Shown: one piece after another, positions 1-64,000 of the stretch | Numbering within the stretch: position 1 is the first letter of the stretch | Layout: each line of letters begins with the position of its first letter | Assembly (NCBI GenBank): GCA_002747955.1 | Contig: PDQZ01000008.1 | Location: 79,425-143,424, forward strand | Direction: 5' to 3' | DNA: 64,000 bases | Origin: Candidatus Campbellbacteria bacterium | GTDB lineage: Bacteria; Patescibacteriota; Minisyncoccia; Phycocordibacterales; GCA-2747955 | Made by a program: the position numbers and the translations under genes | Notes under the pieces: generated by a model | What the model was told of the DNA's origin: nothing | The model's database searches: none | Seen by the model: the letters and a program-made list of their open reading frames with translations, nothing else

Positions 1-255
1 TGTTTTTTAAGTAAAATGAACTTCCAATGAAGACGCAAGAAATTAAAAAGTGAGAAAGTTTTCTTAAAAACTCTTTTTTATTTTGAAAATATTTTGTTTT
101 TTTCAACACTTCACTTGGAAGAAGTGAAAAGAAAATCAAAAAACAAAAAATAAAAACAGGTAATAAAAAATTAATAAAATTCATGAATTAATTTTAACAT
201 AAAATAAGTAAAAAACATCTTGCTTATTTATTTTCGTATTGTAAAATAAGATTAT

Positions 256-810
256 ATGCAGAATAAAAGTCAAAAAAACATTTATATTTTAATTATAATT
301 TCTGTAATTATGATTTTAAGTTTAGTGAGTCTATATTTTTACAAAAAAGATAATATTTTTTTTAACAAAAATCAAAAAAATATTCAAGAAAAAAGAGATG
401 ACACATCAAAAGTTTTGTTTGAGGAACAAGAAATCTTATTGAAAAATATTCAGTTTAGAGAAAATAAAATTTATGTTATTAAAAAAACAATAAATAAACC
501 TGAGAATATGTATTTATTTGAGTTGTATTTTCAGGCAAAAGATGGACAAAAAGAAATTTTTTATACTTTTAAAACAGAAGAAACAGATTCTTTGTTTCAA
601 GATTTGAAAGTCTATAACGATAAATATATAATTGTTTTAATCAAAAACTTTAATTCAGAAGGGTATTCTAACGACTTTTTGATTTTTGGAGAAGATAAAA
701 AGAGAAAAGAAGGTTTGGAGAATATTATATATAAAGATTTTTCAAAAAATTCTCAAATTATAGATAAAGTTGACACTATAATAAAAAAGATGGAAAAACT
801 TGATAAATAA
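256..810 (+). CDS. hypothetical membrane-anchored protein
   Basis: 184-aa ORF; N-terminal hydrophobic helix (IYILIIISVIMILSLVSLYFY); Lys/Asn-rich; no recognisable motif. Confidence 0.35.
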   Translation: MQNKSQKNIYILIIISVIMILSLVSLYFYKKDNIFFNKNQKNIQEKRDDTSKVLFEEQEILLKNIQFRENKIYVIKKTINKPENMYLFELYFQAKDGQKEIFYTFKTEETDSLFQDLKVYNDKYIIVLIKNFNSEGYSNDFLIFGEDKKRKEGLENIIYKDFSKNSQIIDKVDTIIKKMEKLDK

Positions 811-859
811 AAAGTCCAATCATTTTCAGGAGATTAAATATATGTTTTTTATTTAGATT

Positions 860-894
860 AAGCCCGAAAACAACGAAGTTGTTTTCGGGCTTTT
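860..894. terminator. rho-independent terminator hairpin using the AGCCCGAAAA arm shared by the dispersed hairpin family
   Basis: aagcccgaaaacaac-gaa-gttgttttcgggctttt directly after the 256..810 ORF. Confidence 0.6.
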
Positions 895-932
895 GTTTTA
901 TTTAAAAAATTGATATGTTATAATACTAATGT

Positions 933-1541
933 ATGACAGAATTAAAGAAAGATAAATCATTGGTTTTAATTAAACCAGATGGAGTTCAAAGAGGGCTTGT
1001 GGGAGATATTATCAACAGATTTGAAAAAAAAGGATTGAAAATTGTTGGAATGAAAATGATCGTACCAACAGTTGAACAATGTGAAGCACATTACAACAAA
1101 GACGATGAATGGTTTCAAAGAAAAGGAGAAGGAATTGTTGAAGACTTAGAAAAAGACGGAAAACCAGTTGAAAAAGAAGCAGTTGAATACGGAAAAGACA
1201 TCATCAGAACAATTGTAAAATACATGACAGGTGGACCTGTAGTAGCAATGGTTCTTGAAGGGCACAAAGCACCAGAGGTTGTAACATCACTTGTGGGAAC
1301 AACAGAACCAGTTACAGCTGATATGGGAACAATCAGAGGAGACTTTACAATCGACTCATTCTACATGGCAACAGTTGACAACAGAGCTGTAAGAAATATT
1401 GTTCACTGTTCAGAAGATGATCAAGAAGCTGCAAGAGAAACAAAAATTTGGTTTGCCGAAAACGAACTTATGGACTACACAAATGTTCACGAAAGAATTT
1501 TGTACGATGTAAGTGCAGACGGACACTGGAAACAAGCTTAA
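933..1541 (+). CDS. ndk: nucleoside diphosphate kinase (long form with insertions)
   Basis: LVLIKPDGVQRGLVGDIINRFEKKGLKIVGMKM and catalytic NIVHCSED motif; 202 aa versus about 140 typical; TGTTATAAT at 915-923, 9 nt before the ATG. Confidence 0.85.
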   Translation: MTELKKDKSLVLIKPDGVQRGLVGDIINRFEKKGLKIVGMKMIVPTVEQCEAHYNKDDEWFQRKGEGIVEDLEKDGKPVEKEAVEYGKDIIRTIVKYMTGGPVVAMVLEGHKAPEVVTSLVGTTEPVTADMGTIRGDFTIDSFYMATVDNRAVRNIVHCSEDDQEAARETKIWFAENELMDYTNVHERILYDVSADGHWKQA

Positions 1542-1562
1542 AAAGTAAAATGAAATATAAAG

Positions 1563-1600
1563 AAAAAACCAAATAACGCTGCGCGTTATTTGGTTTTTTT
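1563..1600. terminator. intrinsic terminator after ndk
   Basis: aaccaaataacgc-tgc-gcgttatttggtt followed by a T-run. Confidence 0.6.
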
Positions 1601-1619
1601 AAAAATAATTTGAAAACTT

Positions 1620-2075
1620 TTAGTCAAAAAGTTTTTGAACTACATTTTTCACATCAGCACCATCGGCTTTTCCACCAGTTTTTTTCATTACCGCTCCGAT
1701 TAAAATTCCCATTTTTGACTTATCATCAACTCCTAATTCTGCTTTTGTTTCCTGAGCGATTTTTTCAATCTCTTCTTGTGACATTGCTTCTGGTAAATAC
1801 TTTTGAATAATTTCAAGTTCTTGAGTTTCACTTTCTACCAAGTCATCACGTCCTGCTTGACCAAATTTTTCAATACTGTCTTTTCTTTGTTTTTGAAGCC
1901 TTTTTATAACAGAAAGCATTTGCTCATCTTCTAACTCATCTCTTGGAGTTTTTCCAATAGCCACAAGCTCGTTTGTAAATGCAGCCAAAATACTTTTTAA
2001 AGTATTTTTTTTCAACTCATTTTTTTCTTTGAAAGCAGTTTTCAAATCCTCTTTAATTTGTTCTTTTAAATTCAT
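1620..2075 (-). CDS. GatB/YqeY domain protein
   Basis: MNLKEQIKEDLKTAFKEKNELKKNTLKSILAAF...GADVKNVVQKLF is typical YqeY; start chosen at the internal Met (ATG 2073-2075), 1 nt after the recR stop; the longer ORF to 2159 overlaps recR. Confidence 0.7.
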   Translation of the reverse strand: MNLKEQIKEDLKTAFKEKNELKKNTLKSILAAFTNELVAIGKTPRDELEDEQMLSVIKRLQKQRKDSIEKFGQAGRDDLVESETQELEIIQKYLPEAMSQEEIEKIAQETKAELGVDDKSKMGILIGAVMKKTGGKADGADVKNVVQKLFD

Positions 2076-2076
2076 T

Positions 2077-2685
2077 TTAATGTATGTTTTTAAATGCTTC
2101 AAGAAGAGTGATCTTGTCCGAATACTGAATTTCAGAACCCAGTGACAAACCTCTTCCAAGCTGGTTTATTTTAAAATTATATTTTTCAGAATATGGTTTT
2201 AAAATATTGATAATATATTCTTTTGTTTTTTCTCCTTCCGGGTTAACAGACAAAGCAAAAGTTATTTCAGACAAAACTTCAAGTCTTGATTTTTGAAGTA
2301 AATTATTTAAATTAAATAAATTTTCTTTTTCCTGTTCATTTATTTTTAAATTTCTTCCCAAAACGAAATAAATTCCGTCCCAAACTCCAAAATTTTCAAT
2401 ATTTTCAACATCAACATTTTTTTCAACCACTAAAACTTTTGAATAGTCTCTTTTTTCATTAGAACAGATTTTACACAATTTTTCGTTTAAGTTTTTGTTT
2501 TCAAAAAAAATATTGCATATCTGACACTGAGAAATGTTGTTTTTTAGATTTAAAATCAAATCTGACATTTCTTTTAAGTAATTTTGATTTTGGTAAAGTA
2601 AAAAATTAACCATTCTTTTGGCTTGTGTTGGGCCAACAGAAGGGAAGTTTTTGAACAAAAGTTCAAGTTTTTCTTTTTTATTCAT
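2077..2685 (-). CDS. recR: recombination protein RecR
   Basis: HhH segment PSVGPTQAKRMVNFLL, C4 zinc finger CQICNIFFENKNLNEKLCKICSNEKR, Toprim-like C-terminus. Confidence 0.85.
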   Translation of the reverse strand: MNKKEKLELLFKNFPSVGPTQAKRMVNFLLYQNQNYLKEMSDLILNLKNNISQCQICNIFFENKNLNEKLCKICSNEKRDYSKVLVVEKNVDVENIENFGVWDGIYFVLGRNLKINEQEKENLFNLNNLLQKSRLEVLSEITFALSVNPEGEKTKEYIINILKPYSEKYNFKINQLGRGLSLGSEIQYSDKITLLEAFKNIH

Positions 2686-2820
2686 TTTATTTTTATCTGA
2701 AAAGATAAATTAAAGGAAGCGCTACCATTGAAACTGATACTAAAATTCCCATAATTATCCATACTGCTTTGATAAATCCTTTTGATTTTTTTCCGTACAT
2801 AATATATTATAATAACATAT

Positions 2821-3123
2821 ATGAAACTAAAAAAAAAGAAGCTATTTATTTTATTCAAAAATTATATTTTTTTGTTTTTAACAATTTTGATTTTAGGTTT
2901 TGTGGCTTATAAATATTTCATATTTAAAAGCGGAACTTTTTACAATTTGACCCAAGAAAAATCAGAAATTGAAACCAAGAAAAAAATGATCGAAGAAGAA
3001 ATACAAATGGTTAAAGAAAAAAAAGAATACTTAAAAACAGAAGATGGAAAAGAAAGAGTCAAAAGGGAAGTAAATCTATACAAAAAACCAGGCGAAAAAG
3101 TTATCAATATTGTTGATTTTTAA
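2821..3123 (+). CDS. septum formation initiator (FtsB/DivIC-like) small membrane protein
   Basis: 100 aa; single N-terminal TM, coiled coil, C-terminal ...EREVNLYKKPGEKVINIV resembling the DivIC/FtsB signature. Confidence 0.4.
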   Translation: MKLKKKKLFILFKNYIFLFLTILILGFVAYKYFIFKSGTFYNLTQEKSEIETKKKMIEEEIQMVKEKKEYLKTEDGKERVKREVNLYKKPGEKVINIVDF

Positions 3124-3195
3124 TTGGTTGATATAAACTATATTTTATTGTATAATATAAAAAATAATTTTACTTAACAAAAAAGGAGAAAATAA

Positions 3196-4047
3196 GTGAA
3201 ACAATACTTAGAAGCTTTAAATCACGTTTTTCAAAACGGAGATGAGCGCGAAGGCAGAAATGGTGTAACCAAATTCTGCACTTGTGTTCAAATGCGATTT
3301 AATCTTAAAGAAGGTTTCCCAGCAGTTACAACCAAGAAACTGCCTTTCAAATCAGTTCTTTCAGAACTTTTGTGGTTCTTGGAAGGAACGGGTGACGAAA
3401 GACGGCTTTGTGAGATACTGCACGGTATTCGCGATGAAAGTAAAAAAACAATATGGACAGCAAACGCGCTTGCTCCATATTGGGAAAAAAGGGGTTTGAA
3501 AAAACATAAGTACGACCTTGGTCGTGTTTATGGAGTTCAATGGAGACATTGGAAAAAATCAGACGGATCAGAGCTTGACCAAATTTCTGATTTAGTTGAA
3601 AAAATTAGAACAGATCCTTTCAACAGACGTTTGATTGTCACTGCCTGGAACCCAGCTGAACTTGATCAAATGGCACTCCCGCCCTGTCACAGAGACTTTC
3701 AAGTTTTTGTTGATTCAAAAGGTGGAATGTCGTTACACATGAATCAACGTTCATGCGATATGTTTTTAGGTGTTCCTTTTAACATTGCTTCGTATGCGTT
3801 ACTTTTACACATGATAGCAAGTGTTACTGGGTATGAAGCAAAAGAGTTGATTTTAACACTCAATGATGCGCATATTTATAAAGCGCATTATGAAGTTGTT
3901 CAAAAACAACTCCAAAGAACGCCACACAAACTTCCAAAGTTATGGATCAACCCAAACATCAATAGCATCGATAGTTTTTCAATGGGGGATTTCAAACTTT
4001 TGAACTATGAAAATGACCAGAGCTTAAAAGCTCCGATGGTTGTTTAA
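3196..4047 (+). CDS. thyA: thymidylate synthase
   Basis: GTG start 8 nt after AGGAG; motifs SELLWFLEGTGDERRL and ALPPCHRDFQVFV. Confidence 0.9.
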   Translation: MKQYLEALNHVFQNGDEREGRNGVTKFCTCVQMRFNLKEGFPAVTTKKLPFKSVLSELLWFLEGTGDERRLCEILHGIRDESKKTIWTANALAPYWEKRGLKKHKYDLGRVYGVQWRHWKKSDGSELDQISDLVEKIRTDPFNRRLIVTAWNPAELDQMALPPCHRDFQVFVDSKGGMSLHMNQRSCDMFLGVPFNIASYALLLHMIASVTGYEAKELILTLNDAHIYKAHYEVVQKQLQRTPHKLPKLWINPNINSIDSFSMGDFKLLNYENDQSLKAPMVV

Positions 4048-4072
4048 TTTCTTCTTTTTTAAAAAAGAAGAA

Positions 4073-4097
4073 AGCCCGCCGACTTCGTCGGCGGGCT
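4073..4097. terminator. GC-rich terminator hairpin 1 after thyA
   Basis: agcccgccgacttcgtcggcgggct plus T-run. Confidence 0.7.
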
Positions 4098-4116
4098 ATT
4101 TTATATAAAAAAGAAA

Positions 4117-4142
4117 AGCCCGCCAGTTTCACTGGCGGGCTT
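4117..4142. terminator. GC-rich terminator hairpin 2 (tandem) after thyA
   Basis: aagcccgccagtttcactggcgggctt plus T-run. Confidence 0.7.
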
Positions 4143-4172
4143 ATTTTATTTTGTTTTTTTATTTTTCAAATA

Positions 4173-4181
4173 TGATATAAT
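4173..4181 (+). promoter_or_regulatory. extended -10 promoter (TGATATAAT) giving a near-leaderless tyrS transcript
   Basis: TGATATAAT ends 6 nt before ATG 4188; no SD. Confidence 0.5.
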
Positions 4182-4187
4182 TTTTTT

Positions 4188-5378
4188 ATGACACAAATTA
4201 AAACAGACAAAGAAACTATTCAGAGGATTGCTTTCAGAGGAGTTGAAAAAAACTTTCCTTCAGATGACTTTTTAATTAAAAAACTCTCTTCTGGAGAAAA
4301 GTTAAGAATTTATATGGGGATTGACCCAACAGGACCCACTTTACACATGGGACACATGGTAACTATTAAAAAACTTTCCCAGTTCCAAAAAGCAGGACAC
4401 GAAGTAATATTATTGATTGGAAACTTCACAGCCACAATTGGAGATCCTGACAAAAAAGATGTAAGAAAACAGTTAACAGCAGAAGAAGTGATGGAAAACG
4501 CAAAACTTTATCAAAAACAAGCTTCACTTTATTTAGATTTTGAAGGAGAAAATCCTGCTTTTTTAAAATACAACAAAGACTGGTTGGGAGAAATGAAGTT
4601 TGAAGATGTTTTAAATTTGGCTTCAAAAATGACAGTCCAACAAATGTTACAAAGAGATATGTTCAAAAGAAGGCTTGATGAAGAAAAGCCAATTTACATT
4701 CACGAGTTTATGTATCCTTTAATGCAAGGTTATGATTCAGTGGCAATGGATGTTGACGGGGAAGTTGGAGGAAATGACCAGACTTTCAATATGTTGGCTG
4801 GAAGAACCATGCTAAAAGAAATAAAAGACAAAGAAAAATTCGTTGTCCCAATGAAGCTACTTGTTGATCCAAACGGAAATAAAATGGGAAAAACAACAGG
4901 GAATATGTTATCACTCTTAGACAGTCCTTTTGAAATGTTTTCAAAAATAATGTCTTGGACGGATGGAATGATTATGTCAGGTTTCGAACTTTTGACAGAT
5001 CAAAACTTAGAAGAAATCCAAAAAAGATTAGACGAAGGAGAAAATCCAAAAAATTTAAAAACCGAACTTGGAAAAAATATTGTAACTTTTTGTTTCTCAA
5101 AAGAAAAAGCAGATGAGGCCGAAAAAAACTGGACTTTACAATTTTCAAAAAAAGAAATTCCAGATAACTTAGAAGAAGTAGAAGTTCAAAAAGAAACAGG
5201 GATTTTAGATATTTTAGTTAATTTAGAAATGGTAAATTCTAAAAAAGAAGCCCGAAGAAAAATCGATGAGGGAGCAGTTTACATCAACGAACAAAAAGTT
5301 GACTCTTGGGACTTTACTCCACAAGAAGACTCCATTCTAAAACTTGGCAAAAAAATGAAAAAAATTATTTTGAAGTAA
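4188..5378 (+). CDS. tyrS: tyrosyl-tRNA synthetase
   Basis: class I HIGH (HMGHM), KMGKT (KMSKS variant), C-terminal S4-like domain EARRKIDEGAVYINEQKV. Confidence 0.85.
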   Translation: MTQIKTDKETIQRIAFRGVEKNFPSDDFLIKKLSSGEKLRIYMGIDPTGPTLHMGHMVTIKKLSQFQKAGHEVILLIGNFTATIGDPDKKDVRKQLTAEEVMENAKLYQKQASLYLDFEGENPAFLKYNKDWLGEMKFEDVLNLASKMTVQQMLQRDMFKRRLDEEKPIYIHEFMYPLMQGYDSVAMDVDGEVGGNDQTFNMLAGRTMLKEIKDKEKFVVPMKLLVDPNGNKMGKTTGNMLSLLDSPFEMFSKIMSWTDGMIMSGFELLTDQNLEEIQKRLDEGENPKNLKTELGKNIVTFCFSKEKADEAEKNWTLQFSKKEIPDNLEEVEVQKETGILDILVNLEMVNSKKEARRKIDEGAVYINEQKVDSWDFTPQEDSILKLGKKMKKIILK

Positions 5379-5464
5379 AAGACATTTTTTTTGCCAGTTA
5401 AAACAGGTTCATATTTTCATCTTTTTTAATAAATATGGTATAATGTTCATTATAATTTTAAAGC

Positions 5465-6148
5465 ATGTTTAACTTTAACAAAAAAGAAAAAAAAGAAAGT
5501 CAAAATAATAAAGACAGTCAAAAGTCAACTGATCACATTTTGAGCTTATCAAAAACAATAGAAGCTATTTTATTTTATAAAGCAGAAGAGGTTTCTGTTT
5601 CTTTTTTGGTAAAATTTCTAGGAGTTAAAAAAGAGGAAATTTTAAAAGCGATCGAAAGACTGCAAGAAAACTTAAAATCAAGCCCAATTGGAATTGTTTT
5701 GAATAACAACAAAGCTTTACTTGTAGTTAAAAAAGAATATTCAAACATTATCTCAGAATTAAAAGGAGAAGAAAAATCAGGTGAACTTTCAAACTCAGCC
5801 TTGGAAACTCTAGCTATTGTTTTATACAAAGGACCAATTTCAAAATCAGAAATCGACGAGATTCGTGGAGTAAACTCTTCGTACATTTTAAGAAATCTTT
5901 TGGTTCGAGGACTTGTTGAAAGAAAAATCCAAAACGCAAAAACAGTTTACACTCAAACAATTGACTTGATGAGATTTTTAGGAATTCAAGACAAAAGCGA
6001 ACTGCCAGGTTTTGAAAAGGTAAAAGAAACTCTAAACAAAATCGAAAACACAGATGTTAACGATGTTTTTAATACCAACAATTCAGAAACTTATGAAAAT
6101 GAAGTTGGAAAGAGTGAAAGTGAAAGTGAGGAAAATTTTAACAAATAA
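5465..6148 (+). CDS. scpB: segregation and condensation protein B
   Basis: IEAILFYKAEEVSVSFLVKFLGV...ALETLAIVLYKGPISKSEIDEIRGVNSSYILRNLLVRGLV, tandem winged-helix pattern of ScpB. Confidence 0.7.
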   Translation: MFNFNKKEKKESQNNKDSQKSTDHILSLSKTIEAILFYKAEEVSVSFLVKFLGVKKEEILKAIERLQENLKSSPIGIVLNNNKALLVVKKEYSNIISELKGEEKSGELSNSALETLAIVLYKGPISKSEIDEIRGVNSSYILRNLLVRGLVERKIQNAKTVYTQTIDLMRFLGIQDKSELPGFEKVKETLNKIENTDVNDVFNTNNSETYENEVGKSESESEENFNK

Positions 6149-6162
6149 TTTATAAAAAATTT

Positions 6163-7242
6163 ATGGAAAATTTTATGGACAAAGCAAAAGATTTTTATGA
6201 TGACTACAAAGGAATAATATTTTCTATTTTTTTTGTAATGTTAGGGGCATTTTTAATGTTTTTGTTTTTCAGTTACAAACAAGCTCAAAAAGAACAAGAG
6301 CTTTTGGAAAAACAAAAAGCACAAGCCTTGATTAAACAAAAAATAGAGCAAAAAATAAACTTCAATAAAAATTTACAAAAACAAATCCAAGAAAGCCTAA
6401 ACATTACAGCCGACTCTTACTTAGTAGTTGACTTTGAAACAGAAAAAGAATATTTTTATAAAAACAAAAACAAAAAGCAACCCATTGCTTCTTTAACAAA
6501 AATCGCAACTTCAGTTGTGGCATTAGAAAATTTTCTGCCTGACACTGAAATTCAAATTTCAAAAGAACATTTAAAACAAACAGAAAACAACGGTCTTATT
6601 GCAGGAGAAATTTTTCCCATCAAAAAACTTTTAGCTTTTATGATGATGGTTTCTTCAAACGACGCAGCTTATGCTGTTTCAACATCATACGAAAATAAAA
6701 GAGAAGGTTTTTTAAAAATGATGAATTTGCTTGCAAACAGAATCGGAATGAAATCAACTTTATTTTTCTCAGAATCAGGACTTGATTTAAAAAGAAGCAA
6801 TATTGCAGGTTCGTACTCAACTGTTAAAGACATTTCTCTTTTAGTTAAATATTTTTATCAAAATTTCCCAGAGTTTTCAAAAGAGTTTTCAGTTTCAAAC
6901 GGAAGGTTTTGTTCTAAAAACTTATGTCACAAAACTTACAACACAAACTCACTTTTTGGCACAACAGAGGTTAAAACAATTTTGACTCAAAAACCTCCAT
7001 ATGTAGGCCCAGAAAAAGAACCTGAAATTCAAATTGAAAAAAAACCAAATTTTGATTTTCCAATCTTGTTTTCAAAAACAGGTTACACAAACTTGGCTAA
7101 ACAGTCACTTGCAATTATAACCGAAGTTAAAGACAGGAAAATTATAATTGTAGTTTTAGGAGCAAAAAAAGGACACAGAGCAAACGATGTCAAAATTTTA
7201 ACAAAAGCAGTTGAAAAGTACTTAAAAGAAGAAAAAAAGTAA
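6163..7242 (+). CDS. D-alanyl-D-alanine carboxypeptidase (peptidase S11 / PBP5-like)
   Basis: SxxK (ASLTKI), SxN (VSSNDAA) and KTG (SKTGYT) motifs in order; N-terminal TM. Confidence 0.75.
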   Translation: MENFMDKAKDFYDDYKGIIFSIFFVMLGAFLMFLFFSYKQAQKEQELLEKQKAQALIKQKIEQKINFNKNLQKQIQESLNITADSYLVVDFETEKEYFYKNKNKKQPIASLTKIATSVVALENFLPDTEIQISKEHLKQTENNGLIAGEIFPIKKLLAFMMMVSSNDAAYAVSTSYENKREGFLKMMNLLANRIGMKSTLFFSESGLDLKRSNIAGSYSTVKDISLLVKYFYQNFPEFSKEFSVSNGRFCSKNLCHKTYNTNSLFGTTEVKTILTQKPPYVGPEKEPEIQIEKKPNFDFPILFSKTGYTNLAKQSLAIITEVKDRKIIIVVLGAKKGHRANDVKILTKAVEKYLKEEKK

Positions 7243-7264
7243 TTTATTGTTTTTGTTCTAAAAT

Positions 7265-7273
7265 ATGATATAA
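7265..7273 (+). promoter_or_regulatory. extended -10 promoter (TGATATAAT) for the hydrolase operon, leaderless
   Basis: TATAAT ends 7 nt before ATG 7281. Confidence 0.5.
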
Positions 7274-7280
7274 TTTTTTT

Positions 7281-10200
7281 ATGGATATGGGTCAGAAAAA
7301 ATTCAGAGAAATTTTTTTTAAAAACACTTTTACAAAAAAAGCAGTTGTTTTGACAGCTCTTTTTTTATTTATTTTTTTTGTTAGCACAGGGGTTTTTAGT
7401 AAAGATTTACAAAATCAAAAAGAACAAATAGAAAATATAAAACAAACAAAAAAAATGCAGGTTTTGCCTTCGGCAAAACTTGCCCAACAAGATTTAGAAA
7501 CTCCTTTAGAAAACCAAGAACCAGAAAACTCAACAGAAAAATCAGAAGAACAAAATTCAGAAAATCCAGTTGAGGAAAAACAAGAGGAAAACACACAAAA
7601 CAATCCAGCAACAAAAACACAAGTAGAACAGGAGGCACAAGAGGTAACAAATGAGCAAGAAATTGAAATAACCGTTCAAGAACCTTTAGAACTGAAAGCT
7701 GAAAAAATAGAAGAAAAAGTAGATAAAGAAGAAAAACAAGAAGAGAAAAAAGAAGAAGCAAAAAACCCAACAAAAAATCTTCTTGAAACTTACACCGGTT
7801 TTGGAAAAACCCTAAACATCACAATCCATTCTAAAGTTGGTCAAAACCTAAACTGGAACCAAGCATCTTCATGGGAAGAAGACCGTGTTCCCGAAGATCG
7901 TGATGTAGTATATATTTCCGAAAACTCAAATATTTTTATACCATTAAACACAATAATTAAATCAACAATAATAAACAGAGGAGAAATAGAGTTTGAAGAA
8001 ATACCAATATCTAGCATAGAAGACGAACAAATAAGAATTCTAACAAATTTACAGTGTCAAGATGGTTTTTGTCATTACAAGGCTAAAACAGAAACCAGCA
8101 TTAAAGATGTGTACAATGAAGGTAAAAGTACAGGATACGTAAAATTATATGGTAACGCTTACAACAGTGGTAACTGGAGTGCCTTTTCTGTAATTTATGA
8201 AAATTCAAACAAGACAGACAAAATTATTTTCAACAATAATTTTTTTAATACGGTGAACACAGAAAACTATATTGCTTTTAATAAAAATCAAAAATTTAAC
8301 TTTGATATTTATGGTGCTAAAATAACTCTAAAAAAAGACACTATATTTGAAGGTGCTGTAATAGATACGAGCTTTGGAAACAAAGAAGGAAAAAACAATT
8401 TGAATATTATTTTACAGAAAGGATTTTCTACTCTTACAATAAAAAGTGATGAGACAGTTTCAAACAACTTAATTTTATCTGGCACAAATCAAAATTATAT
8501 ATTCAATAGAATGGATGGTTTTGAAAAGATTACTGTTGAGAAAACAAATATGTTTTCTAAAGTTATGTTTGAAAACATATACTCAAATTTAATAAATCAT
8601 GGGAAAACCTCCCTTAACTTAATGAGTCGTGCATATTTTAGCGGAGATGTCATAAACACGGGTGAGATAAAAATAAACGGAGAAATATTTTTTAAATTAA
8701 AAAATAACAAAAAATTTAAATATTTGATATCGCACAATGAAACTTTAAACCAAGAGGAAAAAGATGAATTAGAACAAAAACAAGAAGTAATACAAACTTC
8801 AAATCTAATTCCTTATTTAGAGAACAAAGATCATTATAATTATATCCATACTTTACAAGAAAACAATTACAAGAGTTTTAAGCTTTTTTCATACAGTGAA
8901 AGTGATGACGAAGGTGAAAACGAAGAGGAAGTCGAAAACGAAGAGGAAACCGAAAACAACCAAGGCAAAGAAGAAAACAATGAAGAAGAACCAGTAGATG
9001 AGCAAGTTGAAAAACCTAAAAAACAAAAAAAGAAAAAAGGTTACAGAAGAAGAGTTGTCAATAATAATGTTAAGAAAAACCAGGAAGAACAAAACATTCA
9101 AGATAGAATCAAAGAGCTTGAAGAAAAAGTTAAAGAATTAAAAGAAAAATTAAAAGAGAAATTGGAAGACGAAGCAGTCAGAGCTGATGAGGGTAAAGGT
9201 GACGAAGAATTTGAGGAAGAAGAAATAGAAGATGAAATAAATTTAATTTCAAAATGTTTAGGTTTGAAATCAAAAGAAAGAGTTCTTTCTAAATGGAACG
9301 ATGACTCAAAGTCAACAAGACAAATTCAAAAATACTTAAACAAAAAAGGTTACAACGCAGGAACTCCTGACGGTATATTTGGAAACAAAACAAAAAATGC
9401 TTTAAAAGATTTTCAAAAAGATAACAGACTAACACCAGACGGAAAGTTTGGAAAACAAACAGTAAGATATATTGATAAACATTGTTACGATGATGTGATA
9501 GAAAACAAAAATGAAATAGAAAAGGAACCCGAAGAAGAGATCGAACAAGCAGAAGAAAAAGAAGAAACGCAAACTTCAAATGAAACAAAAAACGAAAATA
9601 CAGAAAATCCAGTTGAAATAACAGAAAATTCAGAAACCGAAACTCAAACTGAAAATTTAACACAAGAAGAAAGAATAGAAAATTTAAAAGAATTTCTTGA
9701 AAAAGCAAATTCAGAAAAAACAATTCCGCAATGTACAGAGGATGGTGTGGTGAATGAAGAAATTGAAGAAGAAAAAGAAAGAAAGCCGATATCTTTAATT
9801 TTTGAAAGACCAGATAAAACAATTTTAGAAATACCATATACTGAGTTATATGATATTGAGAAAAATGAGTTTAAAGATAATTATGCTTTGATAGAGAGTT
9901 TAGGTTTGAAGTGGAGTTCAACTGGTGGAAATTGTAAAGATAGAAACAATGGTTCATGTACATCTTTAAATGGTGTTAGAATAAATTCTATTTTAGGGGT
10001 AATAGACTTAAATCAGAAGTGTGGTAATTGTGGTGTTAAAATAACTGGTGGAAATGAGGTTGGACATTCTGGAGAAGGTGTTCCAGGATCAATTAGTCAC
10101 TGGAATGGGTGGAAGTTAGACATTGATATTACAAATCTTGAATTAAAAAAATATGTTGAAAAATTAAAGATTGCACAAAAAAAGTATTATTGTGTAGAAA

Positions 10201-10310
10201 ATTTTGAAAATAATTATGGGACAAATTATTGTAACGAGAGAAACCATCATTGGGATGTAATATTTAAAACAAATTATAAATTTAAAGAAATAAAATATGA
10301 AAAAGATTAA
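7281..10310 (+). CDS. giant membrane-anchored cell-wall hydrolase-like protein: acidic low-complexity linkers, PG_binding_1 domain, C-terminal M15/LAS-type zinc-peptidase-like domain
   Basis: N-terminal TM; PG-binding repeat IQKYLNKKGYNAGTPDGIFGNKTKNALKDFQKDNRLTPDGKFG; C-terminus has SISHWNGWKLDIDI (SxHxxGxAxD motif of VanY/M15 peptidases) and a downstream NHHW. Confidence 0.5.
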   Translation: MDMGQKKFREIFFKNTFTKKAVVLTALFLFIFFVSTGVFSKDLQNQKEQIENIKQTKKMQVLPSAKLAQQDLETPLENQEPENSTEKSEEQNSENPVEEKQEENTQNNPATKTQVEQEAQEVTNEQEIEITVQEPLELKAEKIEEKVDKEEKQEEKKEEAKNPTKNLLETYTGFGKTLNITIHSKVGQNLNWNQASSWEEDRVPEDRDVVYISENSNIFIPLNTIIKSTIINRGEIEFEEIPISSIEDEQIRILTNLQCQDGFCHYKAKTETSIKDVYNEGKSTGYVKLYGNAYNSGNWSAFSVIYENSNKTDKIIFNNNFFNTVNTENYIAFNKNQKFNFDIYGAKITLKKDTIFEGAVIDTSFGNKEGKNNLNIILQKGFSTLTIKSDETVSNNLILSGTNQNYIFNRMDGFEKITVEKTNMFSKVMFENIYSNLINHGKTSLNLMSRAYFSGDVINTGEIKINGEIFFKLKNNKKFKYLISHNETLNQEEKDELEQKQEVIQTSNLIPYLENKDHYNYIHTLQENNYKSFKLFSYSESDDEGENEEEVENEEETENNQGKEENNEEEPVDEQVEKPKKQKKKKGYRRRVVNNNVKKNQEEQNIQDRIKELEEKVKELKEKLKEKLEDEAVRADEGKGDEEFEEEEIEDEINLISKCLGLKSKERVLSKWNDDSKSTRQIQKYLNKKGYNAGTPDGIFGNKTKNALKDFQKDNRLTPDGKFGKQTVRYIDKHCYDDVIENKNEIEKEPEEEIEQAEEKEETQTSNETKNENTENPVEITENSETETQTENLTQEERIENLKEFLEKANSEKTIPQCTEDGVVNEEIEEEKERKPISLIFERPDKTILEIPYTELYDIEKNEFKDNYALIESLGLKWSSTGGNCKDRNNGSCTSLNGVRINSILGVIDLNQKCGNCGVKITGGNEVGHSGEGVPGSISHWNGWKLDIDITNLELKKYVEKLKIAQKKYYCVENFENNYGTNYCNERNHHWDVIFKTNYKFKEIKYEKD
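9289..9790 (+). repeat. PG-binding plus acidic-linker cassette, copy 1 (internal to the giant protein)
   Basis: About 90% nt identity to 11710..12200 and partially to 13436..13684. Confidence 0.8.
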
Positions 10311-11082
10311 AATAATAATAATGTGTTTTGCAACGATGTTGTTTTTACAAAGCAATGTTTTTTCAGAGAATGTTAATTTTAAAATAAAGTTAACAGAATT
10401 AGAGGGAAATGAAAAAGTTGATAATGTGGAATTTAAAAAAGAAGGTAGGGGTAAGATTTTTGTTGATGGAAACTTAATATTTAATGGAATGACAAATAAA
10501 CAGTTAGATCCTTTAAGACAGGTTTCTTTTAAAAAAATTGGAAGTGGAATATATTTTTTCGTTTGTTCGGAAGTTTGTGATGAGTTTATTTATTTTAACA
10601 AAAAAATACATAAAATAGATACTAATGTTAAATGGTACGGAGCGAATTACATAAAAGAAGTAGGTGGAAATATATTTTTTGCAACAATGTTGGATGATGT
10701 ATTCTCAGTTTTTGTATTTGATAAGGAAAAAGAAAAACAAGTTGGGGGTAGATCATTTATCCTTAAAGATGAGTTTAACGACTTTGAAGTTATAGACAAT
10801 AACTTAATCATTAAAAATGATAATAAAATTGTAAAAAAGGTTAGTTTAGATTCTTTTAGTGAGAGGAGTCTTTATAATGATAATAAAATTCGCACAGACA
10901 AGTTATTGAAAGAAGAAAAAAAGTTGGAAGAGGAAAAAGAGAAAGAGAAAGATGTTAAAAGTGATGAAGTAATCGAAAAATCAGAAAAAATATCAAATAA
11001 TAATCTAATCGTTGTTTCTACATTAGCAATTTTGATTTTATTTGTGATTTCACTATTTGTGATAAAAAGAAATAAAATATGA
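10297..11082 (+). CDS. hypothetical secreted protein with C-terminal TM anchor
   Basis: signal-peptide-like N-terminus MKKIKIIIMCFATMLFLQSNVFS; C-terminal LIVVSTLAILILFVISLFVI; overlaps the upstream gene by 14 nt. Confidence 0.4.
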   Translation: MKKIKIIIMCFATMLFLQSNVFSENVNFKIKLTELEGNEKVDNVEFKKEGRGKIFVDGNLIFNGMTNKQLDPLRQVSFKKIGSGIYFFVCSEVCDEFIYFNKKIHKIDTNVKWYGANYIKEVGGNIFFATMLDDVFSVFVFDKEKEKQVGGRSFILKDEFNDFEVIDNNLIIKNDNKIVKKVSLDSFSERSLYNDNKIRTDKLLKEEKKLEEEKEKEKDVKSDEVIEKSEKISNNNLIVVSTLAILILFVISLFVIKRNKI

Positions 11083-11669
11083 AGAAAAAAATAATACAAT
11101 TAATTATACTATTTTTTATAATAATAATTATCATTATAGTAGTAACAAAAAGTCAAAAAACCAATATAACAAATCAAGATAATATCATACAAGAAAGCGA
11201 TAAAAATTTTTGGAGTAAGAATAATTGTTTTAGACCTGTGCCAGAAAGTTTTGTTATAAAAAATAAATTTTTAAAAGATTATAGTGTTTCTTTAAATAAA
11301 GAAAAGGGTTATTTGTTAGAAAAATTTGTTCTAAATGATAAAAAATTTGAAGTAATACAATATGGCTGCAATTCTTTTATAATTAAATTTTTAGTTCCAA
11401 TTGATGAAAGTCAAGTTGTAAAAGAAATTAACAATAATTTTTTGCATTTCGTTGTTGATGAATTGGATGAAGTGAAAAAAGTTTATAAAGATGATTTTAT
11501 AAAAATAATATCTAATATTTTATTGGAAAAAAAAGATTTGGTGAAATTTAATCACGTGGTCTATTCTACTTGTGGTGGTGAATTGTGTAATAACTATATA
11601 GTTTTGTCCGAAATAAAAAAAATAGGTAATGAGTATTATGTGCCAGTTAAATTTGTTCAAGACTATTAA
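11079..11669 (+). CDS. hypothetical N-terminally anchored protein
   Basis: ATGA overlap with the upstream stop; N-terminal TM IIQLIILFFIIIIIIIVV; Cys-containing soluble domain. Confidence 0.4.
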   Translation: MKKKIIQLIILFFIIIIIIIVVTKSQKTNITNQDNIIQESDKNFWSKNNCFRPVPESFVIKNKFLKDYSVSLNKEKGYLLEKFVLNDKKFEVIQYGCNSFIIKFLVPIDESQVVKEINNNFLHFVVDELDEVKKVYKDDFIKIISNILLEKKDLVKFNHVVYSTCGGELCNNYIVLSEIKKIGNEYYVPVKFVQDY

Positions 11670-11702
11670 AAATTAAGAAATTTAAGTTCAAAACTAAATC
11701 TT

Positions 11703-12923
11703 TTGAAAAAAGGTTCAAAAGACAAAAAAGCAATCAAGCAACTTCAAAAATACTTAAACAAAAAAGGTTACAAAGCAGGTTATGCTGATGGAATATTTGG
11801 AAACAAAACAAAAAATGCTTTAAAAGATTTTCAAAAAGATAATAACTTAAAAGTTGATGGAAAGTTTGGAAGACAAACTGCAAGATATATTGATAAACAT
11901 TGTTACGATGATGTGATAGAAAGCAAAAATGAGATAGAAAAGGAAGCAGAAGAAGAGATTGAACAGGTGGAAGAGAAAGAAGAAACACAAACTTCAAACG
12001 AAACAGAAAACGAAAATACAGAAAATCCAGTTGAAACGACAGAGGATTCAGAAATTGAAACTCAAACTGAAAACCTAACACAAGAAGAAAGAGTAGAAAA
12101 TTTAAAAGAATTTCTTGAAAAAGCAAATTCAGAAAAAACAATTCCGCAATGTACGGAAGACGGAATTATTAATGAAGAGATTGAGGAAGAGGAAGCAGTT
12201 GTAGAGGAATTATTGACACAAGAAATTTTAAAACAAGCATTTGGCTTAAATGTAGATAAAGAGATTGTTGATAAATTTAATGAACTAATGCCTTTATACG
12301 AAATAGATAATAAATATAGAATTTCACATTTTTTAAGTCAGTTGGCGCATGAGTCAGGTATTAGAAATATTCCAGAACATCATAATTATAGCAAGACAAG
12401 ATTATTAAGACAATTTGGGTGCGGATATAAAACAGTGAATGGTAAAAGAATAAAACAGTGGGACAAGAGAAAAAAAACATGCAAACCAGGTTATAAAAAA
12501 AGAGTAAATACATTATGGAAAAATCCTGAAAAATATGTAAACAGCCCTAATTTGTTTAATTTAGTATATAGCAAGATAATAGGTAATGGAAGTGTTGAGA
12601 GTGGGGATGGGTTTAGGTATAGGGGGAGAGGTATAATTCAATTAACTGGAAAAGCAAATTATCGAAATTTTACAAAATATTATCAAAGAAAAACTGGAAA
12701 AAAAGTTGATTTTGTAAAAAATCCTGATTTGGTATTAGTTCCTGAATATTCTGTTTCATCAGCCTTTTGGTATTGGCATTCAAGAGGTGTTAATAAATAT
12801 GCTGTGGATGATAGGGAGGAAACTATTGTAGTTGTTACTAAAAAAGTAAATGGTGGAACTAACGGTTTAGAAGATAGAAAAAATAAATTTTATAAAATAT
12901 ATAATTTAATTAAAGATAAATAA
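11703..12923 (+). CDS. GH19-family lysozyme/chitinase-like peptidoglycan hydrolase with N-terminal PG_binding_1 domain and acidic linker
   Basis: TTG start; PG-binding module; C-terminal FLSQLAHESG and YRGRGIIQLTGKANYRNF...SAFWYWH match the GH19 signature (SHETG / GRGPIQL / AFWFWM). Confidence 0.65.
   Translation: MKKGSKDKKAIKQLQKYLNKKGYKAGYADGIFGNKTKNALKDFQKDNNLKVDGKFGRQTARYIDKHCYDDVIESKNEIEKEAEEEIEQVEEKEETQTSNETENENTENPVETTEDSEIETQTENLTQEERVENLKEFLEKANSEKTIPQCTEDGIINEEIEEEEAVVEELLTQEILKQAFGLNVDKEIVDKFNELMPLYEIDNKYRISHFLSQLAHESGIRNIPEHHNYSKTRLLRQFGCGYKTVNGKRIKQWDKRKKTCKPGYKKRVNTLWKNPEKYVNSPNLFNLVYSKIIGNGSVESGDGFRYRGRGIIQLTGKANYRNFTKYYQRKTGKKVDFVKNPDLVLVPEYSVSSAFWYWHSRGVNKYAVDDREETIVVVTKKVNGGTNGLEDRKNKFYKIYNLIKDK
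11710..12200 (+). repeat. PG-binding plus acidic-linker cassette, copy 2
   Basis: Near-identical to 9289..9790. Confidence 0.8.
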
Positions 12924-12928
12924 AAGAT

Positions 12929-13426
12929 ATGAAAAAATATATAACAATATTAATCACTATAATATTAATGGTATTATTAATTTGGTTTTTAAGTAAAGAA
13001 TATTATAAGCATGCAAGAGAAAATGATATAGGAAATAATATTATTATAGAACAAGATGAGTATGAAAAAGATAAAAGCATTTTTTTACATCATGAGGGCA
13101 AGAAGATAAAAATACATGATTTGAAACCAAAATACACTGTTCCAGAAAATTACATTGACCACTTTACCTATAAAACAAAAGATAATAAACAATATATTGT
13201 GTTGGTAGTAAGTTGGGAGGCAAAAGATGAAGAAGGATTTGTTGATAAAGATAATACAATATACATTTATGATTTAGAAGGAAAGAATGTTAATAAAGAT
13301 GAAAAATATGTTTGGTTTGGAAAATGGTTTGGCGAGAATGACGATCAAACGGTGATGTATGAAAAAAAAGATAGAAAATACATTATCGATGAGATGAAAA
13401 AACTTGAACTAGAAAATAAAATTTAA
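12929..13426 (+). CDS. hypothetical N-terminally anchored protein
   Basis: N-terminal TM ITILITIILMVLLIWFL; TAA stop at 13424-13426. Confidence 0.4.
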   Translation: MKKYITILITIILMVLLIWFLSKEYYKHARENDIGNNIIIEQDEYEKDKSIFLHHEGKKIKIHDLKPKYTVPENYIDHFTYKTKDNKQYIVLVVSWEAKDEEGFVDKDNTIYIYDLEGKNVNKDEKYVWFGKWFGENDDQTVMYEKKDRKYIIDEMKKLELENKI

Positions 13427-13684
13427 AAAAGAAAAGGTTCAAAAGACAAAACATCAATCAAACAACTTCAAAAATACTTAAACAAAAAAGGTTACAACGC
13501 AGGTTATCCTGACGGTATATTTGGAAACAAAACAAAAAGTGCTTTAAAAGATTTTCAAAAAGACAACAGTCTAACAGTTGACGGAAAGTTTGGGAAACAA
13601 ACAGTAAGATATATTGATAAACATTGTTACGATGATGTGATAGAAAACAAAAATGAAATAGAAAAGGAAAAACAAAAAACATAA
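13427..13684 (+). pseudogene. orphan PG_binding_1 cassette fragment (copy 3), in-frame with 12929..13426 across a single TAA
   Basis: Encodes KGSKDKTSIKQLQKYLNKKGYNAGYPDGIFGNKTKSALKDFQKDNSLTVDGKFGKQTVRYIDKHCYDDVIENKNEIEKE; no start codon; the stop of the upstream ORF lies immediately in-frame before it. Confidence 0.5.
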
Positions 13685-13747
13685 AAAACATTTAGCAGGA
13701 AAACAAATTTAATAGTTTGTTTTTCTTTTTTGTGTTAAAATGATTTT

Positions 13748-14575
13748 ATGAAATATATTGATACACATTCTCATTTGTATGATGATAAATATACGCAAGA
13801 AGAAAGAAAAGAAGTTTTGGAAGAAATGAAAAAACAAGACATTTGGACAGTTTCGATTTCTTGTGATCAAAAAACTTGTTTACAAGCCCTTGCTTTGGCT
13901 TTGGAAAATGAAAATATTTACGCGTCAGTTGGAAATCACCCTTTTGACAATAGGAAAGAAAAGTTTGATTCTGAATTTTATCAAAAAATTGTTAGTCAAA
14001 ATAAAGACCAGATTGTTTGTGTGGGGGAGTGTGGTCTTGATTATTATTATTTAAAACGCCAAATTAAAGAAGGAGAAATCACTCAGCAAGACTTTGAAAA
14101 TGATCAAAAAAGACAGTTTGAAATGTTTGAGCAACATATTGATTTTGCTGTTAAAAACAATTTGCCTTTAATGCTTCACGTTCGAAGTTACAAAAAGCAA
14201 GACGCTCACAAAGATGCTTTGGAAATTTTAGACAAAAAACAAAAAGAACATAATGGAAAAATCAAAGCTTGTTTTCACTTTTTCACTGAAAACAGAAAAA
14301 TCGCAAGGCAAATTTTGGAAAGAGGATATTATATTTCACTTCCAGGAGTGATTACTTTTGCCGATTTAGATTTGTTGGTTGCTGAGTTACCACTTGATAA
14401 AATTTTGTCTGAAACAGATTCACCTTATGCAGCACCTGTTCCTTACCGAGGAAAAAATAACAACCCAGTTTATGTAAAAGAAGTTGTTAAAAAAATAGCA
14501 GAAGTTAAAGGACTTGATCAGAAAGAGTGTAACGAGCAGTTGGTCAAAAATGCAAAAAATTTTTTTGGAATTTAG
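13748..14575 (+). CDS. tatD: TatD-family metal-dependent hydrolase
   Basis: MKYIDTHSHL N-terminal motif, GECGLDYY, C-terminal SETDSPY. Confidence 0.8.
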   Translation: MKYIDTHSHLYDDKYTQEERKEVLEEMKKQDIWTVSISCDQKTCLQALALALENENIYASVGNHPFDNRKEKFDSEFYQKIVSQNKDQIVCVGECGLDYYYLKRQIKEGEITQQDFENDQKRQFEMFEQHIDFAVKNNLPLMLHVRSYKKQDAHKDALEILDKKQKEHNGKIKACFHFFTENRKIARQILERGYYISLPGVITFADLDLLVAELPLDKILSETDSPYAAPVPYRGKNNNPVYVKEVVKKIAEVKGLDQKECNEQLVKNAKNFFGI

Positions 14576-14580
14576 AAAAT

Positions 14581-14668
14581 AAAGCCCCAAATTTTGAAAA
14601 ATTTTTTAGAAAAAACGAAAGACAAAGTCTTTCGTTTTTTCCAAAAAATTTTTCAAAATTTGGGGATT
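14581..14668. repeat. long perfect-palindrome hairpin element (family member); bidirectional terminator between tatD and rnhA
   Basis: about 43-bp arms aaagccccaaattttgaaaaatttttt... around gacaaagtc; right arm overlaps the rnhA stop. Confidence 0.7.
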
Positions 14669-15168
14669 TATTTTAAATAATTATCTTCTTTTCCAACATA
14701 CAAATCAAACTCTGTTCTCATGGCAGAAAATCTTGCAATATCGTCTACTCGTTCGTTGTACTTTTGTCCGTTGTGAGCTTTAACATGGAAGTATTTTATT
14801 TTGTTGTCAGTTTTAATCATCTTTTCCATATTGTAAATATTTTGCCAAAGTTTTTTATTTTTAACTTCTTTTTTAGCAGAATTTTTCCAGCCGTTTTTAA
14901 TCCAGCTTTCAATCCATTCAGTTAAACCTTGAATGACATATTTTGAATCAGAATAAATTTGAATATCATATTCTTGTGCATTTTTGGAAATAATAGTTTC
15001 AAAAGCTTTGTAAATAGCCATCATTTCCATTTGGTTGTTTGTGGCATTTGCTTGGTAGCCTGCCATCTCCATAACTTTTTTATTTGCAAAAAAAATCACA
15101 CCCCAGCCACCATCTCCTGGATTATTTAAACTTGAACCATCTGTATAAATTAGCATTTTTTTCATCAA
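14668..15168 (-). CDS. rnhA: ribonuclease HI
   Basis: MLIYTDGSSLNNPGDGGWGV, NNQMEMMAIYKAFE, YSDSKYVIQG and HNGQKYNERVDDIAR match the RNase H DEDD fold. Confidence 0.8.
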   Translation of the reverse strand: MMKKMLIYTDGSSLNNPGDGGWGVIFFANKKVMEMAGYQANATNNQMEMMAIYKAFETIISKNAQEYDIQIYSDSKYVIQGLTEWIESWIKNGWKNSAKKEVKNKKLWQNIYNMEKMIKTDNKIKYFHVKAHNGQKYNERVDDIARFSAMRTEFDLYVGKEDNYLK

Positions 15169-15204
15169 AGTTATTTTAACATTTTTTGAAAATAAAAACT
15201 AATA

Positions 15205-15285
15205 AAAAGCCCGAAAATTTAATTTTGAAAAAGCTGAGAGGCCTTGCCTCTCAACTTTTTCAAAATTAAATTTTCGGGCTTTTTA
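15205..15285. repeat. long perfect-palindrome hairpin element (family member) in a divergent intergenic region
   Basis: aaaaagcccgaaaatttaattttgaaaaagctgagaggc-cttg-gcctctcagctttttcaaaattaaattttcgggcttttt; apex carries the GGCCTTGCC core. Confidence 0.7.
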
Positions 15286-15313
15286 GATCAAAAAATGATA
15301 TAATGTTTTTATT

Positions 15314-16378
15314 ATGGAAAACATCACAAGAAAAATATCATATACAGTTTTTGCTCTTTTGGGAGTTCCTGTGTTTTTATATTACAGCCGAGAAATTTTA
15401 ATCCCAATTGTTTTTGCTTTTTTGATTTGGTTTATTATTTTAATTTTCAAAAAATTTCTAGAAAAAATTAAAGTTTTTAATCACCAAATACCAAACTTTT
15501 TACAAAATATTATTTCAACAATAATTGTTTTTGTTTTAATTTTTGCAATTTCGTCTTTGGTGGCAGATAACGCAAATGAATTTGCTAAAGTTTTTCCAGA
15601 GTATAAAGAAAATGTAAATGCTCAAATTTTAAAACTTTCAGAATACACAAATGTAAACATTGTGGAAGGTATTACAAATTACATCAAAGGAATTAATTTC
15701 TCAAAAGTTCTTTACAGTTCTTTCGGTTTTGTCACAAACGCTATGGGAACACTGTTTCTGATTTTAATTTACGTTATTTTCCTTTCAGGAGAGAAAAAAT
15801 ATTTTAAAAAGAAACTTCAAAGTTCATTTAAAAACTCTCAAAGTTTAAAACACACAGAACTTGTTTTAGAAAAAATTTCATACTCAATTCAAAGATATTT
15901 ATCTTTAAAATCAACAATCAGTTTGTTAACAGCAGGATTGTCTTATATTGTTTTGGTTTTTGTAGGAGTTGATTTTGCTTTCTTGTGGGCATTTTTGATC
16001 TTTATTTTTAACTTTTTGCCAAATATCGGATCAATTATTGCAACTTTTTTTCCAACAGCTATTGCTTTGATTCAGTTTCCAACAATTACCGAAGGTATAA
16101 TCGTGCTTATTTCGATCACTGTTATTCAACTTATAGTAGGAAATGTGGTTGAACCAAAAGTTATTGGAAATTCTTTAAACTTAAGTTCTTTTGTAGTTAT
16201 TTTGTCCTTGGTCTTTTGGGGAGCTGTTTGGGGAATTGCTGGAATGTTTTTGTCAGTTCCGTTGATGGTTATTTTGATGATTATTTTGTCAAATATTGAA
16301 AAAACAAAACCCATTGCTATTTGGCTTTCTGCCACAGGGGAAGTTTCAAAAGTAAAAGGAATCGAAAAAATTAAATAA
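15314..16378 (+). CDS. AI-2E family (PerM/UPF0118) membrane transporter
   Basis: 8 predicted TM helices; C-terminal NLSSFVVILSLVFWGAVWGIAGMFLSVPLMVIL is typical of the family. Confidence 0.6.
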   Translation: MENITRKISYTVFALLGVPVFLYYSREILIPIVFAFLIWFIILIFKKFLEKIKVFNHQIPNFLQNIISTIIVFVLIFAISSLVADNANEFAKVFPEYKENVNAQILKLSEYTNVNIVEGITNYIKGINFSKVLYSSFGFVTNAMGTLFLILIYVIFLSGEKKYFKKKLQSSFKNSQSLKHTELVLEKISYSIQRYLSLKSTISLLTAGLSYIVLVFVGVDFAFLWAFLIFIFNFLPNIGSIIATFFPTAIALIQFPTITEGIIVLISITVIQLIVGNVVEPKVIGNSLNLSSFVVILSLVFWGAVWGIAGMFLSVPLMVILMIILSNIEKTKPIAIWLSATGEVSKVKGIEKIK

Positions 16379-16391
16379 TTTTTGATTAAAT

Positions 16392-16430
16392 AAAAAGCAG
16401 AATTTGCCTTCGGCAAATTCTGCTTTTTTT
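16392..16430. terminator. bidirectional intrinsic terminator between the transporter gene and ssrA
   Basis: aaaaagcagaatttgcc-ttcg-gcaaattctgcttttttt. Confidence 0.7.
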
Positions 16431-16432
16431 TG

Positions 16433-16831
16433 TGGAGATGGAGGGATTTGCACCCTCGTTCAAATAAACCTAATAAAAGTATCTACAATAATAGTTTATT
16501 TTAAAATATCATTTTTAAAAATAAAAAATAAACAAAATTTTTTAAAAACTATCTCTTGTAAATTCAACTGCATTTCAGAGAGTAAATACAGTTTATCTTG
16601 AAAATATTATCAGACAAACTTTCGTATCAAGAAATCAGAAAGCCGTCTGCCAACATAGCTGGGAGAATTTATCTCAACCTAAAACTATGCGTACGCGTAT
16701 GCTGGAGCAAATGGACTTGCCACTGCTTGTTTGAATTTTTTTGCATTTATATTCTTTGGAATTTTTACAATATTTCCAAATTGTATTGCAACTTGAATTA
16801 AAATTTTACTTGTCAAAGCTGGTACATCCCC
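16433..16831 (-). ncRNA. ssrA: transfer-messenger RNA (tmRNA, ssrA)
   Basis: Minus-strand 5-prime end GGGGAUGUACCAGCUUUGACAAG and 3-prime end GAGGGUGCAAAUCCCUCCAUCUCCA-A match the tmRNA tRNA-like domain, with a G3-U wobble in the acceptor stem and discriminator A. Candidate tag ORF GCA AAA AAA UUC ... GCA UAC GCG UAC GCA UAG, i.e. (A)KKFKQAVASPFAPAYAYA. Length about 400 nt. Consensus promoter directly upstream. Confidence 0.65.
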
Positions 16832-16842
16832 AGTTAGACATA

Positions 16843-16870
16843 ATTATATTTATTTTTTTAACTTTGTCAA
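16843..16870 (-). promoter_or_regulatory. sigma70-type promoter TTGACA-N16-TATAAT driving ssrA
   Basis: Minus strand reads ttgacaaagttaaaaaaataaatataat, 11 nt before the tmRNA G1. Confidence 0.6.
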
Positions 16871-16949
16871 ATTCAAAACTTGAATTTACTATATTCCAAA
16901 ATCATTTTTTCTTTTACTAATTTTTTGTTTATGATAAAATATAAAATAT

Positions 16950-19900
16950 ATGACTGAAAATAAAAATACAGATGATCAAAAAGATTATGATAAACTTTAT
17001 CCAAAAACACCTACTGTTTTAGATGAAAACGAGATTTTAGATTTTTGGAATCAAAATAAAATTTTTGAAAAATCAATAGAACAAAACAAAGAAAAAGAAC
17101 AATTTGTTTTTTACGATGGTCCGCCATTTGCAACAGGAACTCCGCACTACGGACACATTGTTCCTGGAACCATCAAAGACGTTTTCCCAAGATACAAATC
17201 AATGAAAGGGTATTATGTAAAAAGGCAATGGGGTTGGGACTGTCACGGAATGCCTATTGAAAACATTGTTGAAAAAAAACACAACCTAAATTCAAAAAAA
17301 GATATTGAAGAATTTGGAATCGAAAACTTCACAAAATCAGCCGCAGAATCTATTTTCACTTACAAAGATGTTTGGGAAGAAACAATCCCAAAAACAGGAC
17401 GATGGGCCGACATGACAAAACCGTATTTAACAATGTCGCCCGACTATATCGAGTCTGTTTGGTGGGCTTTTAAAGAGCTTTACGACAAAGGACTTGTCAC
17501 AAAAGATTTCAAAGCAATGCACATTTGTCCGCGTTGTGAAACAACACTTTCAAACAGAGACGTTTCAGAAGGATACAAAGATATCAAAGACCTATCTTTG
17601 ATTGCAAAATTCAAACTTGAAGACCAAAAAAACACTTTTGTTTTAGCTTGGACAACAACTCCTTGGACACTTCCAGGAAACGTGGCTTTGGCTGTGGGTT
17701 CAGATATTGATTATGTAAAAGTAAAAGACGCAGAAACTGAAGAATTTTTCATTTTTGCCAAAAACAAAAAAGAAGAATTAGAACAAAAATCTCAGAAAAC
17801 TTTTGAAGTGATCGAAGAGTTAAAAGGAAGCGATTTGATTGGACAAAAATACGTTCCACTTTTTGATTACTACGCAAAGAACAAAGATTTAAAAAACCAA
17901 GAAAACGGTTGGTTAATTTACGATGCAGATTTTGTAACAACAGAAGACGGAACAGGGATTGTTCATATTGCGCCTGCTTTCGGTGAAGACGATATGGAGC
18001 TTGGAAGACAACAAAGCCTGCCATTTGTTCAACATGTTGGAATGAACGGAAAATTCAACAAAGAAGTAACAGACTTTGCTGGTTTGAAAGTTCGAAAAAC
18101 AGACTTTCACGAAGAAGCCGATATTGAAATTATCAAATTTTTAGCAGGCAAAGGAGCACTATTTCACAAAGAAAAATACGAACACTCATATCCACACTGT
18201 TGGAGATGTAAAACTCCACTTTTAAACTATGCAGCATCGTCTTGGTTTGTAGATGTGCCACAAGTTAGAGAACAACTTGCCGAAGAAAACAAAAAAGTAG
18301 GTTGGGTTCCAGAATACGTTGGACAAAAACGTTTCCAAAACTGGCTTGAAACTGCCAGACCTTGGGCTGTTTCTCGTTCTCGATATTGGGGTTCACCAAT
18401 TCCAATTTGGCAAAACACAGAAGATCAAAACGATTTTAAAGTTATTGGTTCTTTAGAAGAGTTAAAAAACTATACACGAGGAACAAACAACTTTTTTGCT
18501 ATAAGACACGGACAATCAAAAGCAAATGTCAATGACAATTTATCATCAGAAATCGGAAAACACGGAGACGAGTTAACCGAAGAAGGTAAAAAACAAGTTT
18601 TAGAAAGAGCAAAAGAACTAAAAGAAACTGATTTTATTCAAAAAAATTCACAAGTTCAAAATTCAGACAAAATTGACATTATCATCTCATCTCCATTTGT
18701 AAGAACAAAACAATCAGCCGAAATCATCGCAGAGGAACTTGGAATTTCAAAAGATTACATTGTATATGACGAAAGAATTCAAGAAAGAGATTTTGGAAGT
18801 GCTACTGGAAAACCAAATCCGCTTTTTGACAAATGGATTGAAAATGAAGCCAAAACAGAAAACCATAAATTTGAAGGAGGTGAAAGTCACGCTGATATTG
18901 TTAAAAGAACAATGGAATTTTTGTTTGAAATTAATCAAAAATATGAAGGTAAAAATATTTTGCTTGTCACTCACTTTACACCAACTTATGTTATGGTTGC
19001 AACTTCTTTGGGTTATAACATGGAAAGAGCAAGAAAAATGCTAACACAAGAATGGAAAACAGTTCAAAACTCACAAGTTTATCCAATAAATTTTGCTCCA
19101 TATCCACACGACCAAAATTTCAAATTAGATTATCACAGACCGTATATTGATGATGTAAAATTTGTTCACGACGGTAAAAACTATGAAGTTATAACAGATG
19201 TTTTTGACACCTGGTTTGACTCAGGTTCAATGCCTTACGCTTCAAGACATTATCCTTTTGAAAACACAGATTTATTTAATCCAGAAAAAGACTTATCATA
19301 CCCGGCTGACTTTATCTCAGAAGGACTTGATCAAACTCGTGGATGGTTTTACGTTCTGATGGTTTTGGGATATATTTTGTTTGGAAAATCTCCATACAAA
19401 AATGTAGTTGTCCACGGAATGCTAATGGCCGAAGACGGAAAGAAAATGTCAAAATCTTTGCAAAACTATCCTCCAATGGAAAAAGTTTTGAACATTTATG
19501 GAGCTGATGCTTTAAGATTGTTTTTGTTAACATCTTCAATTGTAAAAGGAGATTCTCCCGGATTTTCTGAAAAAGGAGTAGACGAAATTTTGAAAAAAGT
19601 TATCATGAAGTCAAAAAACATCTTATCTTTTTACAACCTTTACAAAAACGAAGTTTCAAATAAAGAACTTGACTACAAAAAATCTCCAAATGTTTTAGAC
19701 AAATGGATTGTTAAAAAAACAGAAAATTTGGTTCAAAAAGTTACAGATGGTTTAGAATCATACAAGCTTGATGAAGCTTCAAGAGAATTTGTTTCGTTCA
19801 TTGACGACTTTTCAACTTGGTATATCAGAAGATCAAGAGACAGATACAAAGGACAAAATCAAGAAGATAAAGACTTTGCAATTTTAACAACCAAAGAAGT

Positions 19901-20618
19901 TTTGAAAACTTTTGCTAAAACAATTTCTCCATTTGCTCCATTTTTGTCAGAAGTTTTGTGGAAAGATTTGAAAAGCAACGACGACAAAATCTCTGTTTGT
20001 TTGGAATCTTGGCCTGAAATAAAAAAGAACTTAAAAGACAAAATCGTTTCAAACAAACATATTTTGGAGCAAATGCAAATGGTCCGAGACATCGTTTCAT
20101 TTGGTCTTGAAGCAAGATCAGAGGCAGGAATAAAAGTTCGACAACCTTTGCAAAAAGCACTTGCGGTAGGAGATTTTTCAGAAATTTCTAAAAATGAACA
20201 ATTTGTAGAAATTATCAAAGATGAGTTAAATGTAAAAGAACTTGTTTTTGCAGAAAACCTAGATGAGGTTCAGGAAAAATACAAAGAATTTGAAAACAAG
20301 GCTTTGGAAAACAAAGAAAGTGACAATGAAATTTTTGTATTTTTAGATACAGTTCTAAATGACGAACTTAAAGAAGAGGGAAATTTCAGAGAGTTTTTGA
20401 GACTTGTTCAAACCTTAAGAAAGAAAGAAGGTTTGCAAGTTAAAGATGAAATTGAACTTAAAATTGACGTTGACCAAAACTCAAAAGACTTTATTGAAAA
20501 AAATAAAGAAGAGCTAAAAAACACAGCGGGAGTAAAAAATATAAATTATTCTGAAATTCCAACAGGGGAAAGTGTAAAAATCAACGATATTGAACTTAAA
20601 GTAATTTTAATTAAATAA
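16950..20618 (+). CDS. ileS: isoleucyl-tRNA synthetase (type 2) with an inserted histidine-phosphatase (phosphoglycerate-mutase-like) domain
   Basis: HIGH (PHYGHIV), KMSKS, WCISRQ-like SRSRYWGSPIPIW; 1222 aa; insertion of about 200 aa with RHGQS, SSPFVRTKQSAEI, GGESHADIVKR and LLVTHF motifs. Confidence 0.9.
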   Translation: MTENKNTDDQKDYDKLYPKTPTVLDENEILDFWNQNKIFEKSIEQNKEKEQFVFYDGPPFATGTPHYGHIVPGTIKDVFPRYKSMKGYYVKRQWGWDCHGMPIENIVEKKHNLNSKKDIEEFGIENFTKSAAESIFTYKDVWEETIPKTGRWADMTKPYLTMSPDYIESVWWAFKELYDKGLVTKDFKAMHICPRCETTLSNRDVSEGYKDIKDLSLIAKFKLEDQKNTFVLAWTTTPWTLPGNVALAVGSDIDYVKVKDAETEEFFIFAKNKKEELEQKSQKTFEVIEELKGSDLIGQKYVPLFDYYAKNKDLKNQENGWLIYDADFVTTEDGTGIVHIAPAFGEDDMELGRQQSLPFVQHVGMNGKFNKEVTDFAGLKVRKTDFHEEADIEIIKFLAGKGALFHKEKYEHSYPHCWRCKTPLLNYAASSWFVDVPQVREQLAEENKKVGWVPEYVGQKRFQNWLETARPWAVSRSRYWGSPIPIWQNTEDQNDFKVIGSLEELKNYTRGTNNFFAIRHGQSKANVNDNLSSEIGKHGDELTEEGKKQVLERAKELKETDFIQKNSQVQNSDKIDIIISSPFVRTKQSAEIIAEELGISKDYIVYDERIQERDFGSATGKPNPLFDKWIENEAKTENHKFEGGESHADIVKRTMEFLFEINQKYEGKNILLVTHFTPTYVMVATSLGYNMERARKMLTQEWKTVQNSQVYPINFAPYPHDQNFKLDYHRPYIDDVKFVHDGKNYEVITDVFDTWFDSGSMPYASRHYPFENTDLFNPEKDLSYPADFISEGLDQTRGWFYVLMVLGYILFGKSPYKNVVVHGMLMAEDGKKMSKSLQNYPPMEKVLNIYGADALRLFLLTSSIVKGDSPGFSEKGVDEILKKVIMKSKNILSFYNLYKNEVSNKELDYKKSPNVLDKWIVKKTENLVQKVTDGLESYKLDEASREFVSFIDDFSTWYIRRSRDRYKGQNQEDKDFAILTTKEVLKTFAKTISPFAPFLSEVLWKDLKSNDDKISVCLESWPEIKKNLKDKIVSNKHILEQMQMVRDIVSFGLEARSEAGIKVRQPLQKALAVGDFSEISKNEQFVEIIKDELNVKELVFAENLDEVQEKYKEFENKALENKESDNEIFVFLDTVLNDELKEEGNFREFLRLVQTLRKKEGLQVKDEIELKIDVDQNSKDFIEKNKEELKNTAGVKNINYSEIPTGESVKINDIELKVILIK

Positions 20619-20622
20619 AGTT

Positions 20623-20717
20623 AAAAAGCCCAGAATTTTGGAGAATTTTTGGCGGAAAAAAAACAGGCGAAGCCTGTTTTTTTTCCGCCAAAAATTCTCC
20701 AAAATTCTGGGCTTTTT
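20623..20717. repeat. long perfect-palindrome hairpin element (family member); terminator after ileS
   Basis: aaaaagcccagaattttggagaatttttggcggaaaaaaaacaggc-gaa-gcctg...gggcttttt, about 45-bp arms. Confidence 0.7.
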
Positions 20718-20805
20718 AACCACTCAAAACTTCCAGGTTTAAATCGACTGAAAGCATTGAAAATAAAAGAAAAACAGCACATTTAAGTACTGTAATTCCT
20801 GTTTT

Positions 20806-20879
20806 GGGTGCCTACTCGGAATCGAACCGAGATTGTCGGATCCACAAACCGAAGTAATAACCGTTATACCATAGGCACC
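20806..20879 (-). tRNA. tRNA-His (anticodon GTG)
   Basis: Cloverleaf on the minus strand: extra 5-prime G(-1) pairing with discriminator C73, anticodon loop UUGUGGA, T-arm CUCGG-UUCGAUU-CCGAG; CCA not encoded. Confidence 0.8.
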
Positions 20880-20987
20880 ATTTCTACAAAAAATCTATTT
20901 TTGTTTGTGTATTATAGCATTTTTTTTATTTTTTTTAAAGTATTTTATGCTATAATTTAAGTATTAAAAATTTAATTAAATAAATAT

Positions 20988-21638
20988 ATGGAAAAAATAG
21001 ATACAACAAATATAACAAAAACAGTAGAAAATTTTGCTTCTGAAAAAACAGGTTTAAGTCCCGTGTGGATTGCTGTTATAACAGTTGCTTTGGTATTTGT
21101 AGTTTGGGTTGTTAAAGTTTACAACTCTTTGGTACAAAAAAGAATTAGAACAAAAGATGCTTGGTCTGGAATTGATATTCAAATTAAAAACAGATACGAC
21201 TTGGTTCCAAACTTGGTTAACACTGTTAAGGGTTATGCATCTCATGAAAAAGAAACTCTAGAGAGGGTTTTAGAAGCTCGTTCAAAAGCAACAGCTATAA
21301 AAATTGACGCAGCAAACGTAACAAAAGAACAAATGGCGATGTTTGCAGGTGCTCAAGGAGAACTTACAGCAGGGCTTGGAAAACTTATGGCAATAGCTGA
21401 AAACTATCCAGAACTTAAAGCAAATGAAAACTTTTTAGAATTGCAAAGAACTTTGGAAGATTTAGAAGATAAAATTGCTGCAGCAAGAAGATTTTACAAT
21501 GGAACAGTTAGCGACTATAACGAACAAGTTAAAATGTTCCCATCAAATATTATTGCAAAAATTTTCAACTTCACTCAAAGAGAATTTTTTGAAGTTGCAG
21601 AAGAGGAGAAGAAAAATCCTGAAGTTAAGTTTGATTAA
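20988..21638 (+). CDS. lemA: LemA family protein
   Basis: N-terminal TM and LemA motifs (AWSGIDIQIKNRYDLVPNLVNTVKGYASHEKETLE). Confidence 0.8.
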   Translation: MEKIDTTNITKTVENFASEKTGLSPVWIAVITVALVFVVWVVKVYNSLVQKRIRTKDAWSGIDIQIKNRYDLVPNLVNTVKGYASHEKETLERVLEARSKATAIKIDAANVTKEQMAMFAGAQGELTAGLGKLMAIAENYPELKANENFLELQRTLEDLEDKIAAARRFYNGTVSDYNEQVKMFPSNIIAKIFNFTQREFFEVAEEEKKNPEVKFD

Positions 21639-21648
21639 AAAATAAAAA

Positions 21649-22620
21649 ATGGCAGTTAACGCGTATACCGAATCTGAAAAAAATGTTCTAAAAACCTGGC
21701 TTTTAATGAGCGGGTTTTTAGTGGTTGTTATTTTACTAGGTTGGTGGCTTTCTTATTATTTGCAAAATCCAGTTATTTTGTATGTAGCAGCAATTGGGTC
21801 TGTAACTACAAATTTTATTTCTTATTTTAATTCAGATAAAATTGCTTTGGCAGTTTCTGGAGCAAAAGAAGCTGACTATAAAAACACTTTACACAGACGA
21901 GCAATCAGAGCCGTTGAAAATATGTCTATTGCCGCAGGACTTAAAAAAACTCCAAAAGTGTATATTATACAAGACGATGCGATGAATGCTTTTGCAACAG
22001 GTCGTGGCCCAGAAAAATCTTCGGTTGCTTTTACAACGGGGATTTTGGAAAAACTAAATAAACTTGAACTTGAAGGGGTGGCTGCACATGAGATTTCTCA
22101 TATTAAAAACCGAGATATTTTAGTTATGACAGTGGTGGTGACTTTGGTTGGGTTAATTTCAATGGTTACAGACTTTTTTTTGAGAACTTCAATTACCGGC
22201 TCAACTACAAGCAATAGAAATAACAACAACGCAGTTTTGGTTTTAATCGGAATTGCTTTAACGGTATTTTCTTTGATTGCAGCTTATATTATTCAATTTA
22301 CAATTTCAAGAAAAAGAGAGTATCTAGCAGACTCTTCGTCAGTTTTGTTAACAAGGTATCCTGAAGGACTTGCAAGTGCTTTGGAAAAAATTAAAAATGA
22401 AGCAAAGCCATTAAAGAGAGCTAAAAATGCAACAGCACATTTGTTTATTTCAAACCCTGATGTCGAAGCAGATAAAGATCGAAGAAAGAAAAATCCATTT
22501 GCCTTTGTCCAAAATATGTTTTCAACTCATCCACCAATTCAAAAAAGAATTGATATATTGCGAGAAATTGATCAAAAGAAAAAAAGAGTGACAAAAACTG
22601 GAAGGGCGGTAGATGTTTAA
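21649..22620 (+). CDS. htpX: HtpX-like M48 zinc metalloprotease
   Basis: HEISHIKNRD (HExxH) with flanking TM helices; usual LemA-HtpX pairing. Confidence 0.8.
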   Translation: MAVNAYTESEKNVLKTWLLMSGFLVVVILLGWWLSYYLQNPVILYVAAIGSVTTNFISYFNSDKIALAVSGAKEADYKNTLHRRAIRAVENMSIAAGLKKTPKVYIIQDDAMNAFATGRGPEKSSVAFTTGILEKLNKLELEGVAAHEISHIKNRDILVMTVVVTLVGLISMVTDFFLRTSITGSTTSNRNNNNAVLVLIGIALTVFSLIAAYIIQFTISRKREYLADSSSVLLTRYPEGLASALEKIKNEAKPLKRAKNATAHLFISNPDVEADKDRRKKNPFAFVQNMFSTHPPIQKRIDILREIDQKKKRVTKTGRAVDV

Positions 22621-22664
22621 AACAAAACAACAAAAACTTTGTTGTTTGGTTTTTGTTTAACCGG

Positions 22665-22712
22665 GCCCGAAAATTGAACCAAACTCCAAAAACACAGGTT
22701 CAATTTTCGGGC
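22665..22712. repeat. short member of the palindromic hairpin family
   Basis: gcccgaaaattgaacc-aaactccaaaaacaca-ggttcaattttcgggc; related to 43853..43891. Confidence 0.6.
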
Positions 22713-23124
22713 TTCATCACTTGCTTTTTTATTTTAAAATGATAAAACATTCTTATGGCTCTGGGTGTTATTAAAGATCAGTTCCTCCTAAATACACAAT
22801 TGATTTTAACACCCAGAGCCCACCACCTTTTTTTGAAGGAGGTTTTTTATTTGTCTTAAAAATAAGCTTAAAAATTTGACTACACTTATCCACACAAGTC
22901 AAATTTTATATTTGCCTTATTATTTTGCTATGTTATAATTATCTTTGCTCAAGCGTGCTTTGCACGTCGTCAAATTGTTAAGTGACCAGATCTATCTGGC
23001 ACGCTTGAGCAACCACCCTTCTGTTTTGAAGGCGGTTTTTTTATTTACCAACAATTTTCAAACAACCGTCAAGTTAATACTTGACAAATAAAATATATTT
23101 GTTAAAATATATTCAGAACTAAAA

Positions 23125-23477
23125 AAATTGTTTAGATTCAAAAAAGCCGGAGCGTATCCTAGCACGGTGACCAAACAATATTTTTAGTTTTAGAAAATAA
23201 GTGTGAGCTGGGAAACTTATTTTCGAAACTTCTTGCCTTGCTCTTAAGTAGTAGGCAAGAGTGAGGGCTGCAAAATGCTGCCCAATATAGGGGCTGCCGA
23301 AACGCCCCAAAAATAGGGAGCCCGCCCAAACCAATTTGGCTCCCAAAATCCCTCATCGACCTAATATGGTATTGAGGGTTGAGATTAAACACATCAATAA
23401 AATAGGTAAGACTTTAAAAATTTAATCTTACCAGGGTTTTGTCCCGGGCAATTTCAAGTGTTTTTAAGCAAGGATGC
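23125..23477 (-). ncRNA. rnpB: candidate RNase P RNA (rnpB)
   Basis: Minus strand contains GGUUUGGGCGGGCUCCCUAUU (resembles P4 5-prime strand GAAAGUCCGGGCUCCAUAG), GAGCAAGGCAAGAAG (resembles GGAGCAAGGCCAAAUAG) and near the 3-prime end AUACGCUCCGGCUUU (resembles ACAGAACCCGGCUUA). TGTTACAAT -10 upstream. No long ORF. Boundaries approximate. Confidence 0.35.
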
Positions 23478-23490
23478 TTAAGAGATTGTA

Positions 23491-23525
23491 ACAACCGTTG
23501 ATAATTATTTTATCAACGGTTTTTA
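23491..23525 (+). terminator. intrinsic terminator in the noncoding island
   Basis: aaccgttgata-attatttt-atcaacggttttt. Confidence 0.5.
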
Positions 23526-23807
23526 TTTTATTGAAATTTTATTTAGTTTACTTTTTATTTGAAAATGTTATAATTTTTATTGTTCGGGTGTGTTTTTTGT
23601 TTTTTTTCCTGCTCCTGGGTTTCTCAATAAAAAGCACGCCTGAACCTCCACCACTTTATTTTAAGTGGTTTTTTATTTTTTTAAATAAAAATTTGGAGAT
23701 ATGATTTTTTTATGTTATAATACTGAAAGTTTTTTTGTGAAAATGCTTGTAAAATAAGGGTTTTTACAAAGTTTTAGGTTAAATTTTCATTAAATTCGGA
23801 GGAAAAA

Positions 23808-24233
23808 ATGAAAAAAATTTTAGTTATGTTGCTAACTTTTTTGTTTTGTAAATTTGTATTTGCAAGCGAGGTGACTTGTCTTGCGGATACAATTTACAAT
23901 GAGGCTCGTAGCGAACCTCTTATTGGTCAAAAAGCAGTTGCAGCTGTTGTTTTCAATCGTATAAAAAGTAAAAGCGCTATTTACAAAGAAAACACAGTTT
24001 GTGCCACTGTAAAGAAAAAAGCGCAGTTTGCTTCTGGCAAGCCTGCGAAAAAAGGATTTGAAAGAGAAAAATACTATAAAATAAGAAGAAATTCTTTGAA
24101 ATGGTATTATGAGTTTGTTAACAAAAAATTTGTTGATCCAACTTATGGCTCTTTACTTTTTGCTTCACGTGGATACATTCACAAAGGCAAGAAAAAAACA
24201 GTAAAAATTGGTGGTCACCAATTTTTTAAGTAA
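23808..24233 (+). CDS. SleB-like cell wall hydrolase (Hydrolase_2 family), secreted
   Basis: signal peptide, then CLADTIYNEARSEPLIGQKAVAAVVFNRIKS...TVCATV...QF matching the SleB/Hydrolase_2 domain; GGAGG SD. Confidence 0.65.
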   Translation: MKKILVMLLTFLFCKFVFASEVTCLADTIYNEARSEPLIGQKAVAAVVFNRIKSKSAIYKENTVCATVKKKAQFASGKPAKKGFEREKYYKIRRNSLKWYYEFVNKKFVDPTYGSLLFASRGYIHKGKKKTVKIGGHQFFK

Positions 24234-24350
24234 GCATATTTCTAAGGCTTGAGCTTTTGTTCAAGCCTTTTTTGTTTTAAAATTTCGGGTAAAAATATTT
24301 TTAATAAAAAACACTTTATGATATAATGTTAAAGATTTAATAAATATAAA

Positions 24351-25937
24351 ATGAGCGATTTAATTTTAGAAAAAATAAAAAGAGAAATAGAAAATTTTTC
24401 TTTAAATACAGAAGAAAATTTACAAACAGGAATAGTGTCTTCTGTTGCAGACGGTGTTGTTGAAATCAAAGGGCTTGAAAATGCTTTTATTTCAGAAATG
24501 CTTGTATTAACAAACCAAACTGACAAAAGTTTGAAAGAGTTGATTGAAAATCAAGACGAACAATCAGTTGTGGCTTTAGTTTTGAACGTTGAAGCAGATT
24601 CTATCAAAGCTGTTGTTTTAGGACAAGATGCAAATATCAAAGAAGGTTCACAAGTTTTAAGAACAGAAAAGATTCTTTCACTTGGAGTTTCAGATGAAAT
24701 TATCGGAAGAGTTGTTGATGCGCTTGGAAAACCAATTGACGGGAAAGGAGAAATCAAAGTTGATAAAGAAATGTTTTTGGAAAGAGAAGCTTTCGGAGTT
24801 ATGGATAGAGACTCTGTAAATGAACCTTTGCAAACAGGGATCAAAGCTGTTGACTCAATGATTCCAATCGGAAGAGGACAAAGAGAGCTTATCATTGGTG
24901 ACAGACAAACTGGAAAAACAACAATCGCTATTGATACAATTTTGAACCAAATCAACGAACCGGTTGAAACAAGACCTATTTGTGTTTATGTTTCTGTAGG
25001 ACAAAAAGACTCAAAAACAGCACAAATTGTTGCAAACCTTGAGAAAAACGGAGCGATGGATTATACAGTTGTGGTTTCTGCTGGTGCGTCAGCTGAAGCT
25101 GCACTTCAGTACTTGGCTCCTTTTGCAGGAGTTGCTATTGCGGAATACTTTATGGAAAAAGGAAAAGATGTTTTGATTATTTACGATGACTTGTCAAAAC
25201 ACGCGGTTGCTTACAGGCAGATGTCTTTGATTTTAAGAAGACCTCCTGGACGTGAAGCTTATCCTGGTGATGTATTTTATTTGCACTCAAGACTTTTGGA
25301 AAGATCAGCTAAGGTAAATGAAAAACTTGGAGGAGGTTCAATTACAGCACTTCCGATTATTGAAACACAAGAAGGTGACGTATCTGCATATATTCCAACA
25401 AACGTTATTTCAATTACAGATGGGCAAATTTTCCTTGATTTAACTTTGTTTAACAAAGGAATTAAACCTGCTGTTGATGTTGGACTTTCTGTTTCTCGTG
25501 TGGGTTCTGCTGCTCAAACAAAAGCTATGAAGTCAGTTTCAGGACCTGTGAAGCTTCAACTAGCACAGTTTAGAGAACTTGAAGCTTTTGCTCAGTTTGC
25601 TTCAGATCTTGATCAAGGAACAAAAGATAAAATGGACGCATCTGCAAAAGTTGTTGAAGCTTTGAAACAAGAAAATAACTCACCACTTTCTTTTGAAAAA
25701 CAAGCAGTAGTTCTGTTTTTTGTAACAAACGCTGACTTTGTGAAAGAAATTCCAGTTTCTGAAATTCAAAGAGTAGAAAAAGAATTTTTGGAAATTTTAG
25801 AAAATGAAAAACCAGAGATTTTAAAAGATATTAAAGAAACAAAGAAAATTACAGACGAGACAAAAGAAGATTTAACAAAATTTATTTTGGATTTTGTAAA
25901 AACTTTTAAAGAAGAATATTCGACAGAAGAGAAATAA
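24351..25937 (+). CDS. atpA: F-type ATP synthase alpha subunit (solitary)
   Basis: GDRQTGKTTIAID Walker A; alpha-specific regions (PGREAYPGDVFYLHSRLLER, ITDGQIFL); no flanking atp genes. Confidence 0.9.
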   Translation: MSDLILEKIKREIENFSLNTEENLQTGIVSSVADGVVEIKGLENAFISEMLVLTNQTDKSLKELIENQDEQSVVALVLNVEADSIKAVVLGQDANIKEGSQVLRTEKILSLGVSDEIIGRVVDALGKPIDGKGEIKVDKEMFLEREAFGVMDRDSVNEPLQTGIKAVDSMIPIGRGQRELIIGDRQTGKTTIAIDTILNQINEPVETRPICVYVSVGQKDSKTAQIVANLEKNGAMDYTVVVSAGASAEAALQYLAPFAGVAIAEYFMEKGKDVLIIYDDLSKHAVAYRQMSLILRRPPGREAYPGDVFYLHSRLLERSAKVNEKLGGGSITALPIIETQEGDVSAYIPTNVISITDGQIFLDLTLFNKGIKPAVDVGLSVSRVGSAAQTKAMKSVSGPVKLQLAQFRELEAFAQFASDLDQGTKDKMDASAKVVEALKQENNSPLSFEKQAVVLFFVTNADFVKEIPVSEIQRVEKEFLEILENEKPEILKDIKETKKITDETKEDLTKFILDFVKTFKEEYSTEEK

Positions 25938-25938
25938 A

Positions 25939-26039
25939 AAACAAAGCCCAAAATTTTAGAAAAGTTTTTGGTACAAAAAAAGCAGACTTCGTCTGCTTTT
26001 TTTGTACCAAAAACTTTTCTAAAATTTTGGGCCTTGTTT
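25939..26039. repeat. long perfect-palindrome hairpin element (family member) after atpA
   Basis: aaacaaagcccaaaattttagaaaagtttttggtacaaaaaaagcagac-ttcg-gtctgc...gggccttgttt. Confidence 0.7.
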
Positions 26040-26097
26040 TTATTTTTAACTAAAATTATGTTACAATAAACACAATGTATATAGTAAATATCATCTT

Positions 26098-28074
26098 ATG
26101 ACAAACTTATTAAATTCAGAAGAAGTTAGAAAAAGGTATTTTGACTTGTTCCAAAAAGATCATGGAAATGTTAAAGTTCCTTCTTCTCCGCTCTTGCCAG
26201 AAAACGACGCTACAACTTTGTTTACAGGTTCAGGGATGCAACCAATGTTGCCATATTTGTTAGGAGAGTCACACCCTTTGGGAAAAAGAATTTGTGATAT
26301 TCAAAAATGTTTTCGTTCAGGAGATATTGATGATGTAGGGGACAACAGACATACAACATTTTTTGAAATGATTGGGAATTGGTCTTTTGGGGACTATTTT
26401 AAAGAAGAGCAAATTGAGTGGATGTTTGAGTTTTTAACAAGTAAAACTCGTGGTTTGGGACTTGATCCCAGAAAACTTTATTTCTCAGCTTTTGGAGGAG
26501 ACAAAGAGAATGGTTTAGACAAAGACACACAAGCTGCTATTAAATGGCAGGAGCTTTTGGCAGACATTGATATTGAAGCACCCATTGTTACTTTTGAAAA
26601 TGCAAAACAAGCAAGTCAGAAAGGAATGGAAGACGGAAGAATTTTCTTTTACGATGCAGACGAAAATTGGTGGTCAAGATCAGGAAGTCCTGAGAAAATG
26701 CCAATAGGTGAACCAGGGGGTCCTGACTCTGAGATGTTTTATAATTTTGGAACAGAACACAACCCGAAGTTTGGGAAACACTGTCATCCAGCTTGTGATT
26801 GTGGACGATTTATGGAAATTGGAAACAATGTTTTTATGACTTATAAAAAAGTTTCTGAACACAAGTTTGAAGAACTCCCAGCAAAAAACATTGATCACGG
26901 AAGTGGACTTGAAAGACTAACCGCTGCTTGCCAAAATCAGCCTGATATTTTTAAAACTGATTTGTTCGAAGATATTATTCAAAGTTTGGAAAATGCAAGT
27001 GCTAAAAAATATGAAGACCCAAAATATCAAAAAGATTTTAGAATCGTTGCGGACCACTTAAAATCATCTGTAATGATTATGGCTGATAAGCTTACACCTT
27101 CAAACAAAGATGCTGGATATATTTTAAGAAAACTTTTGAGAAAACTTATTTTATCAGCCCAAAACTTAGATATTCAAAATGAATATTATGAAAATATTAT
27201 AAACGGAATCATTGGAAAGTATAAAGATGTTTATCCAGAAGTTGCTGAAAATTCTGAATTTATCAAAAACGAATTTAAAAAAGAAGTTGAGAAGTTTTCA
27301 AGGGCTTTAAAGTCAGGAACCAAAGAACTTGAAAACATTATTTCCAAAAAAGAAGTTGTAAAAGTAAATCCAGACAGAAAAGATTGTTTTACAGGTGAGT
27401 TTCAAACTTTTGAAGCCAAAAACACTTTAACTGGAAAAGAGGTTTTTGATTTGTTTACAAGTTTTGGACTTCCTTTGGATGTTATCAGGCAAGAAGCTCA
27501 AAAAAGAGGATTTTGTATTGATGAAGATGCTTTTGGTCTTTTGTTTAAAGAACATATTCAAAATTCAAAAAACACATCAGCAGGAAAGTTTAAAGGAGGA
27601 CTTGCTGGAGATAGCCCAAAAATCAAAGCTTTTCATACAGCAACACACTTAATGTTGGCTGGATTGCGAAAGTATTTGGGAGACGGTGTTAATCAAGCAG
27701 GATCAAACATTACAGAAGAAAGAACAAGGTTTGATTTTACACATTCTGAAAAAGTTCCAAGAGAAATTTTAGATAAAGTAGAAGAATACGTAAATGATGT
27801 AATTGAAAAAGAACTTGATATGGAAATTACAGAAATGGAAAAAACAAAAGCCAAAGAACAAGGAGTGGTTGGATCATTCTGGGAAAAATATCCTGAGATT
27901 GTAAAAGTTTGGACAATCAAAGATGACCAAAATATTTACACTCAAGAACTTTGTGGAGGTCCGCATGTAAAAAATACGAAAGAAATGAAGGAGTTTGGAA
28001 GGTTTAAGATTAAGAAGGAGGAGTCATCGTCAGCGGGAGTCAGAAGAATTAAAGCTGTTTTTACAAGAGATTAA
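26098..28074 (+). CDS. alaS: alanyl-tRNA synthetase, short form lacking the C-terminal C-Ala/DHHA1 region
   Basis: class II core (FTGSGMQPM..., HTTFFEMIGNWSFGDYFK), editing-domain HxxxH (HTATHLMLAGL) and CGGPHV; 658 aa versus about 875 typical. Confidence 0.85.
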   Translation: MTNLLNSEEVRKRYFDLFQKDHGNVKVPSSPLLPENDATTLFTGSGMQPMLPYLLGESHPLGKRICDIQKCFRSGDIDDVGDNRHTTFFEMIGNWSFGDYFKEEQIEWMFEFLTSKTRGLGLDPRKLYFSAFGGDKENGLDKDTQAAIKWQELLADIDIEAPIVTFENAKQASQKGMEDGRIFFYDADENWWSRSGSPEKMPIGEPGGPDSEMFYNFGTEHNPKFGKHCHPACDCGRFMEIGNNVFMTYKKVSEHKFEELPAKNIDHGSGLERLTAACQNQPDIFKTDLFEDIIQSLENASAKKYEDPKYQKDFRIVADHLKSSVMIMADKLTPSNKDAGYILRKLLRKLILSAQNLDIQNEYYENIINGIIGKYKDVYPEVAENSEFIKNEFKKEVEKFSRALKSGTKELENIISKKEVVKVNPDRKDCFTGEFQTFEAKNTLTGKEVFDLFTSFGLPLDVIRQEAQKRGFCIDEDAFGLLFKEHIQNSKNTSAGKFKGGLAGDSPKIKAFHTATHLMLAGLRKYLGDGVNQAGSNITEERTRFDFTHSEKVPREILDKVEEYVNDVIEKELDMEITEMEKTKAKEQGVVGSFWEKYPEIVKVWTIKDDQNIYTQELCGGPHVKNTKEMKEFGRFKIKKEESSSAGVRRIKAVFTRD

Positions 28075-28393
28075 AAAATTTCTTTTTTCTTGACAAAAAA
28101 AAGAAAAAAACCAACACGCTGATAAACGCAAACCAAAATTAGCGTACTCGGAAATACTTTAAATCAAGACTTCAAATTTCTTGCTTGTCGAGCACTCAAT
28201 ATGCTTGAACAGTAAAAAATTAACTGTCGTCTCCACACAAAAACAAAAATCATACGGTTTTTGTTTTTGATTTTTTATAAAAAATACTATGAATTGACGA
28301 AAATCTTTTTAGCAACCCTTAAAAAATAGATAATCATCGATATTTTTAATTTAATATATTTTTATTTAATTGAAATTTTGATATAATAAGTTT

Positions 28394-29497
28394 ATGGAAA
28401 AAGATATAATAATAAATATAAATACTTCTGCAGTGGTTGCTTCTGTTGTTTCATATGGTAAAAAAAATGCAAAACCGAAAATTGAATATACAGAAGTAAA
28501 CTACATAGATTTTAAAAAAGATATTGATTTTGATCTTTTAAAACAAAACACTCAAAAATCTTTAGAGTTTGTTTTAGAAAAAATTTATAATTTTTTACAT
28601 TTAACAGGAAACTTAAATACTGTTAATAGAGGCTACGTTTTTTTGTCTTCTCCGTGGATTAAAAAGAAATTTTATCAAATTAAAGATGAAAACCTAAAGC
28701 CTTTTTTGGCAAATTCAGAATATTTAGAAAAATTTATTGGAGACAACGGAACTGTTAGTCAGGACTCAGAAATCGTTTCAGCTGAAATTTTGTCTGTTAA
28801 AGCAAATGGTTACAATCTTTCTTTAACAGATATTGTTGATAAGAAAATTAATAAAATTGAAGCTTCGATTTTAGATACTCAAATCAAAACAGAAGATAAA
28901 AACTTTATTGAGGAAATTATTTTAAATAAATTTAACACATTAAAAATTACTTTTTCTGCTTTTTTGCCAGTATTTTTAAATCAGATTCAAAATATTGTTG
29001 GAGATAAAAAAGATTTTGCCTTTTTAGATTTTACAGGTGAAATGATGGAATATGGAATTTATAAAAATCATGAAATTAAAGATGTTGTGATTGTTCAGGA
29101 GGGAAGAAATGAAATTATAAGAAGTCTAGTTTCAGAAAAAATTTCAGAAAACAATATCGAGGCTGAAAAAACTTTTATTTTATTTTTAAAAGAGCAATTA
29201 AAGGATGAAAAGAAAAAGCAAGTTCAAGAAGTTATTGATAAGCATATAGAAAGAATTAAAAAGGAGATTCAAAAACAGACAGAGAAATATGATTTTTTGG
29301 AATTACCTCAAAAAACTTTTGTGCTTTCTTATGGCCTAATGAATTTGATTTTGGAAAATTACACTTTTTTAAATCAAATTATTTTTATTAACAAGTCATA
29401 TATTAAGCAATTTGTTAATTTTGAAAATGACAACCATTACAATATTTTTACTGCTGTTGAAGCAGACTATATTTATCAGACTCAGAAAACTAATTAA
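28394..29497 (+). CDS. hypothetical protein, possibly a divergent actin-like (ASKHA) ATPase
   Basis: N-terminal IININTSAVVASVV and later FAFLDFTGEMMEYG are reminiscent of phosphate-1/phosphate-2 motifs; weak. Confidence 0.3.
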   Translation: MEKDIIININTSAVVASVVSYGKKNAKPKIEYTEVNYIDFKKDIDFDLLKQNTQKSLEFVLEKIYNFLHLTGNLNTVNRGYVFLSSPWIKKKFYQIKDENLKPFLANSEYLEKFIGDNGTVSQDSEIVSAEILSVKANGYNLSLTDIVDKKINKIEASILDTQIKTEDKNFIEEIILNKFNTLKITFSAFLPVFLNQIQNIVGDKKDFAFLDFTGEMMEYGIYKNHEIKDVVIVQEGRNEIIRSLVSEKISENNIEAEKTFILFLKEQLKDEKKKQVQEVIDKHIERIKKEIQKQTEKYDFLELPQKTFVLSYGLMNLILENYTFLNQIIFINKSYIKQFVNFENDNHYNIFTAVEADYIYQTQKTN

Positions 29498-29569
29498 AAT
29501 TTTATTTTTCAAACTTTTATTATTAAAATTTTAGTGTATAATTATAAACAATTAAGATATTGAAATATT

Positions 29570-30496
29570 ATGTTGACAAGAAACAATTCAAGGCAGCTGG
29601 CTTTACAGACAATGTTTGTTTTAGATACAAGATTTTTTGGTTTGGATTATCAAGAAAACCAAAATCTAGACACTGACAAAATCAGTGAGGTTTACTCTTA
29701 TGTTTTTGAAAATTTTTATAAAGATAAATCAAGTGGTGAGGATGAATTTTCTAAAAATTTAATTTTTGGAGTTGTCAAAAATCTAGAAGAAATTGATCAA
29801 TATATTCAAAAATTTGCTAAAAATTGGTCACTTGAAAAAACTGCGATTGTTGATAAAAATATTTTAAGAATTGCTATTTATGAGCTTTTGTTTTTTGAAA
29901 GTGAGTTACCAGGGAAAGTGGTAATCAACGAGGCTATTGAACTTGCTAAAAAATATGGACATAAAAAATCTCATTTATTTATTTCAGGACTTTTAGGTGC
30001 TTTATATGAGAACATGGGTTTGGAGAAAAAAGACCAGAAGTTGAATAGTTTACCCAAAAAAATTACCGAAAAGAAAAAAGTGGGTGCTTTGTGTTTTTAT
30101 AAAAAAGAAGGAAAAATTAAATATCTTTTAGTTCATAATATTTTTGGAAAATGGACACTACCTAAAGGTTCTGTTGAACAAGATTTTGACAACATAAACG
30201 ACGCTTTAAATTCAATTTTGAAAAGTAAAGTAAATGTTGAAGGAAAAGCAGGTGATATTATTGGTAAGAATGAATACAGTTCTTTAAAAGATGTTAGAAA
30301 TATTGTTAAAAAAGACATTGTTTATTTTATTTTTGAAGTTTCAAATCCAGGTGAAACTGAAGTGAAACAGAAAAATGGAGGTTTAAATAACGTAAAATGG
30401 TTTACTGAGGAAAATTTAAAAAAAGCTCAAACTTACGAAGATTTAGAAGAAATTATTCAAAAAGGAGTGGAATTAATTAAAAAACAAAATGTCTAA
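29570..30496 (+). CDS. nusB: NusB-like antitermination factor fused to a C-terminal Nudix-like domain
   Basis: N-terminal RQLALQTMFVLDTRFF...LEKTAIVDKNILRIAIYEL matches NusB; C-terminal VGALCFYKKEGKIKYLLVHNIFGKWTLPKGSVE resembles the Nudix fold but lacks REx2EE. Confidence 0.55.
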   Translation: MLTRNNSRQLALQTMFVLDTRFFGLDYQENQNLDTDKISEVYSYVFENFYKDKSSGEDEFSKNLIFGVVKNLEEIDQYIQKFAKNWSLEKTAIVDKNILRIAIYELLFFESELPGKVVINEAIELAKKYGHKKSHLFISGLLGALYENMGLEKKDQKLNSLPKKITEKKKVGALCFYKKEGKIKYLLVHNIFGKWTLPKGSVEQDFDNINDALNSILKSKVNVEGKAGDIIGKNEYSSLKDVRNIVKKDIVYFIFEVSNPGETEVKQKNGGLNNVKWFTEENLKKAQTYEDLEEIIQKGVELIKKQNV

Positions 30497-31175
30497 TTTA
30501 AATAAATTTGAAGAAAAAATCAACATAGAGTTTAAAAACAAAAAACTTTTAGAACTTGCTTTTACTCATAGATCATATTTAAATGAAGCTAAAAAATCAA
30601 ACCAGCACAACGAACGAATTGAGTTTTTAGGTGATGCGGTTTTAGAACTTGCTAGTACTGAATTTTTATACAAAAAATTTCCAGAAAAAAAAGAAGGAGA
30701 ACTTACGGCTTTAAGGTCTGCTTTGGTAAACACTTTTTCTTTGTTTCAAGCAGCAGAAAAACTTGGTTTAAATGACTATTTGCTTTTATCAAAGGGAGAA
30801 AAAACATCGGTTAAAGGTCGAGATCATATTTTAGCAAATACTTTTGAGGCGTTAATTGGAGCAATCTATTTAGAGTTTGGTTTTCGGAAAGTTCAAGAGT
30901 TTTTAGATCAAAATCTTTTTGGATATTTAGATGAAATTATCCAAAATAATTTACACAAAGACCCAAAGTCTTATTTTCAAGAACTTGCTCAAGAACACAA
31001 AAAAGTAACTCCTGAATACAAACTTCAAGATCATATTGGTCCTGATCATGATAAAGAGTTTGTAATGGCGGTTTTTTTGGGAGATGAAAAGATTGCCGAA
31101 GGCATAGGAACTTCAAAACAAAAAGCAGAAATTGAAGCGGCTAGAAATGCTTTAAAAAAAATGGCTTGGGATTAG
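30489..31175 (+). CDS. rnc: ribonuclease III
   Basis: ERIEFLGDAVLELASTEFLYKKFP RNase III signature plus C-terminal dsRBD. Confidence 0.85.
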   Translation: MSNLNKFEEKINIEFKNKKLLELAFTHRSYLNEAKKSNQHNERIEFLGDAVLELASTEFLYKKFPEKKEGELTALRSALVNTFSLFQAAEKLGLNDYLLLSKGEKTSVKGRDHILANTFEALIGAIYLEFGFRKVQEFLDQNLFGYLDEIIQNNLHKDPKSYFQELAQEHKKVTPEYKLQDHIGPDHDKEFVMAVFLGDEKIAEGIGTSKQKAEIEAARNALKKMAWD

Positions 31176-31200
31176 TAAAAAATATGTTAAAATAGTTATT

Positions 31201-31929
31201 ATGTTTTACAAAAAAATGAAAAGAGGAAAATACGATAAGTATATTGAAAACGCGATATTTTTTGTCGGAGTTTTGGCAATTTTGGCAATGTGGTACTATT
31301 TTTTTATGGTTTCTGAAATTTTCAAAAATTTTTTAGAATGGTTAGATCACTTTGTTCAAACTCAAACAAGATATGCTTATTTAATAGCATATCTTGCAGC
31401 AGTAGCAGAAGGAACGATTATTTTAGGAATGGTTCCTGGTACCACTTTTGTTATTACAATGGGGGTATTTTTAGCCAGAGGCACAATTGACCCTTACATT
31501 TTATTCCCGATTGTTATAATCGGTGCGTTTTTGGGAGATTTGTTGGGTTATGCAATAGGAAGTTTTGTTAAAAAATGGTTTGTAAATTCTGAAATAGAAA
31601 AAAGTGTTCAATTTCAATTAGGAGAAAAGTTTGTTCACAAACACGGAGCAAAATCTGTATTTCTAGCAAGATTTATTTCAGGAATTAAAGAAGTTATTCC
31701 GTTTTTAGCAGGGGTTTTGAAAATGAATATGAAAAGATTTATGGCATACAACTTTTTAGGGGCAATAGGTTGGTCTATTTTGTGGATTGGTGTTGGGTAT
31801 GTTTCAGGTTTGTTTGTGACAGATATTGAAAGTATTGTAAAATCAATCGGTCTTGTTTTGTTGGTAATATTTTTGTTTGCAGTTTTTGCATATTACAAAA
31901 AAAACCTTGAAACTTTTACAGAGAAATAA
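31201..31929 (+). CDS. DedA/VTT-domain membrane protein
   Basis: multi-TM protein; FISGIKEVIPFLAGVLKMNMKRFMAYNFLGAIGWSILWIGVGYVSG matches the DedA core. Confidence 0.7.
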   Translation: MFYKKMKRGKYDKYIENAIFFVGVLAILAMWYYFFMVSEIFKNFLEWLDHFVQTQTRYAYLIAYLAAVAEGTIILGMVPGTTFVITMGVFLARGTIDPYILFPIVIIGAFLGDLLGYAIGSFVKKWFVNSEIEKSVQFQLGEKFVHKHGAKSVFLARFISGIKEVIPFLAGVLKMNMKRFMAYNFLGAIGWSILWIGVGYVSGLFVTDIESIVKSIGLVLLVIFLFAVFAYYKKNLETFTEK

Positions 31930-31950
31930 AAAAACAAAAAACAAAAAAAC

Positions 31951-31971
31951 ACCCGCGCCTCCGGCGCGGGT
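31951..31971. terminator. GC-rich bidirectional terminator between convergent genes
   Basis: acccgcgcc-tcc-ggcgcgggt flanked by A-run and T-run. Confidence 0.7.
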
Positions 31972-31984
31972 TTGTGTTAACTGT

Positions 31985-32281
31985 TTAAGCAGCAACTTTT
32001 TTCTTTTCATATTGTTGTTGCTTTTTGATTTTATCTAGAACTCTAATGGCAAGTTCTAGTTTTTTGTGTTCTTCATGACTCAAATGAGTTTGGTTTACAC
32101 ATCTACCTTTTAGGTATTTGCGAATCCGTTTAAAGCTTGTAAAAGCTTTAAGAGAAACCTTTTTCGACTGGACTTCATCCAGTTGTCCGTTTAGGAACAA
32201 ACGAAGCTCTTCTGGCTCGTTTGTTCTGAAATATTTTTCTAAGGTTTCCCTTAGCTTTTGATCGTTTTTTTGAAACGCCAT
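31985..32281 (-). CDS. hypothetical small basic protein
   Basis: 98 aa, Lys/Arg-rich, no confident family assignment. Confidence 0.3.
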   Translation of the reverse strand: MAFQKNDQKLRETLEKYFRTNEPEELRLFLNGQLDEVQSKKVSLKAFTSFKRIRKYLKGRCVNQTHLSHEEHKKLELAIRVLDKIKKQQQYEKKKVAA

Positions 32282-32397
32282 ATTTTTTCTCCTATATTTT
32301 AGAGATTTAAAAAATTCAACTTTCGTTGAAAACCAAAGAGTATTTTAATATAAAATTATTTTTTGTCAATTTCTTTAAAATTATTTTTGTGGATATT

Positions 32398-32492
32398 TAA
32401 AATCAGCCCGAAATTTTTTTGTATTTTTTAAATCCGTGAGGCCTTGCCTCACGGATTTAAAAAATGCAAAAAAAAATTTCGGTCTGATTTTA
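32398..32492. repeat. long perfect-palindrome hairpin element (family member) in a divergent intergenic region
   Basis: aaaatcagcccgaaatttttttgtattttttaaatccgtgaggc-cttg-gcctcacgg...cggtctgatttt; GGCCTTGCC core at the apex. Confidence 0.7.
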
Positions 32493-32532
32493 AAATTTGA
32501 TTATCTTTAATCAAATATGTTATAATTACCGA

Positions 32533-34311
32533 ATGAAAAATATTATTAAAAAATTAAAAGCAAAACTAAAAAAAAGAAAAGAAAATAAAAAAAAAGCTCA
32601 AAAAGGTTTTCAGAAAAAAAGTAAATGGAAAGTTTTCAGAAAAATCATTTTTTGGTTAATAATTATTTCACTTTTAGGGTGGGCTTTTCACAATATCGCT
32701 AAAAAGTTTTATGGCAACCAAGAAAAAGAACAGAACTTTTTAATCATTGAGCCAGTTTCAAAAGGCGATGTTTCTTCTTCTTTTACGGCCGAAGGAATGA
32801 TTAAAGCTGAAAGAAAACAAAACTTAGATGTTTACAAAAAAAACTACAGATTAGACTTGTTAAAAGTTAAAAACGGTTCTTCTGTAAAAAAAGGAGATAT
32901 TTTGTTTGCTTTTGATTCATCAGATTACTCAACAAGTATTCAAAGAGCATACATATCTTATCAAAAAGCACTTTTAGATTTTCAAAATCAAAAAGTTTTA
33001 AAGCAAATCTCACAAGATATTGGAAACTCAGAAATTGCTTTGGGTTCTTTAGAAAGAACGATTTTAAGAAAAAAACAAGAAGTAAAAGAATTAAGAGAAA
33101 AGTTTTATTCTAAAAATTTAGAACTTATCCCAAACGAAGATGGGGTGAGTGATGATGAAGATATAGAAAAACCAACCATTTCAGGAGAGTATAAGTTAGA
33201 AAAAGAAGGACAATACGAAATCGAAATATATAATTCTTCTACAAAATCAGGTTACTCTTTTAGATATACAGGACTTGAAAATGGGGTTGGTTCTGTTATT
33301 TTTGGAAAACCACAAGATCTTGGGAAAAATGGTTTAGAGATCAATTTTTCACCTCAAAGTTTAGATGATTGTAGAAAATGGATTTTAAAAGTTCCAAACA
33401 CAGAACATAAAGATTATAAAGATAATGAAAGGGAATACAAAGAAGCTTTAGAAGATTTGATCGACTTTTACAAAAGAAATGAATTGGATTTGAAATCTTC
33501 AAAACAAAAACTTAAACACGACATTGAAGTTGATCAACACAATTTCGATATTCAAGAGGGAAGACTTGCTTTAAATGAGGCTTTAAAAGCTTATCAGGAT
33601 GCAAAAAGAGACAGAGACGAACTTGTGGTCAAAGCTCCTTTTGACGGAATAATAAATGGAATGCAAGATGTAACAGTGGGTGAAAAACCCAAAGACACAG
33701 ACGATGTAATGAAATTTGGAACTTTGATTTCAAATGATTTTGTGGTTGAGTTTGCACTTCAAATTACTGATTTGGAGAAAATTAAAATTGGGCAAGAAAT
33801 AGATGTCGATGCAAATTTAGGTTTTGAAACAAAAACTTTAAAAGCCGAAATTGAACAAATCGGAGCGCTTCCGGAGGGTGGACTTTATCCTGTTGTGGCG
33901 AAAATTGTTTTGGGAGAGGAAAAAGTTTTCTTGAAAGAAGGTGTTGCAGCAACAGTTAAAATCATAAGTGAAAGCAAAGAAGATGTTTTAAAAATCCCAA
34001 ACAGTGCTATTTCTTATGATGCTGATAAAAAATATGTTCTTCTAGTTATCCAAACACAAGAATTGCAAAAAAGCAAAGACGACAAAAATTCAGAAGACGG
34101 AATTGTTAGTTTAGAAGAAAATAAAGTAATAACTGAAAAGAAATTTATTGTAACAGGCCTTGAAGGTTTACAATACACAGAGATTAAAGAAGGACTGAAA
34201 GAGGGGGATAAAATTGTTACAACAACTCAAATTCAGTCTGGACAAACAGATTATGATGAGTTTGGGGGTGGCGGAAAAATGGATGAAGAAATGAGTGTGG
34301 AAGAATACTAA
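32533..34311 (+). CDS. membrane fusion / periplasmic adaptor protein (HlyD/MacA-like) with a large insertion
   Basis: N-terminal TM, long coiled coil, C-terminal beta-barrel-like region; followed by a MacB-type ATPase and permease; start set at the ATG 6 nt after TGTTATAAT. Confidence 0.55.
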   Translation: MKNIIKKLKAKLKKRKENKKKAQKGFQKKSKWKVFRKIIFWLIIISLLGWAFHNIAKKFYGNQEKEQNFLIIEPVSKGDVSSSFTAEGMIKAERKQNLDVYKKNYRLDLLKVKNGSSVKKGDILFAFDSSDYSTSIQRAYISYQKALLDFQNQKVLKQISQDIGNSEIALGSLERTILRKKQEVKELREKFYSKNLELIPNEDGVSDDEDIEKPTISGEYKLEKEGQYEIEIYNSSTKSGYSFRYTGLENGVGSVIFGKPQDLGKNGLEINFSPQSLDDCRKWILKVPNTEHKDYKDNEREYKEALEDLIDFYKRNELDLKSSKQKLKHDIEVDQHNFDIQEGRLALNEALKAYQDAKRDRDELVVKAPFDGIINGMQDVTVGEKPKDTDDVMKFGTLISNDFVVEFALQITDLEKIKIGQEIDVDANLGFETKTLKAEIEQIGALPEGGLYPVVAKIVLGEEKVFLKEGVAATVKIISESKEDVLKIPNSAISYDADKKYVLLVIQTQELQKSKDDKNSEDGIVSLEENKVITEKKFIVTGLEGLQYTEIKEGLKEGDKIVTTTQIQSGQTDYDEFGGGGKMDEEMSVEEY

Positions 34312-34316
34312 AAAAT

Positions 34317-35012
34317 ATGAAAAAAAATAGTTTAGAAATTATAAATTTAGAACACATAGAAAAAGAATATTTTTTAAGTCAAACTCAGTCTTTTAAAGCC
34401 TTAAGAGATATTACTTTAAAAATCAATAAAGGAGAATTTGTTGCTATTGTAGGAAGTTCTGGTTCTGGGAAATCAACTTTAATGAATATTATTGGTTTTT
34501 TAGATATTCCAACAGCGGGTGAGTATGAATACAAAGGTATTAAATTTGATGAATTATCTGAAGATGAGTTAACAGAATTAAGGTCAAAAGAAATTGGTTT
34601 TATCTTTCAATCTTTTCACTTGCTTCCATCTAAGACTGTTTTTGAAAATGTAAAATTGCCACTTGTTTATTCAGGTGTTGTGAATACAAAAAAACAATAT
34701 GAAGAATATGTAACTTCAGCTTTGGAAAAATCAGATTTAGACAAAAGTTTATGGTATAAGAAACCAAACCAGCTTTCTGGTGGTCAAAGACAAAGAGTGG
34801 CAATTGCAAGAGCCCTTGTAAACAAACCTGAGGTTTTGCTTGCAGATGAGCCTACTGGAAACTTGGACTCAAAAACTGGGCAAAAAGTTTTAGAAGAGTT
34901 AAAACAACTCAATCGAGAAGAAAATGTAACCGTGATTATGATTACTCACGACAAAAATATTGCCAAAAATGCAGATAGAGTCATCACCGTTAAAGACGGA
35001 ATTATTATATAA
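34317..35012 (+). CDS. ABC transporter ATP-binding protein (MacB/LolD-type)
   Basis: Walker A GSSGSGKST, signature LSGGQRQRVAIARAL, Walker B LLADEPTGNLD. Confidence 0.85.
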   Translation: MKKNSLEIINLEHIEKEYFLSQTQSFKALRDITLKINKGEFVAIVGSSGSGKSTLMNIIGFLDIPTAGEYEYKGIKFDELSEDELTELRSKEIGFIFQSFHLLPSKTVFENVKLPLVYSGVVNTKKQYEEYVTSALEKSDLDKSLWYKKPNQLSGGQRQRVAIARALVNKPEVLLADEPTGNLDSKTGQKVLEELKQLNREENVTVIMITHDKNIAKNADRVITVKDGIII

Positions 35013-35016
35013 AATT

Positions 35017-36207
35017 ATGAAAAGATACTTAAGTTTAATCAAGGAAGGATTTATTTCACTAAAATCAAATATTTTGCGTTCAAGTTTAACAGTTTTGGGA
35101 ATTGTTATTGGTATTTTTTCTGTAACAGCCATGCTTGCTTTGGGAGATTCATTGTCAAAATCTGTCGAAGATCAATTTAATGCTTTTTCATCTGGAGATT
35201 TAGAATTTTATATCACAGGGCAAAGGGCTGTGGGTGAAGATGTTTTAGATTTTATCGCTGAAAAAAAATATATTAAAGATACAGTTGGAGTTTTAACTTC
35301 AAGTGAACCTTTTTCTTTTAAAGACAAAGAATTTTATCCAACTTTTCATGGTATTTTAGGGGATTATTCAAAATTTAATAAATATGAAATTTTAGAGGGT
35401 GAAGTTTTTGATTTTAAGGATAGAAAGAACACAGATTATATTGGCGTGGTGGACAATACTTTTGAAAAAAAATTCAAAGAGCAGACTAAAAAAAGCTCGG
35501 TTGGAAAAACCATTTTGTACAATAAAAAAACCCCCATTAAAATTATCGGTGTAATTAAAAAACAAGGTTTTCCATCTTTTGGAGATGGGGAGGTTTTTTT
35601 GCCTTACAAAACCGCTAAAATTATATTTGGAAAAAGAGGTTTTGATAGAATTGGTCTGAATTTAAACAATATAGAACATAAAAAAGTTGTTCAAAAGAGT
35701 TTAAAAGAATCAATTAATTTAATGTATAAAATGCCAAAAAATAGTAGTGACATTTTAAATTCTGATAATGATGATACTTTTATAGAACAACAGCAGCAAG
35801 TTATGTTTTATTTTAGTTTGTTTTTGGGGGCAATTGGAGTTATTGCATTGCTTGTGGGTGGAATTGGTACTATGAATATGATTTTAACAACAGTAACTGA
35901 AAGAAAAAAGGAAATTGGTTTAAGAAAAGCCATTGGGGCAAGATCTTCTGATATTGTAACTCAGGTTTTGTTTGAATCAATTATTTTAACTTTAAGTGGT
36001 GGAATTTTGGGGGTTTTGTTTACAAATTTTATAATTTTTGTGGCAAATAAATTAATTCCAGAAGATTGGGAGATTACACTTTCGGTTTCATATTCTGTAA
36101 TGTTAATGTCAATTGCAGTTTCTGTTTTAATTGGACTTATTTTTGGAATTTCTCCAGCCAGAAAGGCAGCTAGAATGCAACCAACAGAAGCTTTGAGAAG
36201 TGAGTAG
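35017..36207 (+). CDS. ABC transporter permease, FtsX/MacB family
   Basis: MacB-type periplasmic domain between TM1 and TM2; C-terminal TERKKEIGLRKAIGARSSDIVTQVLFESIILTL FtsX motif. Confidence 0.75.
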   Translation: MKRYLSLIKEGFISLKSNILRSSLTVLGIVIGIFSVTAMLALGDSLSKSVEDQFNAFSSGDLEFYITGQRAVGEDVLDFIAEKKYIKDTVGVLTSSEPFSFKDKEFYPTFHGILGDYSKFNKYEILEGEVFDFKDRKNTDYIGVVDNTFEKKFKEQTKKSSVGKTILYNKKTPIKIIGVIKKQGFPSFGDGEVFLPYKTAKIIFGKRGFDRIGLNLNNIEHKKVVQKSLKESINLMYKMPKNSSDILNSDNDDTFIEQQQQVMFYFSLFLGAIGVIALLVGGIGTMNMILTTVTERKKEIGLRKAIGARSSDIVTQVLFESIILTLSGGILGVLFTNFIIFVANKLIPEDWEITLSVSYSVMLMSIAVSVLIGLIFGISPARKAARMQPTEALRSE

Positions 36208-36209
36208 AA

Positions 36210-36300
36210 AAACAAAGCCCGAAATTTTTGGTGAGTTTTTTGAAAAAATAAAAGGCAATGCCTTTTATTTTTTCAAAAAACTCACCAAAAATTTCGGGAT
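36210..36300. repeat. long perfect-palindrome hairpin element (family member)
   Basis: aaacaaagcccgaaatttttggtgagttttttgaaaaaataaaaggc-aatg-gcctttt...cgggat; about 80% identical to 41933..42030 with mirrored substitutions. Confidence 0.7.
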
Positions 36301-36388
36301 AGTTTAAAATTTAAAACTTTACTTTTTTTAAAAAAGGTATATAATGTATTTATAAATCTCCGAAAGGAGTTTTTTAATAAAAAAAATT

Positions 36389-36568
36389 ATGAAAGTTATA
36401 GAATATTTAAAAGATGTAAACGCAGAAACAAAAAATATCAAATGGCCTACAAAAAAAATCACAATGTATTTTACATTAGGAGTTTTGGCAATTTCTTTAT
36501 TTTTTGCAATTTATTTAGGGCTTTTGGACTACGTTTTTACTCAAATTACAAGTAAATTTATAATATAA
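36389..36568 (+). CDS. secE: preprotein translocase subunit SecE (59 aa, below the ORF-track cutoff)
   Basis: MKVIEYLKDVNAETKNIKWPTKKITMYFTLGVLAISLFFAIYLGLLDYVF: conserved KxVxWP motif and a single TM; immediately precedes nusG. Confidence 0.7.
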   Translation: MKVIEYLKDVNAETKNIKWPTKKITMYFTLGVLAISLFFAIYLGLLDYVFTQITSKFII

Positions 36569-36571
36569 TTT

Positions 36572-37135
36572 ATGGATAATACACAAACAAAAAAACAGGC
36601 AGGAGACGGAAAAAGAAATTGGTATGCAATTTACACAAACACAGGTTACGAAAATGCAGTTGTAAAAAACTTGAAACAAAGAATTGATTCGATGAATATG
36701 CAAGATTATATTTTCGATGCAGTTGTGCCAACCGAAAAAGTAACAAAAATCAAAAACGGAAAAAAGGTTACAGAAGATGTGAGACTTTATCCAGGTTATG
36801 TAATGGTTGATATGATTGTTAACGATGAATCTTGGGGAGTGGTTCGAAACACACCAAGAGTTTCTGGTATTTTAGGAACAGATATTCACCCAGTACCAAT
36901 TACAGATGAGGAGATGCTTGCTGTTGTTAACAAAATGAAAGGAGATGATACAAAAATTGACGATAACTTATTTAAGGTTGGAGAATTTGTAAAAATCACA
37001 GAAGGACCTTTCAAAGACACAGAGGGAAAAATTTTAGAAATAAATCAGAAAGAAGGAGTTTTGAAACTTGTCATTTCAATGTTTGGAAAAGACACAGAAA
37101 TGGAACTTTCTTTTTCACAAGTTAAATATATTTAA
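36572..37135 (+). CDS. nusG: transcription termination/antitermination factor NusG
   Basis: NGN domain (NWYAIYTNTGYENAV) and KOW (KVGEFVKITEGPFKDTEGKI). Confidence 0.85.
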   Translation: MDNTQTKKQAGDGKRNWYAIYTNTGYENAVVKNLKQRIDSMNMQDYIFDAVVPTEKVTKIKNGKKVTEDVRLYPGYVMVDMIVNDESWGVVRNTPRVSGILGTDIHPVPITDEEMLAVVNKMKGDDTKIDDNLFKVGEFVKITEGPFKDTEGKILEINQKEGVLKLVISMFGKDTEMELSFSQVKYI

Positions 37136-37188
37136 ATTGAAATTTTTTAGAAATAATGTATAATATAGTAACTTTTTAATAAAAAAAT

Positions 37189-37611
37189 ATGGCAAAAGAA
37201 ATAACAAAAGTATTAAAACTACAAATTCCAGCAGGAAAAGCACTTCCTGCACCACCACTTGGACCAGCACTTGGACAAGCTGGAATTAACATTGGAGAAT
37301 TTACAAAAGAATTTAACGACAAAACAAAAGACCAAATGGGAGACTTAATTCCAGTTGTGGTAAATGTTTTTGATGATAGATCTTACGAAATTCAATACAG
37401 GAAACCACCAGCATCATTTTTAATTTTGAAAAAACTTGGTATTAAATCAGGTTCTTCAAAAAATGTTACAAAAAAAGTGGGAACTTTAACAAAACAACAA
37501 GTTCAAGAAATCGCAGAAGAGAAAATGGAAGACTTGTCAGCAACAAGTGTCGAAGCAGCGATGAAAATTATAGAAGGGACTGCCAGATCAATGGGAGTCG
37601 AAATCAAATAA
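37189..37611 (+). CDS. rplK: 50S ribosomal protein L11
   Basis: [38 protein letters not shown]. Confidence 0.9.
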
Positions 37612-37614
37612 AAA

Positions 37615-37860
37615 TAGTAGAAATTGGCGAAAATCTTTGTCGATTTCATAAAAAAAAACGCTCACCGTATATCAAATACGTATCGCGATTTTTTTTATTC
37701 ATCTCCTCGATTTTCATCCAATTTCTGCTATTTTTTAAAAACTTGAAAAACAAGAGGCTAACTTTGTCAGCTGCACAAAAAAACCCCTCACCGTATGTGT
37801 TATTACGGTGAGGAGATTTTTTGTTTAGCTGACAAAGTTATTCGCTCATTTTTTAGGTTT
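37615..37860. repeat. about 240-bp structured noncoding element after rplK (copy A of a duplicated element), containing nested hairpins and a terminator
   Basis: Shares ...aaattggcga...ttcataaaaaaa-cgctca-cgta...acgtatcgcgatttttttatt...cgattttcatccaatttctgct-ttttaaaaacttgaaaaacaag-gctaactttgtcagctgcacaaaaaaa-cccctcaccgtatgt with 57405..57660. Confidence 0.7.
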
Positions 37861-37861
37861 T

Positions 37862-39775
37862 TTAGAATACTTGGATGGCTGTCATGATAATCGGTGTCTT
37901 GTTAGTTTTCTTCAAAAGCAACAACTCCACCTTTGACCTTATTTCTTCTTTTAGTTTATCCACATCGATTTTTCCACCTTCAGCAGAGTGAATTTCATCG
38001 GCCACCAGTTTTGAAACAATAATCCTTGTCTCGCTTAAAAGTTCTTGTGAATCTCGCAGGTAAACAAATCCTCTTGATAAAATATCTGGAGATTTTTGAA
38101 TTCTCTTTTTTGCCATATTGATTAGAACTACAATATTTACAAAACCTTCTTTGGCAAGCAAGCTTCTGTCTGCAATCACGGCTTTTTGTGATTCTGTAAT
38201 TGTAAATCCATCAACCAAAATTGGTTCTGAAGGAATTTTTTGTTTCAAAACTTTTACTTTTTCAGGACCTGAAATTTCAATAATATTTCCATTGTCAGGC
38301 ACGATTGTGTTTGATTCTGGAATGTTTGCATAGTTTACAACCAAGTTTCTGTGTTCTTTAAGCATTGAGTGGAAACCATATCCTGGCACAAAAAATGTTG
38401 GGTTTACAGTTTTAGCAATCCAAATCATTTCTTCTGCGTTTCCGTGTCCTGTTGAGTGAATCTCGGCTGTTCTATAAGTAATCAGCTTCAAGTCATTTCT
38501 TAAAAGTTGATCTTTCAGTTTCCTGATTGAAATTTCGTTTCCAGGAATTGCTGATGAAGACAAAATCACAGTATCTCTTTTGTTAAGTTTGATAAACTTG
38601 TGATCACCACGGGCCATTCTTGGTAAGGCTGCGTATTCTTCACCTTGACCTCCAGTACAGATTACCACAATTTTTTCCGGTGGATATTTATCAACATCTT
38701 TCATTTGAATTAAAGTGTCTTTTTTAGGTTTATAGTATCCAGCTTTAATAGCAATATCCATATTTGTTTTAATAGATCGACCTTCCAAAACAACTTTTTT
38801 TCCTAAGTCTTCGGCGTTTTTGGCAAAGGACATCATTCTTTCAAACTGTGAAGCAAAAGTTGCAATAATAACTCTTGATTTTGCGTCTCTGATGATGTTC
38901 CCAACATTTCTTTGAATTGTTGGTTCTTGGATTGACCAACCTGGCTGTTCAACGTTTGTTGAGTCAGAAATTAAAAGAACATTTTTTTCTTTTGCAATTC
39001 GAGCCCAGTTTTCTTTTTCAAAATCAGCTACTTCTCCATCTGTGTGAGCAAGTTTTAAGTCACCAGTTACAACAATATTTCCGTGTTCTGTTTTCATTGA
39101 AAATCCCATTGATTGAGGAATTGAGTGGGTTACGTGAAAAAATTCAAAAGAATAATCTCCAATTTTGATTTTATCTTGTGCATCAACAACTTTAATATCG
39201 ATCGGATCTAAAGAGGGGAACTCTTCCATTCTTTTTTTGATCAAAAGTGATGAAAGCTCTCTTGTATAAATTGGCGGGTTTCCAAGTTTTGTCATTAAAA
39301 AGGGAATACCTCCAATGTGGTCTAAGTGAGCGTGAGTAATAATAATTCCTTTGATTTTTTCTTTGTTTTCAACCAAGTATTTTACGTTTGGAAGTTTATA
39401 GTCGATCCCTGGTGTTTCTTCTTCGGTTGTAAACTCAAAACCAACATCGGAAATATAAATGCAGTTCTTGCTCTCAATGGCAAACATATTTCTTCCAACC
39501 TCTTCAAAACCACCAATAGTTAAAACTCGAACTTCGTTTCCTTTGATTTCTGGAATATTTTTTAAAGGAGTTTTAAAGTCAAAGTCCATTTTGTAGTTTT
39601 GCGGAACTTGTTTTGGAAATCCACCTGCTTTTTTTGAAGCAAGAGATTTTGTTTTCTTTCGTCCTGAATTTTTTGAGTTTCCAAAATTGTTTTTTTTTGA
39701 ATTTTTTGAATTTTTATTATATTTATTTTTATGAAAATTACTTTTGTTATTTTCTTTATTGTTATTTTTATTCAT
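37862..39775 (-). CDS. rnj: ribonuclease J (metallo-beta-lactamase/beta-CASP) with a Lys/Asn-rich N-terminal extension
   Basis: GIIITHAHLDHIGGIPFL (HxHxDH), beta-CASP motifs; ATG chosen at MNKNNNKEN (the longer ORF to 39853 starts at TTG). Confidence 0.8.
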   Translation of the reverse strand: MNKNNNKENNKSNFHKNKYNKNSKNSKKNNFGNSKNSGRKKTKSLASKKAGGFPKQVPQNYKMDFDFKTPLKNIPEIKGNEVRVLTIGGFEEVGRNMFAIESKNCIYISDVGFEFTTEEETPGIDYKLPNVKYLVENKEKIKGIIITHAHLDHIGGIPFLMTKLGNPPIYTRELSSLLIKKRMEEFPSLDPIDIKVVDAQDKIKIGDYSFEFFHVTHSIPQSMGFSMKTEHGNIVVTGDLKLAHTDGEVADFEKENWARIAKEKNVLLISDSTNVEQPGWSIQEPTIQRNVGNIIRDAKSRVIIATFASQFERMMSFAKNAEDLGKKVVLEGRSIKTNMDIAIKAGYYKPKKDTLIQMKDVDKYPPEKIVVICTGGQGEEYAALPRMARGDHKFIKLNKRDTVILSSSAIPGNEISIRKLKDQLLRNDLKLITYRTAEIHSTGHGNAEEMIWIAKTVNPTFFVPGYGFHSMLKEHRNLVVNYANIPESNTIVPDNGNIIEISGPEKVKVLKQKIPSEPILVDGFTITESQKAVIADRSLLAKEGFVNIVVLINMAKKRIQKSPDILSRGFVYLRDSQELLSETRIIVSKLVADEIHSAEGGKIDVDKLKEEIRSKVELLLLKKTNKTPIIMTAIQVF

Positions 39776-39868
39776 AATTTTTAATTTAATCAAGTATTGT
39801 TTTAAAAACAATATAAAGTTATAAAATAAAATATTTTTTATTTTATAACTCAAACTGTTTTTAAGTTT

Positions 39869-41545
39869 TTAAAAACTAATAATGTTACCAATATTTACAT
39901 ACCAGTTGTTTATATCTGAAAATCTAAGCTCTCTTGAATCAATTGTTTTTCTTTCAAAACCTTTTACTCTTTTGTCTACTATATAAATATAGTCTGGTGA
40001 ATAAATCGGAATAAATAAATTTTCTTTTTGAATTTCTTCTTTAATAACTTGATATTTTTTTTCTCTTTCTTGTTTTGGAATAACTTTTCTTAAATCAGCC
40101 ACTGCCTGGTCAATTTTTTTGTTATTTGTTTTTGAAATATTAATTTGTGGGTCATCAATTTGAGATGAGTGAAACAGGAAATAATAATCAGGAATCACAG
40201 ATGTTTGATATCCATACAAAGCCATGTCAAAAGATCTTGGTCTGATTACATTTTGAATTAAGTCATTGTTGGTGTAGTGGGTAATGTTAACTCCAATTCC
40301 GTATTCTGTTAAACTTTTAGAAATTTCAGAAGCTATATTTTTAAATTCTTCAGAATTTAAAACAGCTAAATTAATTCTAAATTCTTTTTTGGTTTTAGAA
40401 TTTGTTAAAATATTTGTTTGATCGTTTTTTTGGTAACCAGCTTCTTTAAAAAGTTTTTCAATGTCTTTTTTGTCTGTTTTTTGTTCAACAAAAGTATCAA
40501 AGTATAAAGGGGAGTTTGTTGTTTTTGCATATCCAGATAAGTTTTCTTTCACAATCTTTTCTCTATTTATAATTTTTGAAATAGCTTCTCTTGCTTTTAA
40601 AGAAGATAAGTTTTGGTTTTTTGGACTTAAAAATAGACCAAAAATTCTTGTTGAGTTTAGATTCTGAACTCCATATTTTGAATCATTTTCTTGATTTACA
40701 AATTGAGAAATCTCTTCTGGTGGAACTGCAAAAATATTTTTAATTACTTTTTCATTTGAATAAAGCAAAGATTTTTTGTAAGCTTCTAGGTTGTTGAAGA
40801 CAACCAAGTTAACCTCATCTAAATAAGCTTTTTTGTCAAAATAATAAGGGTTTCTTTTTAAAACATATTTTTTAATTTTTCCAAACTGGTCATCTCTTGT
40901 TGTTTTATCAATCTTGAAAGGGCCAGAACCAATAGGGTGGTTGTTAAGTTCGAAGAAAGGAAATTCAGCTGGTGTAATATCTTGCCAAAGTTTTTTGGGT
41001 AAAATATACAAATTTGCCAATGTGTTTTTGAATTGATCGTATTCTTTAGGAAGAATTATTTTTAAATTTTTCTGATCGATTTTTTCTGTTTCAACATCAA
41101 TCCATTCACTAAAATAAGGTGATTGGATTAAAGGGTCTTGGATTTTCTCGATTGTAAAAATAATATCATCACTTGTTAACAAATCTCCATTTGAAAATTT
41201 TACATTTTCTTTGATTGTTAAAGTGTAGGTCTTACTATCTTCTGAAATTTTAAAATCAGCAATGTTTGGTACAATTTCTTGTTTTTGGTTGATTTTTAAA
41301 ACGGTTGAATAAATCAAAGGTAAAATGTCTTTATCTGTTTTTGAAGTTGCTAAAACTGGGTTTACATTTCTTGGGTTTTTTCCAATTATAATTTCTGTAA
41401 TACTTCCACCATTTTTTGGCACTTCTTCTAAATATCTTCCTGTGAAACTTGAAACTATAATCAAGATAATCAAAGGAATAGTAAAAATTAAAATGTTTTT
41501 TTTGTTTTTTAAAATTATTTTTTTTAAACTAATTGTTTTTGTCAT
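39869..41545 (-). CDS. ABC-type substrate-binding protein, family 5 (peptide/nickel-like), membrane-anchored
   Basis: N-terminal TM, about 520-aa bilobed SBP-like sequence (FDMALYGYQTSVIPDYYFLFHSSQ); no adjacent permease genes. Confidence 0.45.
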   Translation of the reverse strand: MTKTISLKKIILKNKKNILIFTIPLIILIIVSSFTGRYLEEVPKNGGSITEIIIGKNPRNVNPVLATSKTDKDILPLIYSTVLKINQKQEIVPNIADFKISEDSKTYTLTIKENVKFSNGDLLTSDDIIFTIEKIQDPLIQSPYFSEWIDVETEKIDQKNLKIILPKEYDQFKNTLANLYILPKKLWQDITPAEFPFFELNNHPIGSGPFKIDKTTRDDQFGKIKKYVLKRNPYYFDKKAYLDEVNLVVFNNLEAYKKSLLYSNEKVIKNIFAVPPEEISQFVNQENDSKYGVQNLNSTRIFGLFLSPKNQNLSSLKAREAISKIINREKIVKENLSGYAKTTNSPLYFDTFVEQKTDKKDIEKLFKEAGYQKNDQTNILTNSKTKKEFRINLAVLNSEEFKNIASEISKSLTEYGIGVNITHYTNNDLIQNVIRPRSFDMALYGYQTSVIPDYYFLFHSSQIDDPQINISKTNNKKIDQAVADLRKVIPKQEREKKYQVIKEEIQKENLFIPIYSPDYIYIVDKRVKGFERKTIDSRELRFSDINNWYVNIGNIISF

Positions 41546-41625
41546 AGATAAAATAAGTTATTTTTAAAAATAACTGGTTATTTTTTTAATACATTTATAA
41601 TATAGAATTATTATTTAAATAATAA

Positions 41626-41859
41626 TTATTTAACAAGTAAAGCCAAAACTGCAGTTAGGAAAAACAAAATTGCTAAAAATGTTGTAAATTTTAACATTGT
41701 TTTTTCAAAACCTCTTCTTGTTGAAATGTGGTTTGAAGAATCAGCTCCTCCAAATCCTGCTCCCAATCCAGCACCTGTTTGTTGTAGCAAAACAGAAATG
41801 ATAAGTAGTACTGAAATTACTATTTGTACTGTCGGTAATATTTTAGTTATAAATTCCAT
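41626..41859 (-). CDS. secG: preprotein translocase subunit SecG
   Basis: VISVLLIISVLLQQTGAGLGAGFGGADSSNHISTRRGFEKTMLKFTTFLAILFF matches SecG. Confidence 0.75.
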   Translation of the reverse strand: MEFITKILPTVQIVISVLLIISVLLQQTGAGLGAGFGGADSSNHISTRRGFEKTMLKFTTFLAILFFLTAVLALLVK

Positions 41860-41932
41860 ATAGGTAACATTTTAACAAAATAAGATTTTTTTGCAACAAG
41901 TAAATAAGAAGTTTAAAACATAAACTTGAATG

Positions 41933-42030
41933 AAACAAAGCCCGAAATTTTTGATAAGTTTTTTTGAAAAAACAAAAGGCGTTGCCTTTTGTTTTTTCAA
42001 AAAAACTTATCAAAAATTTCGGGATTTGTT
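41933..42030. repeat. long perfect-palindrome hairpin element (family member)
   Basis: aaacaaagcccgaaatttttgataagtttttttgaaaaaacaaaaggc-gttg-gccttttg...cgggatttgtt. Confidence 0.7.
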
Positions 42031-42031
42031 C

Positions 42032-42670
42032 TCAATGTGCCATTGCAATAAAATAAACTCTTTTTGCTCCTGCTTTTTTTAAAACTTTTTCGGCCTCCTT
42101 TAAAGTGGATCCTGTTGTATAAATATCATCAAACAAAATTACATTTTTATTTTTTAAATCAAAACCTTTTTTAACATCAAAAGCATTTTTAACATTTTCT
42201 TTTCTTTTTTTTATATTTTTCATTTTGTTTTGAGGTTTGGTGTGTTTTTTCTTTTTTAAAATATTTTCAATTCTAACAAAATTAGAGCCGCCCATTTTTT
42301 CAAAATATCTTAAAATCAAAATATTTTGACTATAAGTTCTTTTCAGTCTTCTTAATATGAAACAGGGAACTGGAACTAGTACAAAATCATTAAAATTTTT
42401 TTCAAATTTTAACTTTTCCTGAATATCAAAAATATTTTGATACAAAATCTGAGCAAAGACGAAAGCTGGTTTTTTATTTTTGTGAAATTTCAATTGCCAA
42501 AACATTTCTTTGATTTTTTTATTTTTATAGTCTAAAAAATAAAAAAGTTTTTCGTCACTTTTAAAAATTAATTTATAATTAATTTTTTTTGCTTGCAATT
42601 TTTGTGGTAAAAAAATATCTAAATATTTTTTTAATATTTTTAAAAAATCTTTTTTTCTGTTATAATACAT
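42032..42670 (-). CDS. comF: ComF-family phosphoribosyltransferase-domain protein
   Basis: C-terminal PRTase motif VILFDDIYTTGSTLKEAEKVLKKAGAKRVYFIAMAH. Confidence 0.65.
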   Translation of the reverse strand: MYYNRKKDFLKILKKYLDIFLPQKLQAKKINYKLIFKSDEKLFYFLDYKNKKIKEMFWQLKFHKNKKPAFVFAQILYQNIFDIQEKLKFEKNFNDFVLVPVPCFILRRLKRTYSQNILILRYFEKMGGSNFVRIENILKKKKHTKPQNKMKNIKKRKENVKNAFDVKKGFDLKNKNVILFDDIYTTGSTLKEAEKVLKKAGAKRVYFIAMAH

Positions 42671-42688
42671 AAGATAATAAAACTAATT

Positions 42689-43786
42689 ATGTCTTTTTTA
42701 GATAATATAACAAAACTTTTTAATAGTAAAGTAGAAGAGGGAAAAATTCTAGGAGTAGACATTGGTTCTTCTTCTATTAAAATTGTGCAACTTTCCTTAA
42801 AAAAAGGTGTTGCAGTTTTAGATACATTTGGTGAAATTTCACTTGCTGTATATGCAAACAAAGAAGTGGGTAAGCCAGTAAACCTAAGTGAAGACAAATA
42901 TGTCGAAGCCTTAAAAGATTTAATGAAAGAGTCTCAGGTTGATGCAACAAGTGCTTGTTTTGCTATTCCGTTAAAATCAACTTTGATGTTTAATCTGAAA
43001 TTACCAAAAACAATTGAAAAATCAAAGTTAAACGATGTGGTAATGGTTGAAGCTCGAAAATATATTCCAGTTCCTATCACAGAAGTCCAACTCGACTGGT
43101 CTGTTATCCCTGCCACTTCAAGACAACAAGAACAATCAGACCATTATGATATATTAGTTGTAGCCATTCATAAAGAAACTATAAATAAGTACGCAAACAT
43201 AGCCACAAACACAGGTTTAACATTGAAGTTTTTAGAAATTGAAACATTTGCCACAATTCGTTCTGTTGTAAAACACGAAAGAAATACAACGGCTATCGTG
43301 GATATTGGTTCATCAATTACAAAATTTTATATTGTTGAAAAAGGGGTGGTTAAAAAATCTCATGTTATAAATATTGGATACACAAAATCTTTAAAAGAAA
43401 GTGAGGCTACTCCTGAAAACCCAGAGGAAAAAGTTTCAGTTGGATCAGGTGTTAGTGGAAATGCTGCAAAACTTTTAAGAGAAACAATTGTCGATGGAAA
43501 CAGCATACCTCTTGATATTACAAGAATTATAAGTAACGTTAAAAAAGCCATTTTAGAATATCAAAGAGATACTAAAAGTGATGTCCCAGAAGTTGTTTTC
43601 ACAGGAGGGGGTTCTTTGTTTGACCATATTATTTCTTATGTTGAAAAAGAGCTTTCCGTTAAGGTTTTGAAAGCAGATCCATTTTCAAAAGTTCAATCTC
43701 CAGCCTTTTTAGATGACGCCCTGCGTGACGCAGGCCCCGAGTTTGCAGTAGCAATAGGAATTGCTTTAAGAGGTTTAAGGTTATAA
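42689..43786 (+). CDS. pilM: type IV pilus assembly protein PilM (actin-like ATPase)
   Basis: ILGVDIGSSSIKIVQLSLKKG N-terminus and overall PilM architecture; no pilN/pilO downstream. Confidence 0.7.
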   Translation: MSFLDNITKLFNSKVEEGKILGVDIGSSSIKIVQLSLKKGVAVLDTFGEISLAVYANKEVGKPVNLSEDKYVEALKDLMKESQVDATSACFAIPLKSTLMFNLKLPKTIEKSKLNDVVMVEARKYIPVPITEVQLDWSVIPATSRQQEQSDHYDILVVAIHKETINKYANIATNTGLTLKFLEIETFATIRSVVKHERNTTAIVDIGSSITKFYIVEKGVVKKSHVINIGYTKSLKESEATPENPEEKVSVGSGVSGNAAKLLRETIVDGNSIPLDITRIISNVKKAILEYQRDTKSDVPEVVFTGGGSLFDHIISYVEKELSVKVLKADPFSKVQSPAFLDDALRDAGPEFAVAIGIALRGLRL

Positions 43787-43836
43787 AAAAAACACGATTT
43801 TGGCAAACACAACCACACAGCCAAAATCGTGTTTTT
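43787..43836. terminator. intrinsic terminator after pilM
   Basis: aaaaacacgattttggc-aaacacaaccacaca-gccaaaatcgtgttttt. Confidence 0.6.
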
Positions 43837-43852
43837 ATTTATTCTAAATTAA

Positions 43853-43891
43853 GGGCCGAAAATTTGACCCCACCCAACCACCCAGGTCAAA
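43853..43891. repeat. short member of the palindromic hairpin family
   Basis: gggccgaaaatttgacc-ccacccaaccaccca-ggtcaaattttcggccc. Confidence 0.6.
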
Positions 43892-43970
43892 TTTTCGGCC
43901 CACCCAAACCTTTAAAGTTATCAACATTTTTTCTTAACTTATCTTTCTTTTTTTGATAAAATGAATATGT

Positions 43971-45749
43971 ATGAACAAATCAAAAAAATATATTTTAATA
44001 TTAACAACAGCGTTGGTGGCAACGCTAACAGCAGTGGCAGGAAGTGTTCTTGCTACAAACTGGACAGAGCCAGTTTCAGGTCCTCCAGGATCTAACACAC
44101 CAGCTCCTCTTAACGTAAGTGGAGTAGGACAAACAAAATCAGGAAAGCTAACAGTCGGAAGTTTTCAGTTTGTAGGCGGAGATGTGTCACTTACAGGTAA
44201 CGCTGGTAACATTTTTTTAAAGAAAAATGGAGCAACAGAATTGGGAAAGATTATCACAGATATTGATTATCTTGGTTTTGGAAAAGGTGATAAAAAAATT
44301 TTAAAAGCTTTCAAGAAAGCATCAACTGGTGTTGGGGCTTTCCAATACTGTGACTTAAATGGAGGAAATTGTGTGGCAACTGAAAATATAGTAGATATAA
44401 ACTATATTACCAATGTTCTAACAGGTTATTGTGCAATTGGAAGTTCGGTAGAAGAATGTCGTAGAGCAACAGGTTCTCCAACAGATGGCACAGATGGTAC
44501 AGGTGGCACAGATGGTACAAATGGTACAAATGGTAAACCAGGAGATACAGGACCTAGTGGTTATACAGGTGCAGCTGGTCAAGATGGACGAGATGGACAA
44601 GATGGAGTAGTTGATGAAACAGTACTTAGACAATACGTTACACATGCCTACTTAAAAAGTCGTTATTGTTCTCCAAAGAATAGTTTCTTAAATATGATTC
44701 CACTATATGGTCAAGATTTTGATAGAGATAATAATAACGCTAACTATCTTTGTCATACTTGGAAAAGAACTGGCTGGGAAGGTTATTTAACATTAGACGA
44801 GGGTAATCCACCTTCTGGTGCAGTAAATAGATCACCGGGAGACAGAGAACCTTTGCTAAAAGGAATTGAGTTTTCATCAAGTCAAAATATAAAACTTGGA
44901 GATATTATAATAGGACGAGGAGATGCTAGTTCTTTCACAATGGCCGACCCGTTACTTTCAGAAGGGGTAAATTCGCCAAGGATTGAAAATGGAGAAGTGG
45001 TAACAGATTCAAGTGGTAACCCTGTACTTCGTTCAGAGGCTGAAGTAAGAAGAGCTATAGAGGATGCTTTTTCTGGACCAATGTTAAATGTAGAAGGAGG
45101 AGGATTGAAGTTAGGTGGAAATTTGTATGTAAGAGGGGGGTCTGCAGAAGGATCAGTAATAGATGGTGGTTTAACTGTTAGAGGTACTAATTTTGAAGAG
45201 GGTAGTGATTTTTCTCTTTCAACAACTCACGGTATAGCAACAAAAAAACTTTCAGTATGGGGAGGTGAGATACATCTTTTTAGTGGTGGAGATAGAGAAG
45301 GTGTAACGGATGAACAAGTGGGTGAGATAAGTATTAAACACGACACAATTACAATTAAAAATGGACAAGCAGGTGATAATGGTAGTGTTATTTTAACAGG
45401 TGGAGGAGCAAGTAAAATCCCTAACTTGGAAATTGGTACTTCTGATACTGAAAATCCTGTTTCTGGAAAACTTGTAGTAAACGGGACAGCAACAATTGAA
45501 AAACTGGAACTTAAAGCACAAGGTGCTGGAGAAGGAACAGAAATAAGCGCAGTTAATGGAGGCGTTAAGCTTGGTGAAGTTACTATAACACAAGGTGCTA
45601 GTGCTAATGAAGTTACAATAGGCAATGTAACTATTGCTGTTGTTAACGGTAATGTAACTATTGGTGGAGTGACTATACCTCAAAATTTAGATCAAAGAAT
45701 TCGGAATTTGGAGAGTTTGGCACACAGTAGGGTAAGTTGTGGAAATTGA
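43971..45749 (+). CDS. secreted collagen-like (G-x-y) repeat protein with a tail-fibre-like C-terminal region
   Basis: signal-like N-terminus; GTDGTGGTDGTNGTNGKPGDTGPSGYTGAAGQDGRDGQDG collagen triplets; Gly/Val/Thr-rich beta-like repeats and a C-terminal coiled-coil segment. Confidence 0.5.
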   Translation: MNKSKKYILILTTALVATLTAVAGSVLATNWTEPVSGPPGSNTPAPLNVSGVGQTKSGKLTVGSFQFVGGDVSLTGNAGNIFLKKNGATELGKIITDIDYLGFGKGDKKILKAFKKASTGVGAFQYCDLNGGNCVATENIVDINYITNVLTGYCAIGSSVEECRRATGSPTDGTDGTGGTDGTNGTNGKPGDTGPSGYTGAAGQDGRDGQDGVVDETVLRQYVTHAYLKSRYCSPKNSFLNMIPLYGQDFDRDNNNANYLCHTWKRTGWEGYLTLDEGNPPSGAVNRSPGDREPLLKGIEFSSSQNIKLGDIIIGRGDASSFTMADPLLSEGVNSPRIENGEVVTDSSGNPVLRSEAEVRRAIEDAFSGPMLNVEGGGLKLGGNLYVRGGSAEGSVIDGGLTVRGTNFEEGSDFSLSTTHGIATKKLSVWGGEIHLFSGGDREGVTDEQVGEISIKHDTITIKNGQAGDNGSVILTGGGASKIPNLEIGTSDTENPVSGKLVVNGTATIEKLELKAQGAGEGTEISAVNGGVKLGEVTITQGASANEVTIGNVTIAVVNGNVTIGGVTIPQNLDQRIRNLESLAHSRVSCGN

Positions 45750-46052
45750 AGTGGTTCTGGATCTGGTTCAGGAACTGAACATGGAAATTTAGGTGGCCCA
45801 TCACGTGGAGAATAAAACAGAATCAAAACTTAAATAAAAAACTGAAAAACTTTCAGTTTTTTTGTTTTTTAAAAACAAGGCCTTGCCTGTCACACTTAAA
45901 GTATTCCTTATTAATTGAATCGGAGGGACTCGGCTAACATCGCTGAAAAAACATACTCGTTTCACTCGTTGTTTTTCTAGCGCCTTAGCCATTACGCGCA
46001 CCATTTTTACCCAAACAACGACCACGCAGGGTAAAAATATGGTTGCGCTCTT

Positions 46053-46080
46053 TTCGAATCCCTCCGGAAGCTACAAGACA
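46053..46080. repeat. inverted duplicate of the tRNA-Arg 3-prime portion plus 9 nt of its trailer
   Basis: tcgaatccctccggaagctacaagacac is the reverse complement of 46122..46148 (gtgtcttgtgcttccggagggattcga) with one indel; an internal terminator hairpin lies between the copies. Confidence 0.7.
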
Positions 46081-46122
46081 CAGAAAAAACTTAAAGCTGT
46101 CGCTTTAAGTTTTTGTGTCTTG

Positions 46123-46194
46123 TGCTTCCGGAGGGATTCGAACCCCCAAAAGCGGTTTCGAAGACCGCTGTGATATCCATTTCACCACGAAAGC
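46123..46194 (-). tRNA. tRNA-Arg (anticodon TCG)
   Basis: Minus-strand cloverleaf GCTTTCG / GTGA-AATGGATA-TCAC / GCGGT-CTTCGAA-ACCGC / TTCGAAT T-loop / CGGAAGC, discriminator A. Confidence 0.8.
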
Positions 46195-46253
46195 ATAAAG
46201 ATATTTTAACATAAAAATGATTAAAAAACAGTATTTAATGTTATAATATAAAA

Positions 46254-46829
46254 ATGGAAATAAAAAAAGCAGAATTTATCAAAGGAATAAAAGGAACAGA
46301 TGACATTTTAGAAAGCGATATTTTAAACATCGCTTTTTATGGTCGTTCAAACGTGGGGAAGTCATCTTGCATCAACGCAATTTTAGGCAGAAAAAATTTA
46401 GTTAAATCTTCTTCAAAACCAGGAAAAACAAAAGAGATAAATTTTTTCAACCTAAATGACCAAATGTATTTTGTAGATCTACCAGGTTACGGTTATGCCA
46501 AAATGTCACAAAAAGAAAGAGAGAAATTAAGAAAAAATATTTTATGGTACATCATGTATTCAGAAGTAAAAAACCGAATAAACATAATTGTGCTTGATGC
46601 AAAAGTTGGTTTGTCTGATTTTGACAAACAAATTCTACATCAGCTTTTAGAACAAAAAGAAAAAGTTATTTTGTTATTTAATAAAATTGATAAGTTAAAT
46701 CAAAAAACCTTAAGTGCAAATATCAAAAAACTTAAAGAAGAAATTTCTGATCAAATTGAAATTGTAAAAATGTCAGCTTTAAAACAAAAAGGCACAAAAG
46801 ACTTTTGGAAAATTTTAGAAAAAAATTAG
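46254..46829 (+). CDS. engB: ribosome biogenesis GTP-binding protein EngB/YsxC
   Basis: GRSNVGKSSCINAILG (G1), VDLPGYGYAK (G3), NKIDK (G4). Confidence 0.8.
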   Translation: MEIKKAEFIKGIKGTDDILESDILNIAFYGRSNVGKSSCINAILGRKNLVKSSSKPGKTKEINFFNLNDQMYFVDLPGYGYAKMSQKEREKLRKNILWYIMYSEVKNRINIIVLDAKVGLSDFDKQILHQLLEQKEKVILLFNKIDKLNQKTLSANIKKLKEEISDQIEIVKMSALKQKGTKDFWKILEKN

Positions 46830-46849
46830 AATAGAAAAAAATCAAAAAT

Positions 46850-46898
46850 CAAGGCCTTGCCTTGAGATAGGCAAGGCCTATCTCAAGGCAAGGCCTTG
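46850..46898. repeat. 49-bp perfect palindrome (triple-hairpin/cruciform capable), copy 1 of 2 identical copies
   Basis: caaggccttgccttgagataggc-aag-gcctatctcaaggcaaggccttg; identical to 60313..60361 with about 8 bp of shared flanks. Confidence 0.8.
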
Positions 46899-47012
46899 TT
46901 TTTTCTTTTTTAAATTCAAAAAATATGCTATTATTTATATTAAGATAAGTTAAAATAGGCTAAATAGATCTGTTATTGACAAATTGAAATAAAGTAGTAT
47001 AATAAAATAAAC

Positions 47013-47285
47013 ATGAATCAAAAAAATAATAATTTAGATGTGGAACAAACAGTAAAAATAATTTCATTTTTTATCCAAAACTTAGATGTGGAAGATGAAA
47101 TCAAAGCGTTCTTTTTTGACTATATTCAGAAAATAGAAGACCCTGAAGAAATGCAAAACTTTTTTGATTTTTTAGAAAATACTTATGTAAATCAAGAAAT
47201 GGTTAAAAAAGAAAAAGATTATATTCAGAAGATAGAAGAGATTGACAGCCAAACTATTAAAGAGCTTAATAAAATTTTAAAATAA
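47013..47285 (+). CDS. hypothetical small acidic protein
   Basis: 90 aa, Glu/Asp-rich; immediately upstream of the 1025-aa gene. Confidence 0.3.
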   Translation: MNQKNNNLDVEQTVKIISFFIQNLDVEDEIKAFFFDYIQKIEDPEEMQNFFDFLENTYVNQEMVKKEKDYIQKIEEIDSQTIKELNKILK

Positions 47286-47289
47286 TATT

Positions 47290-50200
47290 ATGAACGAGAA
47301 ACAACCAAAAAAAATATCAAATGCAGAAGTACCTAAAATAAAAGGTGGTTTTGAAATTGAAGAAATAAAAATGGAGAAAGGGGATGTTGTTTTGAAATCA
47401 GAGAATAGTAATGGTAAATTAAGCGCTGAACAAAAAGATAAAATTTATTTAGAACAAATTAAAAATTTACCAGACACAGAAAAGGGTAGAGAATTAAAAA
47501 AAAAATATTCAAAACTTTTAAGTTCTAGTGCAAAAGTTGATGAAAATAAAAAAGAGCAAAAAGAAATTTCTAATAGTTTAAAATATGTCAAAGAACAGTT
47601 TGAAGAAGGGAAAAATTTAAAAAATAGCAAAGACTTAAAAAACTTTGTTGATAGTTTAACTTTAGATGAGAAAATCAAAGCAAGGCAGATTTTTTATGAT
47701 ATTCAAAGACAAAAAAAGAAAGGAAAATTGGAAAAAGAAATAGAAAAAAAACAAATTGAAGATAATCAAGATGGTGTTTTTGAAGTGCAAGAAGATGAGG
47801 AGAATTTATTTGGTTATAAAAAACTTAATCGAGTTTTAGACAAAGATGAAGGCAAAAAAGTTAAAGAAAAACTAGAAAAACTTCAAGGACAAGAGAAAGA
47901 AAGAAGAAAAGAAAATATTCAAAGTGTGAAAGAACAAAAAGAAGAAGAAAAGAAAAATAAAAAAGGTTTTTTCAAAAGACTTTTTTCAAAAAACACTTTA
48001 AAGTTTGGAGTAGAAACAGCAAAAGATATTGGTTTAAAAATGTCTGGACTGAAGGCTTTTACCCTTTGGAGAGAGAGCAGACATTTTCAAAAAAATAAAA
48101 AAGCTGAAATTGAAAGTTTTAAAGATAATAATATTCCAGAACACATTTCAGATCTTGTAGATGTAATAAAAAATGGTGACAATTCAGAAGAAAACAAAGT
48201 TTTAAGAATTGAACTTAAAAATAAACTAAGAGAAGAAAAAGAAACAAATCCTGAACAATACAAAAAAGCAGTTGAGGTTTTGTTTAAAAGCAGAAACCAA
48301 AAAAATAAGGTAAAAGAAGAAGTTTTAAAAAACTTGGAAAAAACATATTCAAAAGAAGAACTTGATAGAAAAAGAGAGCTTGCAAAAGAGTCAATTAACA
48401 CAGCTTTGATTTGGATGGGTGCAATAACTGGTGGTGCAACAGCTTATGGTGCTGTTATAACAAGAACTTTCAACAATATTGGTTTTACAGCTGCAAAACA
48501 ATTTGAAAACAAAGACGGAAAAATTCAATTTTCTGAAATGAAAAATATTTTCAAAAATATTTCAAAAAATTGGCAAGAGAAAAGCGCTGTTGGGAAAATT
48601 TCAACTGCTGTGATGTATGGAGCACTTGGATACATGCTTTACAACGGTTACGATATGTCAAAAAATGGAACCATTGATGAATACAACACACTTGTAGGAA
48701 AAATTATTCGCGGGGAACTTCCTTATTATCCAACTGGAGATGAAAAAAGTGTGAATACAGGAAAAATTGAGACAACTTCAGACATAGAAGCTGATGGAAA
48801 AGTTCCGTTTGCTCCTTTAAAAGATGCAGTCGATAGACAAGAAGCACTTGCAGATTATAAGCAAAATGTTGCAGAGGCAAAAAATACTTATAAAATAAGT
48901 GTGGAAAAAGACAGCTCAATTTGGAAAGTTTTAGAAAGAGAAGACAGTTTTTGGGAAAAATTAGGAGCTGAAAAATTAACAGATCAACAAAAGGAAAATG
49001 TAATTGGAAATATTGTAAAAAGGCTTCAAAATAATTCTGAATTTGCAGATTTAAAAGAGGAATTTTTAAATTTAAATTCAAATGAAAACATAGATTTGAT
49101 GAAACTTCAAAAAGTGATTGATCAAGACATCGAAGTTAAAGGGCAAAAATTTGATAACTTAATTCAAAGAGCAGATATGCTTGATGGACATAAAGATGTT
49201 TTGTCATACAAAGAAGCTGATATTGATCAATATTTACACCCAAAAACAGCCCAAGAAGTTACTGTTATTGAAAATTCTGATCCTAATGATATTATTGAAA
49301 AAACTCATGACCCAAAAAATGCTTGGAAAACTTTGGATTTGAAAAATGCTGGAAAAGTTCACAATGGTTTTTATGAAATCACTTCAAAAGATGGAGCAAA
49401 AGGAATGTGGGGCATTTTACGAGAAGAAGTTTTCAAAAATGCCATGAATTTAGATAAACCAAAAGGAGCTGAGCTTTCTTTGGATTATGATGAATTAAAC
49501 AACCTAACAGCAAACACCATTGAAAGAATCAAATATTTAATAGCTCACGATAAAGTTTTTGCAGAAAAAATCGGAATTTATAATGTAACAGAAATTTACC
49601 CAGGTCAAAAGTTAAATGTTGAACTTATTAGAGATAAAATTTTAAACAAAAGGTTTGGAAACTATGAAACTATGGTTGACCGAGCTCGAGATTTTGATAA
49701 GCCAAATATTACTTTTGCTGAACAAAACGCTATTGAGCAAGTACATACACAGGTTGAAATAAAACCAAAACCAAGTGCTGTATACCAGCCAACAATAACT
49801 CAAACACCAGAAGGGGAAGTGGAAATTTCTAATGTTGCTTATGACGATGAAAAACCAGTTTCTGTTTCACAAGTTGAGGTTGAAATGCATCCAGATGTTC
49901 AAAGTACTGGAGTTCAAAGTGGAACAGAAGCAGTTTATGATCCAAACAATCAAAACATTTCTAGTTATCCAGAAGAAACAATGATAAATCAAAATATAAA
50001 TGTTGAGCAAGGTGTTCAAAATCAGAATCAAGAAATAACAAGCAATGAAAAACCAGTTTCTGAACAAAAAATGAAAGTTCCAGAAAAAGACTTTTACAAA
50101 GATGCAAAAGAAATACCATATAAAAATCAAGGTATTATAGTAGGAACAACAAGTGATGGGATAAATTATGCAATCCCAACAAAAGTTTTAGAAGATGCAT

Positions 50201-50367
50201 ATAAAAAATTAAGCCCTGATGAAGTGATGGAAAAAGTATATAATCCTGATGATTTATTAAATAAATATACTGATTTAAACACAAAATCAAAAGGAATTGA
50301 TTTTCTAAAAAGACAGGCACAAGAAAGCATTGATTGGGAAATAAAAAGAAGTGGTAATGATAGGTAA
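47290..50367 (+). CDS. large hypothetical membrane protein (charged coiled-coil N-terminus, two central TM helices, about 550-aa C-terminal domain)
   Basis: Lys/Glu-rich first 350 aa; TM pair around SINTALIWMGAITGGATAYGAVI and VGKISTAVMYGALGYMLY; no recognisable catalytic motif. Confidence 0.35.
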   Translation: MNEKQPKKISNAEVPKIKGGFEIEEIKMEKGDVVLKSENSNGKLSAEQKDKIYLEQIKNLPDTEKGRELKKKYSKLLSSSAKVDENKKEQKEISNSLKYVKEQFEEGKNLKNSKDLKNFVDSLTLDEKIKARQIFYDIQRQKKKGKLEKEIEKKQIEDNQDGVFEVQEDEENLFGYKKLNRVLDKDEGKKVKEKLEKLQGQEKERRKENIQSVKEQKEEEKKNKKGFFKRLFSKNTLKFGVETAKDIGLKMSGLKAFTLWRESRHFQKNKKAEIESFKDNNIPEHISDLVDVIKNGDNSEENKVLRIELKNKLREEKETNPEQYKKAVEVLFKSRNQKNKVKEEVLKNLEKTYSKEELDRKRELAKESINTALIWMGAITGGATAYGAVITRTFNNIGFTAAKQFENKDGKIQFSEMKNIFKNISKNWQEKSAVGKISTAVMYGALGYMLYNGYDMSKNGTIDEYNTLVGKIIRGELPYYPTGDEKSVNTGKIETTSDIEADGKVPFAPLKDAVDRQEALADYKQNVAEAKNTYKISVEKDSSIWKVLEREDSFWEKLGAEKLTDQQKENVIGNIVKRLQNNSEFADLKEEFLNLNSNENIDLMKLQKVIDQDIEVKGQKFDNLIQRADMLDGHKDVLSYKEADIDQYLHPKTAQEVTVIENSDPNDIIEKTHDPKNAWKTLDLKNAGKVHNGFYEITSKDGAKGMWGILREEVFKNAMNLDKPKGAELSLDYDELNNLTANTIERIKYLIAHDKVFAEKIGIYNVTEIYPGQKLNVELIRDKILNKRFGNYETMVDRARDFDKPNITFAEQNAIEQVHTQVEIKPKPSAVYQPTITQTPEGEVEISNVAYDDEKPVSVSQVEVEMHPDVQSTGVQSGTEAVYDPNNQNISSYPEETMINQNINVEQGVQNQNQEITSNEKPVSEQKMKVPEKDFYKDAKEIPYKNQGIIVGTTSDGINYAIPTKVLEDAYKKLSPDEVMEKVYNPDDLLNKYTDLNTKSKGIDFLKRQAQESIDWEIKRSGNDR

Positions 50368-50499
50368 AATAAAAAGTAAGTCAAAAGGCTTGACTTTTTA
50401 TTTTTTTATGTTACAATATGGTTAGTTTTGGTTAGGAGTAATTTAAGTATTTCTAATTCGTTCTTTAATTTTAATGCCTTAACCGGCAGGAGTTCAGAG

Positions 50500-50793
50500 A
50501 TGAACAATTTTAAAAAAGGTTTAGCAATAACCTTAATTATTGCTGTTATGGGGTCTTTGATTGGTTGTTCATCAGCCAATCAACGGATCCATGAGATTCA
50601 AACCTTGAATTCCAAAACTTCTACCATTGCAAATAAACAAGCAATGGTGGAAAGCAACCTTACACAAATTAAAAATTCGTGTAATGGTTGTTCAATGGGA
50701 ACTTTAAGAAATACCCACCGAGCAAATCAAATTTCCGCTGCAGTTAACGCAGCAATCGGAGAAAAGATCGCGGAAAAAGCCAACGATCTTTGA
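50500..50793 (+). CDS. small lipoprotein
   Basis: AGGAG SD then MNNFKKGLAITLIIAVMGSLIGCSS (lipobox LIGC); start and 5-prime UTR paralogous to the gene at 51070. Confidence 0.45.
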   Translation: MNNFKKGLAITLIIAVMGSLIGCSSANQRIHEIQTLNSKTSTIANKQAMVESNLTQIKNSCNGCSMGTLRNTHRANQISAAVNAAIGEKIAEKANDL

Positions 50794-50863
50794 TCTTAAA
50801 ACAAATTATAAACCCAGACAGGAGGCTGGGTTTTTTTATTTTTAAATATGTTCACAAAAAGAC

Positions 50864-50891
50864 TTGACAAATAAATTATTTATGATACAAT
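50864..50891 (+). promoter_or_regulatory. strong sigma70 promoter TTGACA-N16-TGaTACAAT
   Basis: cttgacaaataaattatttatgatacaat; drives a 170-nt leader before the gene at 51070. Confidence 0.55.
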
Positions 50892-50959
50892 ACTATTGTG
50901 ATTATAAATCACACAGTTCTTTAAAAAAGTTTCATTTGAATTCCAAAATAAATTTTAAA

Positions 50960-51030
50960 ATGACCTATGCAGAATTTTGCAAAAAAGTAAACATAAAAAA
51001 CTTTTTTCCAAAATTCTGCATAGCAGAGTT
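50960..51030 (+). promoter_or_regulatory. terminator-like hairpin in the leader (possible attenuator) upstream of 51070
   Basis: tatgcagaattttgcaaaaaag...aaacttttttccaaaattctgcata with about 22-bp arms, followed by gcagagtttttt, 40 nt before the SD. Confidence 0.4.
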
Positions 51031-51069
51031 TTTTAAATTTATAAAAGTCCGAAAGGACAGGAGTTCGTA

Positions 51070-52119
51070 ATGAACAATTTATTTAAGGGATTGATTACCA
51101 CCTTAACGGTAATCGTTTTTGCAGCAAATGCTCAGTCGCCTGAGCAACTTGTTGCAAACTATGTTGGGTCTTACACTGGTTGTAAAACCAGTGTAAGTCG
51201 AGTTTCTGGCTCGAAATTTCGGGTCAGTTCGTGCGGAAAAAGTAGAAACATTACTTTTTCTAAAAAAACAAGAGCTCGCATGGCGAAGGCTATGTCGAAC
51301 CCAAGTTCGAACGCGAGCCTATATAGCGTCTGTCCTCAACAGGCAGGTGCTATTCAGCAGCTTGCAGCTGCTAAGCCATCAAAAGTGGTTTATAAGGATC
51401 GGGTAGTGGAAAAGGTTGTTGTTCAAAAAAAACAGTTACCTTTTTTCAGCGTTCAAGATGAGCAGTTTGCTGATCTTGGATCGAACAAAAATGTTCGAGC
51501 AGCAACAACTGCTGTGATTAGAGGGGTTACTGCTGTTAGCGTAGCAGGGATCAATGCTGCTGCTTCTGAGCAATGGGGTGATGACTACGTGGCTGGACAA
51601 GCTGCGCGTCGTCCGAATCAGATTATTAATAATCTGAGTTCTTCTGCCACTGGTGGTAGTGTTGGTAATATTAATAATTCCAACACTAACTCCAACACTG
51701 CCTATGGTGGTGCTGGTGGTCAAGGTGGCGCTGGTGGAGCTGGTGGGATTGGTGTTGGTGGTACTAACATCAATACCAACAATAATAACAACACCAATAA
51801 CCCTACAACTACCATTAATCCACCGTCTGACTCCAACACTGATCCAGATAATGGAGGTTGGATCAACGATGGATCGTCTGATTCAAACACAAACCCATCA
51901 GCTGATGCTGGTGGAAGTGATTGGGTCAATGATGGAGGAGCTGCCGCTGATGACATCACTGGCAATGCTGACAACAGCAACACCGATGATGGTGCTTGGG
52001 GTGGTGGCTTCAATGACTTCAGTGACACAGGAAGTGTTGTTGAAGATAATAATTTTGCCGATAACGCAGGAAGTGATTTCGGCAACGGGGATGATGGAAA
52101 CACCAACCCTGATTGGTAA
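51070..52119 (+). CDS. secreted Gly/Asn/Thr/Asp-rich low-complexity protein (higher-GC gene)
   Basis: signal peptide MNNLFKGLITTLTVIVFAANAQS; GGAGGQGGAGGAGGIGVGG and N/T/D-rich tail; local GC clearly above the genome background. Confidence 0.45.
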   Translation: MNNLFKGLITTLTVIVFAANAQSPEQLVANYVGSYTGCKTSVSRVSGSKFRVSSCGKSRNITFSKKTRARMAKAMSNPSSNASLYSVCPQQAGAIQQLAAAKPSKVVYKDRVVEKVVVQKKQLPFFSVQDEQFADLGSNKNVRAATTAVIRGVTAVSVAGINAAASEQWGDDYVAGQAARRPNQIINNLSSSATGGSVGNINNSNTNSNTAYGGAGGQGGAGGAGGIGVGGTNINTNNNNNTNNPTTTINPPSDSNTDPDNGGWINDGSSDSNTNPSADAGGSDWVNDGGAAADDITGNADNSNTDDGAWGGGFNDFSDTGSVVEDNNFADNAGSDFGNGDDGNTNPDW

Positions 52120-52484
52120 TAAAATCCTAATTTTTTTAGGTAACGGCATTCAAGCGAATGCCGTTTTTTTTTGTGTCTGGTTTTTGGAGAGTGTGTGGCG
52201 GAAAAACTGGGTGGTTGTGTTTGTTTTTCCGCCTTTTATGTTTTTAAATTTGATAAATGATTAAAATAAAATTTGAAAAGTATTTTAACGTTAAAAAAAC
52301 AAGTAGAGCTCGGTGCCTTCGGCAGTGTATAAACTGTGCATTTCTATATTAGAGTAAACACTTGACTTTATGTCAATTATGTGTTAATATTCTCTCACAA
52401 TACATATTACGAAGGTAAACTCTTGACAAATTAAATAAATTTGTGTATAATATGTTTGTTATAAATATAAATTAATTAAAAAAT

Positions 52485-55262
52485 ATGAAAAAATTATTAC
52501 AAAAATTTAAAGCAATTATTGTTGCAATTGTTGCATTTTCAACAATTGTAGCAACTTCTTATGCTACAAGTTTGGGAACAACAACAAATATTCCTGAATT
52601 GCAAGCAAATGTTAAACACAACGGTTCTTGGAGTGGTTATAGCACATCAAGAAGTGTTAATAAGGGTGATGAACTTGTTTTTCAAATTCATGCTTATGCA
52701 AACGGTGGAGACGTTTCAGGTTTAAAAGCTAGAATGGATAATTTAAACCAAGCTACATTTAATGCAGGGCAAAGAATAACAGTTAAATCACAAGTTAGAG
52801 CATCAAATGCTTCATCAGAATCAGGTACAACAAGAATTACTTTTAACGATAAAGTAAAACTTGTTTACAAAGGTTACAAATGGGGAATTAGACGAGAAGG
52901 TGGAAACCCAGGAACTGAACAATTCAGAACTTTACCAAATGGACAAAACGGAGCTAAAACTTTAACTTCAAGTGGAGTTTATTTAGGATCTTTAAGTCAA
53001 GATTACAGAAGTAACTTATTGATTAGATTTGATGTTTTAGATGCTGGTACAACTCCTGCTGAAGAAGAAGCAACAGTTGATACTTTAAATGCAACAGGCA
53101 TTACAAAATACTGTGCTACACTAAAAGCAGATATTGACTTGAATGACGATGATTCTACAAATGTAAGATTTAAATACGGAACATCTTCAACAAATCTTTC
53201 AAAAGTAACTTCATATGTTACAAGAAATTCTGACGGAACTTATTCTGAAAGAGTTTGTGGTTTAAATGAAAATGAAAGATATTATTTCCAAGCTTATTTA
53301 AATAATGGAAATAAAGGTGGAATTAAAAATTTCAAAACAGATGAGGATAACAATCCTTCAAATGAGGACGCAACAGTTGATACTTTAAGTGCAACAGATA
53401 TTACAAAACACTGTGCAGAACTTAGAGCAGATATTGACTTGAATGATGATAATTCTACAAAAGTAAGGTTTAGATATGGAACATCTTCAACAAATCTTTC
53501 AAAAGTAACTTCATATGTTACAAGAAATTCTGACGGAACTTATTCCGAGAGAGTTTGTAATCTAAGTGAAAACAAAAGATATTATTTCCAAGCTTATTTA
53601 AATAATGGAAATAAAGGTGGAATTAAAAACTTCAAAACAGATGAGAATAACAATCCTTCAAATGAAGAAGCAGAAGTTACAACAAAACCCGCAACAAATG
53701 TTTCAGAACATTGTGCAACTTTGAAAGGTTATTTAAATTTAAACGATGACGATGATGCTCATGTTAAGTTTAAATATGGAACAGATAGAGATGATTTAAG
53801 CAAAACTGTTTCTGCTGGAACACTTTCAAGCAATGGAAATTTTTCAAAAAAAGTTTGTAGTTTGAAAAAAAACAAAAAATATTACTTTAAAGCTTACATC
53901 CCAGGTGGAGATGAAGGTTCTGTAAAATCATTTAGAACAGATAGAGATGATGATGATGACGATGATGATGATGATGATGATGATGATGATCAAAAAGCAG
54001 AAGTTACAACAAAAAGAGCAACAGAAATTTACTCATATACAGCTCAACTTAACGGGCATGTAGATGTAAATGATACAAAAGGTCCAAGAGTTTACTTTGA
54101 ATATGGAACTTCAAGAAGTAATTTAAACAAAGAAACTTCAAAAGCAAGAGTGCATGACAATACTTATTTCCAATCTATTGTTGGATTAACACCAAACACA
54201 AAATACTACTTCAGAGCAATGGTTGAAAATAGAGATGGAGATATTGTAGACAGAGGAAGTATTTTATCATTTGTTACAAAAAGACAAGTTGTTTCATCAA
54301 GAACAGATGCAATGACAACAGGAGCTTATGCTGGAACTTATGCAGCTGATGTTTATGGACAAATTGTAGGGGGAGACGAAAGAGTGATTTGTTATTTCAA
54401 ATACGGAAGAACAACTTCTCTTGGTTCAAGAACTGCTTCTGTTACAAAAAATGCAAACTTAAACAAGGCTTGTTCTGCAAAAATCAGAGGTTTGAAACCA
54501 GGAAAAAGATACTACTATCAAGCAGTTGTGGTTGATGATGGAAAAACTTATACAGGTGTGATTAAATCTTTTGTAACAAAAAGAGTTTATACAACACCAA
54601 GACCTAGCAAACCTAGACCTTCAAGACCGATTACAATTAACGAAAACGTTACTGTTTCTGTTGAAGAAGTGATCGAGGAAGAAGGTATCAGATTGCAAAT
54701 CAACAAATGGGTATCAGAAGATAAAGTTGATAACTATGGACTTGAAACAACAGCTCAAATTGGAGATACTGTTTACTATAAAGTTCGAGTTAAAAACAAC
54801 ACAAATGATGATATTGAAGATGTAACAGTTACAGATCATATTCCTTATGAACTTGAACTTTCAGATCAAAGAGACATTGACGATGATGTTGATAAATACT
54901 TAACTTGGAAAATTGGAAAGATGAGACCTGGTGAAGTAAGAACATTTATCACAGAGATGACTGTTTCTGACAAAGCTCAATATGGAGATACAATCTCATC
55001 AAGAGCTGAAATCTCAAAAGATGGAGAAAGAGAATATACAAACTATGTTGATATTTTCGTGAGAAGATCTGACCAAGCTGCATCTATTTTCGGAGCAAAT
55101 TCATCATTTTTCCCAACAAGTTTAATCGGATGGTTAAGTTTGTTAGCATTAATTCTTTTTATTGGATTTTTGATTTCAAAAATCTTTACAACAAAAAGAG
55201 AAAATGATATACAATTAGCTGCTTTCAAAGAAGCTCAAAGAGAAAGATATATTAGAAAATAA
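52485..55262 (+). CDS. cell-surface protein: signal peptide, five about 100-aa Ig/FN3-like tandem repeats, poly-Asp tract, DUF11-like domain, C-terminal TM anchor
   Basis: two near-identical 102-aa repeats (EEEATVDTLNATGITKYCATLKADIDLNDDDSTNVRFKYGTSSTNLSKV...) plus three diverged copies; DDDDDDDDDDDDDDDDD; GDTVYYKVRVKNNTNDDIEDVTVTDHIPYEL (DUF11-like); C-terminal LIGWLSLLALILFIGFLI. Confidence 0.55.
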   Translation: MKKLLQKFKAIIVAIVAFSTIVATSYATSLGTTTNIPELQANVKHNGSWSGYSTSRSVNKGDELVFQIHAYANGGDVSGLKARMDNLNQATFNAGQRITVKSQVRASNASSESGTTRITFNDKVKLVYKGYKWGIRREGGNPGTEQFRTLPNGQNGAKTLTSSGVYLGSLSQDYRSNLLIRFDVLDAGTTPAEEEATVDTLNATGITKYCATLKADIDLNDDDSTNVRFKYGTSSTNLSKVTSYVTRNSDGTYSERVCGLNENERYYFQAYLNNGNKGGIKNFKTDEDNNPSNEDATVDTLSATDITKHCAELRADIDLNDDNSTKVRFRYGTSSTNLSKVTSYVTRNSDGTYSERVCNLSENKRYYFQAYLNNGNKGGIKNFKTDENNNPSNEEAEVTTKPATNVSEHCATLKGYLNLNDDDDAHVKFKYGTDRDDLSKTVSAGTLSSNGNFSKKVCSLKKNKKYYFKAYIPGGDEGSVKSFRTDRDDDDDDDDDDDDDDDQKAEVTTKRATEIYSYTAQLNGHVDVNDTKGPRVYFEYGTSRSNLNKETSKARVHDNTYFQSIVGLTPNTKYYFRAMVENRDGDIVDRGSILSFVTKRQVVSSRTDAMTTGAYAGTYAADVYGQIVGGDERVICYFKYGRTTSLGSRTASVTKNANLNKACSAKIRGLKPGKRYYYQAVVVDDGKTYTGVIKSFVTKRVYTTPRPSKPRPSRPITINENVTVSVEEVIEEEGIRLQINKWVSEDKVDNYGLETTAQIGDTVYYKVRVKNNTNDDIEDVTVTDHIPYELELSDQRDIDDDVDKYLTWKIGKMRPGEVRTFITEMTVSDKAQYGDTISSRAEISKDGEREYTNYVDIFVRRSDQAASIFGANSSFFPTSLIGWLSLLALILFIGFLISKIFTTKRENDIQLAAFKEAQRERYIRK
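53061..53672 (+). repeat. two tandem near-identical 306-bp coding repeats inside the surface-protein gene
   Basis: 53061..53366 and 53367..53672 differ at only a few positions. Confidence 0.75.
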
Positions 55263-55641
55263 GTTAATTAAAAAACCTCATTTATTAAACTATTTGTAGG
55301 TTTTTTAATTTATGATATAATATAAGTATGGAAGAATTAAGAATTAAAACAGGCGCAGGATCTTCTGATAGTTCAAAAACAGAAGTTACGACTCCAGCAC
55401 AAACACAAACAGCAAGTATTGTAAATTCAAACTCAAAATTTTTACCACAAGATATAATCTTTTGGTCTGAGATGTTGATAATCACTTTTTTGATTTTGTT
55501 TTTGACATTTAAATATCTTGTTCCTAAAGAAAAATAGAAAGTTTGTTTGTGAAATTTAAAAAACTAAAATTAAATTTTAATTTTAGTTTTTTAATTTAAA
55601 ATTATTTTTTGATTTGGGTTTTTTGTGTTATAATTTGGAGC

Positions 55642-56100
55642 ATGGTTTATTTAAGTAAAGAGAAGTTAGAAGAACTTAAAAAAGAGTTGGAAGAATTAAC
55701 AACTGTTGGTCGAAAAGAAATTGCAGAAAGACTTGATGAAGCAAAATCTTATGGTGATTTGAAAGAAAATGCAGAGTATCATCAAGCTCGAGAAGATCAA
55801 GGAATTATGGAGTCAAGAATTTTAGAAATTGATGACATAATTAAAAATTCAGAAGTTTTTAAAAAACACAAAGCAACAAAGGTAGAACTTGGTTGTGTTG
55901 TTGTGATTGCTAAAAAAGGTTCAAAAGAAAAAAATACTTATGAAATTGTAGGCTCTCAAGATGCTGATATTTTTGCAGGAAAACTTGACAGACACGCTCC
56001 ACTTGCAGTTGCGATGATGGAAAAAACAGAAGGTGAGTTTTTTGATTTTAAAAAACCAAATGGTGAAAGTATAACTTATAAAGTTGTTGATATTAAGTAA
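55642..56100 (+). CDS. greA: transcription elongation factor GreA
   Basis: MVYLSKEKLEELKKELEELTTVGRKEIAERLDEAKSYGDLKENAEYHQAREDQ; start 8 nt after TGTTATAAT. Confidence 0.8.
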   Translation: MVYLSKEKLEELKKELEELTTVGRKEIAERLDEAKSYGDLKENAEYHQAREDQGIMESRILEIDDIIKNSEVFKKHKATKVELGCVVVIAKKGSKEKNTYEIVGSQDADIFAGKLDRHAPLAVAMMEKTEGEFFDFKKPNGESITYKVVDIK

Positions 56101-56118
56101 GTTTTTGGGGGAGGTTGA

Positions 56119-56213
56119 TTAAAGCTCGAAATTTTGAAGCAAATTTTTGGAAAAAAGAACAAGCGACGCTTGTTCTTTTTTCCAAAAATTTGCTTCAAAA
56201 TTTCGGGCTTTAA
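56119..56213. repeat. long perfect-palindrome hairpin element (family member) after greA
   Basis: aaagctcgaaattttgaagcaaatttttggaaaaaagaacaagcg-acg-cgcttgtt...aaatttcgggcttt. Confidence 0.7.
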
Positions 56214-56224
56214 TTTCCAACTTT

Positions 56225-56377
56225 CTTTTTTTAAATTTTGTGTTATAATACTTGCATAAAAGAAACCAGAGAAAGCGGGTATTTATAAATCCTGTCGAGG
56301 TTAACTTTGAGTTAAACTATTATCTGGCTTTCGTTATATGTATAATGAAAGTTTTTCTTTTATATAAATTATAAAAT
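56225..56377 (+). promoter_or_regulatory. putative structured 5-prime leader of the rplJ-rplL operon (L10 leader-like)
   Basis: TGTTATAAT promoter at about 56241, then a 130-nt untranslated leader with internal pairing potential before rplJ; typical location of the L10(L12) autoregulatory leader. Confidence 0.3.
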
Positions 56378-56869
56378 ATGGCAATTACAAGACAAAAAAA
56401 AGAAGAGATTTTTGCAAAAACAAAAGACATATTTGATAATTCAGAAGCATTAGTGTTTGTTCACTTTGATAAAGTATCAGGTGAAGAAATCAGAGATATG
56501 AGAGCCGAATTAGAAAAAGAAGGTGTTTCATATTCTGTAATCAAAAAAACATTGATTAAAAAAGCAGCTGATGAATCAAAAGTTAAAGGTTCATTGCCAG
56601 AACTTGAAGGTGAAATTGCTGTTGCATATTCAACAGAAGATATGACAGCACCTGCAAGAAAAGTTAAAGAATTTTCAAAAACTCTAAAAGACAGAATTAG
56701 TATTGTTGGAGGATTTTTTGAAGGGGAATTTAAAAATCAAGCAGAAATGACAGAAATCGCAAATATTCCATCACTTGATGTATTAAGAGGAATGTTTGTA
56801 AATGTTATTAACTCACCAATTCAAAGATGTGCAATTGCACTTGGACAAATTGCAGAGAAAAAATCTTAA
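56378..56869 (+). CDS. rplJ: 50S ribosomal protein L10
   Basis: MAITRQKKEEIFAKTKDIFDNSEALVFVHFDKVSGEEIRDMRAELEKEGVSYSVIKKTLIKKA. Confidence 0.9.
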   Translation: MAITRQKKEEIFAKTKDIFDNSEALVFVHFDKVSGEEIRDMRAELEKEGVSYSVIKKTLIKKAADESKVKGSLPELEGEIAVAYSTEDMTAPARKVKEFSKTLKDRISIVGGFFEGEFKNQAEMTEIANIPSLDVLRGMFVNVINSPIQRCAIALGQIAEKKS

Positions 56870-56898
56870 AAATAAATTATAAATTATAAAAAAATATT

Positions 56899-57402
56899 AT
56901 GACAGAAGAAGTAAAAAACACAACAGAAGAAGTTGTAGAAAATACTGAAGCACAAGCTACAGAAGAAGTTAAAACAGAAGAAGTTAAAGAAGAAGCTCCG
57001 GCAGTAGCTGAAGAAACAAAAGAAGTTGAAGTTCCAGCAGAATTTAAAGACATTGTAGAAAAAATTGAAAAAATGTCAGTGATGGAATTAAATGAACTTG
57101 TAAAAGTTTTTGAAGACAAATTTGGAGTTTCAGCAACAGCAGTTGCAGCAGGACCAGCAGCTGGTTCAGATGCAGCAGGAGCTGAAGAAAAATCAGAATT
57201 TGATGTTGAATTAACAGATGCAGGAGCTTCAAAAATCGGAGTTATTAAAGCTGTAAAAGCAGCATTGGGACTTGGACTAAAAGAAGCAAAAGATGCAGTA
57301 GATGGAGCACCATCAGTTTTGAAAGCAGGAGTGAAAAAAGAAGAAGCAGAGGAGATGAAAAAAGCGTTAGAAGAAGCAGGGGCAACAGTTACCCTAAAAT
57401 AA
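56899..57402 (+). CDS. rplL: 50S ribosomal protein L7/L12 with an about 45-aa acidic N-terminal extension
   Basis: C-terminal ...[71 protein letters not shown]; the extra N-terminal segment [45 protein letters not shown] has no alternative in-frame start. Confidence 0.85.
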
Positions 57403-57404
57403 AA

Positions 57405-57660
57405 AACTTGAAAAATTGGCGACTTGCTTTGTTGCCTTCATAAAAAAATCGCTCAACGTAATAACACATACGTATCGCGATTTTTTTATTCGGCGCCGCG
57501 CAATTCATCCAATTTTTCAAGTTTTTTTAGTGTTTAAACAAATCTTTGTCGATTTTCATCCAATTTCTGCTGTTTTTAAAAACTTGAAAAACAAGCAGCT
57601 AACTTTGTCAGCTGCACAAAAAAATCCCCTCACCGTATGTCCAATATGGCTCGGGGTTTT
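57405..57660. repeat. structured noncoding element after rplL (copy B of the element after rplK), with an internal partial duplication
   Basis: aligned blocks as described for 37615..37860; the CATCCAATTTCTGCTGTTTT motif recurs at about 57555 and about 57815. Confidence 0.7.
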
Positions 57661-57932
57661 TTTGTTTGCTTCCGCGTTATCCATCTTGTTTTTTGAGTTT
57701 TTTAAAACACCAGAAATTAGCACCAAGCTTTGTTGGCTTCGTGTAAAAATATTTTCAACGTACTTCAAGTACGTCTCAAATATTTTTCACTCGCCGCCTC
57801 GCTCGGCATCCAATTTCTGCTGTTTTGACTCCAGAAAAGGTTAAAAGTTGAACTAAAAAATATAAAAAATCAAGTTTTAAATGTTTATAAAAAATTTGAT
57901 TATTTTTTTATATATTTTATCATTTAGAAAAT

Positions 57933-59225
57933 ATGAGTAAAGTTATAAATAAAAAATATATTATTTTTATTGGTTCAGTTCCAAAAAGTGTTTTAGAAAG
58001 TATTAATAATTATATTTTAGAAACAAATAAAAATTTAGAAGTTATTGTTTTTCAAAATGAAAAAAATATAACTAACGATTTTTTAAAAAATAATAGTATT
58101 TTTATTGTTGATTTTGATGATAAAAAAAATATAAGAGAAAATTTAAAAAAGGTTGGTGAAAAAAATATTTTTTCAGTTACAGCTCGTGGTGAAAAAAATA
58201 TACCATTATATCAAAAAATAATACCTTTTTTGCCTAACCATGTAAAAACTCCAAAAGCTAAAGCTTTAAGTTTTTCAACTGAAAAAACTTTGATGAGACA
58301 AAAGTTTGAAAAAAAATGTAAAAAGTTAAATCCTAAGTTTAAAATTATACATAAAAAAACAAAAAAAATAGTTGATGAAATATGTAAAGATATAGGTTTT
58401 CCTTTAATCATAAAACCTGCTGGGTTGTCTGCAAGTATTTTAGTTTCTTCTGCTTATTATAGAGAGGAGCTCGAAGAAGGTTTAGATTTAATTTTTAAAA
58501 AAATAAATACAATTTATCAAAAGAAAAAGGGTCGAGGAAAACCAACAGTTTTAGTTGAAGAAATGATGGAGGGCGATATTTATTCTGTCGATGTACATAT
58601 AGATAGTAAGGGTAAAATTTATTTTAATCCTTTTGTCGCATATACAACAGCTAGACAAAAAGGCTTTGATGATTTCTTTTTGTATGAAAGAATAATACCT
58701 TCTGGTTTGGATGATGATCAAATTAAAAAAGGTCAAGAAATAGCGAAAACTGGTATAAAAGCTTTAGGTTTGAAAAATTCAACTGCGCACATAGAACTTA
58801 TAAATAAAGGAAATAATTGGAAAATTATTGAAATTGGACCAAGGGTGGGTGGTTATCGTTCAGTTCTGTATAAAAAAACTTATAATATTAATATAGATTT
58901 AAATGATGTTTTGATTAAAACCGATGAAAAAATAAAAATACCAAAAAAGAAAATTGGTAACATGACTACAATCCAACTTTATCCCAAAGAAGAAGGATAT
59001 ATTAAAAAAATAGAAGGTATTAACAAAATTAAAAAACTTGAAAGTTTTTATAGTTTGAGCAAACAGTTAAGAAAAGGACAGAAATCAATTTGGTCGAAAA
59101 ATGGTGGAGATGGAGTTTTAAGAATAACTTTATTTAATGAAAATTATGAACAGTTTATAGCAGACAAAAGAAGGGCAGAGAAGATGATAAAAATAGAAAC
59201 TGTTAAACAAAGAAAAAAGATTTAA
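57933..59225 (+). CDS. ATP-grasp domain protein
   Basis: EEMMEGDIYSVDVHIDSKGKIYF and HIELINKGNNWKIIEIGPRVGG match ATP-grasp central and C-terminal lobes. Confidence 0.5.
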   Translation: MSKVINKKYIIFIGSVPKSVLESINNYILETNKNLEVIVFQNEKNITNDFLKNNSIFIVDFDDKKNIRENLKKVGEKNIFSVTARGEKNIPLYQKIIPFLPNHVKTPKAKALSFSTEKTLMRQKFEKKCKKLNPKFKIIHKKTKKIVDEICKDIGFPLIIKPAGLSASILVSSAYYREELEEGLDLIFKKINTIYQKKKGRGKPTVLVEEMMEGDIYSVDVHIDSKGKIYFNPFVAYTTARQKGFDDFFLYERIIPSGLDDDQIKKGQEIAKTGIKALGLKNSTAHIELINKGNNWKIIEIGPRVGGYRSVLYKKTYNINIDLNDVLIKTDEKIKIPKKKIGNMTTIQLYPKEEGYIKKIEGINKIKKLESFYSLSKQLRKGQKSIWSKNGGDGVLRITLFNENYEQFIADKRRAEKMIKIETVKQRKKI

Positions 59226-59270
59226 AAAACAAATTTAACTTCGTTAAATTTGTTTTTTTGTTTTTTAAAA

Positions 59271-59295
59271 TCCCCGCCGCCTTCGGCGGCGGGGA
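59271..59295. terminator. GC-rich terminator (second of two tandem hairpins) after the ATP-grasp gene
   Basis: tccccgccgcc-ttcg-ggcggcgggga plus T-run; preceded by the AT-rich hairpin 59231..59259. Confidence 0.65.
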
Positions 59296-59478
59296 AAGTT
59301 TTTTTAATTCAATAAAATTTTTTAGAATTGACAAAACAATCAGTTGTGTTAAAATATCTTTGGTGAAACGATTTTTTTACTGTAAAAAAAACAGTGCCGA
59401 CGTAAGTCGGCACTGAAAATAAATTTTTATAAGTAAAAAATATTTTTTTAAAAACGGTGGAAACACTAGGAGAAAATA

Positions 59479-60240
59479 ATGAACGCACAAGAACATATTT
59501 TAGTGAAGTTAATCGCAAGGGGTATTTTGGTTGACTTTGACAAAGTTGATTCAAAAGAATTTCCATTCGCTTTTGAAACCCAAGGGGATTTGAAGAGACA
59601 CTTGTCAAATATCGAGAAGGAGTGTCGTGATGTTTTAAAAGAAAGGTATGAAAAACTTTCGCACTTTGAGGTTCCAGAGGTAACTTTTGGATCTTCTCTA
59701 AAACCGATCCATATTGCAGGGATATTTTCTTTGCACAAGTTAATGGAAGGACTTGATTTTTCTTACAAAAATCTGTATGAAAGATTTTTAAAAGAATTAT
59801 GGATAGGTAAAGATCCTGATGATGTTTCTGTTAATAGACAAAAAAGTTTTGAAGAAAGTGCACAAAAAAGAGCAGAATATCTTTCGGAAACAGCGAAAAA
59901 ATTGCTTTCGAAAAAGGATAGGTCTGTTGTGATATTTAAAACAGAATATTGGCCTGTCACAAAAGAAGATGGACCACTCGATGTAATTGACTTTACAAGA
60001 GGGTATGCTGATTTTCTCTTGAAAGACAAAGAGCAGTTTGATTCATTTTTGTGTTCTTTGTTTTCAGAACGAATTTCTGTGTTCAAAGATCTCCTTGGGT
60101 CTTTCAATCCTTACATAGTCTTTGATCAGTCTAGTAAAAACCATAAGGTGATAAGATTGAAAAGTGATAAAGGGGAACATACTGTTTACCGTGACAGTTC
60201 AGGATATGAATGCCGGATCTATATAGCACTTATGATATAA
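59479..60240 (+). CDS. hypothetical protein (AGGAG SD, GC slightly above background)
   Basis: 253 aa, no recognisable motif; canonical SD unlike most neighbours. Confidence 0.35.
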   Translation: MNAQEHILVKLIARGILVDFDKVDSKEFPFAFETQGDLKRHLSNIEKECRDVLKERYEKLSHFEVPEVTFGSSLKPIHIAGIFSLHKLMEGLDFSYKNLYERFLKELWIGKDPDDVSVNRQKSFEESAQKRAEYLSETAKKLLSKKDRSVVIFKTEYWPVTKEDGPLDVIDFTRGYADFLLKDKEQFDSFLCSLFSERISVFKDLLGSFNPYIVFDQSSKNHKVIRLKSDKGEHTVYRDSSGYECRIYIALMI

Positions 60241-60312
60241 GTTTTTAACAAACCCCCGTCAGCGAAGCTGGCGGGGTATTTTTTTAAATTCACAAAAACA
60301 TTCCAGCAAAAT

Positions 60313-60361
60313 CAAGGCCTTGCCTTGAGATAGGCAAGGCCTATCTCAAGGCAAGGCCTTG
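60313..60361. repeat. 49-bp perfect palindrome, copy 2 (identical to 46850..46898)
   Basis: caaggccttgccttgagataggcaaggcctatctcaaggcaaggccttg. Confidence 0.8.
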
Positions 60362-60421
60362 ATTTTTTCTTTTAACTTTTAGGGAAATGTTTTTGGGGGA
60401 AAATATGATATAATATTTCAT

Positions 60422-62779
60422 ATGTCAGAAATAAAAGATGAAGCAAAATCTTTGAGTAAATTTAATAGACTTTCAAACTATTTAAGTGTTGCTCAAATTT
60501 TTCTAAATGATAATTTTTTAGTAGAGGAAAAACTTCAAAAAAAAGATATTAAAAAAAGACTTTTAGGGCACTGGGGAACTTGTCCTGGGATTTCTTATGT
60601 TTACGGGCAAACCAACAGGCAAATTATTAAGAACAAAAAACATGATTTTATTTTAACAGTCGGAACAGGACACGGTTTTCCTGCTTTTCAGTCTGGAATT
60701 TTTGTTGACGGTTCTTTGTCGCATTTTTATCTTAAAAAAATTCCTTATTCTAAAAAAGGCTTTGAAGAAATCATTAAAAACTTTTCAACTCCTTATGGCT
60801 ATCCATCACACTTAAACCCAGAAGCACCCGGGGTGGTTGCAGAAGGGGGAGAGCTTGGATATTCTTTGGCCATTGCTGCTGGAACAGTTTTGGACAATAA
60901 AAACTTAATCAATGTTTGTATTATCGGCGACGGGGAAGCTGAAACTGGTCCTCTTTCTGCCTCTTGGAATATGAACAAGTTTTTATCACCCAAAACAGAC
61001 GGGGCAGTTTTGCCAGTTTTACATTTAAACGGTTACAAAATTTCAGGTCCAACTGTGTTTGGAAGAATGAATAATTCTGAAATTAAAAATTATTTTTCAG
61101 GGCTTGGTTACAAAGTTTATTTTATTGATCAACATAAAATTAGAAAAGATATTCAGATTAAAGGAATGGAAGTTTTTGATAAAGCTGTCCAGAGAATTTT
61201 AAAAATTCAACAAAAAGCAAGAAGTGGCCAAAAAGTTCTAAAACCAAAATGGCCTGTTATTATTTTAAAAACAGACAAAGGGCTTACTGGGCCTGAAGAA
61301 GTTGGTCATAAAAAAATTGCAGGAAACTGTTTTGCTCATCAAGTTGTTTTTGACAGTTATAAAGATTTAGCAGACAATCAGAAAAATTTAGATATTTTAG
61401 AAGAGTGGTTGAAGTCTTATAAAGTCAACGAACTGATTTCTTTTGATAAAAAAGGAAAACTTGTTTTGGATAAAGATATTAAAAAATTTATTCCAAAAAT
61501 TGAAAAGACTCTTGGGGCAAACAAAAATTCTTTTGCTCAATTTATGCAAAAAGAAATTAAGTTTCCAAAAGAAAATTTGTATATTAAACAAAATCTGGAG
61601 GAAGAAACTGGAAATAGCAGCATGAAGGAAGCCGGAAAGTTTTTGGAAAAAATTATGTCTAAAAACAAAAATGTTCGACTTTTTTCTCCCGATGAAACTT
61701 ATTCAAACAAGCTTGATGATGTTTTCAAAACTACAAAAAGAGTGTGGCAGTTACCGATTAAAGCTTTTGATAAAGATATGGCTCAAGAAGGAAAAGTTGT
61801 TGAAGTTCTTTCAGAACACTTACTTTTTGGTATGCTTTGGGGTTATACCCAAACAGGAAGAAACGGGTTTTTTGTAACATATGAAGCCTTTGCCCAGATT
61901 ATTTCTTCAATGGCTGACCAATATGTAAAATTCTTAAAAGCTTCAAAAAATGTAAAATTTAGAAAAGAAGTTCCGTCTTTGAATGTTGTTTTGTCGTCAC
62001 TTTTGGAAAGACAGGATCACAATGGTTTTTCACATCAGAATCCGTCTTTTATTGCGTCAAGTTTGGACAGAGATCGAGAGCTTACAAATGTTTACTTTCC
62101 AGCAGATAAAAACTTAACAGTAGAGGCGTTTAAAAAAGCTTTAAAAACAAAAAACGCTTTAAATGTTATTGTAGCAGGGAAGAAAATGAAAAGAACATTT
62201 TTAACGCAAAAAGAAGTTCAAAAAGCCTCCAAAGATGAAATTTTGATTTGGGAGAAATACTCAGACAAAAATCCAGATATTGTCTTTGTGACTTGTGGTG
62301 ATTATGTAACCCAAGAGGCTGTGGTTGGTTTGCAGTTATTTAAAGAATTTTTACCAGATGTTAAAGTTCGGTTTGTAAATATTTTCAAACTTGATGTTTT
62401 AGCTGAAGAAAATTCTGCTGTTTCAAACAAAGATATTTTAAAAAAATATTTTACAGAAGACAAAGGGATTTTGTTTAACTTCCACGGTTATGCAGAAACA
62501 ATTAAAAAACTTTTGTTTGACTATCATCTATCAGAAAGAATTATTGTAAACGGTTACAACGAAGAAGGATCAACAACATCTCCTTTTGATATGTTGTCTC
62601 GAAACGGCTTGTCAAGATTTAATATTGTCAGAAATTTAACCCAACTTGCCTTTGAGCAAAAACTTGTTTCTAAAAAAGAATTTGATACAATTACGCAACA
62701 AATGGATAAGGCTTTAAAAGATGAGGTTGATTATATTGTAAAACATAAAGTTGATCCAGATTATATTAAAAATTGGTAA
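60422..62779 (+). CDS. xfp: xylulose-5-phosphate/fructose-6-phosphate phosphoketolase
   Basis: LGHWGTCPG, EGGELGYSLA and GDGEAETGP signature motifs; 785 aa. Confidence 0.85.
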   Translation: MSEIKDEAKSLSKFNRLSNYLSVAQIFLNDNFLVEEKLQKKDIKKRLLGHWGTCPGISYVYGQTNRQIIKNKKHDFILTVGTGHGFPAFQSGIFVDGSLSHFYLKKIPYSKKGFEEIIKNFSTPYGYPSHLNPEAPGVVAEGGELGYSLAIAAGTVLDNKNLINVCIIGDGEAETGPLSASWNMNKFLSPKTDGAVLPVLHLNGYKISGPTVFGRMNNSEIKNYFSGLGYKVYFIDQHKIRKDIQIKGMEVFDKAVQRILKIQQKARSGQKVLKPKWPVIILKTDKGLTGPEEVGHKKIAGNCFAHQVVFDSYKDLADNQKNLDILEEWLKSYKVNELISFDKKGKLVLDKDIKKFIPKIEKTLGANKNSFAQFMQKEIKFPKENLYIKQNLEEETGNSSMKEAGKFLEKIMSKNKNVRLFSPDETYSNKLDDVFKTTKRVWQLPIKAFDKDMAQEGKVVEVLSEHLLFGMLWGYTQTGRNGFFVTYEAFAQIISSMADQYVKFLKASKNVKFRKEVPSLNVVLSSLLERQDHNGFSHQNPSFIASSLDRDRELTNVYFPADKNLTVEAFKKALKTKNALNVIVAGKKMKRTFLTQKEVQKASKDEILIWEKYSDKNPDIVFVTCGDYVTQEAVVGLQLFKEFLPDVKVRFVNIFKLDVLAEENSAVSNKDILKKYFTEDKGILFNFHGYAETIKKLLFDYHLSERIIVNGYNEEGSTTSPFDMLSRNGLSRFNIVRNLTQLAFEQKLVSKKEFDTITQQMDKALKDEVDYIVKHKVDPDYIKNW

Positions 62780-62784
62780 CATCT

Positions 62785-63768
62785 ATGACGTATTTAATTA
62801 TATTTAGCTTGATATTATTATCAGCTCTATTTTCAGGTCTAACTATTGGACTTTTGGGACTTGACCAAACAGAACTTCAAAGAAAATCAAAATTAGGAGA
62901 GAAAAAGGCGGTAAAAATTCTGTCAGTAAGAAAAAACGGAAACTTTCTTTTGGTAACTTTACTTTTGGGAAATGTTTTGGTGAACTCAATTTTATCTGTG
63001 TACTTGGGAAGTACTTTTACAGGGCTTTGGGCTGTTTTGATTTCAACAGCTTTGATTGTTGTTTTTGGAGAAATTGTACCACAAGCGGTTTTTTACAGAC
63101 ATGCTTTAAAATTTGGTCCGTATTTTGTACCAATTGTAAAGTTTTTTCAGTTTTTACTTTTTCCAATTGCATACCCGATTGGAAAAATTTTAGACAAAAT
63201 TTTAGGAACAGAAGAGGAAACTGTTTGGTCTAAAAAGGAGTTAAAAGAAATTATCAAACACCATGAAGATTCTGAAAAATCACAAGTGGACGAAGATGAG
63301 GAAAATATTGTTTTGGGAGCTTTGTCTTTTTCTGACAAAAAAGTAAATCAAGTCATGACACCAAAAAGGGCTGTCTTTTCTGTAAAAGTTGATGATGTGT
63401 TGAACTATAAACTTTTGGAGAAAATTGAGAAAAAGGGTTTTTCAAGAATTCCTGTTTTCGGAGAAAGTGAAGATGAAATTTTAGGTGTTTTAAATGTTAA
63501 AAAACTAATTTCTGCAAAACAAGACAGTTTGGTAAGCAACCTTTATTATAAAAATAGAATTTTCTATGTAAATGAAAATGATAAACTTGATGATGTTTTA
63601 AATAAGTTTATCCAAAAGAAAATTCATTTAGCAGCGGTTTTTAATACCCATAAAACATTTTTGGGTATTGTGACAATGGAAGATGTAATGGAAGAGATTT
63701 TGGCAAAAGAAATTGTTGATGAAACAGATTTACATGTTGATATGAGAAGAGTTGAAAAAAATGTTTAA
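62785..63768 (+). CDS. CNNM/CorC-family protein (DUF21 transmembrane domain plus CBS pair)
   Basis: LLSALFSGLTIGLLGLDQTELQ DUF21 motif and two CBS-like segments; ATG 62785 preferred over the TTG 62773 that overlaps the xfp stop. Confidence 0.7.
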   Translation: MTYLIIFSLILLSALFSGLTIGLLGLDQTELQRKSKLGEKKAVKILSVRKNGNFLLVTLLLGNVLVNSILSVYLGSTFTGLWAVLISTALIVVFGEIVPQAVFYRHALKFGPYFVPIVKFFQFLLFPIAYPIGKILDKILGTEEETVWSKKELKEIIKHHEDSEKSQVDEDEENIVLGALSFSDKKVNQVMTPKRAVFSVKVDDVLNYKLLEKIEKKGFSRIPVFGESEDEILGVLNVKKLISAKQDSLVSNLYYKNRIFYVNENDKLDDVLNKFIQKKIHLAAVFNTHKTFLGIVTMEDVMEEILAKEIVDETDLHVDMRRVEKNV

Positions 63769-63770
63769 AT

Positions 63771-63838
63771 AAAAAGCCCGAAAATTTTTGAATGATTTGA
63801 AAAAAAAACCAAATTCAGTTTCGCTGAATTTGGTTTTT
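63771..63838. terminator. terminator hairpin preceded by a family-type left arm (AAAGCCCGAAAATTTTT) with no right partner
   Basis: aaccaaattcag-tttcg-ctgaatttggttttt between convergent genes. Confidence 0.55.
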
Positions 63839-63842
63839 AACT

Positions 63843-64000
63843 TTAATATTTTGCTTTAAACTTTTGCAAATCACTTGCAGAAAAACTTTTTCCATCGCCT
63901 GAAATTTTGTATTTTTCTTTCCATCGTTTTAAAGATTTTTCAGTTGTACTTCCAAACATTCCATTTGCTGAAATATTTCTTGGAAATACTTTTTCGTATT
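63843..64000 (-). CDS. 3-prime end of a minus-strand gene whose C-terminus resembles a peptidoglycan-binding (PG_binding_1-like) domain; partial, runs off the window
   Basis: Reverse translation gives ...NTKKYFQEISANGMFGSTTEKSLKRWKEKYKISGDGKSFSASDLQKFKAKY-stop, resembling the NGxFGxxTxxAxKxFQ PG-binding pattern. Confidence 0.3.
   Translation of the reverse strand, partial: YEKVFPRNISANGMFGSTTEKSLKRWKEKYKISGDGKSFSASDLQKFKAKY

Follow-up and report, generated by a model that had tools for sequence, protein, structure and literature searches.

Whether the cell wall hydrolase genes at 7281–13732 of the window (the whole 64,000-nucleotide stretch of DNA analyzed) form an operon of complete enzymes, as a sequence-only reading had proposed, or one full-length gene followed by incomplete modules related to it, is the question raised by this locus. 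On balance, and with confidence a little better than even, we favor the reading of a polymorphic effector/immunity locus that also carries orphan modules, which would arm the bacterium with envelope-degrading enzymes. The source organism is an uncultured CPR/Patescibacteria bacterium, as that reading had supposed.

Organization of the Locus

ORF calling returned the same frames at 7281–13426 as had been listed before, all on the forward strand: 7281–10310 (1009 aa, the giant gene), 10297–11082 (P2), 11079–11669 (P3), 11703–12923 (the GH19 ORF), and 12929–13426 (P5). The giant gene and P2 overlap by 14 nt, P2 and P3 by 4 nt (ATGA), and the ATG of P5 lies 5 nt past the GH19 stop codon. An extended −10-like promoter element, TGATATAAT, was read directly from the sequence at 7266–7274 (+), 6 nt 5′ of the giant gene ATG, implying a leaderless or very short-leader transcript, and the same motif lies directly 5′ of several other window genes. 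At the opposite end, a terminator-like AT-rich hairpin with a 13-bp stem followed by a T-run (13697–13732, +; RNA folding energy −14.9 kcal/mol, z −3.2) closes the transcription unit.

The flanks of the locus hold tyrS, scpB, a dacA-like gene, tatD, and rnhA. The DD-carboxypeptidase gene adjoining the locus (S11; Pfam E 1.5e-31) and a SleB-like gene (Hydrolase_2; E 1.1e-12), both previously counted toward an arsenal of lytic functions, are genuine, but are ordinary housekeeping neighbors with their own promoters and carry no weight as evidence of such an arsenal. Profile searches detected none of the canonical scaffolds of polymorphic toxins, RHS, TPS, and LXG included, and no secretion or delivery machinery is evident beyond Sec; both weigh against the effector/immunity reading.

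The Full-length Gene and Its C-terminal Domain

The gene at 7281–10310 is judged full-length from its ORF, TM segment, and composition, and would encode a Sec-inserted, membrane-anchored surface protein. The N-terminal TM anchor (aa 16–41) is followed by an acidic linker, an N-domain of unassigned fold (aa ∼170–535), a charged or coiled-coil region, a PG_binding_1 domain (aa 678–729; Pfam E 1.7e-18), a second acidic linker, and a C-terminal LAS-type domain. The N-domain, which shares 38–40% amino acid identity with the first gene of a related metagenomic locus, L081, would be conserved in the lineage and is possibly an adhesin.

The C-terminal domain, CT1 (9885–10268, +), was assigned to the LAS/Hedgehog-DD-peptidase fold on the basis of fold and motifs (TGGxExGH, SHWNGWKLD, and ExxHHWD) and is a predicted zinc peptidoglycan peptidase. 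The earlier description as an M15/LAS-like zinc peptidase thus stands for the LAS fold and motif but not for membership of Pfam M15, as CT1 matched neither Pfam M15 nor HH_signal. CT1 is placed in a distinct LAS family with a fold nearest to the Hedgehog N-domain, characterized by three nearly invariant cysteines and an invariant TGGTExGH motif; this family is unannotated, its members being labeled just "hypothetical protein." Its fold relatives include MEROPS M15 and its kin, Shh-N, VanX, MepA, VanY, LdcB, and phage L-Ala-D-Glu peptidases (PMC6027127); unlike Shh, CT1 does not keep the calcium-binding acidic residues. Elsewhere the LAS domain co-occurs with SLT, T4SS_pilin, and PG_binding_1. 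The nearest parallels of this kind are the VirB1-like two-domain peptidoglycan hydrolases of monoderm T4SS and Patescibacteria T4SS pilin clusters (PMC12102498): in other CPR genomes the LAS-like domain is fused to T4SS_pilin, at times with SLT as well, in parallel with the SLT+CHAP hydrolases. In the window the LAS domain is tied to no T4SS gene and instead ends an anchored protein of 1009 aa as its tip.

The Cassette and Its Copies

PG_binding_1 and the E/T/N-rich acidic linker form a cassette with three forward-strand copies, and Pfam searches matched PG_binding_1 in all three, including the orphan third, as had been claimed. Copy A (9315–9776; nucleotide identity and Pfam) serves the full-length gene as its pre-C-terminal homology region. 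Copy B (11683–12194), delimited by its identity to L081, makes up the 5′ portion of orphan module 1, with PG_binding_1 at aa 9–61 of the GH19 ORF (E 1.3e-18). Copy C (13427–13684; translation and Pfam E 2.1e-19) is an intact PG_binding_1 frame of 85 codons. The repeat between A and B measures 87.7% identity over 462 nt (9315–9776 versus 11733–12194), compared with the ∼90% first reported, and copy C (13432–13672) is ∼90% identical to both in the PG_binding part only. The homology of A and B stops abruptly where two unrelated C-terminal domains begin, and the same cassette indeed precedes two different cell wall hydrolase domains, a LAS-type peptidase and a GH19 lysozyme. The longest exact shared runs are 61 nt (A–B) and 75 nt (A–C), and runs of this length would suffice for RecA-type recombination.

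The same architecture is found with different enzymes in L081, where a homologous N-domain and the same cassette are combined with a pair of unlike C-terminal domains, each followed by a small TM protein; one of the pair is pancreatic-lipase/PLA1-like (E 2.9e-4, GHSLG). L081 contains an internal direct repeat of 589 nt (90.8% identity) that includes the cassette, and its second unit is likewise N-terminally truncated. The cassette is up to 94% identical in nucleotide sequence between the two loci, whereas the flanking N-domains, so diverged at the protein level, lie beyond blastn detection. Moreover, copy C is 93.9% identical to L081 1305–1500, compared with 81.6% for A versus B over the same 196 nt; the copies therefore fail to group by genome, which indicates module exchange between lineages. 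Judged from these comparisons, the cassette appears to have recombined, and switching may occur. The design is known from only two loci, the window and L081, and because the organism is known from a single sample, neither recombinants nor variants between strains were seen.

Could the repeats, or their order, be an artifact of assembly? Short-read contigs break within each cassette copy, so the order of the unique segments depends on the assembler's repeat resolution and is that of the original assembly. However, Logan contigs from SRR6011893, which end inside the repeats, match the window at 9707–11724 and 12125–13488 at 100%, and each unique junction is reproduced. The copies differ at ∼10–18% of positions and share no exact run longer than 75 nt, so ordinary reads should, in our judgment, phase them. 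In addition, the likeness of copy B to L081 starts in its unique left flank and continues unbroken as far as 12013 or beyond, and a repeat of this kind occurs independently in L081. An artifact is thus very unlikely.

The GH19 Unit and Copy C as Probable Orphan Modules

The domain following copy B, CT2 (12195–12923, +), falls just short of the Pfam GH19 cut-off (23.7 versus 25.5 bits), but its identification as a GH19-type lysozyme is upheld by the PHROG endolysin family phrog_181 (1.2e-57), by PDB entries 8xcl (TseP-C; 5.9e-28) and 4ok7 (4.2e-22), and by a catalytic Glu-x8-Glu dyad (AHESGIRNIPE) that is intact and aligned with that of TseP (PMC11893102).

No signal peptide or TM segment was found anywhere in the ORF at 11703–12923. 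Its sole start, TTG 11703, lies inside the cassette homology, which begins ∼14 nt past the P3 stop and 20 nt 5′ of the TTG (window 11681–11903 versus L081 1278–1500, 91% identity), and aligns with an internal Leu of "...PLSSKLNLLKKGSKDK" in L081. From its sequence, this is probably not a complete gene. Copy C, the terminal repeat of the array, contains no ATG, GTG, or TTG start and no C-terminal domain. Lacking an N-terminus of their own, an export signal, and a credible start, the GH19 unit and copy C resemble orphan modules lying 3′ of a single full-length gene, and the proposal of several complete, separately exported hydrolases is probably incorrect. The orphan modules would be silent.

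That proposal, with the enzymes serving own-wall remodeling and/or host-wall attack, the small proteins acting as chaperones, regulators, or immunity partners, and the cassette recording only past shuffling, is nevertheless a possible, if doubtful, reading. All frames are intact, including the GH19 catalytic residues and the PG_binding_1 of copy C, packing is tight within one transcription unit with promoter and terminator, and TTG 11703 could act as a start. Against this, the TTG is an internal cassette codon with homology extending 5′ of it, the GH19 ORF lacks an export signal, copy C has no possible start, and the second L081 unit is truncated too. Translation of the GH19 ORF from this TTG could occur.

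Each orphan shares the reading frame of the small ORF before it, with a single TAA in between (P3 with the GH19 ORF and P5 with copy C), a state not predicted by the orphan model. Each pair may once have been, or may still be, a single anchored protein, interrupted by recent pseudogenization or expressed by programmed stop codon read-through or suppression. The estimated chance of both pairs sharing a frame in this way is ∼0.04, fusion would provide the signal-less GH19 and PG_binding domains with an N-terminal anchor, and both TAA codons are seen in an independent assembly. However, TAA is the dominant normal stop in the window (40/48 ORFs) and the least leaky stop codon, the corresponding L081 small gene (2754–3431) and next unit (3442–) are out of frame, and the stretch from the P3 stop to the cassette is cassette-derived coding sequence in L081, in a different upstream protein context. 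We regard such split proteins as unlikely.

A remnant prophage lysis cassette, with endolysins accompanied by holin- or spanin-like small membrane proteins, is extremely improbable. PG_binding_1 joined to GH19 is often seen in endolysins, and PHROG endolysin families match; modular phage endolysins (phrog_181) share both domains and their order with the GH19 unit and evolve by domain shuffling, the analogy first drawn for this locus. Against a prophage origin, phage genes for structure, integration, or regulation are absent from the flanks, no holin is present, the best phage GH19 match to CT2 is only 40% identical, the cassette was not found on viral contigs, and there were no PADLOC matches. 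Unlike holins, the small proteins are 165–261 aa with large extracytoplasmic domains, and they have no PHROG matches. The locus differs from endolysins also in its chromosomal housekeeping context, its long acidic linker, and a 5′-truncated GH19 unit behind a giant surface protein gene.

The Small Membrane Proteins

P2 (261 aa; 10297–11082, +) has a signal-peptide-like N-terminus, an extracytoplasmic domain, and a C-terminal TM anchor, P3 (196 aa; 11079–11669, +) an N-terminal TM anchor and a 4-Cys domain, and P5 (165 aa; 12929–13426, +) an N-terminal TM anchor and a small domain. The three had been described as unrelated proteins with one anchor each; comparison revealed no mutual relatedness and a single TM segment in each, with the anchor of P2 at the opposite end. 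In contrast to the two orphans, all start with ATG and have the initiation region AAAGAAATAAAATATGAA in common. No homologues were found among 5.8 billion protein clusters, and their GC contents (0.249, 0.213, and 0.245, respectively) contrast with 0.29–0.33; low GC together with absent homologues is typical of fast-evolving immunity genes. Their candidacy as immunity proteins is reasonable, P2 as immunity or accessory candidate for CT1, P3 as a second, and P5 as the candidate for CT2. Two small genes follow CT1, against the usual one.

Proposed Mechanism and Relation to Known Systems

In the effector/immunity reading, the tip of the surface protein would be an exchangeable enzyme, here a zinc peptidase cutting peptidoglycan peptides, with P2 and P3 as candidate immunity for the current tip. 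The orphan module would comprise the 5′-truncated cassette, the GH19 lysozyme, and P5, and the array would close with copy C as a cassette remnant, so that each enzyme-immunity block has a directly repeated cassette on either side. If copies recombined, whether inside the genome or with DNA of other Paceibacteria, the tip would be swapped or deleted, while the small anchored proteins would shield the producer's own wall as candidate self-protection factors. The cassette is best explained, again at slightly better than even confidence for the reading as a whole, as both a functional wall-binding module and a homology region for tip exchange. The target would be the envelope of a host or competitor rather than the producer's own wall. 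Hydrolases on the producer's own membrane could merely remodel that wall.

Polymorphic toxin loci (CdiA/Rhs/WapA and their orphan CT-immunity pairs) offer a better analogy than endolysin shuffling. In the CdiA-CT/CdiI and Rhs-CT/RhsI loci, too, a single full-length gene encodes an exported protein whose conserved region precedes a C-terminal effector that varies, the small cognate gene lies directly downstream, and 5′-truncated effector-immunity modules follow in the same orientation; such orphans, which keep homology to the pre-C-terminal region of the upstream gene so that recombination can swap the tip, are what defines CDI and Rhs loci (PMC4927057). Unlike those loci, the window locus has no CdiB/TPS domain, FHA repeats, VENN motif, RHS/YD repeats, or PAAR domain; its homology handle is PG_binding_1 plus acidic linker, envelope hydrolases take the place of nucleases as effectors, its candidate immunity proteins are membrane-anchored, and its host is a monoderm-like CPR bacterium. 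WapA contains CWB2 and YD repeats, and the effector it delivers to the target cytoplasm is a tRNase. Like WapA of Bacillus subtilis and its Gram-positive relatives (PMC5566331, PMC12704120), the giant protein would be exported by Sec and associated with the wall through a binding module, with a C-terminal effector that is polymorphic and a candidate immunity gene downstream, but it has a TM anchor and PG_binding_1, and its C-terminal domains would act on the envelope from outside.

CT2 is closest to the T6SS effector TseP, aligning with its C-terminal lysozyme over 230 residues and sharing the dyad and a family-specific insertion. TseP has a cognate periplasmic immunity protein, TsiP (PMC11893102); for P5, no homologue was found among the protein clusters searched. 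Unlike for T6SS effectors, no T6SS genes are present, and delivery would presumably be by surface display. Judged by sequence, the LAS, GH19, and L081 lipase-like enzymes all appear to be of envelope-degrading effector types, and this repertoire of peptidase, lysozyme, and lipase mirrors the Tae, Tge, and Tle classes of the T6SS.

Organization of the locus and support from independent contigs

The locus follows an S11 DD-carboxypeptidase gene (6163–7242; Pfam E 1.5e-31) and starts with a giant ORF of 1009 aa (7281–10310), which carries a PG_binding_1 domain at aa 678–729. Downstream lie two small ORFs, P2 (10297–11082) and P3 (11079–11669), a 406-aa GH19 ORF (11703–12923) with a TTG start and PG_binding_1 at its N terminus, a third small ORF, P5 (12929–13426), and a final PG_binding_1 match in an ORF-less stretch (13427–13684), exactly reproducing the ORF list of the sequence-only reading for this region. 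PG_binding_1 (PF01471) scores 67.0, 67.3, and 69.9 bits in the three cassette copies against a Pfam gathering cut-off of 23; these copies are termed A (in the giant gene), B (the 5′ part of the GH19 unit), and C (13427–13684). The direct repeat reported earlier was recovered between 9315–9776 and 11733–12194 with 87.7% identity over 462 nt, and copy C is ∼90% identical to the repeat over the PG_binding part only, with no further copy elsewhere in the window. Direct cassette repeats therefore flank each block of a C-terminal domain and its small gene or genes.

Two Logan contigs from run SRR6011893 correspond to 9707–11724 and 12125–13488 with 100% identity, so the unique junctions are reproducible; both end within the repeats, and contigs bearing the flanking dacA-like and tatD genes likewise end within cassette copies. 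The longest exact run between copies is 61 nt (A–B) or 75 nt (A–C), and the copies are diverged enough for reads to phase them; how the segments are ordered from repeat to repeat follows the original assembly. An assembly artefact behind the repeat structure is unlikely.

An extended −10 element, TGATATAAT, is located 6 nt 5′ of the ATG of the giant gene, and downstream of copy C a hairpin with a 13-bp stem leads into a run of T residues. The region from 7281 to ∼13732 is therefore one transcription unit, and it is separate from the DD-carboxypeptidase gene.

The giant protein ends in a LAS-type domain

Family scans of the giant protein (Pfam, NCBIfam, PHROG) returned PG_binding families and a sub-threshold G8 match only. 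For its C terminus, nothing usable was obtained from Pfam, NCBIfam, PHROG, PDB phmmer, or a word-indexed protein search, and AF2 prediction from the single sequence gave a pLDDT of 33. An exhaustive HMMER search revealed 560 cluster representatives (50% identity) at E ≤ 1e-3, all of them unnamed, including proteins labeled “hypothetical protein” in Streptomyces and Microtetraspora as well as sequences from CPR metagenomes. In a 32-member alignment Glu66, His69, His80, Asp87, and His130 are invariant, and Glu126, Trp131, Asp132, and three cysteines nearly so, giving the family motif TGGTExGH ... SHxNGyKxD ... ExxHWD. This contains the predicted Zn-ligand pattern H-x(3–6)-D ... H and a putative catalytic acid (His80-x6-Asp87, Glu126-x2/3-His130, Glu66/His69), and the domain has the characteristic fold of the LAS/Hedgehog-DD-peptidase superfamily (background in PMC6027127). 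Searching the PDB with a profile yielded only weak matches (E ∼0.3), every one a Hedgehog N-domain; His80 and Asp87 align to His141 and Asp148 of Shh, and when the family was compared with Shh-N by hhalign, the match was limited to the local motif, with a probability of 7%. The acidic Ca-binding residues of Shh are largely replaced, because the corresponding Shh segment aligns to TGGNEVGHS. Thus, the M15/LAS-like assignment first proposed holds for the LAS fold and the Zn motif but not for the Pfam M15 families: the models for these (VanY, Peptidase_M15_3/4) have no match at E ≤ 0.1 in the giant protein or at E ≤ 1 in the 32 members, and HH_signal has no Pfam match in either set.

Elsewhere in the family the domain is combined with T4SS_pilin and SLT, with T4SS_pilin alone, or with subtilase and PG_binding_1. 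In Paceibacteria relatives it occurs in a conserved pilin cluster adjoining yidC-rnpA-dnaA, fused C-terminally to a VirB2-like T4SS_pilin and sometimes also to SLT (L015, 1031–1921; L062, 861–1745; L073, 1409–2335; also loci L028, L094, and L095 and proteins P0032 and P0121). We conclude that the C terminus of the giant protein belongs to a new, unannotated LAS/Hh-DD-peptidase-fold family, a large one defined here as a by-product; the domain is very probably a Zn peptidoglycan peptidase. Many T4SS clusters of Patescibacteria have been reported to lack a VirB1-like function (PMC12102498), and the LAS/Hedgehog-like domain may be this wall-cutting partner of the pilin clusters.

The second catalytic domain is a GH19 lysozyme

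The GH19 lysozyme proposed earlier was confirmed by matches to phrog_181 (1.2e-57), PDB 8xcl (5.9e-28 over 230 residues), and PDB 4ok7 (4.2e-22), with the Pfam profile at 23.7 bits, under its cut-off of 25.5. The structure in PDB 8xcl is that of the lysozyme at the C terminus of TseP, a T6SS effector from Aeromonas. The catalytic dyad of TseP is Glu654/Glu663 (PMC11893102), and the E-x8-E of the window (AHE-SGIRNIP-E) aligns to these two residues. The assignment, made by homology, is solid.

The domain also matches the phage endolysins 9ms7 and 4ok7, and a prophage lysis cassette, in which the endolysin would be accompanied by a holin or spanin, was considered. This is unlikely: the best phage GH19 match is only 40% identical and confined to the catalytic domain, viral contigs do not carry the cassette, the small proteins have no PHROG match, and the flanking genes are housekeeping ones (tyrS, scpB, tatD, rnhA, an AI-2E transporter, tmRNA, and ileS).

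A second locus carries the same cassette with unrelated C-terminal domains

A metagenome scan recovered a related locus, L081 (PDWI01000679.1, 1–9200). Its gene 1 encodes an N-domain homologous to that of the giant protein (38–40% aa identity), followed by a charged/coiled-coil region, the same PG_binding cassette, and an unrelated C-terminal domain, which contains Cys and His residues and gave no matches; a 225-aa TM protein follows. The second unit repeats 589 nt of gene 1 (low-complexity region and cassette) at 90.8% identity, ends in a pancreatic-lipase/PLA1-like domain (PDB 1w52, E 2.9e-4) with a GHSLG nucleophile elbow, and precedes a TM protein of 216 aa and several additional small ORFs. 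The small TM array of L081 includes two paralogues (5672–6322 and 7158–7799). L087 and the other weak PG_binding matches of the scan have unrelated architectures.

Cassette identity between the window and L081 is 75–94% at the nucleotide level, and the C-terminal domains attached to it (LAS, GH19, lipase-like, and unassigned) are unrelated. Over a 196-nt core, identities within the window are 81.6% (A–B), 86.7% (A–C), and 90.3% (B–C), and those involving the two L081 copies are 91.3% (L081a–L081b), 90.3% (B–L081a), and 93.9% (C–L081a); the copies are not grouped by genome, although the adjoining N-domains of the two loci share no more than ∼38–40% protein identity and gave no blastn match. This pattern suggests that the cassette has passed between lineages.

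Downstream cassette units are 5′-truncated

Comparison with L081 revealed that copy B aligns with internal coding sequence of that locus from ∼11683 onward, with a single mismatch over 43 nt. This position is ∼14 nt past the P3 stop and 20 nt 5′ of TTG 11703, which corresponds to the second Leu of “...PLSSKLNLLKKGSKDK.” As the TTG is an internal Leu codon and homology begins upstream of it, this codon probably looks like a start for the GH19 ORF only because the cassette is truncated. No hydrophobic segment is found in the GH19 ORF, and copy C contains no ATG, GTG, or TTG. The downstream cassette units are 5′-truncated. The proposed operon of hydrolases consequently stands as one transcription unit but probably not as a series of intact genes, the GH19 ORF and copy C both being truncated. 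Separate expression of the hydrolases, as the sequence-only reading had it, is less likely and would need use of TTG 11703 together with some export route.

Both truncated units are in frame with the preceding small ORF, P3 to the GH19 ORF over one TAA and 11 sense codons (11667–11702) and P5 to copy C over one TAA (13424–13426) with no spacer; we estimate the chance of both in-frame junctions at ∼0.04. For this reason, P3–GH19 and P5–copy C were considered as split genes or as subject to programmed TAA read-through. Less weight is given to this explanation, since most ORFs end in TAA (40 of 48, translation table 11) and the reading frames differ at the corresponding junction of L081. Fusion products of P3–GH19 or P5–copy C would make coherent membrane-anchored proteins. 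If the downstream units are seen as 5′-truncated spare modules of one full-length gene, the in-frame junctions are left unexplained.

Small membrane proteins occupy the position of immunity genes

P2, P3, and P5 each start with ATG, and each is closely coupled to the ORF before it. A near-identical initiation region, AAAGAAATAAAATATGAA..., is common to the three genes (10284–10322, 11066–11104, and 12910–12935), and comparison of their products bore out the earlier view that these are unrelated to each other. A search of 5.8 billion clusters returned no homologue of any of them at E ≤ 0.01, and none matches a Pfam, PHROG, NCBIfam, or PADLOC family. The GC content of the small genes is 0.21–0.25 versus 0.29–0.33 in their surroundings. 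Lying directly 3′ of the effector domains, the small TM-anchored ORFs are in the position of immunity genes, and from this placement we infer that P2, P3, and P5 are candidate immunity proteins. Their membrane-anchored, extracytoplasmic topology is what protection of the cell's own envelope would require.

A probable polymorphic envelope-effector/immunity locus

The giant protein contains one N-terminal hydrophobic segment (aa 16–41 of 1009), consistent with Sec-dependent export. In both the window and L081, a conserved N-terminal/central region changes abruptly to unrelated C-terminal domains, and orphan modules are present: copy B from ∼11683, copy C without a start, and the 589-nt repeat in L081 gene 2. 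The cdiA-CT/cdiI and rhs-CT/rhsI loci consist of a full-length exported protein with a conserved pre-C-terminal region, a variable effector, and an adjacent immunity gene, accompanied by downstream 5′-truncated effector-immunity pairs able to recombine into the main gene (PMC4927057), and the anatomy of the present locus matches that of such polymorphic toxin loci with orphan modules. Among monoderms, WapA comes closest in function: it is exported through Sec, associates with the wall, and has a polymorphic C-terminal part (PMC5566331).

Four features differ from known polymorphic toxin loci. A PG_binding_1/acidic-linker cassette forms the handle, the effector domains at the C terminus fall among the envelope hydrolases (LAS peptidase and GH19 lysozyme, with a lipase in L081) that T6SS effectors also employ, and each candidate immunity protein combines a membrane anchor with an extracytoplasmic domain. 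There is no canonical scaffold and no dedicated secretion system; in the giant protein, Pfam, NCBIfam, and PHROG detected no scaffold or delivery domain (TPS/FHA, RHS/YD, LXG, PAAR, or MafB-N).

Taken together, our preferred reading is that this CPR bacterium carries a polymorphic locus of envelope effectors and immunity genes, with orphan modules, a design seen in two loci. The sequences establish the domain identities, the truncation, and the second locus; self-protection, switching between C-terminal domains, and the target are inferred. The initial interpretation, of one targeting cassette recombined onto different catalytic domains in a wall-attack arsenal, was partly supported and is sharpened accordingly. 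More tentatively, and with the odds somewhat against it, Paceibacteria could own a Sec-dependent polymorphic effector system for envelope breaching, with the cassette as universal recombination handle. The mobile block would be an envelope hydrolase plus a membrane-anchored immunity gene between conserved PG_binding_1 cassettes, and distantly related lineages would swap the tips (LAS peptidase, GH19 lysozyme, lipase, and others) of a giant surface-anchored protein serving to breach host or competitor envelopes.

Outside the small number of Saccharibacteria in culture, little is known of how uncultured CPR/Patescibacteria engage and exploit other cells. For “Ca. Southlakia epibionticum” strain ML1, a patescibacterial epibiont that has been cultured, epibiotic growth has been reported to require homologues of a peptidase and a lysozyme that are encoded beside virB4 (cited in PMC12102498). 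The present locus is a concrete candidate, open to testing, for a weapon with which Paceibacteria would degrade the envelopes of hosts or competitors. It would contain its own means of diversification, alongside candidate genes for self-protection. If the cassette is truly a cross-lineage recombination handle, it could serve as a search key for effector-immunity pairs across CPR metagenomes.

Genomic setting

The TyrRS of the window is no more than 64% identical to proteins from Patescibacteria MAGs, the majority belonging to the Paceibacteria, Nomurabacteria, and Zambryskibacteria type, and exact-protein look-ups place the organism in one sample only (SRR6011893). Among 80 tyrS-anchored genome loci, the operon next to tyrS is not conserved in any relative.

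Extended −10 elements of the TGATATAAT type are found ∼6–8 nt before an ATG at 4170–4187, 7266–7274, 15296–15313, 28376–28393, and 60404–60421, and GGAG-type Shine-Dalgarno sequences are present in only some genes of the window. The short promoter-ATG spacing in several genes suggests widespread leaderless or near-leaderless mRNAs.

A SleB-like cell-wall hydrolase (23808–24233; Hydrolase_2, E 1.1e-12) lies apart from the locus and is probably a housekeeping protein. The isoleucyl-tRNA synthetase-like ORF (16950–20618, 1222 aa) contains a histidine-phosphatase insert (His_Phos_1, aa 517–697, E 1.7e-24) that splits the halves of its catalytic domain, and a single 308-aa ORF (29570–30496) is a fusion of NusB and a NUDIX hydrolase domain. 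A HlyD/MacB-type exporter is encoded at 32497–36207 and PilM at 42689–43786. Further large surface-type ORFs are located at 43971–45749, 47290–50367, and 52485–55262; one has collagen-like repeats in a GC-richer (0.39) stretch, one of 1025 aa is without a Pfam match, and one of 925 aa contains DUF11/PhoD_N.

Follow-up and report, generated by a model that had tools for sequence, protein, structure and literature searches.

A dispersed family of near-perfect palindromes in a Candidatus Campbellbacteria bacterium: possible REPIN-like, two-tier bidirectional terminators

The Candidatus Campbellbacteria bacterium studied here carries a dispersed family of near-perfect DNA palindromes of about 80-105 bp each. 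We analyzed a stretch of 64,000 nucleotides of contig PDQZ01000008.1 (the window, to which all coordinates below refer unless a contig is named); contig extension lengthened it by about 3 kb on the upstream side and by about 7.6 kb on the downstream side. Eight long palindromes, with arms of 40-51 nt, 0-2 mismatches and a centre of 1 or 3 nt, lie between housekeeping genes that are of mixed orientation and have promoter-like sites of their own. The long elements that an earlier note had reported for this DNA are all real and lie within a few bases of where it had placed them. The palindromes, with their scores under model R1, are as follows.

14576..14674: palindrome with 48-nt arms, 2 mismatches and centre AAA (89.7 bits), between convergent tatD (+ strand, stop at 14575) and rnhA (- strand), the rnhA stop codon (14668-14670) lying within the right arm
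15203..15285: palindrome with 40-nt arms, 1 mismatch and centre CTT (76 bits), between divergent rnhA (start 15168) and an AI-2E transporter gene (start 15314), with an extended -10 box at 15296-15304
20620..20720: palindrome with perfect 49-nt arms and centre GAA (92 bits), 1 nt past the ileS stop and convergent with tRNA-His (20806-20878, - strand)
25932..26046: palindrome with 51-56-nt arms and centre TTC (86 bits), covering the last codon and stop of atpA (atpA end 25937), with the alaS start 56 nt downstream
32396..32494: palindrome, the most degenerate copy, with 85% arm identity, a 2-nt bulge and centre CTT (70 bits), flanked by promoter-like sites on the - strand (32369-32342) and the + strand (32497-32526)
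36210..36306: palindrome with perfect 40-nt arms, a G-A mismatch at the base and centre A (97 bits), 2 nt past the stop of a MacB-like permease gene and upstream of nusG
41934..42030: palindrome with 47-nt arms, a G-A mismatch at the base as in 36210 and centre GTT (94 bits), 1 nt past the stop of a - strand gene (42032-42670)
56118..56214: palindrome with 48-nt arms, 1 G-T pair and centre A (89 bits), 17 nt past the greA stop and 34 nt ahead of the L10 leader (56248-56366)

Four further hairpins in the window carry the outer motif of these palindromes or a related one.

859..893: short terminator hairpin with a 15-bp stem and loop GAA, followed by TTTTGTTTT; its outer motif, AAGCCCGAAAA, is as in the long palindromes
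22662..22715, + strand: hairpin of a different class, with the family outer motif (GCCCGAAAATTG...) and a 16-nt C/A-rich loop, 3' of an M48 peptidase gene
43851..43903, + strand: hairpin of the C/A-rich-loop class, whose outer motif (GGCCGAAAATTTG...) is related to that of the family and whose loop is 15 nt long
63773..63838, + strand: half-element between convergent genes, in which the left outer arm (AAAGCCCGAAAATTTTTG...) is fused to an unrelated 15-bp terminator hairpin and the right outer arm is absent (only 19.9 bits)

These four are set apart from the family proper. The hairpin at 859, taken earlier for a half-element (860-894), is a whole short hairpin that bears the family outer motif, and the two that had been counted as family members at 22665-22712 and 43853-43901 form a separate class with an 18-bp stem and a C/A-rich loop of 15-16 nt; the one at 43851 is the second of two C/A-rich-loop hairpins after pilM. 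The half-element proposed at 63771-63838 does contain the left outer arm, and its remainder is an unrelated short terminator hairpin, so that the window holds 8 full copies and 1 clear half-element in 64 kb. The outer motif is not exclusive to the long palindromes and is also the stem base of the genome's short terminator hairpins. All 13 of its occurrences are intergenic and none falls within coding sequence, which covers most of the window, and nearly all are paired in hairpins. The tetraloops described earlier proved to be spacers of 3 nt or 1 nt (e.g., GAGGC-CTT-GCCTC, not CTTG).

The palindromes stand well clear of background. The window has 19 centres with arms of at least 30 nt and at most 2 mismatches, and none of 10 shuffles has any; a gapped outer-arm pattern matched 3 times against 0.00 expected, and the outer-arm 15-mer, with up to 3 mismatches allowed, matched 30 times against 12 +/- 3.6 expected. 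Family copies scored 64-97 bits with model R1 and the rest of the same organism's DNA at most 48 bits, and the predicted stem fold energies of the copies range from -52 to -83 kcal/mol. A metagenome scan returned 72 loci, most of which were one unrelated, non-palindromic 72-nt sequence on human-gut and phage contigs; true copies were found in ten PDWI01 loci, on contigs of the same composition as the window, where 11 copies lie behind other housekeeping genes. With these, 19 copies are known, palindromy is retained outside the window, and the elements are a genuine dispersed family in which the outer arms are conserved and the interiors vary but remain paired.

Beyond this organism, a pattern scan of 185,579 species (the source MAG not among them) matched 8 loci, with both strands matched only in a Paceibacterota locus that is 70% palindromic (L007). 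A viral scan matched only the unrelated gut sequence, and two copies had no BLAST match among phage and plasmid records. Apart from the organism itself, the best match to its AlaRS was 60% identical, and our search for close relatives in which empty sites or orthologous gaps could be compared found none. Three distant relatives that were sampled lacked long perfect palindromes; one of them is L094, which has the same GC content and the 60% AlaRS identity and was checked over 14 kb. At the gathering score, Rfam recognized only the tmRNA, two tRNAs and the L10 leader in the window and a single tRNA in the ten PDWI01 loci, and no family copy was matched. One of the PDWI01 contigs also contains a palindrome outside the family, with 34-nt arms (L058, 11627-11697), whose permissive, sub-threshold Rfam matches were generic miRNA-precursor hairpins; neither ARAGORN nor Rfam confirmed a tRNA-like end beside it.

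Assembly of perfect palindromes is difficult, and fold-back chimeras or another assembly or amplification artefact might in principle produce such structures. The Logan contigs fetched for the organism, which derive from the same run, all break off 11-21 nt from a palindrome centre, except for one that ends at a dispersed repeat instead. We nevertheless regard an artefact as highly improbable: the 19 copies have one consensus with different unique genes on either side, three assemblies contain them (the NCBI MAG, PDWI01 and, as arms only, Logan), they are placed specifically after stop codons, and chimeras would be expected to be long and random. It follows from where the Logan contigs end that long palindromes break short-read assemblies.

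Placement relative to genes is the first feature that points to a function. A stop codon precedes 15 of the 19 copies by 0-73 nt, and mostly by 0-17 nt; the exceptions are one copy 171 nt from a stop and three copies in divergent gaps. Genes ahead of copies include ileS, atpA, greA, tatD, topA, pilB, a PBP gene and uvrA. For the 18 copies whose gap could be classed, convergent, tandem and divergent gaps number 4, 11 and 3, roughly the proportions of the gaps themselves, and in all 11 tandem gaps the copy is closer to the upstream stop than to the downstream start. Copies had previously been described between convergent, tandem and divergent genes, and this is borne out: 15203 and 32396 each separate a divergent gene pair and have a promoter-like site on either side, and L013 8312-8408 is the third such copy among the 19. 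The further statement that the elements are "not simply terminators" was too strong, resting as it did on two of the eight window copies (three of 19 overall), while the others lie 0-73 nt past a stop.

The anatomy of the copies is also terminator-like. In most of them, an inner terminator consisting of an A-tract, a stem and a T-tract is nested in an outer stem that is closed by a conserved GCCCG/CGGGC clamp and followed by a T-tract. At least 5 T in 8 nt were found after the inner stem in 13 of 19 copies and after the outer clamp in 13 of 19, and every copy (19/19) has at least one of the inner and outer T-rich tracts in the direction of the upstream gene; outer T-tracts are poor in 36210, L057 and L066. 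A terminator scan called the inner hairpins on both strands. Based on anatomy and position, we infer that the family terminates transcription. RNA polymerase arriving from either side would first meet the inner module, in which the A-tract, the short G-C-closed stem and the T-tract would act as an ordinary bidirectional terminator; on read-through, the full hairpin of 40-50 bp would fold, and the clamp with its second T-rich tract could provide a second chance to stop.

Ju et al. (2019; cited in PMC13613805) reportedly described bidirectional intrinsic terminators. Those that are known share with the family a symmetric arrangement of A-tract, stem and T-tract and a location after stops, between convergent genes or before the next promoter, but they have stems of about 5-15 bp and do not form sequence families, whereas here two terminator modules are nested in a perfect palindrome of 90 bp and some copies lie between divergent promoters. 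A-tracts and T-tracts flanking the stem are a described feature of intrinsic terminators (PMC1852404), and the long palindromes would be missed by those terminator predictors whose stem-loop length is limited to about 59 nt (PMC1852404). Several observations fit termination poorly: the three copies between divergent promoters have nothing obvious to terminate, a 45-bp stem far exceeds what termination needs, the relative L094 has no comparable hairpin in 14 kb in spite of the same GC content, and the conserved AAATTTT beside the clamp finds no explanation in termination.

An RNA role other than termination could also place copies at the 3' ends of genes. Under this alternative, a duplex of 40-50 bp would be a substrate of RNase III or a 3' stabilizer and would set mRNA ends or half-lives. 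RNase III needs a duplex of roughly 20 bp, which the stems far exceed, and genes for RNase III (30489-31175), RNase J and PNPase are present in the genome. We consider this reading improbable, as G-U pairs would be tolerable in an RNA duplex and yet are almost absent (4 of 851 pairs), the symmetry of the two strands is perfect even where only one strand is expected to be transcribed, and the right outer arm would seldom be transcribed if the inner terminator works.

The scarcity of G-T pairs (4/851) is one part of a wider pattern in the symmetry of the arms. The two arms of a copy are 97% identical to each other, as compared to a median arm identity of 69% between copies, and when 18 copies were aligned and folded as a consensus, the outer 15 nt varied hardly at all, 28 of 37 stem pairs showed compensatory double changes, and one-sided changes numbered only 3. 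These data agree with the earlier proposal of strong covariation or arm-to-arm conversion. Copies 36210 and 41934, cited earlier as about 80% identical with every substitution mirrored, are in fact about 90% identical; their 4 differences (3 substitutions and 1 indel) are indeed all mirrored in the opposite arm. Fresh changes that are not mirrored were seen as a 1-nt indel in L058 and a 7-nt duplication in L062. The mismatches across copies (4 G-T, 3 A-C, 4 G-A and 1 C-T) are too few for a test of strand bias. As for the centres, symmetry beyond a 3-nt loop (a 1-nt centre) occurs in 4 of 19 copies, which is near chance and therefore does not discriminate between DNA-level and RNA-level constraint, and neither the loop sequence nor the orientation of the loop relative to transcription gave a consistent signal across the copies.

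Palindromy moreover reaches a variable 0-10 nt past the conserved core and runs on into copy-specific flanks, over a mean of 4.7 nt as compared to 2.4 nt when flanks were cross-paired between copies (permutation p = 5e-5). In a related case, the 3'-terminal 19 nt of tRNA-Arg recur in mirrored form beyond the tRNA-Arg terminator. It thus seems that the symmetry is kept up by a DNA copying process and not by selection alone. We infer that the process is intrastrand template switching at the DNA level (quasi-palindrome correction, or arm-to-arm conversion) rather than selection on RNA pair by pair, and the same template switching would extend the palindromes outward into their flanks. Quasi-palindrome correction and template switching (10.1101/2023.04.19.537475; PMC7999016) both perfect imperfect inverted repeats and add inverted copies of adjacent sequence, and would account for mirrored substitutions and indels as well as for the mirrored tRNA end; template switching is familiar as a source of mutations at individual loci, whereas here it would have acted across a whole functional family. 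A limit of the conversion view is seen in L037 and L058, in which the palindromes are identical at 99 of 100 positions while the adjoining coding DNA is about 87% identical; unbiased conversion between arms does not explain a palindrome that stays unchanged beside coding DNA diverged by about 13%.

If template switching acts on these sequences, each palindrome might have been made locally from a short terminator by repeated events, with the resemblance among copies reflecting convergence rather than descent. The short terminators of the genome already use stem bases of the AAAGCCCGAAAATTT type, the palindromes absorb what lies next to them (the tRNA-Arg 3' end, stop codons and copy-specific flanks), and the outer motif is also present on long palindromes of two unrelated metagenome contigs, L020 (40% GC) and L039. 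Growth outward, however, predicts variable sequence on the outside, and what is observed is conserved sequence outside and variable sequence inside. There are also signs of copying. Copies 14576, 36210 and 41934 have a G-A mismatch in common at the same position and are mutual closest relatives, the last two at the 90% identity noted above, and the interior block GAAAAAGYTGAGAGGCCTTGCCTCTC is common to the unlinked copies 15203 and L083. The near-identity of the L037 and L058 palindromes likewise counts toward descent. Some copies therefore descend from one another, and subfamilies have derived mismatches in common; an origin of every palindrome in place is accordingly improbable, though somewhat less so than the RNA role discussed above. 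The reading of the family as terminators would have the copies derived from one another through duplication.

Copying among unlinked sites raises the question of mobility. The family might be selfish, non-autonomous DNA of the REPIN or MITE type, mobilized by an enzyme encoded elsewhere, such as a RAYT-like Y1 transposase that acts on the ends of the folded strand; terminator activity would then be incidental, and the position behind genes would mark where insertions are tolerated. The architecture is that of REPINs, with inverted conserved ends about 70-85 bp apart, a paired and less conserved interior and a strictly extragenic location (PMC3116915). Doublets far outnumber singlets (19 full copies as compared to 1-2 halves), copies in divergent gaps are about proportional to such gaps, abundance is lineage-specific, subfamilies have derived characters in common, and the genome contains further hairpin repeat families, including two identical 59-nt copies and tandem clusters. 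On the other side, no target-site duplication accompanies the copies (inspection of the flanks revealed no direct repeats beside any of them, a check that the earlier note had proposed), the ends are not sharp, and pairing goes on into flanks that are peculiar to each copy. A master sequence is lacking: no two copies are the same, the median arm identity is 69%, and only three between-copy pairs have an arm identity of at least 86%, unlike in active REPIN or MITE populations. No transposase was found among the genes of the window, with no transposase domain in the window proteins scanned, and tblastn of E. coli RayT against 158 kb gave no homologue (best E = 0.14). A consistent GTAG or CGTC tag (PMC3733652) is absent from the flanks, GTAG being near only 4 independent copies at varying distance. 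Copies in tandem gaps, finally, are always on the stop-codon side. Taken together, we hold mobilization by an enzyme encoded elsewhere to be a tentative reading, appreciably more credible than assembly in place.

The comparison with known repeats can be made more specific. REPINs and the family have in common two conserved inverted ends roughly 70-110 bp apart with a less conserved spacer that pairs into one hairpin, a strictly extragenic location in all gap types, an excess of doublets over singlets and many copies per lineage. The family differs from REPINs in that no RAYT was found in 158 kb and the GTAG/CGTC tag is missing, and in that its end motif is not a clear REP hairpin (it pairs weakly with a following GG(C) in some arms, as in L047 and L083, but not generally); its copies are all different and form no cloud around a master, its arms are near-perfectly complementary over their whole length, its bias to the stop-codon side is strong, its terminator anatomy is nested, and it resides in a CPR bacterium whose genome is very small. 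A MITE with target-site duplications was rejected, given flanks without direct repeats and ends that are not fixed. Correia/NEMIS-type MITEs (PMC3184786) are, like the family, short non-coding intergenic repeats that fold into hairpins and can end transcripts, but they have terminal inverted repeats, a non-palindromic interior, target-site duplications and high identity among copies, none of which was seen here. Two of the candidates put forward earlier, a REP/MITE-like family and bidirectional terminator/insulator modules, fit the data and are mutually compatible; no target-site duplication, transposase or RAYT gene was found in the DNA searched.

CPR bacteria depend on DNA uptake, and the palindromes might instead serve as double-stranded DNA or as cruciforms, i.e., as a pair of uptake sequences like those in Neisseria and Haemophilus terminators, as a recombination site of the attC type, or as a site with phased A/T tracts that absorbs supercoils or binds a protein. 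Like DUS/USS (PMC1852404), the conserved 12-15-mer is found in inverted pairs at the stems of terminators. PilM, a protein of type IV pilus assembly, is encoded in the window, each aligned arm has AnTn tracts spaced about 10-11 bp from one another, and the divergent promoters that flank some copies are places where negative supercoiling builds up. In the DUS/USS terminators of Neisseria and Pasteurellaceae (Kingsford et al. 2007, PMC1852404), as in the family, one 10-15-mer forms the terminator stem as an inverted pair, and stems are longer than usual. Uptake sequences, however, are abundant singly and inside genes at about 1 per kb, whereas the family motif is intergenic in 13 of 13 cases and nearly always paired, with a density of only about 1 pair per 8 kb and with stems of 40-50 bp as compared to about 11 in DUS/USS terminators (PMC1852404). 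The DUS-like reading was rejected because the outer motif is absent from coding DNA (0/13), where uptake sequences are frequent. Sites of the attC type likewise have conserved outer inverted boxes, a paired interior of variable length and a position directly 3' of genes, but their extrahelical bases, their imperfect stems and their co-oriented arrays of promoterless cassettes beside an integrase have no counterpart in the family. The genes around the copies have housekeeping functions, mixed orientations and promoters of their own and do not form cassette arrays, no integrase was found among the genes of the window, the stems are perfect, and the attC/integron reading was rejected on gene context and flanks as well. 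A role as a DNA site is overall slightly less probable than the RNA role.

The reading that we prefer, at about even confidence, is that of a lineage-specific, REPIN-like family of hairpin repeats that serve as two-tier bidirectional terminators or insulators and whose symmetry is maintained by template switching. A stronger form of the idea, which we hold as tentatively as mobilization by a transposase, is that template switching or fold-back makes, enlarges and renews the hairpins, which take in the ends of adjacent genes as they expand, are copied to gene ends without a transposase and would thus constitute a self-symmetrizing, RAYT-independent, REPIN-like replicator used by the host as its strong terminators; genome reduction could have enabled such a replicator by removing palindrome-cleaving or 3'-exonuclease functions. 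CPR genomes are usually deemed too streamlined for repeat families, and our literature search for such elements in CPR bacteria found nothing. If the interpretation is true, REPIN-like hairpin repeats extend to the Candidate Phyla Radiation, perfect palindromes of 90-100 bp can persist in numbers in a bacterial chromosome, and the family offers a natural case in which a mutational mechanism, and not selection base pair by base pair, shapes and maintains a class of regulatory elements.

The long palindromes are genuine and far exceed chance expectation. Inverted-repeat search, folding and a separate palindrome scan confirmed eight long elements at the places reported in the earlier note (named here by their window start: 14576, 15203, 20620, 25932, 32396, 36210, 41934 and 56118), with arms of 40-51 nt, 0-2 mismatches, a centre of 1 or 3 nt and fold energies of -52 to -83 kcal/mol. 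Centres with arms of at least 30 nt numbered 19 in the real window versus 0 in each of 10 shuffles, and the gapped outer-arm pattern occurred three times versus 0.00 expected. Several details needed correction: the centres described as tetraloops are 3-nt spacers, the presumed half-element at 860-894 is a complete short hairpin, and the elements at 22665 and 43853, listed as family members, belong to a separate class with a large C/A-rich loop.

The window is gene-dense chromosomal DNA of 30% G+C that carries housekeeping genes (tatD, rnhA, ileS, atpA, alaS, nusG, rplK, rplJ, rplL, greA, those for RNase J and RNase III, and others) and, as non-coding RNA genes, one tmRNA, two tRNAs and one L10 leader; the closest match to its AlaRS outside its own organism is only 60% identical. 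The isoleucyl-tRNA synthetase (16950-20618; 1222 aa) has a precomputed internal match to a histidine phosphatase domain (His_Phos_1), which is an uncommon pairing. Extended -10 boxes (TGnTATAAT) lie just 6-10 nt ahead of the ATG at 15296-15316 and 32497-32535 in the window and at about 4320-4341 of L062, a locus outside it; this spacing at several genes suggests that the organism may have leaderless or nearly leaderless mRNAs.

A pattern scan of species-representative genomes returned virtually no relevant match. A metagenome pattern scan retrieved 10 relevant loci, all on contigs of assembly PDWI01, with 11 further full copies (one lying outside what the pattern itself selected), and the palindromy thus holds outside the window. 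These loci equal the window in G+C and have other short repeats in common with it; their single-copy housekeeping genes are different ones (topA, pilB, a PBP gene, uvrA, pnp, rmuC and mscS), and no locus overlaps the window, which argues that they are other regions of the same genome or of one closely resembling it. A covariance model of the family (R1), built from 18 copies and scored on all 19, gave 64-97 bits for 19 of 19 copies and at most 48 bits for anything else from the organism, a gap that marks the long form as a discrete class. Logan contigs (run SRR6011893) exactly match the window and end 11-21 nt from the palindrome centres, which is the expected behaviour of a k-mer assembler at a true palindrome. 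Short-read contigs are also broken by repeats, 88-94% identical, that encode PG_binding_1 domains of several paralogous genes; contig L010 stops at window 9354.

PG_binding_1 repeats
window 9308-9772
window 11727-12190
window 13432-13669
L037 1-131 (outside the window)
L058 6959-7135 (outside the window)

On two unrelated metagenome contigs, L020 (3598-3689; 40% G+C, OmpA/TPR protein) and L039 (608-767; 24% G+C), long palindromes with arms of 44 nt and 77 nt, respectively, carry the outer motif AAAGCCC-N-AAATTT as in the family and score 60-69 bits with R1; either terminators commonly have this motif at their base, or families of this kind also occur in other genomes. In the window, a lone right-arm motif, AAAATTTCGGG (24279-24289), lies directly past a short terminator hairpin (24244-24269) with its left partner absent, and may be a second decayed half-element.

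The covariation or arm-to-arm conversion proposed in the earlier note was borne out, as arms within a copy average 97% complementary versus a median identity of 69% between copies, and changes are two-sided in 28 of the 37 pairs of the consensus fold and one-sided in only three. Copies 36210 and 41934 are 90% rather than 80% identical, and their differences are indeed mirrored in the opposite arm (4 of 4, one an indel); G-T makes up 4 of 851 predicted pairs. Because one mismatch or wobble costs a 45-bp stem almost nothing, such perfection, including mirrored indels, is hard to credit to per-pair selection and points to the copying of one arm from its partner. Pairing also runs past the conserved core into copy-specific flanks (mean 4.7 nt, versus 2.4 nt for flanks cross-paired between copies; permutation p = 5e-5), in several cases taking in a stop codon. 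The last 19 nt (46124-46142) of the tRNA-Arg gene (46122-46194, minus strand) recur in perfect inverted form at 46053-46071, across the gene's own terminator hairpin, which was extended to a 90-nt palindrome (46053-46142) that takes in the functional gene from the T loop to the acceptor end. Since the end of a functional gene is not insertable, this mirror copy must have arisen in situ; like the flank pairing, it fits arm-from-arm copying. In the primary transcript, the palindrome would compete with the tRNA-Arg fold. Template switching within one strand would both keep arms symmetrical and lengthen them. Fresh changes confined to one arm occur in the copies in L058 and L062.

Copies also descend from other copies, as indicated by a G-A mismatch at the same place in 14576, 36210 and 41934, which are mutually closest relatives, and by interior blocks common to unlinked copies. 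The palindromes at L037 132-230 and L058 6861-6960 are identical at 99 of 100 nt, differing by one indel, the paralogous gene ends beside them are about 87% identical, and homology ends exactly at the palindrome's far edge, a pattern that would reflect either strong constraint along the entire element or a recent conversion event between the loci. Among relatives, L094 (14 kb, at the same 30% G+C) contains no segment with a fold energy below -40 kcal/mol (the window has 2.5 such segments per 10 kb), and L096 and L097, whose higher G+C makes fold energies not comparable with the window, have no long perfect palindromes. Copies are spread over gap types in about the same proportions as the gaps themselves. 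Together with the copies between divergent promoter-like sites described below, these points argue that the elements are more than terminators. The main rival explanation, a selfish mobile repeat with incidental terminator-like features, is one that we regard as unlikely.

With regard to position, the earlier claim that the elements are not simply terminators stands in part: three copies (15203, 32396 and, outside the window, L013 8312-8408) have divergent promoter-like sites on their two sides, whereas 15 of the 19 follow stop codons, starting 0-73 nt past them and mostly within 17 nt. Another copy (L013 314-396) lies 171 nt past a stop codon, in 11 of 11 tandem gaps the distance from the copy to the upstream stop is shorter than that to the downstream start, and one copy falls precisely in the interval that separates the greA stop from the rplJL promoter and leader. 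In the aligned arms, AAAGCCCGAAATTTT is followed by a variable stretch of 4-6 bases, a run of T, a G, a run of A and finally a short stem with G-C closure; made up of an A-tract, a stem and a T-tract, the centre thus has the predicted anatomy of a normal terminator that acts in both directions. T fills at least 5 of 8 positions of the inner T-tract in 13 of 19 copies; in 13 of 19, a second stem with GCCCG/CGGGC closure wraps the centre and is followed by a further T-rich tract; and all 19 have at least one inner or outer T-tract oriented for the upstream gene. A consensus scan flagged inner hairpins on both strands, and the outer motif is common to short terminators of the same genome and absent from coding DNA in the window. 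On the best-supported reading, to which we give roughly even credence, the palindromes are dispersed hairpin repeats akin to REPINs and would serve as nested terminators or insulators in both directions, and intrastrand template switching would preserve their symmetry and extend it.

REPINs, which are inverted REP doublets, have conserved inverted ends, a variable spacer that still pairs, extragenic location and doublets that far outnumber singlets (PMC3116915); the family described here has the same architecture in all of these respects, but is without the GTAG/CGTC tag and without a master sequence, and no RAYT, the Y1 transposase associated with REPINs, was found in the 158 kb searched. The best-known recurrence of one motif in terminator stems is that of Neisseria and Haemophilus terminators with inverted uptake sequences (PMC1852404); uptake sequences, however, are also plentiful inside genes, a difference from the outer motif here. 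Gene context and flanks ruled out attC sites and cut-and-paste MITEs. No Rfam family matches the palindromes, and a search of the accessible literature found no report of comparable elements in CPR bacteria.

Additional hairpin repeat families are present in the same genome, including a second, more G+C-rich palindrome family.

G+C-rich palindromes
46837-46911, 3' of a plus-strand gene
60308-60366, 3' of a plus-strand gene

These two have 59 identical nt plus a T-rich right flank of about 12 nt in common, with the centre motif nested in each arm (CAAGGC-CTT-GCCTTG), and look as if a region that already had a small hairpin had undergone inverted duplication.

C/A-loop hairpins
window 22662-22715
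window 43787-43837
window 43851-43903
L010 1689-1753
L083 7242-7292
L061 1485-1531
L013 4974-5025

These have a stem of 17-19 bp, its base often GCCCGAAAATT, and a AAACACAAAAACACA-like loop of 15-16 nt; in 7 of 7, the hairpin lies just 3' of a gene and it is the sense strand that has the C/A-rich loop, a strand specificity that suggests a possible RNA-level role.

Tandem nested imperfect hairpin units
window 57397-57826, after rplL
window 37606-37870, after rplK
L058 3884-4141
L058 8474-8842
L083 9081-9321
L013 6149-6391

These units, without an Rfam match, are about 125-160 nt long, with outer arms AAAAAACTTGAAAAATTGG / CCAATTTTTCAAGTTTTTT and an inner hairpin loop of TGTGTTAT or its complement ATAACACA, and are 70-90% alike across loci.

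What the first reader, a model, noticed from the sequence alone, without database searches (positions are those of the whole stretch)
18480..19080. Isoleucyl-tRNA synthetase with an inserted, catalytically intact histidine-phosphatase (PGM-like) domain
IleRS here is 1222 aa. Between the conserved SRSRYWGSPIPIW segment and the tRNA-binding D-x-W-F-D-S-G region there is an insertion of about 200 aa. It carries the full motif set of the histidine phosphatase / phosphoglycerate mutase superfamily: FFAIRHGQS (RHG), IISSPFVRTKQSAEII, GGESHADIVKR and LLVTHFTPTY. A phosphatase domain embedded in an aminoacyl-tRNA synthetase is, to my knowledge, not a described architecture. It could act on a phosphorylated substrate or tRNA end, moonlight in editing or signalling (Ap4A-like metabolism), or be a regulatory module.
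Basis: partly seen in the sequence, partly recalled or inferred. Interest (0 to 1): 0.6.

Follow-up and report, generated by a model that had tools for sequence, protein, structure and literature searches.

The report
Active phosphatase domain nested inside IleRS
The enzyme that loads isoleucine onto tRNA in this tiny-genome (Patescibacteria) bacterium carries a complete, apparently working phosphatase enzyme spliced into a surface loop; the same three-active-site protein is conserved across a large group of related bacteria, I found no paper describing it, and what the phosphatase acts on is unknown.

Summary
Confirmed. Window 16950-20618 (+) encodes a 1222-aa type-2 isoleucyl-tRNA synthetase (TIGR00392 838.6 bits, cut-off 621.4). 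Residues 511-726 (window 18480-19127) are a 216-aa insertion where yeast IleRS has about 5 residues, inside the variable CP3 subdomain. The insertion is a branch-1 histidine phosphatase (Pfam His_Phos_1, E=1.7e-24) with all catalytic residues: R519, H520, N526, R585, E612, H675. It is not an artefact. All 120 nearest full-length relatives (47-60% identity) carry it, as do the 80 best genome loci (all Patescibacteria/Parcubacteria) and most of the 150 listed representative hits of the exhaustive search. Five core catalytic residues and the key IleRS synthetic and editing motif residues are invariant in those 120. Its closest structures are small-molecule phosphatases (PspA, GpgP, TIGAR, CobC). 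It lacks the mutase-specific residues of E. coli-type dPGM. Some relatives carry a second, divergent but intact phosphatase, a GNAT or a P-loop domain in other loops. The substrate is unknown. My best reading is a small-molecule phosphomonoesterase docked on IleRS. Coupling to aminoacylation or tRNA is not excluded. I found no published description. It is a new variant of a known kind, an aaRS with an accessory domain.

The parts
16950..20618 (+). ileS: 1222-aa type-2 isoleucyl-tRNA synthetase with a nested phosphatase (= PID83445.1, deposited as 'hypothetical protein', Candidatus Campbellbacteria MAG)
   Evidence: (TIGR00392 838.6 bits vs cut-off 621.4)
17145..17156 (+). HIGH signature (HYGH, aa 66-69) of the aminoacylation site
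   Evidence: first H 120/120, G 120/120, last H 118/120 in the nearest relatives
17652..17669 (+). CP1 editing-domain motif TTTPWT (aa 235-240); the second editing motif GTGIVH starts at aa 334
   Evidence: TTTPWT 120/120 at every position; in GTGIVH both G and the H are 120/120, T 116/120
18399..18479 (+). N-terminal half of the CP3 subdomain (aa 484-510: IPIW...GSLEELK). The zinc-knuckle cysteines kept by about half of the relatives are lost here (N489, Q493).
   Evidence: CP3 definition from PMC7191050
18480..19127 (+). The insertion (aa 511-726, 216 aa): phosphatase domain plus short, partly conserved connectors (N513; F715, P719, H720, D721)
18498..19040 (+). Pfam His_Phos_1 core (aa 517-697)
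   Evidence: E=1.7e-24; confident alpha/beta model; Foldseek top hits 4IJ5/4IJ6, 6S2Q, 4QIH, 3E9D
18504..18509 (+). R519-H520 of the RHG motif; H520 is the predicted phospho-accepting nucleophile
   Evidence: 236/236 each; 120/120 each
18702..18704 (+). R585 (second phosphate-binding Arg, SSPFVR)
   Evidence: 243/243; 120/120; aligns with GpmA R62
18783..18785 (+). E612 (predicted general acid, ERDFG)
   Evidence: 232/242; 120/120; aligns with GpmA E89
18972..18974 (+). H675 (second catalytic His, VTHF)
   Evidence: 240/242; 120/120; aligns with GpmA H184
19128..19226 (+). C-terminal half of CP3 and return to the Rossmann fold (aa 727-759: DYHRPYIDD...DVFDTWFDSG)
   Evidence: H729, D734, D753, W755 are 64/64
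19443..19457 (+). KMSKS loop (aa 832-836)
   Evidence: K832 and K835 120/120

Best explanation
SHOWN: the gene encodes one polypeptide holding three intact catalytic centres. These are the IleRS aminoacylation site (HIGH/KMSKS), the CP1 editing site, and a branch-1 histidine phosphatase site (R519, H520, N526, R585, E612, H675). The phosphatase is a 216-aa domain nested in the peripheral, structurally variable CP3 subdomain of the Rossmann fold. It always sits at the same position, is found in every near relative examined (all Patescibacteria/Parcubacteria), and has an essentially invariant active site. INFERRED: the domain works as a phosphomonoesterase by the family's usual chemistry. H520 attacks the phosphate held by R519, R585 and H675; E612 protonates the leaving group; the phospho-histidine is then hydrolysed. 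Its substrate is most likely a small phosphorylated metabolite, because its nearest sequence and structure relatives are PspA-, GpgP-, CobC-, PhoE- and TIGAR-type enzymes, not mutases or protein or RNA phosphatases. I propose it acts alongside aminoacylation without taking part in it. On this view, IleRS serves as a stable, always-expressed scaffold in a reduced genome, and CP3 is a permissive loop. Once nested in an essential gene, the domain cannot easily be lost, and its activity is kept because the cell needs it.
For: Domain identity and boundaries. Same position in all 80 best genome loci, in most of the 150 listed hits of the exhaustive search, where 155 representatives reach E<=1e-30, and in 120/120 nearest full-length relatives. 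Catalytic residues in 246 unique domains: R519 236/236, H520 236/236, R585 243/243, H675 240/242, E612 232/242. In the 120 full-length relatives R519, H520, R585, E612, E645 and H675 are 120/120, as are the first H and G of HIGH, K832/K835 of KMSKS and all of TTTPWT. Constraint level: insert 34% mean pairwise identity, against 52-58% for the catalytic core, 46% for editing and 30% for the C-terminal domain. Fold: the full-length AF2 model has pLDDT 91.4 and pTM 0.84, with most 10-residue blocks of the insert at 82-97 and one at 76. Foldseek top hits are H. thermophilus phosphoserine phosphatase, mycobacterial hydrolase 1 (6S2Q), glucosyl-3-phosphoglycerate phosphatase Rv2419c, TIGAR and CobC. 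Not mutase-like. CP3 is peripheral, its topology varies, and no tRNA contact is described for it (PMC7191050; PMC11685878). Scaffold behaviour: relatives hold a second intact phosphatase in tandem or at a different loop, a P-loop domain in another loop, and a GNAT in CP1. The same window has a NusB-NUDIX fusion. No kinase or metabolic partner is conserved next to the gene. The insert is mildly acidic, mean net charge -3.4.
Against: No substrate is identified, and every NCBIfam phosphatase equivalog is far below its cut-off. Independence from aminoacylation is an inference: I could not obtain coordinates to measure how the phosphatase pocket faces the synthetic site or the tRNA path. Retention in every near relative and short, partly conserved connectors fit a functional coupling equally well. 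So does the pattern among the extra copies, several of which score higher against standalone phosphatases than against the canonical nested domain, which may mean repeated capture. Whole-genome content (other phosphatases, PGM, a second IleRS) could not be examined. Only 64 kb of this genome and about 12 kb per relative were available.
Confidence: 0.5

Rival explanations
1. The phosphatase is functionally coupled to IleRS. It acts on a phosphomonoester produced or handled by the synthetase, such as AMP released by aminoacylation or editing, another adenine nucleotide derivative, or a 2'/3'-phosphorylated tRNA-Ile end. Alternatively, it gates synthetase activity in response to a phospho-metabolite.
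For: Found only inside IleRS, in all near relatives. Short, partly conserved connectors and a confident full-length model suggest a fixed dock, not a loose tether. Several lineages added a second catalytically intact histidine phosphatase to the same protein, and some of these score higher against standalone phosphatases than against the resident copy, which may mean repeated capture. The closest standalone homolog, P0269, lies 3 nt upstream of a HIT-family gene; from my own knowledge, HIT enzymes act on adenylates and Ap4A-type dinucleotides. From memory, PhoE-type members accept AMP.
Against: The nearest structures are small-molecule metabolic phosphatases. The papers read describe no CP3-tRNA contact. 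The extra copies sit at different loops, so no single geometry is conserved. The HIT neighbour is not seen next to other standalone relatives. The domain is not basic. The bit-score differences are small and the divergence is deep.
Confidence: 0.28
2. The embedded domain is the cell's phosphoglycerate mutase, or another core metabolic histidine-phosphatase-fold enzyme such as phosphoserine phosphatase. It would fill the PGM gap reported for some Parcubacteria clades.
For: Jaffe et al. [quoted passage not shown] The best-scoring phosphatase-type NCBIfam model is the short archaeal dPGM (75.5 bits). The window has a phosphoketolase, so lower glycolysis is presumably needed, and no PGM gene lies in these 64 kb. 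The best PDB match is a phosphoserine phosphatase.
Against: All equivalog cut-offs are missed by a wide margin: dPGM_arch 75.5 vs 225, GpmA-type 28.9 vs 316, GpmB 33.8 vs 261, PspA 58.1 vs 350. Against E. coli GpmA the insert lacks the K100 and R116/R117 region (about 30 aa), has F for Y92, does not conserve N186, and has no free C-terminal tail. 64 kb is only part of the genome, so the absence of a PGM gene here means little.
Confidence: 0.12
3. The domain is catalytically silent and serves only as a structural or ligand-sensing module of IleRS.
For: Being nested in an essential enzyme could preserve the fold for structural reasons. The insert evolves faster than the catalytic core.
Against: A structural role would not keep R519, H520, R585, E612 and H675 at 96-100% over sequences that are only about 34% identical overall. 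Both copies stay intact in the two-domain variants.
Confidence: 0.06
4. Assembly or gene-calling artefact: a chimeric contig or a frameshift fusing two genes.
For: The source is a metagenome-assembled genome.
Against: It is a single uninterrupted ORF with IleRS sequence on both sides of the insert. The same architecture appears in 80 independent genome loci and 120 full-length proteins from many studies.
Confidence: 0.01

Closest known systems
Type-2 (eukaryote-like) isoleucyl-tRNA synthetases, e.g. S. cerevisiae (8WND), C. albicans (6LDK), T. thermophilus (1ILE), P. megaterium IleRS2 (8C8U)
   Same: Full domain set (Rossmann fold, CP core, CP1 editing, CP2, CP3, anticodon-binding and C-terminal domains), HIGH/KMSKS and editing motifs; 646-724 bits to these chains.
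   Different: 216 aa replace about 5 aa in CP3. The CP3 zinc cysteines present in Thermus and in about half of the fusions are lost in the window protein.
Small-molecule branch-1 histidine phosphatases: H. thermophilus phosphoserine phosphatase PspA (4IJ5/4IJ6), M. tuberculosis glucosyl-3-phosphoglycerate phosphatase Rv2419c (4QIH), CobC, PhoE (1H2E), TIGAR
   Same: Fold (Foldseek E about 1e-13 to 1e-10, target-normalised TM up to 0.75) and the complete catalytic residue set.
   Different: Those are free-standing enzymes. Identity is only 15-25%. Every curated equivalog model is far below its cut-off. Here the domain's two ends are tied into another enzyme.
Cofactor-dependent phosphoglycerate mutase (E. 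coli GpmA, 1E58)
   Same: Shared catalytic core: R10/H11/N17/R62/E89/H184 align with R519/H520/N526/R585/E612/H675.
   Different: Lacks the K100 and R116/R117 substrate-binding segment (about 30 aa), Y92 (F here), N186 and the C-terminal tail. 28.9 bits vs cut-off 316.
IleRS with an embedded GNAT acetyltransferase (NCBIfam NF040702 'ileS_w_GNAT')
   Same: A precedent that IleRS can carry a foreign enzymatic domain. One relative, P0326, has both the phosphatase and a GNAT.
   Different: A different domain family. In P0326 the GNAT lies in CP1 (aa 285-415), not CP3. The window protein has no GNAT and scores 322.6 vs cut-off 1999. I did not establish whether P0326 belongs to NF040702.
Bifunctional RNase H / acid phosphatase (Rv2228c type, NCBIfam NF005567); yeast TFIIIC tau55 histidine phosphatase domain (recalled from memory)
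   Same: A CobC-like histidine phosphatase joined to a nucleic-acid enzyme or to tRNA-gene machinery; 73.6 bits over the phosphatase part.
   Different: Those are end-to-end fusions, not a domain nested inside a catalytic fold. The score is below the cut-off of 326. The tau55 comparison rests on my own knowledge and was not tested here.

Membership tests
Histidine phosphatase superfamily, branch 1 (Pfam PF00300) | Profile score above the curated gathering threshold | tested here: met
   87 bits vs 21.7, E=1.7e-24, aa 517-697
Histidine phosphatase superfamily, branch 1 (Pfam PF00300) | RHG motif with the nucleophilic His, second Arg, second His and an acidic proton donor | tested here: met
   R519, H520, R585, H675, E612; aligned to GpmA R10, H11, R62, H184, E89; 96-100% conserved in 246 domains and 120/120 in near relatives
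Histidine phosphatase superfamily, branch 1 (Pfam PF00300) | Alpha/beta fold of the family | tested here: met
   AF2 models; Foldseek probability 1.00 to many solved members
Histidine phosphatase superfamily, branch 1 (Pfam PF00300) | Phosphatase activity through a phospho-histidine intermediate | not testable with these tools
   Needs an enzyme assay with an H520A control
Isoleucyl-tRNA synthetase (TIGR00392), type 2 | Equivalog model above its cut-off; closer to type-2 than to type-1 enzymes | tested here: met
   838.6 vs 621.4 bits; 646-724 bits to yeast, Candida, Thermus and IleRS2 chains vs about 243-301 bits to type-1 chains
Isoleucyl-tRNA synthetase (TIGR00392), type 2 | HIGH and KMSKS signatures and CP1 editing motifs intact | tested here: met
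   HYGH aa 66-69, KMSKS aa 832-836, TTTPWT aa 235-240, GTGIVH from aa 334; key residues 116-120/120 in relatives
Isoleucyl-tRNA synthetase (TIGR00392), type 2 | Being the cell's sole, functional IleRS | not testable with these tools
   Only 64 kb of the genome was available; no second ileS in the window
Cofactor-dependent phosphoglycerate mutase (GpmA type) | Equivalog model above its cut-off | tested here: not met
   PRK01295 28.9 vs 316; dPGM_arch 75.5 vs 225; GpmB 33.8 vs 261
Cofactor-dependent phosphoglycerate mutase (GpmA type) | Substrate-binding residues K100, R116, R117, Y92, N186 and the C-terminal tail (list recalled from the dPGM literature) | tested here: not met
   hhalign to a verified E. 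coli GpmA sequence: the segment is deleted, Y92 is F, N186 is not conserved, no free tail. Caveat: short archaeal dPGMs may not need all of these
PspA-type phosphoserine phosphatase (NF045917) | Equivalog model above its cut-off | tested here: not met
   58.1 vs 350 bits, although 4IJ5/4IJ6 are the best PDB matches
Alpha-ribazole phosphatase CobC (TIGR03162) | Equivalog model above its cut-off | tested here: not met
   58.4 vs 162.9 bits
IleRS with GNAT domain (NF040702) | Model above its cut-off; GNAT domain present | tested here: not met
   322.6 vs 1999 bits; no GNAT hit in Pfam

The most novel reading that the evidence does not exclude
IleRS of Parcubacteria is a true three-activity enzyme in which the phosphatase is mechanistically tied to tRNA charging. 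It might remove AMP or another adenylate-derived phosphomonoester at the source, repair 2'/3'-phosphorylated tRNA-Ile ends, or couple charging to a phospho-metabolite signal. On this reading, the repeated addition of further histidine phosphatases (and of GNAT or P-loop domains) to the same synthetase reflects selection for that coupling.
Probability: 0.25. Interest if true: 0.8.

Novelty: new variant of a known kind. Interest (0 to 1): 0.58.

Why it matters
Accessory domains on aminoacyl-tRNA synthetases are well known: editing, tRNA-binding and signalling modules. To my knowledge, and in the literature I could search, a complete and selectively maintained phosphatase active site nested inside the catalytic fold has not been described. 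Here it is not a one-off. It is the normal form of an essential enzyme across a large branch of the Candidate Phyla Radiation, organisms whose physiology is largely inferred from gene lists. This has three consequences. First, annotation pipelines label these proteins 'hypothetical' or 'class I tRNA ligase family', so IleRS and a phosphatase activity may both be miscounted in metabolic reconstructions. Second, the embedded domain is a candidate for a 'missing' phosphatase or PGM-type activity in these reduced genomes. Third, the protein offers a clean experimental system (H520A, insert deletion) to ask whether a synthetase can host an independent enzyme or has gained a new coupled chemistry.

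Tried and rejected
- **Pattern scan with the 9-sequence insert alignment:** it failed as too diverse. I repeated it with the 4 closest sequences.
- **Apparent standalone close homologs among short hits (P0136, P0254, P0188 and others):** these are gene fragments with IleRS flanks. P0010 is also a fusion fragment.
- **Embedded mutase idea:** tested against a verified E. coli GpmA. The mutase-specific features are absent. It is kept only as a minor rival because short archaeal dPGMs exist.
- **HIT hydrolase neighbour of the closest standalone homolog:** not reproduced for two other standalone relatives, both from Firmicutes. Treated as anecdotal.
- **P-loop domain of P0256:** no specific kinase family could be assigned. 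The best matches are APS, shikimate or Pnkp-like kinases at E of about 1e-4 to 0.06.
- **Conserved gene neighbourhood:** only what look by eye like housekeeping neighbours (ArgRS-, RecO-like, membrane, GlyRS-like proteins; not scanned against any library). No kinase or metabolic partner was seen, and the window lacks even that synteny.
- **Net charge of the insert as a proxy for RNA binding:** mildly acidic and not decisive.
- **AFDB50 fold search:** unavailable.
- **Literature:** six searches on the architecture, the CPR context and the insertion site found no description of this architecture.
- **Full-length AF2 model:** it gives confidence values only. No coordinates were available to measure distances between active sites.
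Full report

- Window 16950-20618 (+) is one uninterrupted ORF of 1222 aa.
- It passes the NCBIfam isoleucine--tRNA ligase equivalog (TIGR00392, 838.6 bits against a cut-off of 621.4).
- Its best solved relatives are eukaryote-like or type-2 IleRS enzymes: yeast, Candida, Thermus and Priestia IleRS2 at 646-724 bits. Type-1 enzymes score about 243-301 bits.
- Pfam places His_Phos_1 at aa 517-697 (E=1.7e-24, 87 bits against a gathering score of 21.7), between two stretches of tRNA-synt_1.
- In the alignment to yeast IleRS, query residue 510 pairs with residue 493 and query 727 with 499. About 216 aa (window 18480-19127) therefore stand where the yeast enzyme has about 5.
- In 93 insert-free type-2 IleRS fragments the same interval is 1-36 aa.
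- The exact protein is in public databases as PID83445.1, 'hypothetical protein', from a Candidatus Campbellbacteria MAG in the Parcubacteria group of Patescibacteria.

**Where the insertion sits**

- Chung et al. define CP3 as residues 473-534 of C. albicans IleRS. It is a small peripheral subdomain linking CP2 to the second half of the Rossmann fold.
- CP3 has a zinc motif in Thermus but not in Candida or S. aureus, and its topology differs between species (PMC7191050).
- The insertion point lies inside CP3.
- About half of the fusion proteins keep the CxxC...CxC zinc-knuckle cysteines on both sides of the phosphatase. The window protein has lost them.
- The connectors are short and partly conserved: N513 59/64, P719 56/60, H720 41/61, N/D721 57/61.
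- An AlphaFold2 model of residues 23-1222, built on 87 full-length homologs, has mean pLDDT 91.4 and pTM 0.84. Most 10-residue blocks of the insert are at 82-97 and one is at 76.
- This is consistent with a docked domain, not a floppy one. I had no access to coordinates, so I cannot say which way the phosphatase pocket faces.
- The yeast IleRS-tRNA paper describes tRNA contacts for the catalytic, editing, anticodon-binding and C-terminal domains, but none for CP3.

**It is not an artefact, and it is not rare**

- The best 80 all come from Patescibacteria. The named ones are Campbell-, Nomura-, Taylor-, Yonath-, Kaiser-, Zambryski-, Lloyd- and Wolfebacteria, and Paceibacterota.
- In all 80 the domain lies in an IleRS ORF. 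It sits about 40 aa after the RYWG motif and before WFDSG.
- An exhaustive HMMER search of 1.84 billion representatives found 155 clusters at E<=1e-30. Most of the 150 listed hits span both junctions in one stretch.
- All 120 best full-length relatives (47-60% identity) carry PF00300. No insert-free IleRS appears among them.

**Selection on the insert**

- Counts in 246 unique nested domains: R519 236/236, H520 236/236, R585 243/243, H675 240/242, E612 232/242.
- In the 120 nearest full-length proteins, R519, H520, R585, E612, E645 and H675 are all 120/120.
- The same holds for the first His and the Gly of HIGH, both lysines of KMSKS and all of TTTPWT. The last His of HIGH is 118/120 and the Thr of GTG-x-x-H is 116/120.
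- Mean pairwise identity of the insert is 34%. The catalytic core is at 52-58%, the editing domain 46% and the native C-terminal domain 30%.
- The phosphatase is therefore a constrained functional domain with a strictly preserved active site, not a decaying passenger.

**What kind of phosphatase it is**

- The best PDB sequence hit is the Hydrogenobacter phosphoserine phosphatase.
- Foldseek on the predicted structure ranks that enzyme first. Mycobacterial hydrolase 1 (6S2Q), glucosyl-3-phosphoglycerate phosphatase Rv2419c, TIGAR, CobC and PhoE rank alongside or ahead of the true mutases.
- All curated NCBIfam equivalogs are far below their cut-offs.
- A profile alignment to E. coli GpmA, whose sequence I verified against 1E58, shows a shared catalytic core.
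- The same alignment shows the mutase-specific features missing: the K100 and R116/R117 segment (about 30 aa), Y92 (F here), N186 and a free C-terminal tail.
- I therefore file the domain in the histidine phosphatase superfamily, but in no characterised subfamily.
- The closest standalone protein found, P0269 (196 aa), is 39% identical and has the same RHGQSKAN motif. It scores 148.6 bits against the insert HMM, within the range of the nested copies.

**Variants in relatives**

- Six of the 162 proteins with the domain have two phosphatase domains. In three the copies are in tandem within CP3. In three the second copy lies about 370 aa downstream; in P0175 that is just before the anticodon-binding domain.
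- Both copies keep the catalytic residues, yet the two copies are only 25-32% identical to each other.
- Several extra copies score higher against standalone phosphatases than against the canonical nested domain. This may mean independent capture instead of duplication, but the margins are small.
- P0256 has a P-loop kinase-like domain in a third loop.
- P0326 has a GNAT inside CP1.
- NCBIfam already curates an 'ileS_w_GNAT' family.
- IleRS in this lineage therefore behaves as a scaffold that accumulates enzymatic domains.

**Genomic context**

- The gene is flanked by a tmRNA gene (16432-16831, minus strand) and tRNA-His (20806-20878, minus strand).
- Other nearby ORFs were read by eye from their translations and not scanned: an RNase HI-like ORF, a membrane protein, and LemA- and HtpX-like ORFs.
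- Most relatives share four neighbours that look by eye like an ArgRS, a RecO-like protein, a membrane protein and a GlyRS. The window does not have them, and no kinase or metabolic partner recurs.
- Only one standalone histidine phosphatase ORF occurs in 903 kb of sampled sequence, and none in the window.
- The window has a phosphoketolase but no PGM gene.

**Interpretation**

- What is shown: one polypeptide with three intact active sites, conserved in every relative examined.
- What is inferred: the domain is a phosphomonoesterase that uses H520 as nucleophile. It most likely acts on a small metabolite, working beside aminoacylation and not within it (confidence about 0.5).
- The main rival is functional coupling to the IleRS reaction or to tRNA (about 0.28). 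It is favoured by retention in all near relatives, the conserved connectors and the possibly repeated capture.
- An embedded PGM or other core metabolic enzyme is a minor rival (about 0.12). It is prompted by the report that PGM is missing from some Parcubacteria clades (PMC7304191).
- A silent structural role (about 0.06) is contradicted by the active-site conservation.
- An assembly artefact is excluded.

**Novelty**

- Six searches on the architecture, the CPR context and the insertion site found no paper describing this architecture.
- Databases do hold hundreds of examples under generic names.
- It is a new variant of a known kind, an aaRS with an accessory domain. It is notable for being a nested, active, lineage-wide third catalytic site.

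Noticed in passing
L002 4420-8082 and L006 4504-8073 (related loci): In two of the relatives closest to the window's insert (43% and 40% identity), ileS is interrupted by 21 and 23 in-frame TGA codons. 20/21 and 20/23 of them align with Trp of the window protein, so these genomes read UGA as Trp. The deposited protein for L006 (P0296) is already translated that way, so the record recognises it. The window genome itself uses TGG for Trp and TGA as a rare stop (3 of 44 ORFs).
   Followed up: yes
P0175, P0191, P0226 (second site); P0222, P0240, P0257 (tandem): Some relatives carry two histidine phosphatase domains in one IleRS. Both are catalytically intact but only 25-32% identical to each other. 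Several extra copies score higher against standalone phosphatases than against the canonical nested domain.
   Followed up: partly
P0256, aa ~736-910: One relative has, besides the phosphatase, a P-loop (Walker A GACGAGKT) kinase-like domain inserted between WFESGSMPYA and FPADFIAEGLDQTRGWF. It matches only generic AAA_18/AAA_33, APS-kinase, shikimate-kinase or Pnkp-like models.
   Followed up: partly
P0326, aa 285-415: An IleRS relative annotated 'GNAT family N-acetyltransferase' carries a GNAT domain inside the CP1 editing domain in addition to the CP3 phosphatase. NCBIfam has an 'ileS_w_GNAT' model.
   Followed up: partly
window 29570-30496 (+): A 308-aa ORF joins NusB (aa 6-145) to a NUDIX hydrolase domain (aa 171-297). 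This is a second fusion of a housekeeping factor with a hydrolase in the same genome.
   Followed up: no
window 16950-20618 (+): The deposited annotation of this protein is 'hypothetical protein', although it passes the curated IleRS equivalog threshold. Relatives are mostly named 'class I tRNA ligase family protein'. IleRS could be scored as missing in automated reconstructions.
   Followed up: yes
window 16432-16831 (-) and 20806-20878 (-): A tmRNA gene (tag AKKFKQAVASPFAPAYAYA) lies directly upstream of ileS and a tRNA-His(GTG) lies downstream, both on the opposite strand.
   Followed up: no
L001-L080 flanks vs window 9000-28000: Most relatives share four conserved neighbours of ileS that look by eye like an ArgRS (55 loci), a RecO-like protein (62), a ~640-aa membrane protein (60) and a GlyRS (43). 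The window has none of these next to ileS. The families were not scanned against any library.
   Followed up: partly
L081 748-1731: The closest standalone homolog of the inserted domain (P0269, 196 aa) is followed 3 nt later by a HIT-family hydrolase gene. This was not seen for two other standalone relatives.
   Followed up: partly
window 43971-45749, 47290-50367, 51070-52119 (+) and 28394-29497 (+): Four sizeable ORFs (592, 1025, 349 and 367 aa) have no Pfam match at E<=1e-5. A 925-aa ORF (52485-55262) has only DUF11 and weak PhoD_N-like hits.
   Followed up: no
window 26098-28074 (+): The alanyl-tRNA synthetase ORF is only 658 aa, ending at the tRNA_SAD domain. From memory this is shorter than typical bacterial AlaRS.
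   Followed up: no
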